DNA from: a virus
Taxonomy: Duplodnaviria > Caudoviricetes
Direction: 5' to 3' (one strand)
Length of the DNA: 64,000 nt
Virus record (IMG/VR): IMGVR_UViG_2595698964_000001
Span: 1 to 64,000 of that record
Positions within the stretch are counted from its first letter, which is position 1. Each line of letters starts with the position of its first letter. Of this stretch, positions 1 to 64,000 are shown in pieces. Below the pieces are notes generated by a model that had not been told where the DNA came from, did not search any database, and saw nothing but the letters and a program-made list of their open reading frames with translations. Made by a program: the position numbers and the translations under genes.

Positions 1-41
1 TTTAATATAATGAAGCACAGTAAATACTGTTGAGAGGATGA

Positions 42-818
42 GTGATGATGGCGAAGAGACCTAAAAAGACAAAACTACAGATGTTACTGGAGTGGCCAAA
101 GAGGGCTATTGTAGATAAAATGTTAGATGACGGAGAGAGTCCGAATAAGGTAGCTGCGTGGATAAATGAGCAAGGATTAGAGATAAGCGTGCCTACTGTA
201 TACAACTATCAGAAGAAGCGTAAAGAGGCGATAATGAAGGATGTGAAGCTTGAGCAGCTCATAGATAAGAGGAAGGAGAACGGGCAGAACCTAAAGAAGG
301 CGCATAGTGTAAAGAGTAAGAAGGCGAAGAAGAAAGCGTTGGAGAGTAAGAAGGAGCCTGATGAGTCGTTCAAGAGTAAGATCGCTAAAGAGAGCGCTGA
401 GCTCAAGCAGGGTATGAGCAAAGAGTCCCGTAAGCAGTATGCGAAAGAAGTGAAGCGTATTAAGAGTGAGGCTGAGATACTTGATCGTATTATAGACTTA
501 GGAGGACAGACTCTGGAGCGCATGGAGGTCATCTCCCCTGATATGGCGTTGAAAGCAATCAAGCTTAAGCATGACCTTACTGGTGGAGAGCATAATGGGC
601 TTACTGTATATGGTATAGAGGAGCTACGACTAAGAGAGGCTGCGTTGGAGTCTGCTTTGACTGCTGTAATGCTGAAGTATGTACCGGAAGAACAGCATGA
701 GGCCATGCTTACTGATATGGAGAAGTCTATGGAAGAATACTATGAGTCTATCGGTATGGGTGATGAGTATAAGCGTATGGTTGAGATGGAGCTCGCAGGA
801 GAAGGCGATGAAGCGTGA
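42..818 (+). CDS. Conserved phage protein with N-terminal HTH-like domain (possible DNA-binding/packaging protein)
   Basis: 258 aa ORF with RBS (GAGAGG). N-terminal VDKMLDDGESPNKVAAWINEQGLEISVPTVYNY is HTH-like and resembles a conserved SPO1/Twort-like phage protein from memory. Confidence 0.55.
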   Translation: MMMAKRPKKTKLQMLLEWPKRAIVDKMLDDGESPNKVAAWINEQGLEISVPTVYNYQKKRKEAIMKDVKLEQLIDKRKENGQNLKKAHSVKSKKAKKKALESKKEPDESFKSKIAKESAELKQGMSKESRKQYAKEVKRIKSEAEILDRIIDLGGQTLERMEVISPDMALKAIKLKHDLTGGEHNGLTVYGIEELRLREAALESALTAVMLKYVPEEQHEAMLTDMEKSMEEYYESIGMGDEYKRMVEMELAGEGDEA

Positions 819-2078
819 TTTAAGGAGGAGAGTACATGCCAACGTACTATACAATTATGGGAGCGTCCCCTGTAATGAGAAGGAAGATGGATGTGGAGTT
901 TAAGAGAGTAGGATTCAAGAATATCAAGGAGAAACGATGGTTCCTGAATAAAGTACTGGGTAAAGCTCCTTACATGAGTAGTATGTCTATTGTAGACATG
1001 TCTAAAGTCATTACTGAGCTACAGAAGTATGAAGATGTTAGTGATATTGAGGATAACACATAATGTATGTAACTAATATAACCTGTCGTAAATGTAAGCG
1101 TCCCGTTGCTGTCTATCAGACTAAGATCAAGATACGCGGGGCGTTTTACTGTAGTAGCTGTTATATAACAAACTTTAAGAGTCTAAGAAGGAGGAAATGG
1201 GATTGGCTGAGAAGACTTGTTGCGTATGTGAAGGAAAGCTTACATGGGCTGAGGTAAAGATTGAGAAATGTGGCTTTATTTACTGTGAGCCTTGTTATGA
1301 AGACACCTATGGGAAGAATATAACAGCTAGTAGTCAGACAGGAGGACAAAGTGATGGCTATGGACACTGATATGTTAAGACGTAACATCTTACAAGAGCT
1401 TCTGGATGTAGAGACTAATTATGAGAGTATTATGAAATCAACTCCGCCTCATGTTAGGTGTGACCTTTTACGTGAGGAGCTAACTAGACTACGTACTGTT
1501 GATGTAATAACAATGGGAATCCCTGAGTTAAAGCACTTTAGTACGAAAGCACGTGAGTTGACTTGTAAGATTACGGACGTATTATATGCTGATGGAGGGA
1601 TTCACTGATGGGACAATTTAAAACGTTTGTGAAAGAGTATCCATGGGTTGTCGTTGCATACATCACGTTTTGCGTATTGATTATACTTATAGGAGTGCAA
1701 CCACAACCACTACACAAAGAGAAACAGGAGGGGACGGATAATGGGTGTAAGCAGATGCAACTATCTGATAATGGGAGCTAATATCGGTTATAAAGAGTTA
1801 GAGCGACAATCAGAACAACATGTTGAGAATAAGCAAATTGGAGAGATTACTTGCCTACCTGACTTTATTTCTGGTAGGTATTTCTATGTAGGGATTGTAT
1901 TGCTGGCTGATGATGAGATGGAGAACGGCTTTGGAGTGGTTAACATCGACCAGCTAGATATGTTGTATAATTTAGAAGCGATAAAGCAACGAGTAAAGGA
2001 CTGGGTATGGAAGCAACACGAGCTCGTTGTAAACCCAGAGTTGATATTGATAACCCATAAGAGCTAGGAGGGACTACA

Positions 2079-2969
2079 TTGAAGTTATACAGAAAATACA
2101 CTTCATTTGGTTATGATCTTTATAGCAAACTTGTAGTGTGCGAGAAAGCGTTGCCTGATAGAGGAATAAAAGAGCTTGACATAATGCAGGTGAGAACAAT
2201 AGACGAAAACAGGATGATCCTCTGTAGAACAGACGAGTATATTAATGGCTACGACTCCTCAGCTGATGTGGTCATAGATGGTACGGAGCTACGCAACCAC
2301 TTTTCTAAGCCTATTAGATGGGATACACTGTCCCGGAGAGAGATCAAACTCCCTGAGACACGACGTAATCCAAAGAGACTTCTAAACCCCTTGAATTGGA
2401 TCAAGAGAGTTCCAGTAGAGTACACCGAGATGGTTGAATATAAGTTCCATGGCCCGCATGTAGATGAGCTGACATCTCTTATAGTTTACTTGAAGATGCT
2501 AGTGAAAGATCATCTAGAGGTGTATCAAGAGTTCCAAGAGTCAATTAGCTACGTCTGCTCAGCATTACGAGAGATTAACAAGAATGACTACTTGATAGAC
2601 ATCTTCCCGAGTAAGATAACTCAAGCAGAGAGTCTTATAAAGGAATACTACAAGTTTGCTATTGCTGTACGTAAGAAGACAGATGTGGAAGTAAAAGAGA
2701 TAGTGAAGCAATCTATTAATAACCACGATGACATGATGAGCCGACTTATAGATGGGATGCAAAAGATTAACTCTGCTCCAAAGCTCTCTATACAGGACGC
2801 CAAGAAGCTTGAGTTCAACCCTCCTGAGAATACCATCCGGGACGCCAATATTTACTTCTCAGAGAACATGAAGAATATAAACGAGACTAATATTAAGACG
2901 ACATCAAAGGAACAACCCGATTATACTAAAGATTCTGTTATAGACAAACTACACAGCGTTGTAGAATAG
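2079..2969 (+). CDS. Hypothetical protein
   Basis: 296 aa ORF with TTG start after GGAGGG RBS. Confidence 0.7.
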   Translation: MKLYRKYTSFGYDLYSKLVVCEKALPDRGIKELDIMQVRTIDENRMILCRTDEYINGYDSSADVVIDGTELRNHFSKPIRWDTLSRREIKLPETRRNPKRLLNPLNWIKRVPVEYTEMVEYKFHGPHVDELTSLIVYLKMLVKDHLEVYQEFQESISYVCSALREINKNDYLIDIFPSKITQAESLIKEYYKFAIAVRKKTDVEVKEIVKQSINNHDDMMSRLIDGMQKINSAPKLSIQDAKKLEFNPPENTIRDANIYFSENMKNINETNIKTTSKEQPDYTKDSVIDKLHSVVE

Positions 2970-3115
2970 GAGGGCATAATGAAGAACGTTGATTTAATTA
3001 TAAAGCTACTTGACTTTGATCTAGACGCGGATGTTGTTGTCTCTTTAGGGGAAGACGTTTTAAGCGATTTCGAGGTAAAAGAAGGGCATGCTGAAGACAA
3101 AATAACGTTGGGAGA

Positions 3116-3346
3116 GTGAGCGTAATAGATTACATTTCTGTTTGGTTAACGTTAGAAGACGTTCATAAGTATAACAAGGGGTATATCGTAGCAGGGTATT
3201 CAGAACCTAAACCGGGACACAGAGTACAGCTTCACGTTCCTTTGAAGCACGTATATAAGTTTACAGATTGGGGTAAAAAGGGCGGAATTGATATAGAGAT
3301 CGTTAATCCTACTAAAATTTGGAAAGAAGGTAATACCAATGAATGA
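3116..3346 (+). CDS. Hypothetical protein (paralog of 8455-8652)
   Basis: 76 aa. Pattern IxY(I/V)SxW(L/V)T...YxxGxIV...PG..(V/I)xLxVP shared with 8455. Confidence 0.65.
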   Translation: MSVIDYISVWLTLEDVHKYNKGYIVAGYSEPKPGHRVQLHVPLKHVYKFTDWGKKGGIDIEIVNPTKIWKEGNTNE

Positions 3347-5383
3347 GCTACATAAAGAGACAGTTGACGAGCTATTATTCAAGCTAGCTGAGTTTGGATA
3401 TGTGAATACAATATACATTAATGGAGATTTCCTGCTAGGTATTCCTATTGAGAAAGATGTGAAGCTTGTCTACGATAAATTGTTATGTAAGTTTGGAATT
3501 GAGACTAGAAGAACGATATACAATATGCATTCTGTATACATCGACCAGCTTATTAGAGAGATCAAGCATACCTCATATGAGGCTAAAGTGTGTAATATGA
3601 TCCTACGTAGAGGCGAAGGGCTGTTGGGAAAGGACTATCGGGTACATGACTAAGCGACGTATAAGAAGAGTATACACTGAGCAGGATTGGGAGAAGAGAA
3701 ACAAATATGTAAAAATAGCAAATATTGTTTGCCTTCCCCTGTACTTTCCGTTTATGGTATTAATGTTGGCTGGTGCTCTAGCTACTGACGTGTTTGATCG
3801 GTTTGCTAGAGTCGTTGAGCTAGGTATCGACAGTTTGTTCTTTAAAGATCACATATATGAGAGGGAGGAGCTTGACGATTGAAACGTTATACAAGTAAGA
3901 CAGTTCTAGCAATGGTTTTTGGTTGGGACAACAATGATATGAATGATTATCGGTACAAAGCAGGGAGAACTGATAAACCTGTGTACACTATAGATGGTGA
4001 CTATTATTGCGCGACTAAGATCGGGAAGAGACCAGCAAAGAGCCTATATGGACTAGATTGGGAATGGAAGAAAGTAGAGTCTAGCTTCGCGGAGTCAATT
4101 GGTTGGCGAGTTTGGAAAGCTAAAGGTTGAAATTTAAAACAGAACGGAGAGATTGAAATGAATTGGAAAATGCCCGATTGGATGGAGAGTTATTGCGGCG
4201 GTGACTACCTAATATACAATAAACAAACAATCGAGACCCACATGAATACGGACTCCACAGTCAATGTATTCAATAACGCTGTACTCGCTCTTATGGTTGT
4301 TGTCACAAAAGCGAGAGTTGAACTACTAGAAAAATTACACAACGAGAACTTATTGAGTGAAAAGAGGATTACAAAGTGAGCGATACAAACGAGGTGTTTA
4401 CTTGGATTGTATACAGAAACGCTAACGGCACTTACAACTCACTAGGTGTAAACGAGCATGGCCAAGTACCTCCACACGCAAGACCCCTTCATACAGACTT
4501 CCAAACGCTACAAGAAGCGTTAACCCACTTTAACAAGGGTTACTTCGTCCCATTAGTCATGCTTACAGAAGAGGAAGAGAATATGCTTTTCTTCGATCAT
4601 TACCCAACAGAGTACGGAGGCTATCAAACCGGGAATAGAGACGTTTGGGGTGTATGGGGTCAAAAGTATCTATTGAAGAAAGTACACGACGGTGAGTGCA
4701 CTTGGTATAAAGTAGGTATGGAGGAGGAAGTATGAATGGAAGAGTTAACTATGTTTGAGGTTAAGATAGACAACCCAACTGAACGCTTAGATGACGCACT
4801 ACTCCAAGAGGGTTTTACCCATAAAGGTAAGCTTTATTATGACTATCCGGTAGTTAGTCACGGAGAGACGCTACTAAAGCGCGTTAGCGCACCTGTTTAT
4901 GAGAAAGATGATAAGTTATATTATGTCTCTTCCATAACGGGTATGGATTATGGTCTTATCTCGGCTGTTAAGCTTGGTAAAGCATCGAATAAAAAATACA
5001 GAAATCCAATATTCGTGGATAGTTCTTATGAAGGTGAACTATCAAAAGACCTCGATATGTTTCTTTCTCTTGACGACCACGAGCTATTGCACAAGTTTAA
5101 ATGGGGAACTCAAGGCGCTAAGGAGTTCAATAAGTTTATGAGACTTGTTAGGAAGTTGAAGGAGGGACAATATGATCAAGACAATTAGTGCTATGTGTCC
5201 AAAGTGTAAGTGTTTCAACGCGTTTAACGTCCCAAGTCATGTGAACGAGGTAACAGAGATCAACGTACCTTGGTTTCAATGTTCGTTTTGCTTTCAGCTG
5301 TCACCTAGAGATAACTGGACTAGTAAGAAACCTCCGGAGTTTAAGAGCTATACACTAGGCGTTCCGTATAAGGGGGATGAGTA

Positions 5384-5953
5384 ATGGAGGTAAAGATTTA
5401 CTTAGGAGACGCGAACTGTACAACTTGTGGAAGACGACACAAGAAAGTATTTGAGATTGATGGTAAGCCTTATGGGTCATCCTGTGCTAACGAGATACTA
5501 GGGAAGAATCTTAACGCTCCGGTTTGGTTATACGAGCTCGCTGAAGAATGGGTTGTAGACGAAGCTAAGAGGCGTAAGGATCAAATACAAGGGGATTATG
5601 ATTACATCTCTGTAAACTTCTTCAACGAGTACGAGACCCATACCAACTATGATGGCCAAAAACTCTGGAACAAGCCGATAAAAGTGAATGGGAAGACCGT
5701 TAAAGTTGATTGGCAATACGAGATACACGACTATTTAATGAACCGTTGGAGTGAACTAACTATGACTAACACAAAGTATAAACCCATTGTACCTAAATGG
5801 GTCAGCGACATCCTCTGGAAAGAGAAGAATCAAGACCCACTCGCTGCGCTCGGAGAGACGAAGAGATGGGAAGAGTGGAAGCGTAGCTACTCAAGAAAGT
5901 TAAAGTATGCGAGATTGAATGGTTGGATTACTGAGGATGAGGAGAACGAATAA
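5384..5953 (+). CDS. Zn-finger hypothetical protein, possibly fused to a small DUF1642-like C-terminal module
   Basis: CTTC...GSSC motif. C-terminal PIVPKWVSDIL...LNGW segment starts at an internal ATG preceded by GGAGTG. Confidence 0.5.
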   Translation: MEVKIYLGDANCTTCGRRHKKVFEIDGKPYGSSCANEILGKNLNAPVWLYELAEEWVVDEAKRRKDQIQGDYDYISVNFFNEYETHTNYDGQKLWNKPIKVNGKTVKVDWQYEIHDYLMNRWSELTMTNTKYKPIVPKWVSDILWKEKNQDPLAALGETKRWEEWKRSYSRKLKYARLNGWITEDEENE

Positions 5954-6508
5954 TGGAACTCAAGGAGACAAGACATAGATACTACTGTAGTGACCAAAAC
6001 TATCATAAGGCGAACGCGTTAGTTGAGTACGACGACTGGGAAGACTTCAAAGGTAGTTGGTATCATGCTGATAGAGAGCCCGACCACGATCTCAATCACT
6101 GCTTCCGGTTCGACATAACGAAGGATGATAGTGGAGTATACTCTCTTCATTTGTTCTTTATTATACAGAAGAAGGGCGACTTTGTCCCTGTGATTGTTAG
6201 AGGGATTACAGAGGACGATATAGAAGAGGTTGAAGAGTACCTTAACAGCTGTTGGATGTACCTCTGTAGTCAATGGCAAGAAATAATGGCTGCCGATATG
6301 TTTCACCAAAAGCATAAACGTGAAGAGAACGGCGTCCCTATTACAGTACTTAAGAAAAGACTCGAGCAAGAAATAGCTAACAAGTTGGAGCCTAAAGACT
6401 TTTGGGAGTATTCTAATGCTAGTGACTATGAAAGAGACAAAGCGAAGATTGAGGCGAGAATAGAATTGCTTGACGAGCTTATTAGTAATAGTATAGGAGG
6501 AGCCTGTA

Positions 6509-7000
6509 ATGAATGAGGAACAACAGGAACGTATGGAAAAACGTCTTATCCGAATATTTGAAGGTGTAGATGGTACAACTAGAGCTAGTCACTATAATTC
6601 TCCGGGTAACGGGATAAGCCATGTTTACTATCCGGGACATGGCTTCCTGAACTTAGAGGTGAATGATTCTGGGAGAGTTAGTCAAGTTACTCTAGGCTAC
6701 GAAAATAAAGACTACGTAAAAGCGCTTGTACAAGCGCTTACGGCGTTATCAGATGAACTCGATAGAGAAGACCTAAAGAGAAAAGAAACGCTCTCTAAGC
6801 TCAAAGAACGTGTATATACACTATATAAACGTTGTCTAGCTAATGATATACAACTTAGCGCAGAAGAGCTCGACTTGCTGTTATATACGATGGTCGCTGA
6901 AGACTTTGGAGGGACTAGCGACACGTCGATTACTTTTGTTATTTTCAATAAGCTCCAAGAGTTGTTCAAACGTTACGAAGAAGGAGAGGAAAGCAAATGA
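6509..7000 (+). CDS. Hypothetical protein (tandem paralog A)
   Basis: 163 aa. Central and C-terminal helical region aligns by eye with 6997-7470. Confidence 0.7.
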   Translation: MNEEQQERMEKRLIRIFEGVDGTTRASHYNSPGNGISHVYYPGHGFLNLEVNDSGRVSQVTLGYENKDYVKALVQALTALSDELDREDLKRKETLSKLKERVYTLYKRCLANDIQLSAEELDLLLYTMVAEDFGGTSDTSITFVIFNKLQELFKRYEEGEESK

Positions 7001-7470
7001 CTAGTCAATCAAAGGTGATACGAAGCGCCCCTCAAGGAGAAGGACGTGGTGTGGAATACGAACTCAATCTCGACGCAGCGCAGGTTATTGTTGCAGTAAA
7101 GGATGAATGGTTATACTATGACAGAACAGCAACGTCTGCTAAGACTCAGTTAGGCTATGCGGATAGAGATTTTGTAAGACAACTAGTCAAAGACCTTTCT
7201 ACCTTAGTGGAAAGGTTTGACAAAATGGATGAAATTCGTATGGCTGAGCTAAACAAGCTTAAAAAGAAAGCTTTTTATCTTGTTAGAAGCTTCAAGGATG
7301 AAGGCGTTAAACTCACTAAGGATCAAATTGAACTTCTGTTAATGGCGTTAGAACCCGGAGTGCTCGAAGAGCTACCAATTGATCAAGATCGGTATATCGA
7401 GTTGTATTCTCTCGTAGAACAACATAAGAGGGTTTGGAATAGATACGTAACCGAGGACGAAGACCGATGA
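6997..7470 (+). CDS. Hypothetical protein (tandem paralog B)
   Basis: 157 aa. LGY..RDFVRQLV..L..L...FD..D..R...LNKLK pattern shared with 6509-7000. Confidence 0.7.
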   Translation: MTSQSKVIRSAPQGEGRGVEYELNLDAAQVIVAVKDEWLYYDRTATSAKTQLGYADRDFVRQLVKDLSTLVERFDKMDEIRMAELNKLKKKAFYLVRSFKDEGVKLTKDQIELLLMALEPGVLEELPIDQDRYIELYSLVEQHKRVWNRYVTEDEDR

Positions 7471-8454
7471 ATGATATAGAGGAGTTTGCTAGGTTACGTC
7501 GTCGAGTTGATAGACTTATAGAGAAGTGTGACAGAAAAGGAATCGAGATGAATGACATAGAGCTCTCTGCCATTTCAAGAATCGGACACGCCAAGAGTAT
7601 GCACGACGTCTCTTGGCTAGTTATTCAAACAATCGAGAGAACATTGAACAAGTATAAGGTGAGGTGACTGATATGGAATTGAAGAAAGGCGATAAGGTTA
7701 AAATTGGATCAAAGTACGCGGAGGAATACTCTTACTCTCCTATAGTAGACCGTGAGGGTGTTGTAACAGATGTAAGTACTCGTGGCGTACATATACTTGG
7801 TATAGAAATTGACGAAGGAAGAGGAGAAGCGTACAAGCGTATATGGTTTGTTCGCGTAGAGGACTGTTTACCTGTTGATGGAACAGAGGAGGTCTAACGA
7901 TGGACGATAAGCAGATGTGGAAACTAGAAAGGCTAAAAGGTGTAACGAGGGCGTTAGCAGAACTTGATATCGCCCTCAACACGATTTACTCTGATAGAGA
8001 AGGCTATGACGACCTGAAAAAGGTTTACGATCAACTAAAGGAATACAAACATAACTATCTAGACTAATGGAGGAGAAATAGAATGCAAATTCCGTTAAGT
8101 ATCGTTGAAGCAGGGAAGACTGATGAGTATGTAAAGTTACAAAAGCGAGACGCCTACTACATAGAGCTTTACCGAGAAGCATACTCTAAGTCTAGCGCAG
8201 CTACAAAAGAACTTTGCTCTGTAGCGTCTCAAGTGAGACATTACAACGCCGGGATTCCAAACGGTCTCATCATTGAGCTACAGAAAGCGGCCAAAGACTG
8301 CCTAGAAGCAAACAGAAAGGTTGAACATCTAAAGGCGATACGCTCTGTTGTCGAGAATGACATAAAACAGTTGGAAGATGAAGCTACAAAAGGGATGGAG
8401 TAAAGATTTGTAAAATACACTTTGTTAATATAGACTTGGGAAGGGGATGTTGAA

Positions 8455-8652
8455 TTGATTGGCTACGTATCGACTTGGGTAACTGAAGACCAGTATAAAG
8501 ACTATTTGGTTGGTAAAATTGTAACCTGTCAAACTCATAATGACGAACCGCCCGGATGGTTGATTAATTTATTTGTCCCAGTTAACGAGGTACTGACAGT
8601 CTCTTGTGATGACAACGGTTCTACAATCTTGAATGTTAGAAAGGACGGTTAA
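8455..8652 (+). CDS. Hypothetical protein (paralog of 3116-3346)
   Basis: 65 aa, preceded by a class-II promoter motif at 8397-8426. Confidence 0.6.
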   Translation: MIGYVSTWVTEDQYKDYLVGKIVTCQTHNDEPPGWLINLFVPVNEVLTVSCDDNGSTILNVRKDG

Positions 8653-9046
8653 GAAGATGTGTGAATCATATGTCGTTAACATCGAGGAGTTAAAGGGTAA
8701 ATGGCTTACTGAGATAAAAGACTCAGGAGACAACGAATTGTATTTCTATACGTCAGAGGGTGATGTCTACAAAATGTATCACGAACAAGACTGTTGTGAA
8801 GAGGTACGTCTTGAAGAGATTATTGGAGACTTAGGTGACCTTATTGGCTCCCCTATTCTTATGTCTGAAGAGGTTAAAGAGATAGTGAACCTTAATCGAG
8901 ATAACGACCGTGATTGGTCCGAGACTTGGACATTTTATAAGCTAGCTACTGTTAAAGGTTATGTCACTCTTAGATGGTACAGGTCGTCAAATGGATTTTA
9001 TTCAGAGGCTGTCGACTTTGTTATGCTTCATCGAGAGGAGGACTAA
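8633..9046 (+). CDS. Conserved hypothetical phage protein
   Basis: YHEQDCCEEV...GDL.DLIGSPIL...TWTFYKLAT.KGYV..RW..SSNG.YSE pattern recognised as a widespread phage family of unknown function. Confidence 0.6.
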   Translation: MLERTVKKMCESYVVNIEELKGKWLTEIKDSGDNELYFYTSEGDVYKMYHEQDCCEEVRLEEIIGDLGDLIGSPILMSEEVKEIVNLNRDNDRDWSETWTFYKLATVKGYVTLRWYRSSNGFYSEAVDFVMLHREED

Positions 9047-9283
9047 ACATGGAGTTTAAGAAGCCAGAAGGGGCTCACGGGCGGATTCAATGGAAAGGTA
9101 CAGACGTTTGTATGGATGTCTACTGTAAATGCGGCTATCACGGTCATATAGATGAATACTTTGTTTACCATGTTAGATGTCCTAAGTGTAAACGTGTATA
9201 CGCTTGTAACGCTTGGGTAGAACTAAAAGAGCTTTCAGACGAATCGGAGGCAACCCCTCCAATTATTAAGGAGTTACCAGACG

Positions 9284-9451
9284 ATGATTGACACTAACAA
9301 ATGGAGCAACCTCGGAAAGTATTTACGTGAAACAGAGAGCGTTGAGTGTCCTTACTGCGGGAGTAAAGAACGCTTTCCGAAAGGCGAAGTTCCAATGTAC
9401 GTATACTGTGAAGGTTGTTTTCGAAAATATCCGCGCGAGGAGGGTAACTAA
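9284..9451 (+). CDS. Small Zn-ribbon protein (55 aa, absent from the ORF track)
   Basis: Translates MIDTNKWSNLGKYLRETESVECPYCGSKERFPKGEVPMYVYCEGCFRKYPREEGN, with AAGGAG RBS. Fills the gap between neighbours. Confidence 0.7.
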   Translation: MIDTNKWSNLGKYLRETESVECPYCGSKERFPKGEVPMYVYCEGCFRKYPREEGN

Positions 9452-10882
9452 TGAACGCGTATAGAGGACATACATTAGACAAAAGTCAAGCTTCGGCATT
9501 AACGAGCTTAATTGACTATATGAGAGCGTTACAAGAGGCTTATATAGACAGTGACGACATCCAAGACACAGTCGACTCGCTTGTCAAAGAAACGGAAGAG
9601 TTTCTGTATAGTCTAAACGCTATAAACAAGAAAGTATTCTGTACTGAGGAGGATTAGGTATGCAACCAACACCAGTTAAGATACTAGGAGGGCATTTCAA
9701 AGGTTGTGTTGGCTCTATTCAAGGATACTACTATGATAAAGCCATTGTTGTAGTACCGATAAAGGATGTTCCATCAACTACTATCTTACTAAGCTCAAAT
9801 GAGTACAAGACGTTCGAACAGGAGGACAACAATGTACAGAGTTGAACAGATTGTAGAGTATAAGACTTCTGTGGTCTGCGATGGTTGTAGCAAGACTTAT
9901 ACAATTCACCGCGGGAAGACTCCATTAGATTCCAGCGGAAGGGAACAGGCTACGCTCTCAAGGGGCTACACGTTCCGGGAAGAAGGTGGAGTGTTCAAGA
10001 ATTATTGTAGAGCTTGTCAGGAGGTAAGGTTAAATGGGTAGAATGGGTGTTACAATTCAGTTTAGTCCCGGGGAGTCAGTGGAGTTGAACGATGTAGGTC
10101 GATCAGCCAACGGCGGGAAACCCTTCAAAGGTACGGTAGACTCTATTAAAATTGATGAGAACGGAATCTGGTATGCTGTACTGGGTAATTCGGGTGACGA
10201 AAACAGTATGAATTATAGGATTATGGAAAATCTATCAGCTTGGTCTCTTACAAGCCTCGAGAAGAAAAACAACGGTACAATCCTAGACAAAGTGGAGTTA
10301 ATTTGGCCAGATTTAGAAGAGAAAGGGGAACTGTACGCCGTTTGGGATGATGGAACGCGATATGGAATAGTTGATGTCATTGATAACACCTTCTGTGTAG
10401 GTTGGGTTAAGATGTTGACTAAAGAAAGTCTAACCGACATGATGGGGCAATATTGTAAATGCTTTGAAACTTACGAGGACGCATTACAGGAATTCGGAGA
10501 GCGTATTAAAGAGCGTTACGAGGTCAATAGAGATGAATCCCTTTAAGGTAGGCTTCTGGATTTCGCTAGTAGTAATGACGTTACTGATATTCTCTCATCC
10601 GGGTACTAACGGGGGTTACGCAGACAGATTAATTGCGAATCTAGTATTTTACGTTATTATGTACGTCGTTAGTATAGTCGTAATATACCCTTTCTGTCGG
10701 AGGTGAAACATGTCTGATATTCTGATTACAGTCGGCGGTATGTTGTTCTTCTTCGCTACCGGGTTAATGGTTGGTGCGAAGAACTACGCTAGACAACTCC
10801 GTATGGAAATAGAGCGAGGCGATAAGTCGCTGTTTGTGGATGGTGTATGGATTATGATAAATGACAAAAGGTGGGATATTTA

Positions 10883-11356
10883 ATGTTTCAAATTCCTGAG
10901 TTTAGAGTATGGGACAACCGATATGACAAAATGTTTTATGTAAACAAGAGAAACCCTAATATTTATCTAGCGTTTTCTAGTAACGGTTGGAGTTTAGAAG
11001 AGACCGATACATCCTGTTTAATAACAACAAGCTATAGAAAAGAAGACTCTGCTTTAATGCGAGCTACCGATCAAGTGTATACAGCAGAAGACGGATACAT
11101 GGGAGATACTATCTTTGAGGGTGATGTAGTGAAACAGAGAACTGAGCTTATCGCTGGAGACCCTTTCTTGACAACTGATATTACTGGTGTGGTTGTTATG
11201 CTTGAAGGGGAATGGGTAATTGATACAGGTATGACGGCGAAACCTCTTTTCTCTGAAATAGCTATTAATGAGAAATGCGGTAACGTATTTGAACATCGCG
11301 ATATTTGGGACGATCTTTATGACCGTTACGTACAACTTAACAAGGAGAAGGACTAA
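10883..11356 (+). CDS. YopX family protein
   Basis: EFRVWD start, LMRATD, IFEGDVV and terminal GNVFEH motifs are typical of YopX. Confidence 0.8.
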   Translation: MFQIPEFRVWDNRYDKMFYVNKRNPNIYLAFSSNGWSLEETDTSCLITTSYRKEDSALMRATDQVYTAEDGYMGDTIFEGDVVKQRTELIAGDPFLTTDITGVVVMLEGEWVIDTGMTAKPLFSEIAINEKCGNVFEHRDIWDDLYDRYVQLNKEKD

Positions 11357-11691
11357 TGTTTAAGTTTATTTCTCATTGGCTCGAGAGGACGTTTGGTCAC
11401 ACTCACTGTTTCTGCGACAAGAAAATGGATAAGAAACTTGAAGATGGTACTCGCATGATCGTTATGGCTTGTAATAAATGTGGTCTAGAAGATGTGAGGT
11501 TTTTGAATAGTACACCTAAATAAACATGTACAAGGGAGTCAACTATTGAGGTTGACTCTTTTATTATTTAAACGGTGTTTTTACCGTTAGGGGAGGACTA
11601 TGATGGAACCTTGGCTAATTGTATACGCTGGTATTAACTTTTTCTGTGTAGGACTAGTGATCTTTTTCGGTTGGGCTTTTGCTAGAAAGAA

Positions 11692-12018
11692 ATGAGGGGT
11701 GTTACTATGGCTTGTGTAACTTGTCCGTTTGCGTTTACAGATGAATCTGAACAAGTACAGAACTATGGTTGTCTTCCGACTCCTTTCGACATAATTAAAA
11801 TGAAGAGGGAGTCTGGACATAACTGGGCATGTCACTATAACAATAAACAAAAGTGTAAAGGATTTGAGGACTTCGTTAAGTACAACCAAGAAAGTGAATT
11901 CTCTACCGACAAGATGAACGACATAGACACCTCTACTGGAAATCTTATCTCCTACGAGACATGGTGTCACAAGGGCGTTGAAGAAGCTATTAGAGAAGCG
12001 GATGAGAAGGGAGACTAA
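11692..12018 (+). CDS. Cys-rich conserved hypothetical protein
   Basis: CVTCPFAF.DESEQVQNYGCLP...NWACH...CKGF. Confidence 0.6.
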   Translation: MRGVTMACVTCPFAFTDESEQVQNYGCLPTPFDIIKMKRESGHNWACHYNNKQKCKGFEDFVKYNQESEFSTDKMNDIDTSTGNLISYETWCHKGVEEAIREADEKGD

Positions 12019-12586
12019 TATGAGTGAATTTGAACAGGTTGTAAAGGAAGTTGGTTCAATAGAAGGCGCTATAAACAAACTATCCCAAGAACATCGACGG
12101 AAGTATTTCAAAGACCCTACTAAGCTTGTTGTGTCTAAGCTAATAATGGGGGAGTGGATTCGTGAAGTAAAGGGCTACGACTTCATAACTGGAAGAAGCA
12201 TTAATCAAGCAGCTCGTGTTACTCAGTATGGTGGGATGGACGTTATCGTTCTGGAGCGCGACGATTTTACAATACTCTTTGGGTGAGGAGGGAGTAAGTT
12301 GAGCGAACTGCGAAAACGCTATGAAGGGATTACAAAGGACGCCAAGAGTCCTACGATGTTAATTGATGCGCGTAAGGAAGAGTACACAGCTGAAACAGGC
12401 AACGACCCTACTAAGCTGATCCTTTCCGCCAATATGTACAAACATCTTGTTATGCAAAAATTTGTACATGACAGCCTCGTATTAGGCTATACGGAAGTAG
12501 CTGAAGTCGATCATTACGCAGGTATGAAGATTGAGGTTGTACGAGATGCTGAGGCAGATATTAAATTTGAGTAAGGTGGTGTGAGC

Positions 12587-12709
12587 GTGAGTAGACGTGA
12601 TGAGATCATCGAGGAGATTAGACAGCTAGAGGTAGAAATTGATGACGCCCAAAATGAGATCAATGAGCTTAGGGAAGAGCTCGCTGAACTTAAGGAGGAA
12701 GAAGAATGA
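12587..12709 (+). CDS. Small acidic coiled-coil protein (40 aa, absent from the ORF track)
   Basis: GTG start after AGGTGG; MSRRDEIIEEIRQLEVEIDDAQNEINELREELAELKEEEE. Confidence 0.6.
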   Translation: MSRRDEIIEEIRQLEVEIDDAQNEINELREELAELKEEEE

Positions 12710-14417
12710 GCTCATTCTTTTATATGTTACGGAGTATCAAAAACATTGATAAAGGGGTGTAGCAAGCTATGAGAGACGATTCAAAGCATGACTCAGGTAA
12801 AGACCTTAAAAAGGACGTAGAAGCCGAGGAACAGCTTGTAAAGATGTATATAGGGGACAAGGAAATTGCTACTCTGAATCTAGCTGACTGGACAAAAGGG
12901 GAACTCGGTAGTCCAGTTGAGTATACGCTACCGAACGGAGAGAAACACACGCTGTATTATATCGGAGCTGATATGAGTAAAGACTTCCCTAAAGTTGAAG
13001 TTGACAAGAATTTACTGATTAAACATCTAACTAAGTCAAGCTATAAATTACAAAAGTTTAAACCCAAGAGTGCGGAGGCTGAAGCTTGCATTCTTGGCGG
13101 TTTGAAAGTAATCTACGAGCTTAGGGACATGATAAAAGAGGGCGCATTTGACTCAACGAAGTCGCATCGAGAGGAGTAAACAACATGATGACGTTTGAAG
13201 AGGGAGTATATTCTTTGATTATACTCTTTTCTTGTATAGCGGTGGTTGTCTTAACGTCTAAAGGGAATGGGGATGAGGATGATTGAGTAAATCCGGAGCG
13301 CTGGCGATACTCTGCTTCATAGCCCTTATCGTTATGTTCATTATCGAAACAATTACTGGAGGTTAATTATGAAAATCGACAAAAGTAAACTAACATACGT
13401 CGGGAAGTATAGTCCGAGACACCTTGACGTAGGTTCAATTATTGAGTTTCCTGACGGGAAAGAAAAGACTGTTACAAAACTATTCTTCTTCAAGAAGACT
13501 GTACCAACATACGGTTTGTACTCAGTTCGCGAGATCAGCAGATATAACGTGAGATCGACTTGGTTAGCACTACAAAACATTGATGACCCCGAAGATCGTA
13601 GGGAAGTAACTTTGGCAAACGTGAGAGAGCTAGCCACCTACGTTGTAGAAGAATTTTAGAAAGGAGCTTAACAATGCAATATAACTTTGAGCTACAATAC
13701 TATAAAGGGCTACCATTACGACTCGTTGACCGAAAAGACTACAAGGAAAAACTGGCGAAGAGATACCTCATAAACGACACGAACCAAAACATTTGGATTC
13801 CTAATAGACACTTAGAGGAAGATGGAACCATCAAAGAGGGCGAAAACCTAGAGTACATACTTCTCAGAGCCTTGAGTCAAATCTCGCTAGCCGGGTTGGA
13901 GCTACATTTTAGAGAAAAAGGGTTTAGAAAACCGGATTATGAAAACGTGAATATCAGGTCGAAGCCATATGAAACTTTTGATCTATGACAAAGACTATAG
14001 AATATGAAGAAGTGACTCACGAGGAGGAAAACGAAGATGGCTAGAAAGAAAGTTGAAGGCGTACTACCTGCAAGATCATTAACTGCTCAAAGTATTGAGG
14101 TTGAATACTACCAAGTTGAGGTAGGTGTTATGGGCGTAGTATTACCTGCGGAGCTAGACCTGGAAACAATGAGCGGACTGAAACTTGTAAGAGGCGAGGC
14201 TTCTGTAATCGAGTCAAAAGAGCTCGCAGAAAAGGTCGCTGAGATGGTAGACGGAAAAGTTGTAACAGTGACTGAAGAGTACTCTGCTTCCAGATCATAT
14301 GAAGATGGGACAGAACAACGCGCTAGAAGAGCATATGTTGCGTTGAGTCAGTTTACTAAGCGTATAAACAAAGGATGAGAACAGAAAATATAAGTCAGTG
14401 AGAATCATAGATAAGGA

Positions 14418-14684
14418 GTGAGAAAAGTGAACTTTGGGAAAGCTTTAGGACTGCTAAAAGCAGGTCGAGAGTTAACACGTAGTGGTTGGAACGGGAAAGA
14501 CATGTTTCTGTACTTAGTTAAGGGTCAAAAGTTGGCCAGAGGATTAGGATACGGATTTGGTGAATACTCAGGAGAACCTTATTGTACAGATTTTATAGTC
14601 ATTAGAACATCAGATAACAAGATAGTTCCTTGGGTTCCATCTCAATCTGACCTGTTAGCAACAGATTGGGAGTTATTCGCGTAA
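14418..14684 (+). CDS. DUF2829 / Tad2-like Thoeris anti-defence sponge protein
   Basis: NFGKALGLLKAG..LTRSGWNGKDMFLYL and PWVPSQSDLLATDW are DUF2829 (Tad2 family) signatures. Confidence 0.8.
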   Translation: MRKVNFGKALGLLKAGRELTRSGWNGKDMFLYLVKGQKLARGLGYGFGEYSGEPYCTDFIVIRTSDNKIVPWVPSQSDLLATDWELFA

Positions 14685-14830
14685 CTATGATTAGCTTTCT
14701 ACTCTATCTAATTGGCGTCCTTATTAACTTGAGGTGGTTGTTTGGCGAGAGTTTCGATATTCTTGGGATCCCAGCATATGTTTACGGATTAGGACTGATG
14801 GGCCTTGCTATCATGTGGTGGGCTCTACGA

Positions 14831-14860
14831 GGAGAGAACTTTTGAAAGCTCTCCTTTATT
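14831..14860 (+). promoter_or_regulatory. Class-II (middle-type) promoter motif GGAG-N19-CTTTATT
   Basis: GGAGAGAACTTT...CTTTATT directly upstream of the RBS of 14871. Confidence 0.6.
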
Positions 14861-16099
14861 CTTATAGATAATGAGGAGGTTAAAATATATGGACTTTAAA
14901 GAGTTTCAAAAGCTAACTGAACACCCAGATGCGTACAGCGCAGTGGACGTTGAAGAACTTAGACTACTGAGTGAAGAAGAGCTACAGAAATATCAAACAG
15001 AAATTGAACTACACGACGGAGATAATCTTTCTGGCTGGGAACATCTTCTGGCGTTCTTTACTTTAAAGAAAAAGCTAATGGACATTCAAGAAGCGCAGAA
15101 AAATCATAATCCCTATGATAGTGAAGTTGTAGTAAGACCTAACGTGAAACGAGTGTTGAAAGCTGACTATGCACTAGACATGGTAAGGGTATTTGATCCT
15201 GAAAGAATTGAAGTAGTGACTTTTGCGAATGACATTGAAGACGAATATACTGTTTGGCTCAAGAGTGGTGCCAGCATTCGCGTCCAAGGCGATGTTAATG
15301 AACTGTTTAAACAACTAAATTGGGACGTTACTGAAATCGAGAATACGACGAAGAAAGAGGGAGACAAGAAATGAAATCACCTAGAACAAGAGCAATACTA
15401 AAAGTACAGGGCTACATTAAGCGCTCAAGCGGATTTTATGAGAAGATTGGAACCTGTGACGTATGTAAGGGAGAAGGGTCTGGAAAAGACAGTACTGGTA
15501 CTTGGTCTTGCTTAACTTGCGGCGGTACAGGGGTAGTAGTTAAGCTTGCTTCAGTAGAGATTAGTAGATACTTGTATAACGCGAAGAAAACTGGAAAATA
15601 TTAGGGGACGTGATGACTTTGAATATGATTCTCAAACACGGAGATACTGAGTATGTAACTAGTAGCGTAGAACCAAAAGCGGGCGACCTTATCTATCGAA
15701 ACGGTGAAGTAGTTAAGGTTATCGCGGTAGGCGACTCTGATTTATTAGTTGCGGAACCTAATAAGCCTAAAAGCGATGGAATTTGGGTGGGTAGCGCAGG
15801 AGTTGAGGTCTTACTCTCGAGAGATGCTTTGAGAACTAACCCGTTCTTAAAGGCTAGAATGGCATTTGATGATTCGAGTCTTACAGTCGGGAATGCGTAT
15901 CTTATTGAAGAGTCCCAAAGAAAAAGATCATATCACGCGATCTATTACGGACTATCTAAAGATCAAACAAAAGCTAAGTTTATCAGATATGGTAACTTCT
16001 CTATTCCAAAAGACGTTACTTTCGTAGATGTTTACGAATTACAAAAGGGACAAAAGATCATTAAAGAACTAAAAGCTGCAGATGAAAACTAACGCATTG

Positions 16100-16127
16100 A
16101 ACACACTCCGATAAGGGGTGTGTTTTT
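16100..16127 (+). terminator. Rho-independent terminator
   Basis: AACACACTCC-gataa-GGGGTGTGTT followed by a T run. Confidence 0.75.
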
Positions 16128-16139
16128 ACATAATAGGGC

Positions 16140-16213
16140 TTGCTAAACAATAATCTACATAGTACAATTGTATTAAATAACACTAACAACTGAGTTAAAA
16201 AGGAGAGGTTGTA
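16140..16213 (+). promoter_or_regulatory. Class-I early header (sigma-A promoter + ACTGAGTT-SD leader)
   Basis: TTGCTA-17bp-TACAAT, then ACTGAGTTAAAAAGGAGAGG before ATG 16214. Confidence 0.8.
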
Positions 16214-17065
16214 ATGAGCAAAGACATCGTAATCAGCGAACGAGTGGATAGAAACGGTACAAAACACCAAGAGGTCGAAACTAACTGTGACCGTTGCGGC
16301 GGCGCGGGACGCTCTGACAAATGGACATTCACTGGTAAAGTTTGCTATAAGTGCTGGGGTAGTGGTCGGATGACTATCAAGAGAAAGCTTTACACTCCTG
16401 AACATGAAGAAAAGCTCCGTAAGCGTCGCGAACAAGCAGCGAAGAGGAAACTACTTAAAGCAATGGAACAAGCCGAGAAACGGAACGTAGAGGTGCTTAA
16501 AAATTGGGGATACCATAATGGTTCTGTCTACGCGGTATTAGGTGACACTTATAAGATAAAAGATGAGCTAAAAGAAGCCGGAGCAAGATGGGGCGGAAAC
16601 GTAATAGGTTGGTTTTTCTCTGAGAAACCTAGTACTTGGGAGACTTGTGAACTAGATGTTGAAAAGCTTGTTTGGTACAACAACATCGGAGAAGTGCATA
16701 AAAAGGACTTCGCGGACTACAAGGACTACGTAAAAGAACAAAAACGTAAACTTGAGCCTCAAAGTGAATGGGTAGGAGAAGCGGGCGACAAGGTAGAGCT
16801 TGAACTTGAGGTGGTTAACTCGTTCTGGTTTGAATTCGAGAGTCCATACCATTATGGAACTAGTAGCGTTTGTGTTAACAAACTCCGAGATGACTCCGGT
16901 AATGTGTTTGTATGGAAAACGGGAAGAGACTTAAAACAAGACGCGGACGATCAAGGAATAGTTAAGCTTAAAGGTACTATCAAGGAACACAATAGTTATA
17001 ATGACGAAAAGCAAACTGTTCTCACGAGATGTCGAGTCAAAAATGTTTCAAAAAGCACTTGCTAA
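16214..17065 (+). CDS. Zn-finger (CxxCxGxG) plus C-terminal OB-fold-like nucleic-acid-binding protein
   Basis: CDRCGGAG...CYKCWGSG. C-terminal WVGEAGDK...GNVFVWKT...LKGTIKEHNSYNDEKQTVLTR resembles an OB fold. Confidence 0.6.
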   Translation: MSKDIVISERVDRNGTKHQEVETNCDRCGGAGRSDKWTFTGKVCYKCWGSGRMTIKRKLYTPEHEEKLRKRREQAAKRKLLKAMEQAEKRNVEVLKNWGYHNGSVYAVLGDTYKIKDELKEAGARWGGNVIGWFFSEKPSTWETCELDVEKLVWYNNIGEVHKKDFADYKDYVKEQKRKLEPQSEWVGEAGDKVELELEVVNSFWFEFESPYHYGTSSVCVNKLRDDSGNVFVWKTGRDLKQDADDQGIVKLKGTIKEHNSYNDEKQTVLTRCRVKNVSKSTC

Positions 17066-17129
17066 GTGTAACAATAAATAGTATGATTAACTTGTAAGAT
17101 AATCCGAGTTGAAAAAGGAGACGATAATT
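17056..17129 (+). promoter_or_regulatory. Class-I early header
   Basis: CACTTGCTAAGTG palindrome; TTGCTA-17-TATGAT; TCCGAGTTGAAAAAGGAG before ATG 17130. Confidence 0.85.
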
Positions 17130-17543
17130 ATGAAAAAGTTTGATGCAGCTAGTAACATGGAGATTGTTTCTTCTAAAGAATTTAAGGATTCTATCCGGTT
17201 TGCGGTTGAGGAAACTCAACGTAACGTTGACGCGGGAGACACTATTATGGGTAAGTCCTTCTTCGGTACAGTAGTTGCTTATGATTCAAAAGTTGGCGTA
17301 GTCAGAGCCTTCGCGGTTCGCGACTATGGCGGTCGGTCGGAAGGGCTAAATGCTTTGGGGAGAACGGCTAGTCACGTCTCTAACCTTGAGGAACATTCTA
17401 TCCTTACTATTATCGACGCTGAAGAGTTCACACCAAACTGTCACAGCGGGTATTCGTCTCAACGGAACGAGTTTGAGAAGGTCTTGCTTGAGAATCGCTT
17501 TATGAAAGTTTACATAAACATCTTAACGGGAGGGCGTAATTGA
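17130..17543 (+). CDS. Hypothetical early protein (start corrected to ATG 17130)
   Basis: The AAGGAG SD lies inside the track's first codons, so the real start is 21 nt downstream. Confidence 0.7.
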   Translation: MKKFDAASNMEIVSSKEFKDSIRFAVEETQRNVDAGDTIMGKSFFGTVVAYDSKVGVVRAFAVRDYGGRSEGLNALGRTASHVSNLEEHSILTIIDAEEFTPNCHSGYSSQRNEFEKVLLENRFMKVYINILTGGRN

Positions 17544-17817
17544 TATGGAGTACAAAGGTAGTTACGGAAAAACGGTAAGGGTTACTGTTGAAAAGGATTT
17601 GGACGGTAAAACTGTAAACAACGAGCTTCCACATGTTGTAACGTTCTACATTGATAGCGACGATGAAATTGTAGGGATTTATCCTTTAGTTCCGAATGGA
17701 CTTTCTAAGGACGAACTTCTAAGCGTACAACCTTACAAACACGAGGTCTGTACACATGACTTAGAACTCGTTGAATAAGGGCGTGTATTCGCCCTTAATG
17801 TTTTTACATAAAAACAA

Positions 17818-17899
17818 TTGCTAAGTGCATCTACATATAGTATGATTAAGTTGTAAACGAGATACACTAAAAACTGAGTTGAAAAAGGAGAGGTTTAAA
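17818..17899 (+). promoter_or_regulatory. Class-I early header
   Basis: TTGCTAAGTG; 17-bp spacer; TATGAT; ACTGAGTTGAAAAAGGAGAGG before TTG 17900. Preceded by hairpin 17776-17797. Confidence 0.85.
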
Positions 17900-18418
17900 T
17901 TGACAAAACTAAGAGGGTATGTAGTAACTTCTGTGGATTCTAAAGGCGTTAGAAGAACAACGCACTTAACTGGAACATCTTTTACCAATGCGTTGGACAA
18001 AGCTAAAGCTATGATATCAAAGGCTGAACTTAAGTTCATAGATAGCTTTGATGTACAAATTATTGATGTCTCGCAAGAAACAAAAACGTTTCTACAAAGA
18101 CACAATCCGGATCAATCCGTTGCGATAACACCTAATAACACAAAACTCCTCGTATCTTCCAGAAACGTTGATGAATACTACGCACAAGACCTTGTTGAGA
18201 AAGACTCCGATTTCTGGGATACTATGTTAAAAGATTTACGCGAGCCTACGCCTGTAAACTTCTATGGTACATACGGGGAAGTCGCAAAAAGTTGGGATTT
18301 GGACTCGGGAAAAACTTACATCGTGTTCAGACCTCTAAACGAGGAAGGGTTCAAACTCGTTACTAGGCTAGCTGGTTGTCAAATTAACGCTAAAGAGGAG
18401 AACGCATCAAATGAATAA
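17900..18418 (+). CDS. Hypothetical early protein (start corrected to TTG 17900)
   Basis: SD spacing places the start at MTKLRGY. Confidence 0.65.
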   Translation: MTKLRGYVVTSVDSKGVRRTTHLTGTSFTNALDKAKAMISKAELKFIDSFDVQIIDVSQETKTFLQRHNPDQSVAITPNNTKLLVSSRNVDEYYAQDLVEKDSDFWDTMLKDLREPTPVNFYGTYGEVAKSWDLDSGKTYIVFRPLNEEGFKLVTRLAGCQINAKEENASNE

Positions 18419-19133
18419 TCTGACTAGCATAAAAGTACCTAAGAAGTATCAACAGATGATCGCAGACATCTACCCGGACTCAGAAGGGAATGGGTACTGG
18501 TGTCATAGTAAAGCGGGGTATGGATTCGAGGAATGGGAAGGTGCTGAGATTGCGAGAGAGGACACCAAAAAGATGATGCTACATACAATCCGTTCATTGA
18601 GACCTTATAAGGAGGATGAAAGATGATACAAGAAGAAACCGTTACAGTTTTCGCGACAAAAGTGGGTAAGAAGCTTTACGAGGAGGGTAAGAGATTTCTC
18701 GCGATAGATCGTCCACCGAGCTACGTTGAGAAGCTCGCTCATATACACCCATATAATCTGGTAGACGGTAAGTCGGTCTACCAGAAAGACCATAAAATGT
18801 TTGCCGAGTACACAGAAGCGTTAGTATTTCCAAAGCCAATTTCCGTTATAGACGTTAGAGACGAAGTGTTTTATAATGAGGAACAGGACTACCGTAAGCG
18901 TATAAGGGTGTTTACTGTAATCCCTAGACAAATGATACCTACTGTCGATCCATTGGAGACCGCAAAACTAAAAGAGGCTTCCACAAGTGAACTCATCGAG
19001 TTATACGAGCTCTCAGTTGAAACTCATCATAAGTTTGAGAGACACCAAAAAACAAAACAGTTTAGGGTCGCCCTCGATAATCTCAACAATTGTAAAGAAG
19101 AACTAAAAAGACGACTCGGGAAGGGATAAAACT

Positions 19134-19430
19134 ATGCTACCTACTAATCACATCAACAACTACCTTGTAAAAAGTCACAAACTTGGTGCTAGAGGTCTTC
19201 GTGGAGTGTACCGTTTTCCAAATAACTACGGCGCATCCGTTGTAGTGGGCGGGTTGGTAACTGCGAATCAAGGTAACTACTATCTTGAACTAGTGGTTCT
19301 CCGATTTCATAGCGAAGATGATGAGGACTTCTCACTGGACTACGATACTCCAATCACTGATGACATAATGATATTTGATAATGAAGAAGAACTTATACGA
19401 ACGCTCGAAGCCATAAAAGAGCTATGGTAA
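19134..19430 (+). CDS. Conserved hypothetical phage protein
   Basis: YRFPNNYGASVV...LELVVL...LDYDTPITDD motif, seen widely in phages. Confidence 0.65.
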   Translation: MLPTNHINNYLVKSHKLGARGLRGVYRFPNNYGASVVVGGLVTANQGNYYLELVVLRFHSEDDEDFSLDYDTPITDDIMIFDNEEELIRTLEAIKELW

Positions 19431-19720
19431 TGAGTTACAACTTCCTGAATAAAGGAGCTGACAGCCTATGTTAGAAGTAGTCGTTGAAGGAGCCGACCAA
19501 GGCGTTACGCTTATCAAAATGGAGGAGAAGGCTTTTGATAATCTTCGCCTTGGTAGTATTATTGAAATTGATGATACTGAACATGGAGGCTATATTTCAT
19601 TCTATCGAGTTGATAAAATTCTTACTGACAAACTTGTTGTTACTCCATACCTTCGTAATTATGTAAAAACATATTCAGTGAGAGATGAATTATACAAAGA
19701 TTATCCAAGTTACTGCTATG

Positions 19721-19741
19721 AATAATAATAATAATAATAAT
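19721..19741. repeat. (AAT)7 trinucleotide microsatellite
   Basis: aataataataataataataat spanning the stop codon of 19468-19725. Confidence 0.9.
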
Positions 19742-19891
19742 AGATTGGACGTGTTAAAATGAACCTACAAGAACAGCTTAGAAAAATTAACGAGATTAAT
19801 AAAAAGCGTAAACTTGAGGAGCAAAAACAAGACGAAGCTTTTGAAAGAATCTTAGACCAGCAAATTCCTGTCGAGAGGGTGGATAACGAAG

Positions 19892-20173
19892 ATGAGTAAA
19901 CTTAGAATAAGTCACCATCCGCAAGTCCCGTGTAAGGCATTTCACGTCGAGGTCTCTGACCTCGATGAAGCCATTAAGATACGTAACATTCTAGTGAACT
20001 ATGATTTGTTTCAATTTGAGAATCGGATTAAACCAGACTATGCCAACATGACGACTCTCGAAGAGTATGATGAAACAGAGGACGCTTGGCTACAATGGTA
20101 CAACGAAGACGGGCTTGATTTTGACGAATATCTTAGAGAGCTACATTGGGAGGGGGAAGAGCGAGTCAAATGA
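19892..20173 (+). CDS. P22 gp17-like protein (superinfection-exclusion/anti-abortive-infection family)
   Basis: LRISHHPQVPCKAFHVEV...YDLFQFENRIKPDYAN matches the P22 gp17 family pattern. Confidence 0.7.
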   Translation: MSKLRISHHPQVPCKAFHVEVSDLDEAIKIRNILVNYDLFQFENRIKPDYANMTTLEEYDETEDAWLQWYNEDGLDFDEYLRELHWEGEERVK

Positions 20174-20495
20174 TGAGCGTTTTATCTGTCCCTACTCTAT
20201 TGAGTTCGGCTATCAATTTATGTAAACAGGAGTATGGAGCTTGTAACTACTTGGAAATTTCTAGACCTCTCTACGTTTGTTACAAAGAAGTTACCTTGGC
20301 GACAAGACTTTTCGGAGATGAGGAAGACCTCCGAGAAAAAGTTGAGTTTATTATAACTGACGATGTTGGATACTCTTGGAAAGCTACGCGAGAAAAAGGT
20401 GGTCAAGGAATCGAGATGACTTTGACAAGATAAGGGGAACTTGTTGAAGTTCCTCTCTGATTCTATTAAAATTAAACTATAGGAGGAATACATAT

Positions 20496-20768
20496 ATGAA
20501 GCGGTCACTATTGACTTTACCGTTACTCTTACTCTCCGTTTCTGGTTGTTCTTATGAAGCAAGTTCTGAAGAAAAGAAATGGGACTCCGGGAGGTTTGAG
20601 GAAGTATCAAAAGAGACATCATTCGGTAAATACGACTTTGAAACTTATGTCGTAGCCGATAAGATAACAGGGTGTCAATACGTAGTTACGGGCGACACTC
20701 GCGCAATTGCCTTGACCCCAGTTATAAACCCAGACGGTAAACCATATTGCGAGAAGGTGAAAAAATGA
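20496..20768 (+). CDS. Lipoprotein (DUF6440-like)
   Basis: Lipobox VSGC after a hydrophobic stretch; YVVADKITGCQY...LTPVINPDGKP. Confidence 0.65.
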   Translation: MKRSLLTLPLLLLSVSGCSYEASSEEKKWDSGRFEEVSKETSFGKYDFETYVVADKITGCQYVVTGDTRAIALTPVINPDGKPYCEKVKK

Positions 20769-21170
20769 ACACAAACAAAGTAGTAGCTACGATAGAGCAT
20801 GAAATCAAGGTTGGAGACCCCGGGAGACTCGTAAACTTGAGTTCGTTTCTAAATGTTGTTGTAACACGCCTTTGTACCATAGATGGACTACAAGATGGAC
20901 CATTAAAGTCAATAGCTTTAGAACAAGTCACAAATCCTACGTACAAAATGGTTGACCGAGGTACTGTGTGGGTAGTCGCTAAAGAGTTTAATGTAGAAGC
21001 GGGAAAACCCAACCCGTATAGTACTATGGAGATCATTTATCCGTTGGAACGATTTATCCAACTCTTTGTCCCTCTCGTAAGAGTGGACGGAGACTATGAC
21101 TACAAAGATGTGCCTATAAGCGATCTAGAAATCAACACCTTCTGAAAAGAAGGTGTTTTTATTCAAAAGA

Positions 21171-21252
21171 TACTTGATAAGTGTATCATCGTATAGTATG
21201 CTTAATGTAGCTTGAATAACACTAATAACTGAGTTGAAAGTGAGGCGTTATA
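21171..21252 (+). promoter_or_regulatory. Class-I early header
   Basis: TACTTGATAAGTG; TTGATA-17-TATGCT; ACTGAGTTGAAAGTGAGG before ATG 21253. Preceded by terminator 21134-21160. Confidence 0.8.
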
Positions 21253-23641
21253 ATGCTAGCTGTTAAATTTGACAAAGGCATCAACGTTACTATGTATTCA
21301 CCTAAGACTCGTACAGAAGTTTCTGCTAGACACCTTTATAAAGACCTCCCGGAGCTTCTCTCTGGGGTCGGGAGCGTAATAGTTGACTACCCCTTCGGAA
21401 TGCGGGAAACTCGCGTTAAACAGCTTGACAAGCTTGGATTTAGACTTATTAATCAACTTAAGTTTGACGACTCAGCGCCTCATAAAAGAGTAGTTGAGAT
21501 CTGGAATAGAACAACCAAGGAGGAAGCAGTATGAATACAGAATACTTTTTAACAGCTATCCAAACTCTCGAGAAAAGAGAGTCACAACTTAAATGGGAGC
21601 TCTCGGAGCTGTATAAACGTAAAGAGTACCTTGATAACCTCGAGAAACGCTACAAAGATGCTGTCGACCCAAAGGTTATCGAGATGAGCAAACTACAAAT
21701 TGAGTTCGCTACGAAAGACCTTGAAGCGGTATCTGCGGCGTATAAAGCTTTTCAAAGCTGGTAATATTTGCCAACTGTTATATTATGTATAAGAAAGGAG
21801 GTGGAAGCTTTGGCGGGACTCCTATCAAACAAATCTTGGCAAGCCCAAGAGTACTACAACGAGTACCTAGTGCTTAAAAAGCAACTGTTGAGCCTTACAG
21901 AGGTGCGAAACATTAATAGCACCTTTAAAGCGGACAACACTAAGATTACAGAGGAAATCAATGAGAAAACGGCAAGGTTTAAAATCGTACTTTCCCGACT
22001 TAAAGAACAAGGAGTGTCTATGGAGGACTTAGTCCTACTCAGCGCTGGAATTGATGTTGACTCTAAGGATTAAACACTAAACAACTGGAAGGAGTTTTAC
22101 AATTGGAACAAATTATTGCAAAGTCTGGTAACTTTACATACTTACTGAGAGAAGACGCGAGAGGGACATACAGCATTAGCATCAGAGACGCCCGCGGTAA
22201 AGAGACTTTCCTCAGAGGCGGTTATTCAGACTCTTCTGAAGCTATTAACATGGTGAAGGAGGCTATAGAAAAACACAAACATGCTAAAGAGGCGCGTGTA
22301 AAGTTTAAGGGTGTCGATTTTCGATTGATTCCCGATTCTACACTGATAGAAGAAATATACTACGGAGGACAATACTTGGGAGACATTGTGACAGTCAAAA
22401 ACAAATTTTGTGTTGTCCCGAGTAGGTTTGTCGAGTCTTACAAAAACACTTTCGCATTCAAGGAAGATGCTGTGAAGGAGCTACTTCGTTTGTACGGACA
22501 CCCGGTTGTAAAAGAATAAGTGAGGAAAACTCCTCACTTATCTACATGTTTACACTTGACTACTGTCCTTGTGTATAGTACAATTATTATGATCTTTAAA
22601 ATCATGGTGTAAAACAACTAGAGGTGACGAAAATGAAGTTTATATTCAAAGCTAAACCTAAGAAGTGTCGTGAGTGTGGAGCTCATTTCTTCAGCGAACA
22701 CTGGGCTGTATGTAACAAATGTCTTTCTAAAAGGAGTTGGTGGTCTTGAAACGAGTAAACAAGACAAAGGGTAACTTAAAATCTGTTATAGACCGACTTG
22801 ATGATGCTAGCGGCGCGTTGTACAACGCAATTGATAACCTGTCTCGCATGAATGGTCTTGGAACAGAAATCGAACAGCTTGTTGAAAAGTTGGATCCATC
22901 TAGAATTGACTTACTGAAACACGAACTTATCGAGTTATTGGAACAGAAAGGAGAGCAATGGTAATGGCTTACATATTTGTGGAAGCAACCTCTTCCCCGT
23001 TTGGACACGGGGAGAGGGAAACTTGGATATGCAGTGAATGTAGTCGGGAAGTCGTTGTCATGTCTTACGGAGGACGACGAAACAACAGCGAACTCGATAA
23101 CCCATGCCGTTGCTTGAAAAAGTTTACACTAAAACCTCACCATAAAGCTATGATTCAAAAATACAATTTAGGTAAACGTGAGTAGGAGGAATGAAAATGA
23201 CATTCAAAGATGACTTGATTTGCGCTACAAAGTTTGTTGCTTGTTATGTTCCTGTATTCCTGTTAATATTAGTGTTTCCGTCTTTCTTTATCGCTCCCGC
23301 GTACATTGACCCGGACTTTACTGCAATGTTGCAACTGTTGTCTATAACCATTACTGCTGCTGTCGTTGTATTGTCGTACTTATTCGTAGTAGCTGCGAAA
23401 ATAATCGGATTCTAGGAGGTATAACATGTATAAACTTGAAACAAAACTAGAGGAACTTACAGATAAACTCTCTTCTGAGCTGGAGTCTCTGACTAAGTAC
23501 GAGGTTACTGGAAAGCCCATCGAAAGTATAGAGTTACAAGCAAAACTGTTACTAGAACTTATTGAAGACACAGAGTTTAATATGAAATGGTCTGTAAAGA
23601 AAAAGCTTGATGAGATTATAGACGAGTGCGAAAGAAAATGA
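21253..23641 (+). other. Run of small hypothetical genes (21253, 21531, 21768, 22103, 22633, 22737, 22958, 23191, 23426)
   Basis: Contiguous ORFs with RBSs. 23191 is hydrophobic (two predicted TM segments). Confidence 0.7.
22553..22584 (+). promoter_or_regulatory. Sigma-A promoter, CACTTGACTACTG variant
   Basis: TTGACT-17-TACAAT after hairpin 22516-22541. Same 13-mer as at 37140-37152 (minus). Confidence 0.7.
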
Positions 23642-23662
23642 GGTGCCTTATATAAGGCACCT
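23641..23662. terminator. Bidirectional terminator
   Basis: Perfect inverted repeat AGGTGCCTTATATAAGGCACCT between convergent genes. Confidence 0.75.
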
Positions 23663-23667
23663 TTGTT

Positions 23668-24060
23668 TTACAAGAAATTTGGATCTTCAGAAACATAATG
23701 AACTTCGTCTTCGCCGAAAGGTATTACAAAAACCTCAACGTCCATATCTTCACCATCTTCGCTTTCTTCCGCGTCTACGTGAACTGTATATACTCGGTTG
23801 ATATGCTCTCTCGGAACTTCATCCCGCATCTCCGCGCCGAGGTTATTCCAAAACTCTTCGTCAAAGAACCTTTTCAGTATTTCTGTAACTCTGTCCTCGG
23901 GGAGATCGCCCGCGTAATAAAATTCTCCATCTAACGATGTTTGATCATCCAAATTATGTACAAACTTGAACTCTTCTGGATCATAACCATTCTCCTTACC
24001 AAGCTTTTCTAGCGCTACTAGGTTAGACTCATAGTCATCTCCCATAAATAGTTTACCCAT
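23668..24060 (-). CDS. Highly acidic early protein (DNA-mimic candidate)
   Basis: 130 aa with ~37 D/E vs ~10 K/R by hand count; has its own class-I header. Confidence 0.65.
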   Translation of the reverse strand: MGKLFMGDDYESNLVALEKLGKENGYDPEEFKFVHNLDDQTSLDGEFYYAGDLPEDRVTEILKRFFDEEFWNNLGAEMRDEVPREHINRVYTVHVDAEESEDGEDMDVEVFVIPFGEDEVHYVSEDPNFL

Positions 24061-24132
24061 TATAACCTCTCCTTTTCCAACTCAGTATTATTACACATTA
24101 ATTGTACTATACTTTGTAACAGTTAACAAGTG
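24061..24132 (-). promoter_or_regulatory. Class-I early header
   Basis: Reverse strand: CACTTGTTAACTG; TTGTTA-17-TACAAT; ACTGAGTTGGAAAAGGAGAGG before ATG 24060. Confidence 0.8.
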
Positions 24133-24146
24133 ATTTACATGAGAAT

Positions 24147-24176
24147 GGAGTACAAATTTGTAATTTCATCTTTATT
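24147..24176 (+). promoter_or_regulatory. Class-II promoter motif
   Basis: GGAG-N19-CTTTATT upstream of 24228, divergent from the class-I header. Confidence 0.6.
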
Positions 24177-24227
24177 TAATTAAGGTGTCAAACCTCACTA
24201 AATACTCAAACAGAAGGAGACTAAACT

Positions 24228-25343
24228 ATGAAACGCTATGTAAAGGTAATTAAACAACCCCAATGTAGACGATGGTATCAAGAAGGTGAGTTATACGAAT
24301 TCAACAGAAGCGAGTACGCGGGAGGGGAGACCTATTATAGGGTAAATATTCCGTCAAGAGGGCACACACGTGGTATAGTGGCTAAAGACGCTATGTTATT
24401 CGAGACAGAGAACCGTAATGCAGTATCTGGGGAACAAGTACTTGTAACCAGAGATTACAAAGAATACAAACGAGGAAATATAATTAGAGTAGGTAAAGTT
24501 ACAGATACGGGACATGTCATACCATATGAGGCTCATAGACCTTACTGGGAGACTGGGACTGTTATTCGTCGGAACTCTTACGAAGTTATTGTAAAGAACG
24601 CTCCTCAACCTTTCTTTGAAGCTCCTCCCAAGTCAGTAAAAGTTAGTAGGGTAATTGATCCACCAAGTTTTGTAGTCGGCGATAAAACAAGAGAGGTGAT
24701 TCATAAGTTTACCGCGAAGCTTCACGAGTTACAACTTCAGTTTAAGCAAGAGTTGGAAGAGGTAGCTTTGTACGAACACTCTAGGGGTTTTAAGGATGCT
24801 CAAATGCTGACAGAAAGTCCGGTCAACTTCGCTCCATTTACGCTGAGAAAATCTGTTGTTTTAGCTGCTAAAGAAGACGTAGAAAGACTTACTAAATTGG
24901 GCGCAAAAGAACTCTACTCTGTAAGATTCGTAATGAAGAATAGAGCTAGTAACTGCGTGACGGCATTAGTTTACAGACCTAAGATAGGACAACAGTACGT
25001 CGCCGATCCAGCCCCTGACCATATCGGAGTTGCAAAGTGTCGTCGAAGCGACTGTTTCAACATCTACATCGGAAAAGCAATAGCATTAAGAAGAGCGTTA
25101 AAACTAGAGATTCCTGAAGAGTACCTAAACGTACAACCACCTACCGGGCATGAAGTTGGTGACTTTGTAACACTAAAGTCAAGTCCAAATAGGGTAGCTA
25201 AAGTCGTAAGTGCTCCTTACGATGATGTACTAGTTGTGAGGTATTGTAAACCTAACTCGAGAGAGACGTACCTTACTCAAGATGAGTTGGTTAACGTAAG
25301 AGATATTGATCGAGTCGTTGACGACTCTGAAAGATACGTATAA
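24228..25343 (+). CDS. Hypothetical Bacillus-phage protein
   Basis: 371 aa with GVAKC...DCFNIYIGKAIALRRAL motif. Confidence 0.7.
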   Translation: MKRYVKVIKQPQCRRWYQEGELYEFNRSEYAGGETYYRVNIPSRGHTRGIVAKDAMLFETENRNAVSGEQVLVTRDYKEYKRGNIIRVGKVTDTGHVIPYEAHRPYWETGTVIRRNSYEVIVKNAPQPFFEAPPKSVKVSRVIDPPSFVVGDKTREVIHKFTAKLHELQLQFKQELEEVALYEHSRGFKDAQMLTESPVNFAPFTLRKSVVLAAKEDVERLTKLGAKELYSVRFVMKNRASNCVTALVYRPKIGQQYVADPAPDHIGVAKCRRSDCFNIYIGKAIALRRALKLEIPEEYLNVQPPTGHEVGDFVTLKSSPNRVAKVVSAPYDDVLVVRYCKPNSRETYLTQDELVNVRDIDRVVDDSERYV

Positions 25344-25417
25344 AGTTTAAGTTTGCCGACTCCTTGAAGTCGGCTTCTTTTTGCTCTTTTGTCGTTATAT
25401 ACTATGTTTGAAAGGGA

Positions 25418-26872
25418 GTGAATAATTTGAGCAACTATCGACCAAGGTTTCATATTACACCTGAGAGCGGTTGGATGAATGATATTCAGAGACCTCTCTA
25501 CATTAATGGGACGCATCACTTGTTCTACCTATATAACGGAGATTTCAGTTGGGGAGGTAATGGTACAGAATGGGCTCACGTTGAATCCGTAGATTTGAAA
25601 CACTGGAAGAGACTTCCAGTCGCTATACCGAAGTATACCGACGGCGCAGCAGACCCTTGGACAGGAAGTGTTGTGGTAGATAAGGACAACACAGCCGGGT
25701 TTGGAGAAGGCGCAGTTATTGCGTTGCTGACTATGCCAAAGCCTGATTATCAATGTACTCACTTATGGTACAGTGTAGATAATGGACATAGTTTTAAGCA
25801 CTACAACCCTGATCCTACATCAGAAATACCTCAACCTGTAATGCGCAATCCAACCGGGAGTTCCGATTTCAGAGACCCTAAAGTTATCTGGAATGAGAAC
25901 ACTAAGAATTGGATTATGTTACTTGCGGAAGGGGATAAAATAGGCTTTTACAGATCCAGCAACCTTAAGGACTGGACGTATTTAAGCGGGTTTGTAAGAC
26001 CTGATGTAGGAATCGTTGAATGTCCAGACCTTTTTCAGATTAACTTGGACGAGAATCCGAATAACAACAAATGGGTTCTTATGATCGGTGCTAATGGATT
26101 CAATTATGGTTTAACAACAGGGTCTTGCTACTTCGTAGGGGATTTTGACGGAGTTGAGTTTAAACCGGAAACTGAAATTCAGTGGTTAGAGAAAGGTGCG
26201 GATTCTTATGCTGGCGTTACTTGGGATGCGCCATATACAAATGGTAACTATAGGTATTATGTATCTTGGATGAATAACTGGGCGTATGCTTTGGAACTTC
26301 CTTGGGAAACGTATAATGGAAATGCTAGTATAGTGAGGGAGCTCCGACTAAAAACCATTAATGGAACACCCAAACTTGTACAGCAGCCTATCTGGAACTT
26401 AACAGAGGAGTTCGTTGAGGTTGTGGCATTAAACAATGTTGAGTTATCAAAAGATAACTCCTTTAGTCAAACAGGTTTAACATCATATACTGTCGAACTA
26501 ATAGTAAAGACAACGACAACAAAAGGTAAGTTCGGTATAGCTCTGCGAGATGGAAAGGGTCATACTGATATTAGTTATGATATTACAACTAACGAGGTTG
26601 TTTTTAATCGGCAACAGAGCGGGAAGGTAATTGACAAACCAGAGTTTTACAACCCTCAGCGAGTAACAGTACTTCCTAAGAATGACTACATTAAATTAGT
26701 TATAGTTGTAGACAACAGCACGGTAGAGTTGTTTATAAACGACGGCGAGGAAGTCATGTCAAATATGATATTCCCAGAAGAGGAATCAACAGGACTCCGT
26801 ATATGGACGGATGAGACACTCTCAATTGAAAGATTGTCAATTAAGAAGACAAATGAAGATTATATAGACTAA
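25418..26872 (+). CDS. Glycoside hydrolase family 32, levanase (LevB-like)
   Basis: GWMNDIQRP (nucleophile motif variant), FRDPKV and VECPDLF catalytic motifs; C-terminal beta-sandwich (VDNSTVELFINDGE). Confidence 0.92.
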   Translation: MNNLSNYRPRFHITPESGWMNDIQRPLYINGTHHLFYLYNGDFSWGGNGTEWAHVESVDLKHWKRLPVAIPKYTDGAADPWTGSVVVDKDNTAGFGEGAVIALLTMPKPDYQCTHLWYSVDNGHSFKHYNPDPTSEIPQPVMRNPTGSSDFRDPKVIWNENTKNWIMLLAEGDKIGFYRSSNLKDWTYLSGFVRPDVGIVECPDLFQINLDENPNNNKWVLMIGANGFNYGLTTGSCYFVGDFDGVEFKPETEIQWLEKGADSYAGVTWDAPYTNGNYRYYVSWMNNWAYALELPWETYNGNASIVRELRLKTINGTPKLVQQPIWNLTEEFVEVVALNNVELSKDNSFSQTGLTSYTVELIVKTTTTKGKFGIALRDGKGHTDISYDITTNEVVFNRQQSGKVIDKPEFYNPQRVTVLPKNDYIKLVIVVDNSTVELFINDGEEVMSNMIFPEEESTGLRIWTDETLSIERLSIKKTNEDYID

Positions 26873-26896
26873 AAAGACCCTCCGATGAGGGTCTTT
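26871..26896. terminator. Bidirectional terminator
   Basis: AAAGACCCTC-cgat-GAGGGTCTTT between convergent genes. Confidence 0.8.
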
Positions 26897-27432
26897 CAAC
26901 TTACTAAAAGCTTTTTACAAAGGGTGTCGAATCCTTTCTCTAGATAGTTGTTTATAACGGTCTCTAAGGGCATCGTCTCTAGAGCACAAACTTCCGCCTC
27001 AATAAGCTGTCCTGTTTGAATATCGACTAGAAGCAGCCCCCAGTTTCCGCTAGTTGTGAACGTTGGCTCAACTTCCTTCTCGACCAACTCTACAGGTTCA
27101 TCTTCAAGATAGTCTTCTACGTCGTCTTCAATCGTGTCGTATAAATCAAACTCATCATCAATATACTCTTCCAATTTCGCTCTCTTAACCTTAACATCTC
27201 GAAGTAGCTTCAGCATCTCAAGCCGGATTAGCCGCATTGAATAGTCAAAATCTTCATCCTCAACGATGATGTCTATTATCGTGTCAAGAGGGATTCGCTT
27301 TCCCATATAATCTACAAGAGTTCTCGCGGTCTTAGGTACTGAACTCGAAATAACTAATTTTCTAGGAAAACTTAATGTAACAAATTCGTCCTCAGTTTCT
27401 ACGATGAACGTAAGGGTATTATGTTCAACCAT
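26896..27432 (-). CDS. Hypothetical early protein with acidic tract (start corrected to ATG 27432)
   Basis: The header SD precedes MVEHN; contains EEYIDDEFDLYDTIEDDVEDYLEDE. Confidence 0.65.
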   Translation of the reverse strand: MVEHNTLTFIVETEDEFVTLSFPRKLVISSSVPKTARTLVDYMGKRIPLDTIIDIIVEDEDFDYSMRLIRLEMLKLLRDVKVKRAKLEEYIDDEFDLYDTIEDDVEDYLEDEPVELVEKEVEPTFTTSGNWGLLLVDIQTGQLIEAEVCALETMPLETVINNYLEKGFDTLCKKLLVS

Positions 27433-27513
27433 GATAACATCTCCTTTTAACTCAGTTATTGGTGTTGTTCTTTGTACACTAATCATACTATCAATGACGT
27501 CACTTAGCAAGTG
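27433..27513 (-). promoter_or_regulatory. Class-I early header
   Basis: CACTTGCTAAGTG; TTGCTA-17-TATGAT; ACTGAGTTAAAAGGAG. Confidence 0.85.
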
Positions 27514-27547
27514 TTTTTCAAAATAAAAAGACAACATTTTGTTGTCT

Positions 27548-28244
27548 TTAGTTCCCTTTTTGTAGTGAGGTTACTGCCCCTACCTTTGGGGGTAACAACT
27601 CCTGTAAGACCCATTTACCTTCGTAAGACTTACTGTTGAGCCTCATCATAAGCTTTAATAAAGCGTATTCGTCACCATTTTCCTTCTTCACGTCGACAAC
27701 TACGTGACGATACATCCCCAAAACAACGACATCACCAACTTTAAGTCTCAACTTATTTCCTCCTCAGCAGAGACCCTAACGCAATGATCTGCCCAAACGG
27801 TCTCCTTTCTACCGTCATCAAAGATGACGTGGTAAGCAGAATACATATATGGGTGCCAGTAAGGTCTAAAAATTGCACCTACTACGCGAGCCCGCCCTAT
27901 TAAATCGAACTTACTAACTCTTGAAACGCGTTTGTTATAAACGAGTACATAAAAGTTTGGAATTTTGTGTATCACTTCCAGTACCTCCTATTGACTATAG
28001 GTTTATGAATCCTATCAATGTCATCTCTGTTTATCCAAAAAGTAGCGCCTTTGTATTCTTTAGCTTCAACGGCATTATTCAATTCTTCGTAGCCGTCCCG
28101 GCCAATTGTAACTTTCAAAGGCGTTGACTTAGGAAGAATAGGAGATTCATGCCTTTTGTAGATAAAGAATGTAAGTTTTTGTTCGTCGTCTAGCATCCTT
28201 AGCATCCTCTTGATTTGAGGTCTTTTGATTCTCGATAACATCAT
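27548..28244 (-). other. Three small overlapping hypothetical genes (28244-27972, 27975-27748, 27751-27548)
   Basis: Overlapping start/stop junctions; upstream class-II-like motif GGAG-N19-CTTAGTT at 28277-28306 (minus). Confidence 0.65.
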
Positions 28245-28343
28245 GTAAAGTCCCCCTTAAATATTTTCACAGTATAAACTAAGCTTAGTTTGTTTAACTT
28301 TGCTCCTTATATTGAAAGAAGGAGGGGATTTCCCCTCACCTTC

Positions 28344-28601
28344 TTAAAACACATTTAAAGCCGCAGTATAGAGTCCTAGCTCTTTTAGGGCTTCCGGGTC
28401 GGATTCTTCTCCAAGAACTCTCTCCAAGCGAGTATTCAACTCCTCGCCCAATCTCTTTTGTAAATGCTCTTTTAGATCGGCGGGTAACTTTTCGCCGTTC
28501 TTGATATAGCGAAGAATTTCTGACTCAGGTGTCTCATCTTCTCCGTTTGCCCAATTTTTAAGAACTTCCTCTACAAATTTACTTACTTCTAATCTTGTCA
28601 A
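28344..28601 (-). CDS. Hypothetical early protein (start corrected to TTG 28601)
   Basis: Follows a class-I header; helical and charged. Confidence 0.65.
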   Translation of the reverse strand: MTRLEVSKFVEEVLKNWANGEDETPESEILRYIKNGEKLPADLKEHLQKRLGEELNTRLERVLGEESDPEALKELGLYTAALNVF

Positions 28602-28686
28602 TTTTAACCTCTCCTTTTTCAACTCAGTTAGTAGTGTGTTTCAACTACAGTTTTATTATACTAAATGCCCGTTCACTTAGCAAGTG
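28602..28686 (-). promoter_or_regulatory. Class-I early header
   Basis: CACTTGCTAAGTG; TTGCTA-17-TATAAT; ACTGAGTTGAAAAAGGAGAGG. Confidence 0.85.
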
Positions 28687-28761
28687 AATCTGTATAAATT
28701 CCATAACTTAATTCAGTTCAATCAGAGATTAATAAGCAGTACAGAGAAGGAGATGATAACA

Positions 28762-29547
28762 ATGGGCTGGATTAAACTACCGGGCGGTACTGGAAGCTAT
28801 GAGACTCCAGAAGGAGCACAAGCAAAGGCAGATGCCGCAGAGACCTCTGCGAAAGCTTATACTGACGTGTTTGCCGCGAGAAGGGACAACCCGCACCAAG
28901 TTACAAAAAGTCAAGTAGGACTTGACAAAGTTACAAATGTCGAACAGGCATCTTTGTCACAGTTTAATGAACACGCAAGTGATACTATAAAGCATACGAG
29001 CAACGCCGAGAGACAAGCTTGGAATGAAAAAGAAACGCCTGGGGGAGCACAAGCTAAGGCTGACAACGCGTTATCTGCAGCGAAAGAGTATACAGAAACC
29101 TTCATTAACAACAGAGATAACCACGCTGTAATCGAGGCAACTTCCAGTACACAAACAATAACGCAGAACGTTGAAACTGTCCTTACTATTCTTGACAGCG
29201 TTATTAGTCAGAAACCCGTAGAGAGTACAACAACTGGTAGCGGGACATACAAAGTACCTGAAAGCGGGACTTATGTCTTTCATGTAACACTAAGACCAAC
29301 AGAGCTAACGCAACCAGTCTCAGTTCTCAGGGTAGGGCTTAACAAGACCGTCGGAGAAGAAGTTACTAAGTCACCCCTAATGGACTTACTAGCAACAAAC
29401 GCTACCAGTAATGGTTATGTATCTGGGTCATTTTTAGTTAACCTCAACAAGGACGACTCCGTTACAGTTTTTGTAAACGCGTTAACAGAGGATGTTACTC
29501 TGCAACAAGGAACAAGAGTTCAGCTGTTCTACTTAGGCAGTAACTGA
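28762..29547 (+). CDS. Tail/baseplate fibre-like protein with C-terminal C1q/TNF-like beta domain
   Basis: Two ETP(E/G)GAQAKAD repeats and DNPHQVTKSQVGLDKVTNVEQAS, typical of Bacillus phage fibre proteins. C-terminus has YKVPESGTYVF...LVNLNKDDSV. Confidence 0.65.
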   Translation: MGWIKLPGGTGSYETPEGAQAKADAAETSAKAYTDVFAARRDNPHQVTKSQVGLDKVTNVEQASLSQFNEHASDTIKHTSNAERQAWNEKETPGGAQAKADNALSAAKEYTETFINNRDNHAVIEATSSTQTITQNVETVLTILDSVISQKPVESTTTGSGTYKVPESGTYVFHVTLRPTELTQPVSVLRVGLNKTVGEEVTKSPLMDLLATNATSNGYVSGSFLVNLNKDDSVTVFVNALTEDVTLQQGTRVQLFYLGSN

Positions 29548-29615
29548 GCACCTATGTCGTAATAGAGTAAAGATTTGATAAGCCCCCTTTCTTTAGCATG
29601 AAAGGGGGCTAAATT

Positions 29616-29759
29616 TTGTTTATATTTAACTCTACCATTCTATTTTTACTAGCTTGTATCATAATTTGGAACGGAATAAAGATTGAAATTGGTAACGTTT
29701 TCACTTGGGAGATTTATGCTGTTAAGCGGTTTTTTGTAAAGAAAAAGAAGACTAAATGA
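29616..29759 (+). CDS. Small membrane protein (47 aa, absent from the ORF track)
   Basis: TTG start after AAGGGGG; MFIFNSTILFLLACIIIWNGIKIEIG...KKKKTK. Confidence 0.5.
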   Translation: MFIFNSTILFLLACIIIWNGIKIEIGNVFTWEIYAVKRFFVKKKKTK

Positions 29760-29802
29760 AGAGACCTGTATAGGTCTCTTCCTAGGTACGAATGTACGCT
29801 AC

Positions 29803-29832
29803 GGAGCGAACTTTGGAGACTTCTCTTTTATT
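29803..29832 (+). promoter_or_regulatory. Class-II promoter motif
   Basis: GGAGCGAACTTT-N11-TTTTATT. Confidence 0.6.
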
Positions 29833-30420
29833 TAGGTAAACATAGTAATTGGACACTGTTAGTAGGCACCTAAAGGAGGAGATAAGTTTGAACGAATTTA
29901 ATAGAGCTTACGCGCTACCCTTATTTAATACTAACAAGGCGGCGTTGGTTAAACGAGTCAGAGAGTTAGAAGAACGAGGATTTGAGTGTGTAATCCCCAT
30001 AAAGAAGATGAAGATGTATCAAAGCGTCTTCAAAGAAGGAATACGCTACTACGATGTGCGCGGCGTAGTAGAAGCGGGACAAGAATATAGAGAAGGTTGG
30101 GGAACTAAAATGCGGTTCAAGCCTCGTAAAGGAGAGACAAAATGTCAACATTCATAGTTTTTGCGGGAGTCTCACTTGTGGTGTTCTTCATACTACAAAT
30201 TATACACCTAAAAGTTCAAACTCAATTATTAGACGATGTGTTAGAGCAAGAGGGGTTCTCACTCGTAGGTAAACTAAAAGGTATAAAGTTGTATGCGAAA
30301 AGATGCCCGGGGAGAGTTAGCTATGTTCGCGTAAAGGACGCTAAAGTGTTAACAGAGAAACCTTTAACTCCAGAAGAACGGAAACTCATAACTACAAGAA
30401 TGGTTGTGGAAGATATGTAT

Positions 30421-30449
30421 AAAAGACTCCCTAAATAGGGAGTCTTTTC
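30421..30449. terminator. Bidirectional terminator
   Basis: AAAAGACTCCCTA-aa-TAGGGAGTCTTTT between convergent genes. Confidence 0.75.
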
Positions 30450-30450
30450 T

Positions 30451-30783
30451 TTACTTAAATAGGTTAAACATCTCTTCGATCTCTGCCTTTGTTTCTTTGT
30501 TAAAAGGTAGTTGTTCAAAATCATATGTAGCTGTGCTTTCCTCGTTGAATATTAACTCAGTTACTTCGTCAAGATCGTAAGCCTTCTGCAAGCTGTCTAA
30601 GAGGTTAAAAGATGGTTCCCCTATATAAGGGAGGTCTTTAATCAAAACGCCCTCTGTAAGGCTTATAGGATGCTCAGAGAAGTCATTAAGCGTAAGTAAA
30701 ACCTTTTTACCATTTAATTCAAATTCCTTAGCTAGCATATCCGTGTCAGCGCCTTCTAAAACTACCCAACCTTGTTTTGTCAT
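30451..30783 (-). CDS. Acidic hypothetical early protein
   Basis: 110 aa with its own class-I header. Confidence 0.7.
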   Translation of the reverse strand: MTKQGWVVLEGADTDMLAKEFELNGKKVLLTLNDFSEHPISLTEGVLIKDLPYIGEPSFNLLDSLQKAYDLDEVTELIFNEESTATYDFEQLPFNKETKAEIEEMFNLFK

Positions 30784-30857
30784 CTTTACCGTCTCCTTTT
30801 GTAACTCGGATTATCTTACAAACCAATCATACTACGCTGTGTTACACTTAGCAAGTG
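30784..30857 (-). promoter_or_regulatory. Class-I early header
   Basis: CACTTGCTAAGTGTAACA; TTGCTA-17-TATGAT; TTGTAAGATAATCCGAGTT..AAAAGGAGACG. Nearly identical to 17056-17129. Confidence 0.85.
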
Positions 30858-30881
30858 TTTTTGTAAAGTTTTGTAAAACAT

Positions 30882-30911
30882 GGAGCGTACTTTTGAAGTG
30901 CGTTCTTTATT
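30882..30911 (+). promoter_or_regulatory. Class-II promoter motif
   Basis: GGAGCGTACTTT-N11-CTTTATT, divergent from the class-I header. Confidence 0.6.
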
Positions 30912-31436
30912 TAAGTAAACAACAAGAGAAGGAAGATGTTAACATGAAACAAACATTAATTTTTGCAACAAAACTTTCTTTAACACTCATCCTAACATAT
31001 TCAGTACTAATGCCAATAGCTTGTTTATGCGGAGCTACACTACAAGACGCGTTTGTAGGCTACGCTTTTTGGACAGGACTATCTGTTACATTAATTTATC
31101 TGATTTCAATAATATGGGAGATGTTTATTAAATTCTAGGAGGATACTCTATGTTTTTTGTCAAGGCTTTTAAAAAGATACGAAAGTGGTTTAACTAACTT
31201 GTAGGAGGATGGTAACATGGGCTGGTTAATTTTATGTGTCAGCATTGTAGTTATTTACACTTTCCTACTAGCAAATACTTACATCATGAAAGCTGAAAGT
31301 GATATCAGTGAACTTGAGTCTTTAGACTCTGGAGATGAAGAGCTTCTATGAAGCTCTCTTTTTCATTTCTTACTATATTTTCCTTAGACTTACTCCTACA
31401 TTACTTTCTGTACCACAAAGAGAAGGAGGAGTTAAT

Positions 31437-33227
31437 ATGAGACTAAGGTTAGACGTTGACGCATTCGGGATTGACAACACAGGAGGAGAGTCTACTGAAA
31501 CGACGCTTGGGATCAATAGAGCGTTCAAGTATGCAGTTGATGAGGGGTTTACAGAACTGTTTATACCAAAAGGAACTTATCTAATAAATGGGGTCAACTC
31601 TGCGGCTGTGAGACCTGAAGACGGCGGAGGTATACGAGCAGTTTCAAACTTAAAAGTTATCACACACCCAGAATCAGAATTCAATGTTGAAGCGAATGGT
31701 TCTACAGGGTACTCATTACTCTATGTTGGTCCAGATGTTAAAAACTTCGAGTTTGAGGGTGGGAAGTTCAACGGAGAGCGTTATCAGCACGATTACAGTA
31801 GTAAACCTGCGAAAAGGGAAACCCACGAGTGGGGCTTTGGTGTTCACATGAAAGGAGCTAAGGACGTTACAATCAGCAAGGTAAAGATTAAAGACTTCAC
31901 GGGCGACGGGATTATCATAAGCGCGTATGGAATGTTAAACGTAGACTATGGACCACCTTATCAACCTTCGGAAAGAATTACTGTCGAGAAATGCGTTGTA
32001 GATGGATGTAGACGTAATAATATTGCTATCACCGCAGGTGAGGACGTTACTATTGACCGTGTTCATATTTTAAACGCGGGAATTAACGCGGATATTGACC
32101 CTGCAGCAGGTATTGACATCGAAGGTTACGGAGAAGGTGATATTGACTTTGAAGAGCCTAGAAACGTTAAGATACACGGATGTACGTTTAGAGGGAACCG
32201 CAAAGACGCTCTATGTAATTTTAGTGGTTACAACGTAATTGTTACAGGTAACTTCAGCGATGGTCCAATTTCATATGGTAATGGTACAGATATGGTGATC
32301 GGAGATAACACGTTTACAAGAACAGACAACACAAGAACAGCAATCGCTGGACAGAAAGTTTCTAACGGGATGACTGGAAACAACGTTACGATTATTGGTA
32401 ACACAATTAAAGGGTTTAGTTCCGGAATTGATGCGAGGGGCGCGGATGTGAATATAACAGGAAACACCATTTCTGAGCTTGGTCCAAACGGTTCAGGGAT
32501 AAACGTATATCAAGCCTTAAACGTAAACATCAGCAACAACAATATTCAGCATAGTAAAGGACGCCACTATAAGATTCAGGAATCGACTGATGTTAAAATA
32601 GACGGCGGAAGTTCACTTCACTCTGACGTAACGGGTGTAGATGTCGTATGGTCGAAGCTCGTTAAAATAAAAGCGTTGGATATTAAAAACTCAAAACAAG
32701 GCGTAAACATAAAAGAGTCTTCCGTAAACGTTATTGACTGCGAGATTGACCTTTCTGAATATGGAACGGGAGTATCATACGGCGTTGCTTTTGATAAGAA
32801 CAGTGATGTCTCGATTGATGGTACAAGAATCCTAAACTCACGTAATCTCGCGATATACGGCGGAACACAAGCTGGAAAGAAAGTTAGAATCGCGAATAAC
32901 AAGATTCTTGACTGTCTTGGAGGAGGAGCTATTAGTATTGTAGACTCTAGTCCTGAAGAGGTCACGGAGAGAGCTAAACCAATATTGTTTAATAATGAAG
33001 TGTCGTATAACCGCGCTACTGGAGGAGGTTACGCAATAACTTTGAAAGGGACAAAGAAAGCTGACTTGATTGAAAACACCGTGTATTCAACTAACGGCAA
33101 AAAGATGTCCGCAGCGATCAAGACAGACGAAGCTTCTGAAAGTAGAATACTAAACAATACGGTAACTGATGGTAAGATCGCACCAAGCGGGACGGACGTA
33201 TTGAACGAGAACATTGAGATTCTATAA
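31437..33227 (+). CDS. Right-handed parallel beta-helix (pectin-lyase-like) protein, putative polysaccharide depolymerase
   Basis: VDAFGIDNTG...GINRA...LFIPKGTYLI N-terminus, followed by repeated V.I.GN.I beta-helix coils. Start placed after GGAGGAG. Confidence 0.8.
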   Translation: MRLRLDVDAFGIDNTGGESTETTLGINRAFKYAVDEGFTELFIPKGTYLINGVNSAAVRPEDGGGIRAVSNLKVITHPESEFNVEANGSTGYSLLYVGPDVKNFEFEGGKFNGERYQHDYSSKPAKRETHEWGFGVHMKGAKDVTISKVKIKDFTGDGIIISAYGMLNVDYGPPYQPSERITVEKCVVDGCRRNNIAITAGEDVTIDRVHILNAGINADIDPAAGIDIEGYGEGDIDFEEPRNVKIHGCTFRGNRKDALCNFSGYNVIVTGNFSDGPISYGNGTDMVIGDNTFTRTDNTRTAIAGQKVSNGMTGNNVTIIGNTIKGFSSGIDARGADVNITGNTISELGPNGSGINVYQALNVNISNNNIQHSKGRHYKIQESTDVKIDGGSSLHSDVTGVDVVWSKLVKIKALDIKNSKQGVNIKESSVNVIDCEIDLSEYGTGVSYGVAFDKNSDVSIDGTRILNSRNLAIYGGTQAGKKVRIANNKILDCLGGGAISIVDSSPEEVTERAKPILFNNEVSYNRATGGGYAITLKGTKKADLIENTVYSTNGKKMSAAIKTDEASESRILNNTVTDGKIAPSGTDVLNENIEIL

Positions 33228-33228
33228 A

Positions 33229-33256
33229 GAAAGACAGCGCCTAAGCGCTGTCTTTT
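33229..33256. terminator. Bidirectional terminator
   Basis: AAAGACAGCGC-ctaa-GCGCTGTCTTT between convergent genes. Confidence 0.8.
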
Positions 33257-33683
33257 ATTCTACCGTAATTTTTACTTTTGTCCCATCAGGGTATGGTAAT
33301 AATTGATGACCTACCCAAGAACCAGCTCCGCGGTTATCTGAAGGTGAAATGTATTTAACGCTTGCGCCTTCTCCTCCTTCTTCGCACATGGCCATAGGGA
33401 ACTCATCCCGATCAAAACCCTTCTTTGTAGGGAAACCTTTGAGAGACAACTCGCGTCTCGCATCCGCACCGTCACGATCTATTGTACAGATGTCACTATG
33501 TCCGGCTTCGATAGCCTCACGAATATGCTGCCCGGTTTCAGGATAACGGTAAGATGGAAAACTCAATGTCTTCTCATAGTCCGCTACAACCTCTGTTGGC
33601 TCACATCCGGGAGATGAGAGAGCCGAAAACCCAAAGGTTAAGACTAATACAGCTCCAAATACTCCTGCTAAAAACGTTTTCAT
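33255..33683 (-). CDS. nucB: NucA/NucB-family secreted deoxyribonuclease
   Basis: Signal peptide; [63 protein letters not shown]. Confidence 0.9.
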
Positions 33684-33749
33684 TTTTAAACCTCCGTCTC
33701 TACTTTGGATACAATTTCAACTAACAATGTAGATCAAGTCCAAGTTCGC

Positions 33750-34388
33750 TTATCTAGAAACCCATAACAGACCGGGAGACATCTTGTCTTCAAATACTCC
33801 CTCCGGGAGTCTACGTTTACCTCCGCGTTTTCTACGTCTCTTCACATTCTCTTTCAAGGCTTCAATTTCCTCTGCTTTCATAGAGTTGACTTGGTTCAAA
33901 ATTCGCGTTGCTTCGTCCAAAGAAGTACAATAAGACAAGATAACCTTATGATGTTGTACACAGTAACGTCCGCCTTTGAAGTGTCTATTGAACCAAATAT
34001 ACGCTCTGTACTCTTTTCGTTTAGGAGGAAAGAACCCGTTTTTCACAAAAAAGTCTCTTATTTGGCGTGCTTCCTCCAGTGTCTTAGCTGTTCTACTTCG
34101 GGCTTTACCCTTAGAAATAAACATAACCTGATAACCCGTCTTTCCCTTATAGATATATTTTGAGCGTCTAAGGCTAGGGTCTCTACGCTCAATTAGTTTT
34201 AGTCTAGCTAACTCCTCACGAACTTTATCAAGCTTGTTTCCCGCTAATACAAGCTCCCTTATTCTTTCCGCATTTTCTTTTATTTTAAGCGTTCCTATAT
34301 GAACTCTTTTGTCAACATCAATCGTTCTTCCCGTCACGTAATAGCATCTATAGCGCGTTTTGAACGACACAGCGCAAGCTGGCTTCAT
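33750..34388 (-). CDS. Basic protein with repeated AP2-like DNA-binding modules
   Basis: Repeated beta-beta-beta-helix pattern (YIYKGKTGYQV...AKTLEEARQIRD; YIWFNRHFKGGRYCV...TSLDEATRI). Confidence 0.5.
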   Translation of the reverse strand: MKPACAVSFKTRYRCYYVTGRTIDVDKRVHIGTLKIKENAERIRELVLAGNKLDKVREELARLKLIERRDPSLRRSKYIYKGKTGYQVMFISKGKARSRTAKTLEEARQIRDFFVKNGFFPPKRKEYRAYIWFNRHFKGGRYCVQHHKVILSYCTSLDEATRILNQVNSMKAEEIEALKENVKRRRKRGGKRRLPEGVFEDKMSPGLLWVSR

Positions 34389-34390
34389 TG

Positions 34391-35899
34391 TTATGCTCCT
34401 TTCACAACAACTAATGGTTTACAAACTGCTACTACTGAAGCAAGTTTCGCTCCTACTACAGAATCAATAATTTGGTCGACATCCTTGTAAGCTTGAGGAC
34501 ACTCATCTAAGATAGTCTCGAGAGACTTCTGGTTGACTACAATCTCATCGTCTTCTCCAACTCTCAAGCTCTTAGCAAACTCGTCAACCGTAACGACCTC
34601 TCTTGTAGCTCGACGACTACGAACACGACCAGCCCCATGACAGATAGAATAAAAGTTCTTTACACCCTCGTCTTTACCAAGCATAATGTAGCTTGACGTC
34701 CCCATAGAGCCCGGAATAAGCGCCGGGTGTCCAGTTTCCTTAAACACCTTTGGGTTTAAATGGTGTCCAGCCGGAAGAGCTCTTGTAGCTCCTTTACGAT
34801 GTACGATATGCGGAGAGTTTCTATGAAACTCGACTTGAGCATAGTTATGCATAAGATCATATAAAAGCTCAGTTTCCACATGTTCACCCATAACATCCCG
34901 GAAAGCTTGGGATACACCATACGCAATCATATGACGGTTCGCAACAGCGTAGTTAAGAGACGCGCGTAGCATAGTATAATAGTCTTGTCCGACCTCACTA
35001 TTGAACGGAGCAAAGACAAGGTTTGGATCAGGAGATTCAACACCCCATCTATACATCTCCTCTTTAAACGCTTTCACAGCATCGCGTCCAGCTCTTGCGC
35101 CGAACCCTCTTGAACCGGAATGGACCATAAATACAATTTGCCCGTCGAATAAACCCCACTTTTTCGCCGTTTCTCGATTCTCGTCTTCAATAGAGGCACT
35201 TTGTACCTCGATAAAGTGATTACCTCCTCCAAGAGTCCCAAGTTGATCACGAACAGAGGTGAATACTTTAGAGTCTCTGTTAAAGAGTTTCCCTTGTCCA
35301 TGTTTGTCCAAATACGCCTTAACGTCATCTTCCAAATCAAAGCCAGAAATTTCAACATTTTCTATGTCAGATTCGTTAAAGAAGAACTCAGAAGGCACCC
35401 CTCCCAAACCTTTAGTAGCGATATGCCAGGGATCGAGACTTTCAGAGTAGTGTCCTTTGACAGTTTGTCTCGCAGAACCTTTTCGGAAGTTAGACTCATC
35501 AACGGTATTTACATATTTTTCAATTCCAGCTACAAGAGCTCGGCGTAATTCCACATCCTTTAAATCGTTCTTATGAAGATTCGTCCTATGTAGTCGCATA
35601 CCACACCCGATGTCACTTCCAACGATGGATGGTGAAATGAACCCATCTTTAGCATTCCAAACAGCAGTAGTCCCTATACAAGTACCTACTCCAACATGCG
35701 CGTCCGGCGTGTAGCTCATATGAACATTACGAGGTATTTGTAGGTTATTTCGACCCATTTCAAATATTCGAGGTTCAAGGTTTTGGTACACCTCTTCATT
35801 AGCGAACACATGTAACTTTCCACTTACGTCTCCAGCGAACTCTTCAATATAGTGATTATTTCCTTTATTATGAGTTAAACGCATGTTAACGAATTTCAT
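34391..35899 (-). CDS. rtcB: RtcB family RNA 3'-phosphate ligase
   Basis: PDAHVG, VGSDIGCG, LGTLGGGNHFIE, HSGSRG, HNYA, HRKGATRA, PGSMG, HGAGR and AYKD motifs. Confidence 0.95.
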   Translation of the reverse strand: MKFVNMRLTHNKGNNHYIEEFAGDVSGKLHVFANEEVYQNLEPRIFEMGRNNLQIPRNVHMSYTPDAHVGVGTCIGTTAVWNAKDGFISPSIVGSDIGCGMRLHRTNLHKNDLKDVELRRALVAGIEKYVNTVDESNFRKGSARQTVKGHYSESLDPWHIATKGLGGVPSEFFFNESDIENVEISGFDLEDDVKAYLDKHGQGKLFNRDSKVFTSVRDQLGTLGGGNHFIEVQSASIEDENRETAKKWGLFDGQIVFMVHSGSRGFGARAGRDAVKAFKEEMYRWGVESPDPNLVFAPFNSEVGQDYYTMLRASLNYAVANRHMIAYGVSQAFRDVMGEHVETELLYDLMHNYAQVEFHRNSPHIVHRKGATRALPAGHHLNPKVFKETGHPALIPGSMGTSSYIMLGKDEGVKNFYSICHGAGRVRSRRATREVVTVDEFAKSLRVGEDDEIVVNQKSLETILDECPQAYKDVDQIIDSVVGAKLASVVAVCKPLVVVKGA

Positions 35900-36128
35900 T
35901 TAGCGTCTTCTCCCTTCCATGGATAAGGTTACTTCTGTGTATTCCGGATCATTCATCAGTTCAAAAAGTGAATTAAAGTTAAGTGTATGTCGCCCAAAGT
36001 CGGGAGTTTTAGCGACTCCCTCTTTGAGCATAATAGTGAGCTCTGCTATCGCGGCTTCAAAAGAGTCCTGCTTATCAATACGATCTATCTCACTTGTTTT
36101 CACATAAAACAACATATTAAGTCCCTCC

Positions 36129-36611
36129 TTAATAGATCAAGCTAACAAGTTCCTTTATGGAGTTCTTATCGTAAATTAAAGTTTTAGCAACACTAGTTCC
36201 AACCCCGTCTGTTTCGGTTACTACGACAGAAGCACTATTTGTATCAGCGAGTTGCTTGGTAAAACAGAACTCCATGTTAAGGTGTTTTTCCAGCGGAATA
36301 ATAAGGTCATCGACAACTTTCTTGAATTTTGCGTCAAGCGGGTGATCAATGAACACCGAGGTCTTAGCGTTAGGGTACTCAGGGAGCTCTAACAACAATT
36401 TAAATAAAGCCGGGAAGTCTAACATAGTCGGGATATATTGAAGCCTTGTATCGTCTATATCTCCACCAATAGCTTTTAAACGTCGATCTGTTTCGCGGGT
36501 TACAGTCTCGGTAAGAATAATTACGCGGTTACCTTTCTCTTGAGCCTCTTTAACAAGTTGAAGCATTACAAGAGTCTTTCCTGATCCGGGTCTTCCAAAA
36601 ATTGATTTCAT
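36129..36611 (-). CDS. Small P-loop NTPase
   Basis: Walker A GRPGSGKT at the N-terminus; Walker-B-like SVFID. Confidence 0.7.
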   Translation of the reverse strand: MKSIFGRPGSGKTLVMLQLVKEAQEKGNRVIILTETVTRETDRRLKAIGGDIDDTRLQYIPTMLDFPALFKLLLELPEYPNAKTSVFIDHPLDAKFKKVVDDLIIPLEKHLNMEFCFTKQLADTNSASVVVTETDGVGTSVAKTLIYDKNSIKELVSLIY

Positions 36612-36662
36612 TTTTTCTCCTCCTAATCGTTAGTGATTACCTATCAAGTAAAGTGACCTTTT

Positions 36663-37089
36663 TCAATCTTCTCTCCCTAACAAACCAAGTTTCTGAAGAT
36701 ACAACCGTCTAGAAAGTTTGTCTACTTTTTTACCATCATCCTCAGAAACTCGTCGAATAGCTTGAGAAGCCTCCTCGGCAAAGTGTATTAATAGATGGTT
36801 ATCAGAAAACGCTTTGATCTGTCTAAGTAATGCTCCTAGCTCAACCAATACTTTCTCTTCATTATAATTATAACTGATATCATTGACCTCCTCAAACGCT
36901 TCTTCGCGCTAGTTGTAACACTTCGTCAATAACTCCAGACCTAAACGCTCTGTCAAGTTGATGTTCAAGTCGAATTTGCTCAATTTGAACAGGTTCTTGA
37001 TTAACTTCCTTTTCATTGATCCTTTTCTCGAGGTCTATAATTTTGTACGCGATGTCTTTAATAAGTTGCTGTTTTTTCTTCTCAGTCAA
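36663..37089 (-). other. Two small hypothetical genes heading the leftward RtcB operon
   Basis: ORFs 37089-36892 and 36848-36663 with RBSs. Confidence 0.6.
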
Positions 37090-37120
37090 TTGTTGTCACT
37101 CCTCTTGTCAGGATACTTCA

Positions 37121-37152
37121 AGCCTACTATAAAGGTCGTCAGTAGTCAAGTG
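37121..37152 (-). promoter_or_regulatory. Sigma-A-type promoter (CACTTGACTACTG variant) for the leftward operon
   Basis: TTGACT-17-TAGGCT on the minus strand. Confidence 0.55.
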
Positions 37153-37165
37153 ATTTCTTCAAACT

Positions 37166-37195
37166 GGAGAAAACTTTTCAAGCGAGACTTTTATC
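37166..37195 (+). promoter_or_regulatory. Class-II promoter motif
   Basis: GGAGAAAACTTT-N11-TTTTATC upstream of dCMP deaminase. Confidence 0.55.
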
Positions 37196-37214
37196 AATTA
37201 TGGAGGCTGATAAT

Positions 37215-37640
37215 ATGAGAACTGATTGGAATACTTATTTTATGGAGATCGCAAACGCAGTGAAAACTAGGTCAACGTGTGAACGACTTAACGTAGGTTG
37301 TGTATTAACAAAAGATAACAGAATAATAGCCACAGGGTATAACGGAAGTATATCTGGTCACCCTCATTGTGACGAAGACGGGATTGGTCACCTTATGTAT
37401 GAGAATGGTTGTAAGCGGACTATCCACGCAGAGCTAAACGCGTTGTTACAATGCGCTAAAAACGGCATAGCTACTAACGGGGCGACGGCTTATGTAACTC
37501 ACTATCCTTGCCCAGATTGTATGAAGGCTTTGAATCAAGCAGGGATTAAGAAGGTTTATTACAATGAGTACTATCCGCATAGGTATCGTAATGAATTTGA
37601 CTACGGAATCGAACTATTTTCATTAAAGGAGGGCAAATAA
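37215..37640 (+). CDS. dCMP deaminase (ComEB-like)
   Basis: RSTC.RLNVGC, TGYNG, HAELNAL and PCPDC Zn-deaminase motifs. Confidence 0.92.
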   Translation: MRTDWNTYFMEIANAVKTRSTCERLNVGCVLTKDNRIIATGYNGSISGHPHCDEDGIGHLMYENGCKRTIHAELNALLQCAKNGIATNGATAYVTHYPCPDCMKALNQAGIKKVYYNEYYPHRYRNEFDYGIELFSLKEGK

Positions 37641-37642
37641 AG

Positions 37643-38197
37643 TTGAAATCTAACAAAGTATACGTAGGACAAGGACGTGATTGTTTTACTGTCTACGTAA
37701 AAACTACAGAAGGTCTCGAGTACGTTGGTAGTGTAAAGGACAAAGAAGAGGCAATAAGAGTAAAAGAACGTCTCGCTGAGGGCACTGAATCTTACGAGTT
37801 TATTAAAAAGGAGCTTAGAAAAAGAGGGACTAAGAGGTCAACAACAGGACACAGAAATATATCTTGGAATCGTAAACAACTCTGTTATATTGTTAGTGTT
37901 AGAGGAGAGTATGTTGGGTTTACGAGAGAGCTTGACGAGGCAGTACGTATGAGGGACGCTTACCTTTCAAGCGGTGAAAAACCAGCTTGTAAGAAAAATC
38001 GTAATGGCGTATATGCGTATGAGGTAAAAAATGGATGGGTCATATGGTACAGAATGATTGTAGCCGGGACTCCAAAGAACCAATATGTTGGTCTAGTTGC
38101 GACCAAATCTGAAGCCGAACAAGTGAGAGAGGAACTTTTGAGTGGGGGAGACTACGAGACTATAAAAGAGAAGCTAAAAAATGAAAGAGGGCATTAG
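37643..38197 (+). CDS. Protein with three AP2-like DNA-binding modules (paralog of 33750-34388)
   Basis: YVGSVKDKEEAIRVKE, TTGHRNISWNRKQLCYIV...YVGFTRELDEAVRMRD and YVGLVATKSEAEQVRE. Confidence 0.55.
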   Translation: MKSNKVYVGQGRDCFTVYVKTTEGLEYVGSVKDKEEAIRVKERLAEGTESYEFIKKELRKRGTKRSTTGHRNISWNRKQLCYIVSVRGEYVGFTRELDEAVRMRDAYLSSGEKPACKKNRNGVYAYEVKNGWVIWYRMIVAGTPKNQYVGLVATKSEAEQVREELLSGGDYETIKEKLKNERGH

Positions 38198-39453
38198 CCC
38201 TCTTTCTTCGCCTCCCAAATCATCGGATATGAAGTATGCAAAATCCTTCCTTGTCCATCAAATAGAAACGTTTTTTCTTTCCAGCTGTCACAAGCGTTAG
38301 CTGTTGCCATTTTCGCGGTAATTAAATCCGTTTCGATAATCTCCTCATGCGTTTTCGATGCGATTTTATAAACCATTTTATTCGCCCTCCGCTTTCTCAA
38401 TTGATAATACTTCGATATTCAAAAACGTAGGCTGTTTTCTCCACTGTTCAAACGCCCTCATACTTTTGAACCTGCTGACAGATTTATTGCCTTTTGCATA
38501 CCAACTTTGGCGCCACGTTACACGAATCATCCTATTCACCCTCCCCTTGCACAATTTTTCTTAATTGTTCCCATGCTCCAAACTCGCTTGTATCGTAGAC
38601 GGTTATTTTAGGACTTAGCAATTCTTGGTGATATAAATTCAGGAGCATGAAGTTGAACTCCTTAATTGATGTAGGTATCTTTTTATTGTTCCACTCGATT
38701 TCGATTGTTGCCCCTGTAGGTATTTCACTATTTAATGTCCATCCTTTAATTGCTGTCGGTATTTCCATTTTATTTGCCCTCCTCTTTTTCGATAGTGCGC
38801 TTTAACGTTTCCTCTAACAACTCTGCGCCTTTGAAGTTTCCTTCTTCTTTAGCTCTCTTGATTGACATTTCCAAGGCTTTGATTGTTGTTTCGATCGTTG
38901 CCTTTTGTGGCTCCTTTTTCTCTCCGCCATTAACTTTAACGATTTGTATTGAGTTGATATGATTAAACTCTGGGTGTGTTTCCTCGATGTTTAGAATCTT
39001 TCTTGTATTTTCGTTTTGTTCTCCCCAGCTTCTCAGTGCTTTGTCGGCATCCTTTAACGTTTTGTGATAAGAAACTTGCAACTTAGTAGTCCCTAAATCA
39101 ACAAACTTTTTGTTTTCGTCTCTGCCATAGTCATTGAACTCGATTACCACCACATATTTGTAATCATTTACTTTTGAGTTTCTTGTTTTTGTTTTTCCGT
39201 TGAATGATACTGAGTAAAGTGTTTTTCCGTTCTTTTCTGTTGCTGTTACTACTGGTTTCTGTTTTTTCATTTTGATTTCCTCCTCGTAATGGTTGGTTGT
39301 ATAAGCTTAAGCTACTTCGCCAATTTGTTTTTTGTACATTGAGAGCTTCCACTCGAGCATCATCGTTTGCATTTCGTCTAAGTTACCAGTAGTAAGTTCG
39401 TTAGTTACCTCTTTGATTTTACCTTCGATAGTGTTGATTTCAACTTTTGTCAT
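38194..39453 (-). other. Leftward early operon of small hypothetical genes (39453-39307, 39270-38770, 38768-38532, 38400-38194)
   Basis: Follows a class-I header. The first gene is an untracked 48-aa ORF MTKVEINTIEGKIKEV...QIGEVA. Ends at hairpin 38183-38206. Confidence 0.7.
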
Positions 39454-39536
39454 CTAAATCGTCTCCTTTTTAACTCTGATTTAGTGTTTCTCGCTTACAA
39501 GTTAATCATACTACGTAGTGTACCACTTAGCAAGTG
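39454..39536 (-). promoter_or_regulatory. Class-I early header
   Basis: CACTTGCTAAGTG; TTGCTA-17-TATGAT; TCAGAGTTAAAAAGGAGACG. Confidence 0.85.
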
Positions 39537-39972
39537 CTTTTTGTAACATTTTTGAATTTTATTTCATAACAAGAGAAGAGCCCTGTTACACAACGGGCTC
39601 TTCCTTAATTCTTTCGTATTCGTCAAGAGTGATTATAGTCCAACCAAGTACTCTTAGTGCTATCTCAAGAGTTGTTTGGCTTGTTGAGTTCTCAAACAAC
39701 GAGGGAGAACCATTGAAGGGCTCTTTTGATATGTACATAACATCTCCAGATATCGCGTCGTAAGAATGAACCCAACCTTCTGAGTAGAGACGGCCAAAAA
39801 GCTTGAAGTCTTCAGCTCTTGTGTTAACATCTTCAAACAAACCTATTGCAATCATTGTACCCATTGAAACCACTCCTTTAATTGTTTTAACATACTTTAT
39901 TTTATAGTACGTTCTAAAGGAAAGCAAGAAAAAGTCCACTTACCAGTTATCTCTATATAATGCAATTAATTC

Positions 39973-40061
39973 TTGACTAGTCCTAAGCTAATAGGTTATA
40001 ATTCCTGTACGGAGTAGTTATGTCAAGCCCGATTTGAGGTTCTGAAAAGAACCTCATTTTT
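39973..40061 (+). ncRNA. Candidate small RNA or mini-gene unit
   Basis: TTGACT-18-TATAAT promoter, then terminator TGAGGTTCT-gaaa-AGAACCTCA-TTTTT ~30 nt after the -10. Contains only the 5-codon ORF MSSPI. Confidence 0.45.
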
Positions 40062-40166
40062 TATTGAACTTTTTCAAAATGTATTTGACGAGTACATTCG
40101 AGCTATAGTATGTTATTGCTAACAAATAAACAGTGCGTTCTTAACGCCAAAGGGGAGTTTAAAATT

Positions 40167-40589
40167 ATGAAAAAGAAAGTTATTGCGTTAACACTCGCGT
40201 CAGGAGTCGTATTAGGGTCAACAGCAACATACGCGGCGACTAACTGGTTCAGTAGTTTACTAGACAAGTCCGTGAGTGAAGTCAACTCTGTCGTTCCTGA
40301 CAAAGACTATGAAGCGATCTTCCAGAAGGAAGTTGACGCCGCGAAGGAAACAGTACAAGATGAAGTTGGCGATCTTACTGAGGAGCAAAAGCAAAACGTC
40401 AAAGCAGAAATCAAATATCACGAGGATCAAAGAATCTCTGAGATTAAAGAGAAATTTGTAGGGTCTAGTATTAAAACGGCTAGACAAACGTTAACTAAAG
40501 CTGGCGGCGAAGCTCAACAGAAAGCGGAACAAAAAATTGACGAGGCGTATAACAAGGTATTAGCAAATAACGGGTTAAGTTCTAAGTAA
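40167..40589 (+). CDS. Secreted helical protein
   Basis: MKKKVIALTLASGVVLGSTATYA signal peptide; upstream TTGACG-18-TATGTT. Confidence 0.7.
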   Translation: MKKKVIALTLASGVVLGSTATYAATNWFSSLLDKSVSEVNSVVPDKDYEAIFQKEVDAAKETVQDEVGDLTEEQKQNVKAEIKYHEDQRISEIKEKFVGSSIKTARQTLTKAGGEAQQKAEQKIDEAYNKVLANNGLSSK

Positions 40590-41064
40590 ACGAGCATACT
40601 ATGCTTAACCTCGCTTAATGCATCACCACGCTACCGCGGCTCAGTTGAGTCGCGTTTTATTTTGTACCCTTATTATGTTTATATTAAACTAGTAACGAAT
40701 TACTATCATCGGAGGTAGCTTATATGAGAGACTCAAGAAATTTGAAGATAAAGTTCTTTAGTTCAAACGGTATGTCAGTCGAGGCTTTAGAATCTCTTGA
40801 AAAAGATGTTAACGACTTCTGTTGTTCTCCAGATGTCACACCAATAAATTTGAAGTCATTCCCTATTAGCGAACAAGGCGAGACTAAGTTTGTATCTCAA
40901 ATTATATATGAAGAGCGCATGGAACCTAGGTTCCGACAAGTTACGAGTGTTTGAATGCGTAAAACGAAGAGAGTCATATGACTCTCTTTTTCTTTTATAA
41001 ACTTATTCAAAGAGAAGCTATTGGAGATTGTTGTTATAAATACATTAAAGGCGGTGTATCATAA

Positions 41065-41634
41065 ATGACAGTTATCATTAAGAACAACGTTAACGGACTT
41101 ACAAAAGAAATTGAAAACGACATACAAACTATGATGCTAGCGGTTGACTATTTTGTATGTTCTCTATATACTGGTGGGAGCTTTGATGAGGTTAACGATT
41201 TTTCAATAATAGATGGCGGTGCTGAGAGAAAGTTAGCTGACGACGTAGATTTTGTAAAAGAGTACAAGGAGTATGTAAAGCGGTTACCAGAACGGAATAT
41301 ACAAACACACTCGTTGAGAAAGCTGGAAACTCAAACCAACGACTTGGTCACAGGATTCGTGAAAACCGTTACCTTCGTCTCAACAACTTACTTGAGTGAC
41401 GATGAGAAAAAAGCTGTAAACAGTGTCCTTAAAAATAGACTACAAGACCTTCAAAATTATCAACAACTAAAAACGGAGGCTGTGCGGAGGGTTACCGAAC
41501 TAAATTCAAAACAAAGTGGATTGATACAGGCCATTCAATATGTAGGTAGTAACATGTCAGACTCAACTTTTCGGGATGCGGTAGTTGATGCGGTCGTAGC
41601 TAAATTTATAGAAGCGACTAAAAATCAACAATAA
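41065..41634 (+). CDS. Hypothetical protein
   Basis: 189 aa ORF with RBS. Confidence 0.65.
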   Translation: MTVIIKNNVNGLTKEIENDIQTMMLAVDYFVCSLYTGGSFDEVNDFSIIDGGAERKLADDVDFVKEYKEYVKRLPERNIQTHSLRKLETQTNDLVTGFVKTVTFVSTTYLSDDEKKAVNSVLKNRLQDLQNYQQLKTEAVRRVTELNSKQSGLIQAIQYVGSNMSDSTFRDAVVDAVVAKFIEATKNQQ

Positions 41635-41682
41635 TGTTTATTTGTTACAAGGATAATACGCTTGTGCGCCGAATAACATGGT

Positions 41683-42057
41683 ATGGACATAACTACTCCG
41701 TATACAAAGAAATGGGGTGGTTTATTGAAGAGTAAGAAAGCGAAAATACTTCTTGGTTGTCTCGCTGTTGTTGCTTGTTACATCTTTTATGCTACCGTTA
41801 CTTTCGAAAAGAGAGACGCAGAACGCGTCGCAAAAGAATTTATTGAAGATCGTCTTTATGCTCCTAGTACGATAGAGTACATTGGAGACCCAGCCGTAAC
41901 AAAAATAAAGAAACACACTTACAGAGTCGAGGGAGAATTTGACGCTCAAAACAAGTTCGGAGCTACTATGCGAGGGAGTTATGACCTAGAGATTACTCTT
42001 GACAAAAAGGAAAACGAGTGGACATTACTCTACATCAATATTTTGGATCGACAATAA
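41683..42057 (+). CDS. Membrane-anchored hypothetical protein
   Basis: N-terminal TM helix; L.APST...V.G.FDAQNKFGA motif. Confidence 0.65.
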   Translation: MDITTPYTKKWGGLLKSKKAKILLGCLAVVACYIFYATVTFEKRDAERVAKEFIEDRLYAPSTIEYIGDPAVTKIKKHTYRVEGEFDAQNKFGATMRGSYDLEITLDKKENEWTLLYINILDRQ

Positions 42058-42401
42058 ACATACTTGTAAACTGAGTCTCTTTCGGTTATACTAAAGAGGA
42101 ACTAATAACTGGAAGGTGGACAAATTTATGAAAAACGCGAATGAATTCGAGAGCTTTTTGGAGGATGTCTTGCTCGAGAGTGACAAAATTGACTCAGTGG
42201 GGACTTTTGATGACGAGAGAATTAGTAGTAAACACAACGGTCTGGTAGTCGTATTTGAAGATGGCGTTGAATATAAAATAACCATAGAAAGACATAAATA
42301 GTTTAACTTTGAAGAAGTCCTCCGGGACTTCTTTTTTATTGCGTAAGCGTAAACTTTGAATAACTGGACTTTATTTGTTAAAACCAAAAGGAGGGGTTAC
42401 A

Positions 42402-43031
42402 ATGGCGTTGAAAGAACAACATGATTTGTTAGAACGTTTCCTTGACCCTGTTCTAGGTGTAAAAGGAGAGGCGAAGACACTGCTGGCGTTTGTTGGGTAT
42501 AAGAAGGAGCTTTCTGAAAGAGCTTTTCTAGTTACAGAGTTCGATACGAAATATGTAAATGGTAACGACGTAATTGTTATTGGATTAGAAAAAGGTTCAG
42601 AAAAACTCTTTGCTTGGAAGAATGTAGACGGTGTAGGAAGTAAAACAGTAAGAACATCAAAAACAGTTAGAAAGTGGTTAAACAGCGTAATATCTGATCC
42701 GTTTAGTGAGGTTGTTATCTATGTTGTTGTCTCAAACGTGACCTACAACGAATATCAAAATATGATGACTCCTCGCAAAGTTGAATATGAGTTACTCCAA
42801 AATCGGGATTCGCCGCGCATTGACGCTTTATTAAAGATCATTGATTATCGTGTACAAATAAAGAGACTCCAAGAGCGAGTTGATAGAGCTCTCGACGAGC
42901 GGGATGAGACTAAGTTTAAAGCTGTTGCGGAAGAGCTAAGGTTATTTGAAGAAAGTATACCTAATCATGTAAGGGACGAAGTTTTCAACATAAAAGGGGT
43001 GAAAAGAAAAGTTGAAACGACGAAACATTGA
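42402..43031 (+). CDS. IDEAL-domain protein (YpiB/ReoY-like C-terminus)
   Basis: C-terminal LQERVDRALDERDETKFKAVAEEL; preceded by class-II-like motif 42346-42375. Confidence 0.6.
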   Translation: MALKEQHDLLERFLDPVLGVKGEAKTLLAFVGYKKELSERAFLVTEFDTKYVNGNDVIVIGLEKGSEKLFAWKNVDGVGSKTVRTSKTVRKWLNSVISDPFSEVVIYVVVSNVTYNEYQNMMTPRKVEYELLQNRDSPRIDALLKIIDYRVQIKRLQERVDRALDERDETKFKAVAEELRLFEESIPNHVRDEVFNIKGVKRKVETTKH

Positions 43032-43735
43032 GGTTACGTATGTTTACGAGGAAAACGGGAGAGAGGTTTACAAAAACACTCTCACTTTAAAAAGGATTCT
43101 TAAGGGCGAGGACTTAACAGCCGGGATGTGTTTTAAAAAGAAGAGACCAAGACTTAGCAGAGGTGTAAACAATGTGGAAAGAAAAACAAGTGCAGGTAGT
43201 AACTGAAACCACTGACAAATTCAATGTTAGATATGTAGAGGAAGAATCTGGTTGTAAGTGTTTAACAATTTTAGACAACAAGGCGGAGCTAAATAAATTA
43301 CTATCTGACTTTAGGGACAGAAAAACAATAGCAGTAGTCACCAAGGACTATTTTACGGGACGCAAGTCTAGAGAGATGGTCAAAGTCACTTCAGTAAAAG
43401 TGTCGAGAGTTAGCTCTGTCAAGTCAATTGCAACACGTAAGATGATGCTTCCAGCTTATTTTAAAGAAGATGGATTAAAGATAGACGCTAAAAATGTAGA
43501 CCTCGTTGAGTACTTAGTATCATTCGCTATGGCTATGGATCATCTTATGGGAAGAGGACTCCAGACAGACATGGACAAGTTAATTAAAACGATTGAAGAA
43601 GCGTTTATTCATTTTTAGAGATATGCTACATTAAAGGGTACTGGAAACAGTGCTCTTTTACATTATTCTTCTTGACTTCGGTCTAAAGATATAATACAAT
43701 AGACCTGAGTAAAAATACACTTGGGAGATGATACT

Positions 43736-44233
43736 ATGTTATTAACATGCGACTATGCGAGAGCGATCATTCAAAATACAGAAGGGCAACTACTCGTAGG
43801 CTTACGTAAAAACAACTTGAGCGTGCCACTCTGGGAGTTCCCGGGAGTAATGCTAAACAGCGCTATTGACCTCAAAACGCCTATTCAAACAATAGTCATA
43901 CAAGAAATCCTTGGAGTTCAAGACGGTGATAGAGTCAGTGTTAAGGTTAACCCTACATATCATAACATCATTGAACACTCTATTGAAGATAGCAACGCGA
44001 CGATTATGATGTCAACTAGCTTCTACAGCTGCTTTGTAACGACAGAGTTTGAGAATGCTATCGAGTCTGAAACATACAAAACACTCATTTGGATAGACAA
44101 ATCCGATGTGTCTTCGTTAAACTTTACTAAACCTCATGATAGTACGTTATTTAAAATCCTAAACAAAGCGCTAACTGTTAAGGACTTGAATAAACTAACG
44201 GAGGATGACAAATGGACAATAAAGCAAATATAG
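43736..44233 (+). CDS. Nudix-fold protein with degenerate Nudix box
   Basis: AIIQNTEGQLLVGLR...LWEFPG...QEILGV. Lacks the canonical GX5EX7REUXEEXGU. Upstream TTGACT-17-TACAAT at 43672-43700. Confidence 0.55.
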   Translation: MLLTCDYARAIIQNTEGQLLVGLRKNNLSVPLWEFPGVMLNSAIDLKTPIQTIVIQEILGVQDGDRVSVKVNPTYHNIIEHSIEDSNATIMMSTSFYSCFVTTEFENAIESETYKTLIWIDKSDVSSLNFTKPHDSTLFKILNKALTVKDLNKLTEDDKWTIKQI

Positions 44234-44437
44234 TCTCACCTAAGACTATTCGGCTTGTCGATTTCAAAACAAGAGAAGTTAAAATTGTAACACTTTCAAT
44301 TGAATCTCAAAAGTATTTAGCAGAGCTCCGTGAATAGAGGGGCTCTGCTTTTGTTTTACGCGGTCTTTTTATCTCTTAGTATATTTACTTTCTTCGCGCA
44401 AATAACAGTCTATAATCGAGACAACAGCGTGTAATTT

Positions 44438-44467
44438 GGAGCGAACTTTTTATGACTTCCCTTTATT
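44438..44467 (+). promoter_or_regulatory. Class-II promoter motif
   Basis: GGAGCGAACTTT-N11-CTTTATT upstream of 44499. Confidence 0.6.
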
Positions 44468-44498
44468 CTTATAGATTCGAAAATAAGGAGGAAAAAAG

Positions 44499-47337
44499 AT
44501 GAATATTCCAAGAGATGCAAGGAAAGCAGATTTATATGATTATGTAGAAACTTTGCGTGATGGAGCTATAGTAAGTCTAAACGAAAAGTACAAAAAGAAA
44601 GTAACCGAACTCGGTTTAGTAGACGACTTTAAAAATTTGTTTAAACCAGCATTTGATGAACTGTCTGAAGCTATCCGAAAAATGAGCAATGCTTACTCAA
44701 AAGTTGAAGGGTTTAACATGAGAAGTCACGGATCAGTGTTAAACTGGAGTTTAAGCGGTTCGCTAGATAGGGTTAGATACCACTCTCAATCTGAGTCTGA
44801 CACACTAAAGTCAGCTATGAGAATGGTAGAGTCTATTATCAACAGTATGGATGAAATCGTGGTTGACAGAATTATAGATGTCTTACCGCAAGAACTTCTC
44901 GAAAAGGTGAAGACATATAATAACTTCGCAGTAGAATACAAGAAAGAGCAAGACGAACTCATTGAAGTTTATAGAAAGCTAAACTTAATCATTAAAAACG
45001 CTACGCGGGGCTCAGACGCTTGGAAAGCTCTTGAACAAACCAAGTTAAACCTTGCGCCGTTGCGTATGAAACTCGCAAAAGGTAACCAGATTTCCTCTGT
45101 ACCCAGCACAGTAATCAAAAACATCGAGCTTTTAAACAGCGTGGCTCTAGACACTGAGGAGACTAATGACGAAGATGTTCAAAAGTAAACGAGTCCGCGA
45201 GCTAGAATACAAGGTTTCTGTACTCTCTGAAGAGAACAAGCGTATAAAGAAATTAGAAAGACGTATCAAAGACCTCGAGAAGGAACTTGAAGAGATTAAC
45301 AGATCTGATTGGTATTACGCGGTAGTACACGAACACTATAGCACTAACACTATTGTTTATATCGGCTGTAGTTACAAAGACGCTTATCAAATCTACATGG
45401 AAGACAAAAATCACCAGTTGCTAACCTACAACCAAGAAAAGCTTATTAAAACAGAATCTCATTTCTAAAGGAGTCCGAAATGTCTAAAATTACTATCAAT
45501 CCTATTACAGTAAAACTTAAGCCGGAAGCCATTAGAGCTTCTGCGGTTGCCGACCTTATTTTTGTCCGACTCAATCAAGGAAAAGGACTAGTTTATTACC
45601 ATCCAAAGTCCCGAATTAGAGTTTCAAGTATTGACCCCGGGAGTTACGTTACTAGGGAAGAGGTACTTGAAAATGAAAGACACTGCAAGGTGTTACGTGT
45701 AAATGAAGATGGTTCTGTATTTGGGTCCAATTTTCTTATACCTCCTGCTGAAGGCGGTAATACACTAGACCCTGAGGAACTAACTAAGGAGATTACTTCT
45801 GCAATACGTAAACTCCAGTTAGAAATTGATATTCTCAAAGCTTCTACTAGTCGACGAGATATGACTTACAGAGAACTACAAAAGCTGACTGAACTTCAAT
45901 CTGAGGTTAATGATCTGATGATCCAAAGAGATGCTATGCTGTTTGGAGTTGGTAATGTATGAGGCATCTCGATAAAGAAGAAGTATACACCAAAGACGGG
46001 TCATTTAATACGCGTTGTTTAAAACCCGGACAGTTTGTAGACTACGCTGAGGGTAACGCTCCCGGAGATGATTTGTTTGTTTTTGAGTTCGCAAGTCAGA
46101 GAATAAAATCAGAAGGTCTACGTCATGACGGTGTGTTCTTCCGCGGTGTAATTATAGCAGTTAACAAAGATATAATAAGGGTGTCGGGTGTCTCAGCGTT
46201 TGGTGATGAAGGGACAATGTATTTATCTCCTATGAAGTGTAAGGATTACCTTACAGTTTACAAAATATAAGGAGGACTAACATGGAAGAACTCTCAAAAG
46301 GTAGTGGTTCTGTGTACGGGACTGGAGACCTTATTGGAAAAATCCAAATAGACAACGAAGGTAAAACTATAAAGAAAGCTTCTGAATCCGATAATTCTAA
46401 GAAGGACGAAGATGAAAACGAATAATCTTAACGGAGAGTGACTATGACGGTCACTCTCTTTATTTTTAAAATCTTTTAGGACACTTGTTAAGATTGTAGA
46501 TTAAGGATGGTGGTAATCTTGGAACAGACTGAACTTGGTCTGATTGTGAGATCAGAAGTAATACGCCGAGGGTTTTGTTGGAAACACAAATTTTGCTCTT
46601 TTTGCGGTAGGGAGATAACTAAACTAAACTTAAAAAAGGGTTGTCTAATACAAGGACTCCACTTTTTACATACATTAGACAACGGCGTTCAGATAAGACA
46701 GTGTTATCAAAAAAGCGCTTGTTTGCGTAGAAGGAAGGAAGCTAAGAATGAAAAATAAAAGAAATGTAAAATATGTACCTCCGTTGCTCCTACCTGTTCT
46801 TTGGGTGGTAATCGGTGTAGAGTGTGTAATACGGTTTTTTATGTGGCTAATTGGCTTTTGGAGATGTTCAGAATGTAAGGAACGCTACTTCATATATGAC
46901 GAAAGGAGGGCGATCATTGTATCTGACGTTGTATCAAAACTTGTAAAGCACGAAATAAAACAGTTTAGAGTCCTTAAACGTCGTAAAGTGTGCGTAAAAT
47001 GTCATATCAAACTTAAAGAGGAACAGCAACAACAGTTAAAGGGGGAGACTTCATAATGACTGAGTGTGTAATCTGTAAACGTAAGCTTAAAGACCACGAG
47101 TATGAACTTTGTACGCCTTGTGCTGAGAAATACGGAACAGGAGAGGATGAACCCGTAATTGGTAAGTTCAGAAAAAGGGCGATGGAGAGATGAATCAACA
47201 AGAGTATACCGATTACGTTTATTCACAAACTAGAGTCTTAGTTGAGAAAAAGATTAATGGTAGACTCAATGCGCAACAGTACGTTAAGTTCGCATCAAAG
47301 CTATGTGACTGGTTAGACCAATTTAAAGGCGTATAGA
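44499..47337 (+). other. Run of hypothetical genes (44499, 45166, 45480, 45959, 46507, 46748 and smaller ORFs)
   Basis: Contiguous plus-strand ORFs with RBSs; some carry CxxC pairs. Confidence 0.7.
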
Positions 47338-47366
47338 AAGGTTTTAGTAGAGGGGAGGGGATATAG

Positions 47367-47735
47367 GTGTTAAATGGTACTAACCACGTTAATAAAGCTA
47401 TTATACAGCTTAGAAAGAAGCTAAAACAAAGTAATGACCAAGAGGAAGTAAGGCGTAATGACGCGCTTGAAGTTATTGATATCGCAAGCGCGCAGTTCAA
47501 AGCCAACTTACTCAAAGGGAAAATTAAAATTGGAGTACCTGAATATGAGCGTCTTCAGAAACTCGGGTTGTTACTCTCTGAAAAACCAACTGAGATTATC
47601 GAGAATCGAGACACTTCAGAAGACCTTGACAATGAGACTCTTCAAAACGTTCTTGAATCTGAAGAGTTCGAAACTATCAAAGAGCAACTGTTTGCCAGTA
47701 TGAACGAACTAAACGAGGAGGGCAAAAGAAAATAA
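47367..47735 (+). CDS. Putative terminase small subunit
   Basis: Two genes upstream of terL. IDIASAQFKANLLKGKIKI resembles, from memory, the small gene preceding terL in Twort/K-like phages. Confidence 0.5.
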   Translation: MLNGTNHVNKAIIQLRKKLKQSNDQEEVRRNDALEVIDIASAQFKANLLKGKIKIGVPEYERLQKLGLLLSEKPTEIIENRDTSEDLDNETLQNVLESEEFETIKEQLFASMNELNEEGKRK

Positions 47736-48175
47736 ATAGCCCTGTTACATTCTAATTGATTGCTGAAAAGGAGGCGATACTATGGAACCGCGGAAAATGA
47801 AAATTGTTGATACTAAGTATAGTGTTACTGGACCAGTAGTCACTAAGGTTGGTCCAAATAAAGTTGAGACAAAAGCTAAGATTTACTCATGTGCGCTAAT
47901 CTTAACTGATGGGACGCCACAGCCACCTACACTAGAGAACGTGATGGGTGAGACCGAGAGGCATACTGTTGTAGGACAGCACATCGTAAAGGCTGACGAG
48001 GTTAACGAAGAAGTTGCAAAAAGTGAGGCTTACAAAGCAGCACTTAACAGAGTTTATTCATATGGATTTACAGTTGTAGAGTAGACGTGCCGTTAAGGTA
48101 CGTCTTTTCTTTTTAAAATTTTGAGTCTCTTCTGGTCTACAGTGTTGTTACAAATAATATGGGAGGTAAACGAAG

Positions 48176-49816
48176 TTGAATGACAAAAAGATGATCGAGA
48201 AACTTATAAACGCTACGCCGTCTCTTTATTGTCTAAGACACTATACAATAAAAGGAGCTCCGTTGACTTTTCACATAAAGGACAAGAATTACAAGAGGGC
48301 GGTAAAGCATAGACCTTGGCAGGAGCAGATACTTAACGATAGTCATGAAGACAAAGTGGTTCAAAAGTCTCGTCAGCTAGGATTATCAGAGTTGGCCGTC
48401 ATGGAAAACGTTTGGTTCAACGACACTAAGGGTAACGTAAAATCATTATTCACTTTCCCTAGGAACAGACAGTTACGAGACTTTGTAAAAACGCGTCTTA
48501 ACCCAGTGTTGGATTCTAATGAATACTTTAAGTCAATTGTAAATCCCCAGATGGACTCGCTAGATGTAAAGCAAATTAGAGACTCTTTTATGATGTTCCG
48601 TTCTGCTTGGGGTGGGGCTCTCGGGGAAGGTATTGATATTGACTTTCTCGGATTCGATGAGTACGACCGTATGGCAGACAACGTAGAACTCGCATTCCAA
48701 GAGTCCATGCAGTCTTCAGTGTACGGCTGGCTTCGTAGATGGTCAACACCTACTTTGCCCGGTCGAGGTGTGAACGAACAGTTTCAACACTCTGACCAAA
48801 GATTTTACATGCATAAATGCGAGAAGTGTAACCACAGACAGATTTTAAATGTTGAGGATAATATTAAACAGGTAAAGCCTAATGGAATTGACTATATTAC
48901 TGAGACTGTAGAAGATGGTACATTTGAATACGTTTGCGCCAAATGTGGTCGTCCTCTAGACAGATGGTACAACGGTGAATGGGTTGCTAAGCATCCGTCA
49001 AGAGATGGGACTAGAGGCTATCACATTTCCCAGCTTAATGCGGTTTGGATCTCGGCTGATGCTATAATGCGTCGTCAATTTAAGTACAAATCAAAACAGT
49101 TGTATTATAACTACGTAATCGGAGAACCTTATGCGGCAACAGGTTTAATCGTAACTGATGACGACATACTCTCAGCTGAAAGGTATTCAGACCCTAAAAC
49201 CTCCCGAGCTGGGTATCAAAAAGTTGTAATCGGTATTGACTGGGGTACAATTAACTGGGTGTGCGCTATCGGGATAAAAGAAGATGGTCAGACTGACTTG
49301 CTCAATACTTGGTCATTCAGAGACAACCCGGAAGTTCCATTGGAGCCTGTTCAACATATCGCTGCGATGATAAAACCATTAGACCCTGATCTTATCGTTG
49401 CTGACTACGGATATGGAGCAGACAGGAACTCACTTCTCATGCAAATATTCAAAGGTCGAGTTTGGGCTTGTAAATATCAGACTTTCAAATCAGGTTCTCA
49501 ACCAATAAACCGTTGGAATGAAACTTCCAGAATTGTAACTGTGGACAAAACGTTAACAGTACAACGTATGGTTCATACTGTAAAAGAGCGTGGAGTTGGT
49601 TTTTGGAGAATGGACGACCAACTTGCTATGTTCACAAAACATCTAAAGAACACCCGTATCATGGACGAGGAAGACGACCATGGAAACGTTTACCAAGTAG
49701 CTACGAGGGTCGGTGATGACCACTTAGCCGCGGCGTTTAACTACTGTTTGATAGGGAAAGAGAAACTTAAAAATCCTTATAAAGGTAAACCTGGGTTTGA
49801 TTTTGACTTCATTTAA
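48176..49816 (+). CDS. terL: Terminase large subunit (Herelleviridae/GpA-like)
   Basis: HRPWQ, KSRQLGLSE Walker A, FDEYDR Walker B, WSTPT, Zn motifs CEKC/CAKC, nuclease GIDWG and DDHLA. Confidence 0.92.
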   Translation: MNDKKMIEKLINATPSLYCLRHYTIKGAPLTFHIKDKNYKRAVKHRPWQEQILNDSHEDKVVQKSRQLGLSELAVMENVWFNDTKGNVKSLFTFPRNRQLRDFVKTRLNPVLDSNEYFKSIVNPQMDSLDVKQIRDSFMMFRSAWGGALGEGIDIDFLGFDEYDRMADNVELAFQESMQSSVYGWLRRWSTPTLPGRGVNEQFQHSDQRFYMHKCEKCNHRQILNVEDNIKQVKPNGIDYITETVEDGTFEYVCAKCGRPLDRWYNGEWVAKHPSRDGTRGYHISQLNAVWISADAIMRRQFKYKSKQLYYNYVIGEPYAATGLIVTDDDILSAERYSDPKTSRAGYQKVVIGIDWGTINWVCAIGIKEDGQTDLLNTWSFRDNPEVPLEPVQHIAAMIKPLDPDLIVADYGYGADRNSLLMQIFKGRVWACKYQTFKSGSQPINRWNETSRIVTVDKTLTVQRMVHTVKERGVGFWRMDDQLAMFTKHLKNTRIMDEEDDHGNVYQVATRVGDDHLAAAFNYCLIGKEKLKNPYKGKPGFDFDFI

Positions 49817-49880
49817 ACGGTGTAAACTTTCAACCTCCCTTCTTTTCTTAGGTATACGGAAAACAACGGGAGGTCTAGTT

Positions 49881-50591
49881 ATGTCTAAGAATTTTAATCC
49901 AGCTCTTGGAGACTTTGATAAGTTTATCGAGGAACACAGCGGGCTTGTAAAACATATTGTTAACAAAGGTTTTAGAACAAAACTAAAATACCTACAGGCG
50001 GAGACTTCTGATGATCTGCTACAAATTGGTTACATCGGACTTATCCACGCTTACAACAGGTATGATCCCAACAAGAATACTAAGTTTTCAAGTTTCGCTT
50101 ACTCGACTATTAGAGGGTTTATAGCAAAGTATCTTAGAGATACATCTAGTTACGCTAGTGGTATTAAATTTTCAAGCGCGACTAATGAGATTTTCTTTAA
50201 GCTTCAAAAAATGGAGGACGCGGAGATAACTGTCGACTTTGTAAAGGAAAAATTTGGTTGTGGTGAGCGACTCGCGAAGAGAGTCATTGAGCGCTCTTGG
50301 TTTCAAAGATTAGACGACGTAAACGTTAGGCTGGGTGAAGACGAGGAAGGAGAAAGATTAGGAAGTCTTATAGAACGTATCGCTGATGAAGCTGACTACT
50401 CCGTCGTTCACGTTTCTGAGTTTATGAACTACTTGTCGGACTTTGAGCGTAGTGTGTTAAAACTGCGTATGGAGGAAAAAACACAGGAAGAAATCGCAAG
50501 ACAACTTGGAGTCTATCAGATGAAGATTAGTAGAGCTCTCGAAACAATAGCTAAGAAATATTTGTATAACCAAAAAGAGGTGATACAATAG
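49881..50591 (+). CDS. RNA polymerase sigma factor, SigF/SigG/SigB-like
   Basis: Region 2 DDLLQIGYIGLIHAYNRYDP...KFSSFAYSTIRG; region 4 TQEEIARQLGVYQMKISR. Start placed after GGAGG. Confidence 0.9.
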   Translation: MSKNFNPALGDFDKFIEEHSGLVKHIVNKGFRTKLKYLQAETSDDLLQIGYIGLIHAYNRYDPNKNTKFSSFAYSTIRGFIAKYLRDTSSYASGIKFSSATNEIFFKLQKMEDAEITVDFVKEKFGCGERLAKRVIERSWFQRLDDVNVRLGEDEEGERLGSLIERIADEADYSVVHVSEFMNYLSDFERSVLKLRMEEKTQEEIARQLGVYQMKISRALETIAKKYLYNQKEVIQ

Positions 50592-51046
50592 TGGACTACT
50601 TCAAAACCTACGAAGGTGTTGTCCCTGATAGTGTTGACGTACTTAGGATAGATACGCGTAAGATTTATGTACTGGCTGATGACAAAGAGAACTTTGTAAC
50701 GATTCAACTTGTAAATAATACTAAGACCTATAAGACGCAGCTTGTTGTTATCAAACAAGATACTATTGATACTGTTAGCATACCAGAACCTCTGTTCCAT
50801 GAGTTAAAAATGTGCGCTAAAACTGACCCGGTCGAGGTTTATTTTACTGAGTATGATCTACAACCTAACATAAGAGTTTACGCGGTTAGTGAACCAAAGA
50901 CCTGCAATAAACAAAACAAAAGATCGTTAGTTATCGAGTTTAACAACGCTATAGACATGGCTGTGTTCTGTCCTCCAGAATGGCTTAATGAGACAAAGAG
51001 AACTGAATCTAACTTAATAGCTCTTTTAAGCTCGGCTTCTCTTTGA
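50591..51046 (+). CDS. Hypothetical protein coupled to the sigma gene
   Basis: Start overlaps the sigma stop codon; has RBS. Confidence 0.65.
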   Translation: MDYFKTYEGVVPDSVDVLRIDTRKIYVLADDKENFVTIQLVNNTKTYKTQLVVIKQDTIDTVSIPEPLFHELKMCAKTDPVEVYFTEYDLQPNIRVYAVSEPKTCNKQNKRSLVIEFNNAIDMAVFCPPEWLNETKRTESNLIALLSSASL

Positions 51047-51132
51047 GAAGCCTTTTCAATTTCTAAATATAAGGAAGGCGTTTTTATATTCTTTATAGTT
51101 GTTACAGAGAACATAGTGGAAGGGGCGGTATC

Positions 51133-51528
51133 ATGGAAGACTTCTTGAAATTTAGTTTTGACTTACCTTGGTACGCTGCGCTCATACTTGGTATTATTAC
51201 TGCTTATTTGGGTTACTACGCGAAGCGCATTGTTTCTAAAGATAACAGTCAAGTCGAGTTAGTCAAACAAGCAATTGATCGACAAAACTCCCTGGATAGA
51301 CGTCAAGATTCTCTTATGGACACATTCCAACAGGAAATAAAGAGATTTAACGACGACATCTTCCAAATTAGGGAAGAACTTAATGAGGAACGAAGACGGA
51401 ATATGTCTTTACAAACTCAAGTAGAGGTTCTTACGCTAGAAAACAGGGAGCTAAAGGCACTTATGGATGAGCTTAAAAAGGAGAACATCAGTTTGAAGCA
51501 GAAGTTGAAACAGTTCAACAAAAGTTGA
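51133..51528 (+). CDS. Single-TM coiled-coil membrane protein
   Basis: N-terminal hydrophobic helix followed by a long heptad region. Confidence 0.65.
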   Translation: MEDFLKFSFDLPWYAALILGIITAYLGYYAKRIVSKDNSQVELVKQAIDRQNSLDRRQDSLMDTFQQEIKRFNDDIFQIREELNEERRRNMSLQTQVEVLTLENRELKALMDELKKENISLKQKLKQFNKS

Positions 51529-51912
51529 TGTTCTCAGTAATATAATCAAGTTCCTGTAACGTATGTTAATATACAACTTACGAAAAGGGGAGTTTACAGC
51601 TATGAGCGCAGGTTTACAAAAACCAAGCAACGATCTGTTCAGGGTTCTGTTATCTCAAAAAGACGAAGCCGAAAAAGCCGTAGCCACCGCATCCAGAAAA
51701 GGAGACGAGGAACTTGAAGAGGCTGCTGAACTTATGTTGGAATCTCTCGAAGATGCTATTGACAAGCTGTGTGAGTTCACTACAAATTTAGAGGTATACC
51801 ACATTCTCCAAAAGGGCAGTTAAACACTGCCCTTTTTACATAAAAAGTCTTGTAAAGTGCGCCCGGATAACGTATACTTGAGTTGTTAATAAAAGTGAGA
51901 GGGGAACTCAAG

Positions 51913-52764
51913 ATGTCTCAAAAAGTCCTTAATAAAGTAAAACACCTATTAAACACTACCACTGAAAACGGAGCGAGCGAGGAAGAAGCGCAGAGCGCGT
52001 TCCTCAAAGCGCAAAGATTACTCGCAAAGCACGATTTAAAAATAACAGACGTTGATCACGCTGTCGACGAAAAACAAACGAGAGCTATCCACGAGACAGG
52101 AGGCGACAAAGAAAAAAGTGTATGGTGGAAACGTTCTCTTGCAAACATAATCGCTGATAACTTTCGTTGTTACACTTATTTCCAACTATACTACAAAGGG
52201 TATGAACGTTACATATTCGTCGGTAAGGGAGATGACGCAGAGATAGCAAAAACTGTATTCGAGTTTGCTTTGAAAGCTGTTCCCCATTATGCGAAACAAT
52301 ACGTCAAGAAACGCAAGAAAGAAGCGTTACAACAATCCGGGTTAGACTTTAAAAAGATGACTACAAGTGAACTGCGCCAACTTGCGGCTAGTACAGTACC
52401 AACAGCGGAGCTTATGGAACTTGATCTAAAGTATGGTGATAACAAGAAGTTGATGACTATGAGAACAATAATGGCCATCAAGAAACATCTAGGTATTGAA
52501 CTGCCTACTGCGGGGATTAAAAATGATTGGATAAAAGGTTTTCTTCAAGGGCTACGGTTACAATTTAAAGAACAGCGAGAACAAAACAAGGAAGAATGGG
52601 GATTAATCCTTGTAAAGGATGAAGACTTGGTTCAGTATTACGAAAACATTGATCTTAAATCTGCGAAACCGAGAACTATCAATTCAAGTTTTGATGCAAA
52701 AGCTATACAAGATGGAGTTGAAAAAGGTAAGAATTGGTCAACACCTTCTGGAGCCATCGAGTAA
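51913..52764 (+). CDS. DUF2786-domain protein
   Basis: KVLNKVKHLL...ASEEEAQSAFLKAQRLLAKHDL N-terminus; upstream TTGTAA-17-TATACT at 51850-51878. Confidence 0.75.
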   Translation: MSQKVLNKVKHLLNTTTENGASEEEAQSAFLKAQRLLAKHDLKITDVDHAVDEKQTRAIHETGGDKEKSVWWKRSLANIIADNFRCYTYFQLYYKGYERYIFVGKGDDAEIAKTVFEFALKAVPHYAKQYVKKRKKEALQQSGLDFKKMTTSELRQLAASTVPTAELMELDLKYGDNKKLMTMRTIMAIKKHLGIELPTAGIKNDWIKGFLQGLRLQFKEQREQNKEEWGLILVKDEDLVQYYENIDLKSAKPRTINSSFDAKAIQDGVEKGKNWSTPSGAIE

Positions 52765-53342
52765 AATCTCACTGTCTAGTGGGATTTTTTATTTTATTGG
52801 AATGATCTGTAATTAAACGCGTATGTTTAAGTAACAACACCAAGAGGGGGCTACAAGATGAATATTAAGTTCTTTGTTACTGATAAGGCTTTAGAGGAAA
52901 ATGTAAGGAAAATGATTGAAAGTGAGAGTCACCTTGAATCTAGCCGGATGGTTCGTATCCGTATACCGAAAGATTCCAAACAGAAAAGATTTGAGGGTAG
53001 AAACCAAGATTTTTACAGACATGTTAAAATAGGGGAGTAAACTTTCATTCCGCCCTCTTTTATTTAGTATAAAAGATAAAACGGGGGTCAATATGGAAGA
53101 TAAAAACTTAATAGACGTATTGTATGAAGAACTAGTTAGAGCTCTGTCTAAGTAAATAGGCGGAGCTCTTTTCATGTTTCTGGATTGTTTCGCTTGTCGT
53201 TTACAGAGGAGTATAGTATAATAGCCCTCGTAATAGTACATAACAATAATTATCAACTAATAATTGGAATATAATGGGATAACTGGAAAACCTTAAAACT
53301 ACCCATGTTGTAATAGTTTTAAGCTGAAAGGGTTGATACTAA

Positions 53343-55559
53343 ATGAATTTTGAGAGAGCGAGCGACTTCAAAAACTTCTGTAAAGTGCTGAAAACTGAAG
53401 ATCGCGAGAACATAATAAAGAGTGCGAAGAGTCAAGGACTCGTTTGGAAAGAGAACGAAGTGTTCAAAGTGAACTGGATGCGTTGCGCGATGGCAATTAA
53501 TAAGCATATCAAAAAGGGTAACATCTTTAAACTTGATATATCGCCGCCTAACGAGAGTAAACCAGATAAGGATAAAATACTCGAGGAAAAGAAAAAGACC
53601 AAAATTCCGACATCTAAATCAAATAATTTAAGCGTTCTTACGCAAAAAGTAAACTCGACCTACAGAGAGTTGGAAGATGGTACTATAATAATTGGAGAAG
53701 GGTATCAAACCAGACCGGGGAAATACGGAAATCCATTAGGAATTCAAGGACATCTTAGGCTTTGTTACCTATCTGCTCGCGTACCTTGGGACGTCGGCCA
53801 TTATATTGCTGTAGAAAACGCTTATGAAGATAACAAGGTATTACGGGAGCAACTAAGTGCGAAGTTTGATAGAAACACAAGACTTTGGTTTGTACCTTTT
53901 AGTCAATTGCTAGAACTTCTAAAGATTTTCAAAAATATCGAAGTTTCAAAAGGTATCGCCAAACCTATCAAAGAAGTACTAAACCGACTTGACATCGAGC
54001 AAATTGACGCTAGGAATATGAAATTCAAAAAGCTTTCTAATTACGAGTACGACGAAAGTCTAGAAAGTAATAGTAAAATTAGATTACACCAGTATCAAAA
54101 ACGAGGAGTGGAGACGCTAATAAGAGAACAGAAGGTCATACTTGGTTACGCTGTAGGTTTAGGAAAAACACTTACAGCGGTCGCCGGAGCTACAGAGCTA
54201 ATGAGAATGGGAATCGCTGAACGAGTTCTTATAATATGTCCGTTAGCTGTTATAAATAGTTGGGAAGACGAAATAAAGAAATTCAACCCAGAAGCTAGAG
54301 TTGAAAAGATACGAAGCAGAGATGTTCGTAAACAAGAAAAAGAAACTTTTGAGAGAGCTTCAAGGGCGGATTTTATCGTTGCGAATCATGAAGTAATAAG
54401 TAAAGACAATGTTGCGAGACAACTTAGACAACTCTGTGACGACGTAGTAATTGTAGATGAAGCGCATAAGTTCAAGAATTGGAGTTCGCAAAGAACAAAG
54501 TCGTTTTATAAACATTGGTCTAGCATACGTTACAAATGGATGTTAACAGCGACACCTTTCCCAAGCGGTAAACCAAAGGAGACTTACACGATGTTGAGTC
54601 ATGTAAGACCTGAGCTCGTCGGGAGTTGGCTCAAATTCTCCTCAGAGTTTGTTAAAACTAAAGATATACAAACTAGACAAGGGAACATAACCAAACCTGT
54701 AAGGCTCAAAAACGTCGTCAAACTAAGAAAACTGATAAGCCCTTTTGTTATAATAAAAACACAAAAAGACAAAGACGTAATGTTGTCGTTACCAAAAGAA
54801 CGTCATCTAACTTACAAACTAGACCTAACAGACCAACAAGCGAAACTTTACAGTAAACTCTTACAAAAAGCTATCGAGTTGACGTCAAATCCTAAAGGGA
54901 AGTTTGATCTTTTGGCAACGCTAACTAGAATGGAACATGTAGCAGTTGATCCTGATATAGCATTGAAGGGTAGTATTGATCTGAACAACTTTTACCCGAA
55001 AGAAGAGTGGGCGCTTAACACCATTCTAGCACATCTTGAAGACAAAGAAAACAAAGGCATTGTGGTGTTTTGTAGCTTAAAACTCCCTCTAGATAAACTA
55101 TACAACGGATTGGTTTCAAATGGTGTCCCTAAGAGCAAAATAGGCTTTATAACCGGGGAGTACAAGACGACTAACGTTGAGGAAAAGTTTAATGACGGAA
55201 AAATAAAAGTACTTCTATGTACATCCGCAGGAGAAGAAGGAATCAACCTTCAAAAAGGCGGAGACACAATGATTCATCTAGATACTACTTGGTTACCAAA
55301 AACCATAACTCAACGAGAAGGACGATTGTTAAGACAAGGGGCGACCGCGGAAGTTGTAACAATTTACACTCCTGTTATGAATGGTACAGTGGAAGACAAC
55401 AAGAGAGACACATTGTCGAAGAAGGTCGATATGATTGAACGACTGTTAGGAGATCGGTCAGCGGGGTCAGTAGCAAACAACTTAAAATCTGATATTCGGG
55501 CTCAGTTTTTAACAACAGAGGACATAAAAGCTATTTTAGACTCAGATTCTCATTACTAA
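53343..55559 (+). CDS. SNF2/SF2 helicase-like ATPase
   Basis: LHQYQ, VGLGKT, VDEAH, LTATP, AGEEGINLQ and QREGRLLR motifs. Confidence 0.9.
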   Translation: MNFERASDFKNFCKVLKTEDRENIIKSAKSQGLVWKENEVFKVNWMRCAMAINKHIKKGNIFKLDISPPNESKPDKDKILEEKKKTKIPTSKSNNLSVLTQKVNSTYRELEDGTIIIGEGYQTRPGKYGNPLGIQGHLRLCYLSARVPWDVGHYIAVENAYEDNKVLREQLSAKFDRNTRLWFVPFSQLLELLKIFKNIEVSKGIAKPIKEVLNRLDIEQIDARNMKFKKLSNYEYDESLESNSKIRLHQYQKRGVETLIREQKVILGYAVGLGKTLTAVAGATELMRMGIAERVLIICPLAVINSWEDEIKKFNPEARVEKIRSRDVRKQEKETFERASRADFIVANHEVISKDNVARQLRQLCDDVVIVDEAHKFKNWSSQRTKSFYKHWSSIRYKWMLTATPFPSGKPKETYTMLSHVRPELVGSWLKFSSEFVKTKDIQTRQGNITKPVRLKNVVKLRKLISPFVIIKTQKDKDVMLSLPKERHLTYKLDLTDQQAKLYSKLLQKAIELTSNPKGKFDLLATLTRMEHVAVDPDIALKGSIDLNNFYPKEEWALNTILAHLEDKENKGIVVFCSLKLPLDKLYNGLVSNGVPKSKIGFITGEYKTTNVEEKFNDGKIKVLLCTSAGEEGINLQKGGDTMIHLDTTWLPKTITQREGRLLRQGATAEVVTIYTPVMNGTVEDNKRDTLSKKVDMIERLLGDRSAGSVANNLKSDIRAQFLTTEDIKAILDSDSHY

Positions 55560-56088
55560 AAGTTTTGAGGGTCTGTTGTTTACATTCTTTTTGGAGGTGA
55601 TGATAAAGATGACAACTATCAAAATGAACAACGGGGATGTTTTTTATAGTAAATTAAACGCAGAACAGTTCCGGTCTCAAGTTAACGGTGCTAACAACGG
55701 AGGCAAAGCGATTATCGAAGCTTTCAAAGACACAGGTTTTACTGACAGAGAGTTTATAAATTTAAATCTAGTTTCAAGTTTTAAATAGACAGGAGATATT
55801 TTCCTGTCTCATACATAATTTTTACTCATTGTAACGCAAAAAACATGTAACTAGACCAGTTAGCAATTGGTTTACATTGAAACGCATGCGTAATTTTTAC
55901 GTCAGAATACATAAATGTATTATATATTAATAATATATACAACATGTTATATAAATATATGCAGAGGGCTTTGGTTGTCCTCTAGCATATTATTTAAATT
56001 AGTTATTTGCTTCGCAAATATGTCTATCGACTGGAGAAAATTTTTGTTTTTAACTCTTTAGTTATAAAAACTCTACCGGGGTGACAAA

Positions 56089-56361
56089 ATGCGTGAAGGA
56101 AGACTATCAGTTGTCTACTTGAAAGAAGAGGAGAAACAGAAGAGAACTATAGACGCTGTTAAGTATATGATGAAGCATAACTTGACAATGAATTTAGCTG
56201 GCAGACGCTACGGTTTACCTCGTAGTACGCTTCATAGGTTTATCCATAAACACCTTGAAGGCTGGGATAAAGAACTCTATGATGAGGTGATAAAGTTTAT
56301 TAAAAGACGAAGAAAGCAGATAGCTCTGGAAGCGTCATACTCATATCACGGGAGACCTTAA
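56089..56361 (+). CDS. SpoIIID-like HTH transcription regulator
   Basis: RTIDAVKYMM...AGRRYGLPRSTLHRFIHKHL...ELYDEV aligns by eye with B. subtilis SpoIIID (RTIKIGKYIV...AKEFGVSKSTVHKDLTERL...DLANEV). Confidence 0.7.
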   Translation: MREGRLSVVYLKEEEKQKRTIDAVKYMMKHNLTMNLAGRRYGLPRSTLHRFIHKHLEGWDKELYDEVIKFIKRRRKQIALEASYSYHGRP

Positions 56362-56416
56362 AAGGCTATTGAAGCTCGCCCTATATTCTTGCTGATACTA
56401 CGAGGAGGTGAGAACT

Positions 56417-56710
56417 ATGGGCGAAAATTCTAAACTTAACTGGCGAGTGCGGTTTGCCAACCCTACTTGGTGGGTGTTAGCGGGAATCCCTCAGTTGATT
56501 CTTATTGTTCAGCTGATCTTAACTTTTGTAAACGATTTTGTTTACCCTACGGGATATCAGATCACTGAAGAAGGCGTACAAGGTTTTATGGGTATTGTCA
56601 ACGCTGTTGCGCTGTTATTCGGTATTGGCGGTTCAATTATTGATCCGACGACTTCCGGATTCAAAGACAGCTCACAAGCAAGTCAATACAAAAAACCTAA
56701 TAAGTTGTAA
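56417..56710 (+). CDS. Holin (phiLC3-like family)
   Basis: NWRVRFANPTWW, two TM segments, IIDPTTSGFKDS. Confidence 0.85.
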   Translation: MGENSKLNWRVRFANPTWWVLAGIPQLILIVQLILTFVNDFVYPTGYQITEEGVQGFMGIVNAVALLFGIGGSIIDPTTSGFKDSSQASQYKKPNKL

Positions 56711-56768
56711 TTAAACGACCCCCTGTTGGCGTACTATATGTACTATATGTTAACAGGAGGGGATACTT

Positions 56769-57086
56769 ATGAGAAGAGAAGCTTGTAAACTTGCGAAGGA
56801 ACTCGCCCAAAAGAACGGCGGGAAACCGAGCGAGTACATGGGAGAGGCTTGGGCTAGACTTAGGAAGGATAATCCTGAGAAGTTCAAGAAAGCTCCTAAA
56901 AAGAAGACAACGAGTAAGAAAGACAAGATTGTTAAAGTGGCGAAGGTTTCTCACGGATTGTTCAAAGCTTATCAAGCAACGTCCGGGAAATCAAGAACCT
57001 CTGGTGTCGACGCCCTAGCGACTTTCTTTGGCGGCGGAAAGGAAGCTAGAAGGACTGAGAACGTGATCTTGAAATTTTTAAAATAG
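56769..57086 (+). CDS. Small Lys-rich basic protein
   Basis: 105 aa, KKAPKKKTTSKKDK, strong RBS, followed by terminator ~57098-57122. Confidence 0.65.
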   Translation: MRREACKLAKELAQKNGGKPSEYMGEAWARLRKDNPEKFKKAPKKKTTSKKDKIVKVAKVSHGLFKAYQATSGKSRTSGVDALATFFGGGKEARRTENVILKFLK

Positions 57087-57221
57087 TTTTAGAAAAGAAG
57101 GGTGGGCGTTGCTCACCCTTTTCAATTTATAATCTGAATTACTTCCAAGGGATCATTGTTTACTGTACAAAACAGGAGTCAAGTTTTGACTTTTAAACTT
57201 TATTCTATGGAGGTTGGTAAT

Positions 57222-57932
57222 ATGTCAATGTACTACTACTCTCGTAACTTGGACAATATTAACAAGCTGGCGGATAACACAAAAGCTGCTGCTAAGAAAC
57301 TTTTGGACTACGCGGAAAAGAACAAACTTGGTGTTCTTGTCTACGAAACCATTAGAACTGAAGCGCAACAAAGAGAGAACGTACGCAAGGGAGCATCTCA
57401 AACGATGAAGTCTTACCATCTTGTTGGTCAAGCTCTTGACTTTGTTCCTACGAAGGGTTACTCTTCCAGTGCGGTTGACTGGAATGGTTATGGCTCTTCA
57501 ACTGCTAAGAAGTTCGTAGCTTACGCGAAGAAACTCGGATTTGAATGGGGCGGAGATTGGAAATCTTTCGTTGACAAACCTCATCTTCAATTCAACTACA
57601 AGGGATACGGAACAGACACTTTTGGAAAGAAAGCTGTTACACCTAGTAAGCCTAAAGCGTCTAGCGGTTCAGGTTCTTCAAAGGTTTCTCTTCCAAATAG
57701 AGTTATTCGTGTAACGAAGCCGATAGTTCACGGAAGTGACGTACTAGCGATTCAGAAAGCCTTGTCTAGTTTGTACTTCTACCCTGAGAAAGGTGCTAAA
57801 GATAATGGTTGTGATAGCTACTACGGTCCAAAAACTGCAAACGCTGTCAAGCGATTCCAATCAGTTAACGGATTAGTGGCTGATGGTGTATATGGTCCAA
57901 AAACGAGAGCAGCTATCTTGAAGAAACTATAA
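57222..57932 (+). CDS. Endolysin, M15 L-Ala-D-Glu peptidase (Ply500/CwlK-like) with C-terminal PG-binding domain
   Basis: ETIRT..QQ, SYHLVGQALDFVP, WGGDWKSFVDKPHLQ; DSYYGPKTANAVKRFQ...DGVYGPKT. Class-II motif at 57175-57204. Confidence 0.92.
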   Translation: MSMYYYSRNLDNINKLADNTKAAAKKLLDYAEKNKLGVLVYETIRTEAQQRENVRKGASQTMKSYHLVGQALDFVPTKGYSSSAVDWNGYGSSTAKKFVAYAKKLGFEWGGDWKSFVDKPHLQFNYKGYGTDTFGKKAVTPSKPKASSGSGSSKVSLPNRVIRVTKPIVHGSDVLAIQKALSSLYFYPEKGAKDNGCDSYYGPKTANAVKRFQSVNGLVADGVYGPKTRAAILKKL

Positions 57933-57954
57933 TTTGCTGAAAGGGGTCTCTAAT

Positions 57955-58779
57955 ATGCCGGAAATAGTGGAAGTTGAGATTCAAGTGGAAGGATTATACG
58001 GGCTGATCGGAGATCGACTCAAAGACCTGATGTTAGGAGACCGGGGAGAAAAAATCATCAGACCTTTTGATGAAGACTCTTTCCGGTCTTTTGTTTTAGG
58101 TAAAGAGATTCGAGATGTAAAACGTGTTGGAAAGTATATCGTGATGACCTTTGAGGATGGTTTGAGTATGGTTACTCACTTGCGAATGACCGGCAGGTAC
58201 ACTATAAACGTGCCTGAGAGTAAGATCGGGCATACTCGAGTAGAGTTTTTTACAGAAAACGGTCTCTCACTTCGATATAGCGACGTTAGATTGTTCGGAA
58301 GGATTTCTATTATAAAAGATTTAGACGTCCTTAAAAAAGGTGCAGATGCCCTTAAAACGGATAGTATTCAGTTAGCTAAGATTATCGAAAAGACGAAAGA
58401 GAAGGATGCGAAACGCCGAAAAGATAGAACGGTTAAAGAGCTCCTTACCGGACAGAAGGTAATAACAGGTGTTGGCAATGTTTACGCTAATGAAATTTTG
58501 TTTAGGCAGTCTTTATATCCGGGAACGCTTTTGAGTGAACTCGCCTCAACCTCGATAGAATCGTTAGCAAACGAAATAAAGTCTGTGCTTTCTTGGGGTT
58601 ATCAACTTGGAGGACTTTCTTTGAAAGACTACTATCACGTTGATGGAACAAAAGGAAAAGCTCAAAACCATTTAAATGTTTATAAAAACTCTAGATGTCA
58701 AAGATGTTTGAGTAGATTAAAAACTAGTAAGGACTTCGATGGCAGGGCGACGTACTATTGTCCACGTTGTCAGTCTTAG
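57955..58779 (+). CDS. mutM: Formamidopyrimidine-DNA glycosylase (Fpg/MutM family)
   Basis: N-terminal MPEIVEVE, RVGKY, HLRMTG, DVRLFG, H2TH GVGNVYANEILF and C-terminal Zn finger CQRC...RATYYCPRCQ. Confidence 0.9.
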   Translation: MPEIVEVEIQVEGLYGLIGDRLKDLMLGDRGEKIIRPFDEDSFRSFVLGKEIRDVKRVGKYIVMTFEDGLSMVTHLRMTGRYTINVPESKIGHTRVEFFTENGLSLRYSDVRLFGRISIIKDLDVLKKGADALKTDSIQLAKIIEKTKEKDAKRRKDRTVKELLTGQKVITGVGNVYANEILFRQSLYPGTLLSELASTSIESLANEIKSVLSWGYQLGGLSLKDYYHVDGTKGKAQNHLNVYKNSRCQRCLSRLKTSKDFDGRATYYCPRCQS

Positions 58780-58793
58780 AAGGGAATGATTAG

Positions 58794-59531
58794 ATGCGAA
58801 AGTCTCTGTTGACTTGTTCGCTTGTGGTTGTATGTTTAGCGGAGAGTGTTGTATGTTATTCGCTTACGAACAAAGTGAATGAGAAAAACGAAGAGATCAC
58901 AAAAGTTAAAAAACACAACGATGAGCTTGGTAACAAAAATGATGAGCTGAATGATACCAACAATAGTTTAGAGAAAGATTTGAAGTCGACGGCAAAGGAT
59001 GTTGAGAGTCTGAAAGTTGACCTTAAGGAAGCTAAGAAGGCTAAAAAAGAGCTCGAAGAGACAAAGAAAGATTTGAACAAGAAAAGTGCGTCACTAAGTG
59101 CGGAAAACGAGAGGTTAAAAGAAGCGTTAAAAAAGAAGAGAGCTGACAACGGCAAAGCCGTCGAGGTACAAAAGCGCGATATAAAGCGTGATGTTACAAC
59201 CCCTTCTCGCGAGAAAAGTTCAACTCCAAACCAAAGGATGTTAACAATGGAAGCCACAGCCTACACAGCTTTCTGCGAGGGTTGCTCTGGTACAACTAGA
59301 CTAGGTTTTGATCTCAGAGCGAACCCAAATGCTAAAGTTGTAGCAGTTGACCCATCGGTTATTCCACTTGGTTCTACAGTAGAGGTAGCGGGTTACGGTT
59401 ATGCGGTTGCCAGCGATACGGGAGGGGCGATAAAAGGAAACAGGATAGACCTGTTTATGGCTTCCGAGACTGATGCGAGAAACTTTGGAAGACGAAGTGT
59501 TACAGTGAAAATTATAAAAGCGGGTGGATAG
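58794..59531 (+). CDS. Membrane-anchored coiled-coil + 3D-domain protein (YocH-like)
   Basis: MEATAYTA.CEGCSG, VAVDPSVIPLGS, DTGGAIKGNRIDLF. Confidence 0.88.
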   Translation: MRKSLLTCSLVVVCLAESVVCYSLTNKVNEKNEEITKVKKHNDELGNKNDELNDTNNSLEKDLKSTAKDVESLKVDLKEAKKAKKELEETKKDLNKKSASLSAENERLKEALKKKRADNGKAVEVQKRDIKRDVTTPSREKSSTPNQRMLTMEATAYTAFCEGCSGTTRLGFDLRANPNAKVVAVDPSVIPLGSTVEVAGYGYAVASDTGGAIKGNRIDLFMASETDARNFGRRSVTVKIIKAGG

Positions 59532-59879
59532 GTTGTTCATTATTAAAGGATGGAACGGCAGGTATGGACAAGATGCCGTCTTCATAATCGAAGACCGAGA
59601 TACAGGTAAGCAGGGATTATATGTTGTTGGTATGAAACAAGAGCACGTAAGTTGGTTGGACGAAGACCTTTGTTCCATATACAATTTTGAGGACTTCTGT
59701 AATGAGAAAGTCGATAGCCTAGAAGAGATCGTGTTTTAAAAGCGGCAACACCCTAAGTACTAAACTATGATTGTACAATCTTAACAGTGTACTGGGCGGT
59801 GTTGTGTTAATGCGACGACACAAGCGGCATAGTGGTTGGACAAGGGTCGCGTTCATGTAAACGAAGGGTGGTTTTGTCG

Positions 59880-60530
59880 ATGGTTAAAGAGAGTTTAGAA
59901 GTTCCTGAGATTGGGTTTTACAACCTTAGAAAGAGGATGACTGCTGAACAACTAGAATATGCAAACTCGATTCTCAAGAAGAACATTACATTCAGCAACT
60001 CTGGCGCGGGCACAGGCAAGACTACAGTAGCTGTAGCTTGTATGCGTTTCTTATATGAACTCGGATTGATTAACCACCTTTATTATATCGTTTCTCCTTG
60101 TGAGGAAAAGGCTCTTGGTCATAGACCGGGAACTCAAAAAGAGAAAGAAGCAGACTATATGTATCCGTTACACGATGCTCTTGTTGAAATAGGAGAAGTT
60201 CCTGAGAGAGCTACTGATGAGGTTGCGGGTTGGGTAACTCCTAAGACTGATACTTTCCTACGAGGAACAAACATAAAAGGCGCTGGAGTGATTATCGAAG
60301 AAGCACAAAACTGGACAACTCATCAACTCAGAAAAGGTCTAACTCGACTTCACGATGACTGTACAGTTGTCGTAATAGGTCATGACGGTCAAATTGATCT
60401 TAAACGTCCTCAAGATTCCGGGTTCAAAAAATGTATTGAGCACTTTGAAGTTCTTGGGGATAAAGTTGGTGTGGTGACGCTAACCACTGACTTTAGAGGT
60501 TGGATCTCAAGTCACGCAGATAAACTGTGA
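59880..60530 (+). CDS. phoH: PhoH family ATPase
   Basis: GAGTGKT, LGHRPG...EK, FLRGTN, IIEEAQN, LTR and GHDGQIDL motifs. Confidence 0.9.
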   Translation: MVKESLEVPEIGFYNLRKRMTAEQLEYANSILKKNITFSNSGAGTGKTTVAVACMRFLYELGLINHLYYIVSPCEEKALGHRPGTQKEKEADYMYPLHDALVEIGEVPERATDEVAGWVTPKTDTFLRGTNIKGAGVIIEEAQNWTTHQLRKGLTRLHDDCTVVVIGHDGQIDLKRPQDSGFKKCIEHFEVLGDKVGVVTLTTDFRGWISSHADKL

Positions 60531-60836
60531 GGTGTAAATATTGAAAGCTATAAACCTAGAACATAACTTGACTGACGTAGAACTCGAAGAGACACTAACA
60601 AAGGCTTTAAAAAGCCTTGTAGACATGAGGGAGCTGGACAAAGACCTCCCAGAGGGTTTGGCTAACGATATTAAAACAGAAGCGGAAGACCTTGTAGGAA
60701 AAGTTTTAGACAACATGACTTCCGAAATTCGTAATGTTCTGCTAATGAAATAAGATTACGACTATATGAGTTTAGACATTAAGGTGTAGATCAGTTATAG
60801 GTCTACACCTTAACTAATTTTCAGGGGGAAACTAAA

Positions 60837-61697
60837 TTGGAATTGTTAACAAAAGAGCAACTCAAAGCGATTGCTAAAATAATTCAAGAACACGTTGGTG
60901 TTCTCGTAAATCTTGCTGTTGGGAACCGTGAAGTTGATGGCAACTTACTTAAAAAACTAGGTATACCGATCGACGCGCCGTCAATTATTGAAAACGCGTT
61001 TGTTCTTGGTAAACTTGTACAACTTCTTCGTGAAAAAGATTTAAAGCAGATGTCTTTTGACGACCTTAAAAAGGAAAGTAAGAAGATGAAACTTTCTGTT
61101 GTAGAACGGAACTCGCTAGAGTTTTCTAAGAAGTCTGCAGCCAAATACGTTACAGCGCTAGGACAGCGAATTCAAAACAAGATAAACACAGATATAGAGC
61201 TTGCGTCTCAAAAGGTGAACCTAGAAGTAGCGGAAAGGGACATCGTAAGAGACAAAATATCGCAAGGAATCTTAAAACAGCGAACAAGAACACAACTAGC
61301 GTCCGACTTAGGACACGAGTTGGACGACTGGAAAAGAGACTGGAGACGCGTAGCGCATACGGAGCTTTGGAATGCAAAGCTACAAGGGGAAGTTGTTACA
61401 ATCCTTCAAGGGGAGTCTATTTATTCAAATGGGTCTAGAGGAGACACAATTGTCTTTAGACGTCCTGCGCCGGATGCCTGTAGTCACTGTAAACGATTAT
61501 ACTTGGAGTCCGATATGACGACACCCAAATTATTTAAGCTTAGTGAACTAGTAAACAACGGAACTAACGTTGGAAAGAAAGTCGCTGAATGGAAACCGAT
61601 AACAGGAACGACTCATCCCAACTGTTCTTGCCCTATAGCAGTTATGCCCGATGGTTTCGGTTTTAATGAACATGGACAGATTGAATTTAAAGGATAG
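60837..61697 (+). CDS. Minor head / head morphogenesis protein (MuF/SPP1 gp7-like)
   Basis: WRRVAHTE, ACSHCKRL and HPNCSC motifs; immediately upstream of portal. Confidence 0.75.
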   Translation: MELLTKEQLKAIAKIIQEHVGVLVNLAVGNREVDGNLLKKLGIPIDAPSIIENAFVLGKLVQLLREKDLKQMSFDDLKKESKKMKLSVVERNSLEFSKKSAAKYVTALGQRIQNKINTDIELASQKVNLEVAERDIVRDKISQGILKQRTRTQLASDLGHELDDWKRDWRRVAHTELWNAKLQGEVVTILQGESIYSNGSRGDTIVFRRPAPDACSHCKRLYLESDMTTPKLFKLSELVNNGTNVGKKVAEWKPITGTTHPNCSCPIAVMPDGFGFNEHGQIEFKG

Positions 61698-61700
61698 GAG

Positions 61701-63464
61701 TTGATTGATTTGGGATTTTTTGACCGGATTTCAGGAGCGTACCAATCTATGCGAGGGTTGGTCGCATCCCCTCTTACTAAGTCATTCGCAGAAGAGATAC
61801 AAGAATCTAACTTACTAACTCAAGTTGACTTGAATCCTGAACAGCGTCTTGGTCCAAGCCATGAGGCGTTAGCTAAGTCGATTGCAGCACAGAAGACAAA
61901 GGCTCAGTTGGAAGACCCTTTTGGAATTACAGAGGCTATGGGTTACAAAGATAAGCCGTTTTCGTTATCATATGACATCCTCCGTCGGATGGCCAATAAA
62001 GACGCGGTAATTGCCTCGATTATTACAACTCGAGTGAACCAGGTGTCTACGTTCACGACCCCTGCACGTTTCAGCCGCAGCGGTATGGGTTACGAGATAC
62101 GACTCCGAGACCCGAATGAAGAGGTAACAGAAAAGGATTTAGAGACGATAACAGCCATTGAGAAGTTTCTTGAAAACACTGGATTCGATAATGACAACGA
62201 AAGAGACGACTTTGATACTTTTGTCCGTAAGATAACAAGAGACAGACTAACCTTTGACCAAGTAGCTATCGAAACAGTACCGGATAGAAAGGGGCGTCCT
62301 GCCGAGTTTTACGCAGTGGACGCGGCAACTATTCGCGTAGCATCAGAAAAGATTAGAGAAGACAACTCTTTGAACATCAAAGACAAAGACAAAATTAGAT
62401 ATGTTCAGGTTTTAAACGGGGAGATACAAGCTTACTTTACATCTTCTGAGTTAGGATTCGCTGTCTCTAACCCGAGGACTGATATTGGCGTAGCTCCTTA
62501 TGGTTTCAGTGAGCTGGAGATGCTTATTCACCAAGTTACTGCTCATCTCTGGGCTGAAGAATACAACTCTAGGTTCTTCTCTCAAGGTGGAACGACAAAG
62601 GGGATTATAAACCTTAAAAACGAAGGAAACGACCCTATAGACGCTGGAATGTTGGAATCATTTAAGCGCCAATGGAGAAGTCAAGTAAGCGGCATGACTG
62701 GTGCTTGGAAGACTCCAGTATTATCAGTTTCCGGATTAGAATACATTGACGTGTCTCAATCTAACCGAGAGATGGAATTTGAAAAATGGATGAACTATCT
62801 TATTAATATTGCTTGTGCGGTTTACCAGATTGACCCGTCTGAAATCAACTTTCCTAACCGAGGAGGCGCGGGTAATACTGGTGGTGGAGGTCTTGGAAAC
62901 GGCGGTATTAAAGACCGACTTTCTCACTCTAAGGACAAAGGTTTACGTCCATTGTTACGATTCATTGAGATGGTTATAAACAAGTTTATTGTATCTAAGT
63001 TTGACGAGCGTTATGTGTTTACCTTTGTCGGTATTGATGCGAAGTCTGACTCAGAGCTTATTGAACTTCAAAAATCTCAGGTAGAAACATTCAAGACACT
63101 TAATGAAATCCGTAAGGAGAATGGTCAAGAGCCCCTACCTCACGGAGACGTTGTACTTAATAGCAACTATATTAATTACCTACAGAGTTTGAATACATCG
63201 ACAACCGAGGATGAAGATCAACAGCAGGAAGTTTCGAACGAAGAGCAGCTCAACGAGGACGACGAGAACAAAGAGAAAAAGCCTAAAAAAGACAACGAAG
63301 ACAAGAAAGAGGATAAGGACAACGACAACGACAAAGATTCAAAGAAACAAAAGAAAGACAGCAAAGTTGACCCTGACGATGTAAGCGACGACGAAAACAA
63401 AGATACTAGTTCAAAAGACGTTTCAAAGTCCGAGACTAAGTTCTTAAGAATTGAGATTGAATAA
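61701..63464 (+). CDS. Portal protein
   Basis: IITTRVNQV, FYAVDAATIR, YGFSELE, RFFSQGGTTKGI, EMEFEKWMNYLINIACAVYQIDPSEINF and SKDKGLRPLL are Herelleviridae-type portal motifs. Confidence 0.92.
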   Translation: MIDLGFFDRISGAYQSMRGLVASPLTKSFAEEIQESNLLTQVDLNPEQRLGPSHEALAKSIAAQKTKAQLEDPFGITEAMGYKDKPFSLSYDILRRMANKDAVIASIITTRVNQVSTFTTPARFSRSGMGYEIRLRDPNEEVTEKDLETITAIEKFLENTGFDNDNERDDFDTFVRKITRDRLTFDQVAIETVPDRKGRPAEFYAVDAATIRVASEKIREDNSLNIKDKDKIRYVQVLNGEIQAYFTSSELGFAVSNPRTDIGVAPYGFSELEMLIHQVTAHLWAEEYNSRFFSQGGTTKGIINLKNEGNDPIDAGMLESFKRQWRSQVSGMTGAWKTPVLSVSGLEYIDVSQSNREMEFEKWMNYLINIACAVYQIDPSEINFPNRGGAGNTGGGGLGNGGIKDRLSHSKDKGLRPLLRFIEMVINKFIVSKFDERYVFTFVGIDAKSDSELIELQKSQVETFKTLNEIRKENGQEPLPHGDVVLNSNYINYLQSLNTSTTEDEDQQQEVSNEEQLNEDDENKEKKPKKDNEDKKEDKDNDNDKDSKKQKKDSKVDPDDVSDDENKDTSSKDVSKSETKFLRIEIE

Positions 63465-63558
63465 AATCTCAATTTTTTCAAAAATAAAATAAATATCATG
63501 TGTAACATATATTGTCTACAGGTTTGAAACAACGAGTCATCGGCAGGAGGTGATTAAA

Positions 63559-64000
63559 TTGCCTGAAGAAAAGTTGAAATTTTTTGTAGAAGCTGACGTT
63601 GATTTAAAAAAGTCTGAAGAGGAAGGCGATTGGTATATACGTGGTTACGGGTCAACTGAAAATGAAGACCGTCAGGGAGAATGTATGATTCAAAAAGGAT
63701 TAGACATTAGTGACTTCCTGAAATGTGGATTTCTGAACTACGACCATGATAACTCTCAGATTCTTGGTTACCCAACAGAGAACACTCATATTGACGACCG
63801 AGGGCTTTGGATTGAAGGCGTTCTTCTAAAAGATGTCCCACTAGCACAAAGAATGTGGAATCTGGCGAAGTCTCTTAAAAAGTCAAATGCACCTCGTAAA
63901 CTAGGATTCTCTATTGAAGGGAAGGTGCTAGAGCGTAAGGGAAACCGGATTGTAAAAGCGAAGGTTTATCATTGCGCAATTACACCTACTCCTGCAAACA
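63559..64000 (+). CDS. Prohead protease (3' truncated by window edge; absent from the ORF track)
   Basis: TTG after GGAGGTG. Translates MPEEKLKFF...IRGYGSTENEDRQGE...GFLNYDH...LGFSIEGKV...CAITPTPAN; located after portal. Confidence 0.88.
   Translation, partial: MPEEKLKFFVEADVDLKKSEEEGDWYIRGYGSTENEDRQGECMIQKGLDISDFLKCGFLNYDHDNSQILGYPTENTHIDDRGLWIEGVLLKDVPLAQRMWNLAKSLKKSNAPRKLGFSIEGKVLERKGNRIVKAKVYHCAITPTPAN

Follow-up and report, generated by a model that had tools for sequence, protein, structure and literature searches.

A family of predicted early promoters with a conserved leader, dispersed in an SPO1-like phage of Bacillus subtilis

The early genes of the Bacillus phage SPO1 are transcribed by the host sigma-A polymerase (PMC13401047), and its host-takeover module is described, in the available parts of the sources, as 24 clustered genes within the terminal redundancy (PMC10531801; original account of 1998, Virology 246:329, via PMC7414437 and PMC10531801). 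Genes 37-49 run rightward and genes 50-60 leftward in the terminal repeat, giving a convergent layout. Other systems that bear comparison, as presented in the accessible sections of the articles cited, are the PeSL elements of the T4-type phages RB49 and phi1, for which a part in gene shuffling has been proposed (PMC2839356), the morons of lambdoid phages (PMC2839356), the early promoters of the Kayvirus vB_SauM-515A1 (PMC7698491) and the 5' mRNA stabilisers of Bacillus (PMC7509114).

Here we analyse a window of 64,000 nucleotides (the whole stretch examined, positions 1 to 64,000 of the viral record IMGVR_UViG_2595698964_000001) from a Bacillus subtilis phage of the SPO1-like Spounavirinae. 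The genome record is linear, 143,986 bp long and without end repeats, and it has close kin in SBSphiC (86%) and Goe26 (88%), both Herelleviridae, Spounavirinae. Very probably, the headers dispersed between 16 and 40 kb are early promoters recognised by the host and joined to a conserved mRNA leader, with the ribosome-binding site in the loop of a small hairpin. Their design is most likely an elaborated form of something known from SPO1.

The likeness to SPO1 lies in the many predicted strong sigma-A-type promoters, each in front of one small gene, or a few, with no known function, in the convergent units with terminators between them, and in the A-tract upstream of the -35 box; short operons packed tightly behind strong promoters of their own are likewise a trait of the host-takeover module. 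The polypurine Shine-Dalgarno (SD) box ...AAAAGGAGAGGTT is shared almost letter for letter, and by eye it is flanked in SPO1 early leaders by ACC/GGU, or by AAAUC/GAUUU for gp44. The promoters themselves differ, SPO1 having TTGAC(A/T), a TG-extended -10 of AATAAT type and GC-rich leader hairpins, whereas the headers have CACTTGCTAAGTG ... TAGTATGAT and an A-rich leader; a header profile matches only SD boxes in SPO1. Gene content is almost wholly distinct. A single one of the 50 ORFs at 16-40 kb matches SPO1 bases 1-50,000 in tblastn (a 178-aa protein that is 39% identical over 49 aa to the gp53 region, E 8e-7), and the search for gp37-gp60 homologues among these 50 ORFs gave nothing further, so that 'host-takeover module' is here an analogy of layout and not of gene content.

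The remaining systems each share part of the design. Early promoters of sigma-70 type number in the dozens in vB_SauM-515A1, a member of the same virus family. Their spacers are 17 bp long and RNA-seq places early starts ~6 bp after the -10 with an enrichment in G, but the consensus is TTGACW, TRTGN, TATANT and a shared leader is not described in the portion of that account available (PMC7698491). PeSLs are composite intergenic units in which a terminator hairpin and an AT-rich stretch lead into an early promoter, an SD and the ATG, and they recur many times among genes of unknown function where content varies between close relatives (PMC2839356, in part). The headers resemble them in this, with an upstream hairpin clear for some copies only. 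PeSLs belong to phages of another family, with another host and other sequences, and in our window the conserved part runs on through a constrained 5'UTR with an SD-displaying helix. The segment 23664-24134 resembles a lambdoid moron in being a promoter and one gene inserted between two genes of relatives, using a terminator and reading against the neighbouring operon, but morons, as far as that source describes them, bear unrelated promoters, whereas this segment bears the family header (PMC2839356). Finally, the SP82 polypurine element, gsiB and the aprE leader place a strong SD near the 5' end (PMC7509114, in part), and the headers likewise have a near-perfect polypurine SD no more than ~45 nt from the predicted 5' end of what would be an SPO1-group early mRNA. 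The header SD differs in being the predicted working ribosome site of the first gene and in being enclosed by a covarying helix whose loop also carries an invariant GAG.

The header family and its units

An original prediction had named at least nine related headers of ~80 bp in both orientations, and all nine are present, with -35 TTG starts at 16140+, 17059+, 17818+, 21174+, 24129-, 27510-, 28683-, 30854- and 39533- (Table 1). Its coordinates marked the C of CAC, 3 nt 5' of this TTG, in seven headers and the TTG itself at 16140 and 17818. In the window TTGHTA-N17-TAYRMT occurs 10 times against 0.27 expected, a count reached by 0/100 shuffles, and apart from 42375+, an unrelated site, the matches are the nine headers; GAGTT-N0-3-AAARKGAG occurs nine times against 0.15 expected, always in a header, and internal ribosome sites are without the box. 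A nhmmer profile built from the nine recovers exactly these from the whole 143,986-bp genome (E 1e-18 to 4e-26), and the next match (106615+, E 5e-5) is a tenth full header outside the window. The family is thus larger than nine, with promoter-only relatives at 22552+, 37164- and 51828+ and, outside the window, at 132696+. Self-BLAST of the genome returns, at 40 bp or longer, the header pairs and one unrelated pair (55885/92089), which makes the headers almost its sole dispersed repeats. Motif counts, profile and self-BLAST together exclude a chance origin.

Table 1. Positions of the headers and associated features in the window
Feature	Position	Strand	Remarks
Header 1	16137..16216	+	-35 TTGCTA, 17-nt spacer, -10 TACAAT, leader, GAGTT-SD loop, ATG; most diverged copy (nhmmer E 1e-18); without palindromic -35 box
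Header 2	17056..17132	+	short-leader subtype; stop codon of upstream 283-aa ORF falls within -35 box
Header 3	17815..17902	+	nhmmer E 4e-26; terminator 17776-17797 precedes; cargo a run of ~10 genes (~13 listed ORFs, 17900-21145)
Header 4	21171..21255	+	terminator 21134-21157 precedes; SD variant GTGAGG
Header 5	24058..24132	-	cargo 130-aa gene, 23668-24060
Header 6	27430..27513	-	terminator 27549-27527 precedes; cargo 178-aa protein, weakly like SPO1 gp53 ('kinase')
Header 7	28599..28686	-	four-gene operon, 28601-27548
Header 8	30781..30857	-	short-leader subtype; closest paralogue of header 2
Header 9	39451..39536	-	three genes 39453-38532; terminator 38206-38183 downstream
Promoter-only relative	22553..22584	+	CACTTGACTA ... 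TAGTACAAT; nhmmer E 0.95; within header 4 operon, without GAGTT leader
Diverged promoter-like relative	37108..37164	-	nhmmer E 0.02; upstream of leftward gene run containing RtcB
Diverged promoter-like relative	51828..51889	+	TTGTAAAGTG ... TATACT; nhmmer E 0.034
Two-way terminator hairpin	23640..23663	.	common to header 4 unit (+) and header 5 cassette (-)
SD-display hairpin, example	17867..17899	+	arms AAACU/GGUUU, loop GAGUUGAAAAAGGAGA

All nine headers carry the predicted TTG(C/A/T)TA, 17-nt spacer and TA(T/C)(G/A)(A/C)T, score 9-10 of 12 matches in a generic sigma-70 scan, and so have sigma-70-type hexamers near TTGACA/TATAAT at 17 +/- 1 bp. In such AT-rich DNA that scan finds 48 sites against 40.4 in shuffles, barely more, and the weight of the promoter call rests on the family-specific pattern and not on the generic consensus. 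Neither TTGCTA nor TATGAT equals its textbook hexamer, and a TG extension is absent. An upstream A-tract is followed by the -35 TTGCTA within a 13-bp box, by a spacer whose middle 10 nt vary, and by a -10 TATGAT with a fixed TAG before and TAA after it; between paralogues the 10 nt are scrambled while the flanking blocks stay constant. By their letters the headers thus resemble strong promoters of sigma-A type that continue into a leader and a Shine-Dalgarno site, in agreement with the earlier reading.

Two subtypes can be told apart (17059/30854/39533 against the rest). The pair 17056/30857, which had been called near-identical, is indeed the closest of the paralogues, but at 64/77 bases (83%, against 63-79% for other header pairs) that wording was too strong. 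The leader was said to contain ACACTA often; this holds for 5/9 headers, with ACACCA in one more, and of the box fused to the SD, ACTGAGTT is found in 6/9 and GAGTT in all.

Headers on the + strand lie at 16-21 kb and those on the - strand at 24-40 kb, and they head single genes or short operons, mostly for proteins of unknown function, as predicted. The original prediction proposed that they would be host-takeover or anti-defence proteins. Ten of these proteins (the nine first genes and the second gene of the 39533 unit) gave no hit at the Pfam cut-off, and just one of the ten shows likeness to an SPO1 early protein already known, the gp53 'kinase'. That most units are closed by a hairpin is clear for six (17059, 17818, 21174, 24129, 28683, 39533); for 16140 and 27510 no closing terminator-like hairpin was found, and the one at the end of the 30854 unit is listed for the + strand only. 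Upstream, a terminator-like hairpin lies within ~60 nt of 17818, 21174, 27510 and 39533, the cases of 16140 and 30854 are ambiguous, and none was found within that distance of 17059, 24129 and 28683.

Constraint on the leader and the Shine-Dalgarno loop

Between orthologues the -35 box differs at 2/104 positions, the TAG, -10 and following 3 nt at 0/96, the 5' leader at 5/177 and the GAGTT-SD box at 3/153, compared with 15/80 in the 10-nt spacer and 41/246 at third codon positions (Fisher tests of the four conserved blocks against spacer and third positions, p = 1e-5, 2e-7, 5e-7 and 2e-7). The whole 5'UTR is therefore conserved to the level of the promoter boxes, and drift in the promoter spacer is like that at third codon positions, a constraint that goes beyond what had been seen before.

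The predicted 5'UTR is 34-47 nt long, and in every header its last ~33-35 nt are able to pair into a weak helix (4-7 bp) around a 14-17-nt loop with the invariant GAG and the AAAAGGAGA Shine-Dalgarno sequence, the start codon following 8-9 nt after GGAGA. Among 34 elements chosen by sequence pattern alone, the covariation score was 0.351 against 0.170 +/- 0.023 in shuffles (0/500 reaching it), although the relatedness of the 34 elements means that shuffle tests overstate the significance of the helix; registers slid along the sequence gave 0.07-0.13, and changes on both sides occur at all seven helix pairs. An alignment-free count found 80.6% of cells paired in the first five pairs against 66.0 +/- 2.1% (0/1000 shuffles reaching it), with two coding-sequence look-alikes, retained in the set, unpaired. 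Two stricter covariation measures were reached by 26/500 and 23/500 shuffles. The helix is weak, with a median of 4 contiguous pairs and -2.2 kcal/mol, and in the short-leader subtype (17059, 30854 and orthologues) no more than 3 pairs are contiguous and the energy is positive; folds of whole leaders do not exceed shuffles in stability (z from -1.5 to +1.1), and Rfam covariance models gave no match at E <= 1 in window positions 15500-40500. The same element recurs in YungSlug, a phage of B. thuringiensis, with 17 hairpin-model matches at E <= 0.1 and 16 pattern matches, most of them preceded by a terminator, a -35/-10 pair and CTTGTAAG; SPO1 has a single weak match to the model (E 0.014). This covarying helix around the SD, and its recurrence in YungSlug, likewise extend the earlier observations.

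Gene content at the headers and other readings

The original prediction saw in the headers a system for gene swapping analogous to PeSLs: header and terminator would be portable homology, and recombination between headers would insert, delete or swap the genes that they flank. The PeSL-like layout amid genes of unknown function speaks for this, as does the fact that headers are the only dispersed repeats of the genome long enough for homologous exchange, and gene content does vary at or beside them. The cassette of header 24129- and its 130-aa gene (23664-24134) is missing, header included, from both SBSphiC and Goe26. In SBSphiC a further gene, of 98 aa, lies precisely at the boundary between the orthologue of header 30854- and the gene that otherwise comes first. 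Both relatives also carry an additional gene that abuts header 39533- on its upstream side, and the Goe26 junction there partly repeats, over 11 nt, the stretch upstream of the header. Cargo thus differs among relatives, and the identity of cargo that was to reduce the headers to ordinary early promoters is not what is found.

The junctions, however, do not look like exchanges between headers. Of five indel junctions read, four have repeats of only 4-11 bp and one has none, and in no case was the indel bounded by two copies with the crossover inside two full headers. In SBSphiC, eight of the nine window headers find their best match in the positional orthologue, 90-97% identical and with subtype-specific bases kept, against 63-83% between paralogues, which argues against recent header-to-header exchange or conversion; 63-83% over ~80 bp, with perfect runs below ~20 bp, would also make a poor substrate for homologous recombination. 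Other indels sit away from headers (5943-19447 against Goe26, the levanase gene, 33733-34391, and joints in public contigs at 22060>22531 and 29054>29565), a two-gene insertion in SBSphiC (sequence L002 37630-38535) has neither a header at its borders nor a junction repeat, and cargo homologues in phiNIT1 and 049ML001 were found without the header. No header-to-header joint appeared in contigs of four public runs, an assembly form that drops rare variants. What stands of the swapping proposal is the difference in cargo at some orthologous headers, and we consider swapping by way of the headers unlikely.

We are equally doubtful that the 13-bp inverted repeat spanning the -35 box, CACTT-GCT-AAGTG, is an operator through which a putative DNA-binding protein, phage-made or virion-borne, shuts off or tunes the early promoters as a set. 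The perfect box occurs five times in the genome, always in a header, and its 11-bp core ACTT-N3-AAGT in six headers and at three other sites; both arms are conserved between orthologues (2/104) next to a drifting spacer (15/80), and the right arm, AAGTG, lies outside any sigma-A contact known to us. Among the genes of this genome are also those for an HU/TF1-like protein and for an enzyme of the thymidylate-synthase family, and TF1 of SPO1 is reported in the available text to bind specific sites in modified DNA (PMC10531801). Against this, headers 16140 and 24129 are without the perfect form of the repeat, and YungSlug headers retain the -10 and leader but not the 13-bp box. Since the left arm overlaps the sequence upstream of TTGAC in SPO1 early promoters (R-Y-TTGAC after an A-tract), half of the symmetry may be ordinary promoter context, and the accessible part of a further source ascribes SPO1 early shut-off to Gp33 acting on the polymerase, with no operator (PMC13401047).

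That the likeness is a mere trace of recent duplication of a promoter segment, with nothing beyond a generic promoter and ribosome site, is most implausible: the copies do align along their full length and fall into subtypes, but this reading is at odds with conserved blocks that change 6-9x less than third codon positions between orthologues and with the covariation of the helix arms, and a scrambled spacer lies between fixed blocks in paralogues and a related design is kept in YungSlug, a phage of another host species group.

A model for header function

Motif statistics, the pattern of conservation and covariation are direct observations, and we return with them to the headers as host-recognised early promoters with a conserved leader. 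Promoter activity, early timing and the start site are predicted from consensus and analogy. Straight after infection, host sigma-A RNA polymerase would start at the G 7 nt past the -10, giving an RNA with the 5' end GUA.... The hairpin, whose role we infer, would keep the ribosome site open regardless of the downstream gene, and, combined with a strong SD close to the 5' end, should raise translation and shield the 5' end of the mRNA; such SD sites are reported, in the part of the article available, to stabilise B. subtilis mRNAs, including an SP82 phage mRNA (PMC7509114, citing Hue et al., 1995).

The role of the headers would match that of the SPO1 early promoters in the host-takeover module. 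By the same analogy, the region at 16-40 kb may play the part of that module in this phage, with small genes gained and lost among close relatives, for the most part through events that would be independent of the headers.

Anatomy and conservation of the headers

The window covers bases 1-64,000 of a virus record 143,986 bp in length. The nearest records to it come from two B. subtilis phages of the Herelleviridae, Spounavirinae: with SBSphiC the identity is 86% over 91% of a 15-kb query, and with Goe26 it is 88% over 57%; a passage of a preprint (10.1101/2025.06.06.658234) terms SBSphiC a close relative of phage SP10. The nine headers of the window, named here by the position of the -35 TTG and the strand, span about 75-88 nt when measured from the third base upstream of the -35 as far as the start codon. 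Read from the 5' end, the nine sites share an A-tract; the box CACTTGCTAAGTG, with the -35 TTGCTA in its middle; 10 bases without conservation, the promoter spacer; TAGTATGATTAA, containing the -10 TATGAT; (T)TGTAA, which starts 0-6 nt past the -10 and mostly ends 8-11 nt past it; a segment that varies in length and frequently includes ACACTA; (AC)(T/C)GAGTT(G)AAAAAGGAGAGGTT, referred to below as the GAGTT-SD box (SD, Shine-Dalgarno); and 4-5 bases leading to an ATG or TTG start codon.

The dispersed family put forward in the original prediction is borne out both by motif counts far above expectation and by a profile search. The promoter pattern given there is matched 10 times in the window (0.27 expected), and nine of these matches are headers; the GAGTT-SD pattern is matched 9 times (0.15 expected), always at a header. 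Because matches to the latter are confined to headers, the box is not a general ribosome site of this phage; it accompanies only the first gene after a promoter. Searched with a profile built from these headers, the whole genome yielded exactly the nine at E 1e-18 or better and, at weaker scores, a tenth full copy outside the window and four relatives that comprise the promoter only. Repeats of at least 40 bp in the whole genome consist of the headers and one other pair. The closest two headers, 17059+ and 30854-, had been described as near-identical, which overstates their likeness, since 64 of 77 bases agree. Closure of most units by a hairpin terminator is clear for six of the nine, with one case ambiguous and two lacking such a hairpin.

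Positional orthologues of the window headers number eight in SBSphiC and five in Goe26, and conservation was counted as positions differing in any orthologue over positions compared. The four conserved blocks differ from the spacer and third codon positions with p between 1e-5 and 2e-7. As drift of the spacer indicates that there was time enough for free sites to change, the whole leader is under selection, beyond its shared boxes; by this comparison selection acts in this lineage on the entire 5'UTR with the same strength as on the promoter boxes.

Divergence of header parts and adjoining codons among positional orthologues
Part	Differing/compared
Upstream 57 nt	42/402 (10%)
-35 box	2/104
10-nt spacer	15/80 (19%)
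TAG, -10 and next 3 nt	0/96
Leader, 5' part	5/177 (2.8%)
GAGTT-SD box	3/153
Codon positions 1 and 2	27/500
Codon position 3	41/246 (17%)

A putative helix around the ribosome site

Predicted folds of the leaders recurrently pair the bases just 5' of GAGTT with those just 3' of GGAGA, and the arms of this helix vary among copies yet remain complementary (see the table of features). Among 17 sequences the covariation score is 0.342 against 0.126 +/- 0.028 after shuffling, a value attained by none of 500 shuffles. Matches to a hairpin model at E <= 0.1 number 10 in this genome, 10 in SBSphiC, 6 in Goe26, 17 in the B. thuringiensis phage YungSlug and a single, weak one in SPO1.

To keep structure from guiding the choice of elements, a second set was assembled with a plain sequence pattern, all matches to GAG-N2-6-AAAAGGAGA being taken from this genome, from the initial 50 kb of SBSphiC, from the YungSlug loci and from L006, an IMG/VR locus found by pattern scan. 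The resulting 34 distinct elements, two of which are look-alikes within coding sequence, score 0.351 against 0.170 +/- 0.023 (attained by 0 of 500 shuffles) and 0.07-0.13 in slid registers, and all seven helix pairs have two-sided changes. Two stricter covariation measures were attained by 26 and 23 of 500 shuffles on the same elements. Counted without alignment, 80.6% of the first five pairs can form, against 66.0 +/- 2.1% in shuffles (0 of 1000 attain it), and neither of the coding-sequence look-alikes pairs. A supposed empty header in SBSphiC is the end of a coding sequence and was scored as a miss in the pair counts.

The helix has a median of four contiguous pairs and -2.2 kcal/mol, and in the short-leader subtype (17059+, 30854- and their orthologues) it has three pairs and positive energy. 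Folding of whole leaders gave stabilities no greater than those of shuffles (z from -1.5 to +1.1). Because the helix is weak, we rate a leader hairpin that displays the SD as probably, though not confidently, real. A 5'-terminal mini-hairpin, GUAG...CUAC, noted by eye in 28683-, YungSlug and L006, is inconsistent across the family and was set aside. Rfam returned no match to the header RNA element.

The YungSlug elements are mostly preceded by a terminator, a -35/-10 pair with TAGTATGAT, and CTTGTAAG; thus the whole design, beyond the loop, is common to phages of different host species groups. YungSlug (MT416612.2, loci L026-L041) has a family of its own, with at least 13 composite headers over 0.7-131 kb that carry an additional TTGACAA box ~25 nt upstream of the -35. 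One IMG/VR pattern scan gave two loci, of which only L006 fits the header profile, and another gave none; a metagenome scan gave eight loci, none resembling this genome and two with a similar promoter core only.

Gene gain and loss around the headers

A modular system in which header homology serves gene swapping had also been proposed, and gene content does differ at some headers. Header 24129- and its 130-aa gene are missing together from SBSphiC and Goe26, with a TTTACA repeat adjoining a two-way terminator at the junction; a tblastn search of 50,697 phage records with the 130-aa cargo found no match. A 98-aa gene unique to SBSphiC is inserted exactly between the 30854- orthologue and the usual first gene, its ends sharing only a few bases around ATGA. 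Immediately upstream of header 39533-, SBSphiC and Goe26 each carry a 137-aa gene, and the Goe26 junction there contains an 11-nt duplicate of that header's upstream stretch. The remaining differences are not at headers. A 13.5-kb segment with three headers is kept in SBSphiC and missing from Goe26, where the right border of the gap falls within the operon of header 17818+. A levanase gene and a 212-aa gene are variably present among relatives, and a two-gene insertion of SBSphiC, absent from the window, lies between a stop codon and a terminator.

Public contigs contain three joints, none at a header, in a comparison of contigs only that is uninformative on rare recombinants. A search for public RNA records over window 16000-25999 returned none. 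Orthologous headers keep their subtype-specific bases, and in phiNIT1 and 049ML001 the cargo homologues are preceded by other promoters or by no promoter. The region is therefore plastic, and headers move with some genes in the fashion of morons. Exchange by way of the headers themselves is not supported; the junctions carry short repeats or none.

Features of the window, the whole genome and related loci (window coordinates unless stated)
Feature	Position	Strand	Details
Header	16140	+	arms CAACU/GGUUG
Header	17059	+	
Header	17818	+	arms AAACU/GGUUU
Header	21174	+	arms AUAAC/GUUAU
Header	24129	-	
Header	27510	-	arms AUAAC/GUUAU
Header	28683	-	arms UAACU/GGUUA
Header	30854	-	
Header	39533	-	arms CUAAAUC/GAUUUAG
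Tenth header	genome 106615	+	arms CAAAUC/GAUUUG
YungSlug and L006 elements			arms UAACC/GGUUA
Promoter-only relative	37164	-	
Promoter-only relative	51828	+	
Promoter-only relative	22552	+	
Promoter-only relative	genome 132696	+	
Non-header repeat	55885-56025; genome 92089-92223		78% identity over 144 bp
Supposed empty header	SBSphiC (L002) 21572-21605		
Header 24129- and 130-aa gene	23664-24134		
Segment missing from Goe26	5943-19447		
Levanase-like gene	25427-26872	+	481 aa, glycoside-hydrolase-32; absent from Goe26; DNA identity ~74% with phiNIT1, SPG24, BSP18 and BSP21, ~70% with SPO1-like phages
212-aa gene	33750-34388		absent from SBSphiC and Goe26
SBSphiC two-gene insertion	SBSphiC (L002) 37630-38535		one gene for a small protein with lipoprotein-type signal (...LVGC...), and a second with a header-like promoter of its own
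Contig joint	22060>22531		two studies; 138-aa ORF (22103-22519) replaced by 34 letters
Contig joint	22582>22747		
Contig joint	29054>29565		one study; replaced by 826 other letters
SPO1-middle (gp28-type)-like site	24147-24177	+	only exact match; upstream of + gene starting 24228; adjoins header 24129-
GGAGTA-N18-TTT(A/G/T)TT(A/T)-type sites	6133, 8397, 13203, 53034	+	resemble SPO1 middle (gp28-type) promoters
Second gene of 39533- unit	38770-39270	-	166 aa; weak Pfam Ntox1 (RNase-like toxin), E 0.0045, below cut-off
RNA/DNA enzyme cluster amid headers	33255-38197		NucB-like nuclease, RtcB RNA ligase, tRNA adenosine deaminase (names from Goe26 annotation)
Thymidylate-synthase-family gene (420-aa open frame) adjoining HU/TF1-like gene	genome 114860-115519 and 116561-116827 (L025, L024)		outside window

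Likeness to the SPO1 early region

The host-takeover module of SPO1 sits in the terminal repeat, with genes 37-49 running rightward and 50-60 leftward; according to passages of PMC13401047, PMC10531801 and PMC7414437, its genes are transcribed early by the host sigma-A polymerase. The window shares this convergent plan, with plus-strand headers at 16.1-21.2 kb and minus-strand headers at 24.1-39.5 kb; between one and about a dozen small genes follow each header. The box that precedes the start codon in SPO1, ...TTGTAAAAGGAGAGGTT, closely resembles that of the header, and the header profile matches the SPO1 repeat at four SD boxes only. The SPO1 promoters, as read in the upstream regions, differ from the headers: an A-tract precedes TTGAC(A/T), and the AATAAT-type -10 is TG-extended. 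GC-rich hairpins are a feature of SPO1 early leaders. Of the 50 ORFs of 16-40 kb, a single one matches SPO1 bases 1-50,000, namely the 178-aa cargo of 27510-, against the gp53 'kinase' region; on this comparison gene content is almost wholly different from that of SPO1. The SPO1-middle-like pattern GGAGWA-N18-TTTNTTT, with one mismatch allowed, has 11 matches against 2.0 expected, and the plus-strand genes interleaved among the headers seem to use another promoter class.

The genome encodes both an HU/TF1-like protein and a thymidylate-synthase-family enzyme, and SPO1 has a counterpart of the latter. By analogy, the pair would fit modified thymine combined with a TF1-type DNA-binding protein, in the manner of SPO1, for which a passage of PMC10531801 describes the TF1 protein and hydroxymethyluracil DNA. 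Searches of Pfam and PHROGs gave almost no matches indicating cargo function, and none of ten proteins (the nine first genes and the second gene of the 39533- unit) reached the Pfam cut-off.

The headers are most likely the predicted early promoters and translation signals of the early region of an SPO1-like phage. Clustered early promoters of SPO1-like phages are textbook knowledge, so this basic finding is ordinary; what would be specific to the lineage are two refinements, a palindromic -35 box and a constrained leader whose helix displays the SD. As far as we have checked, what appears to be new is the leader-wide selection and the covarying helix displaying the ribosome-binding site, a design that extends to a phage from another Bacillus species group. 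We found no account of a constrained leader with a helix in the literature covered; the papers on the SPO1 module and on the SPO1 and SP10 genomes may hold one.

A further, joint reading, which we consider unlikely, takes the leader RNA for a dedicated cis-regulatory element, shared by early genes of Spounavirinae, that marks their transcripts for a post-transcriptional switch encoded by the phage. The small hairpin loop, common to phages of B. subtilis and the B. cereus group, would show the invariant GAG and the SD, and a nuclease or repressor recognising it would shut off all early proteins together, acting like RegB or RegA of T4 without kinship to them. On the same reading the palindromic -35 box would be the matching switch at the DNA level, and thanks to the RNA element the header would serve as a context-proof plug to which newly gained genes attach.

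If the hairpin works as we infer, it would offer a compact, portable expression header for Bacillus and a handle on how these phages stop early protein synthesis. As markers of the uncharacterised genes predicted to be made first, the headers are highly specific, and their presence is a practical filter in searches for host-takeover and anti-defence genes.
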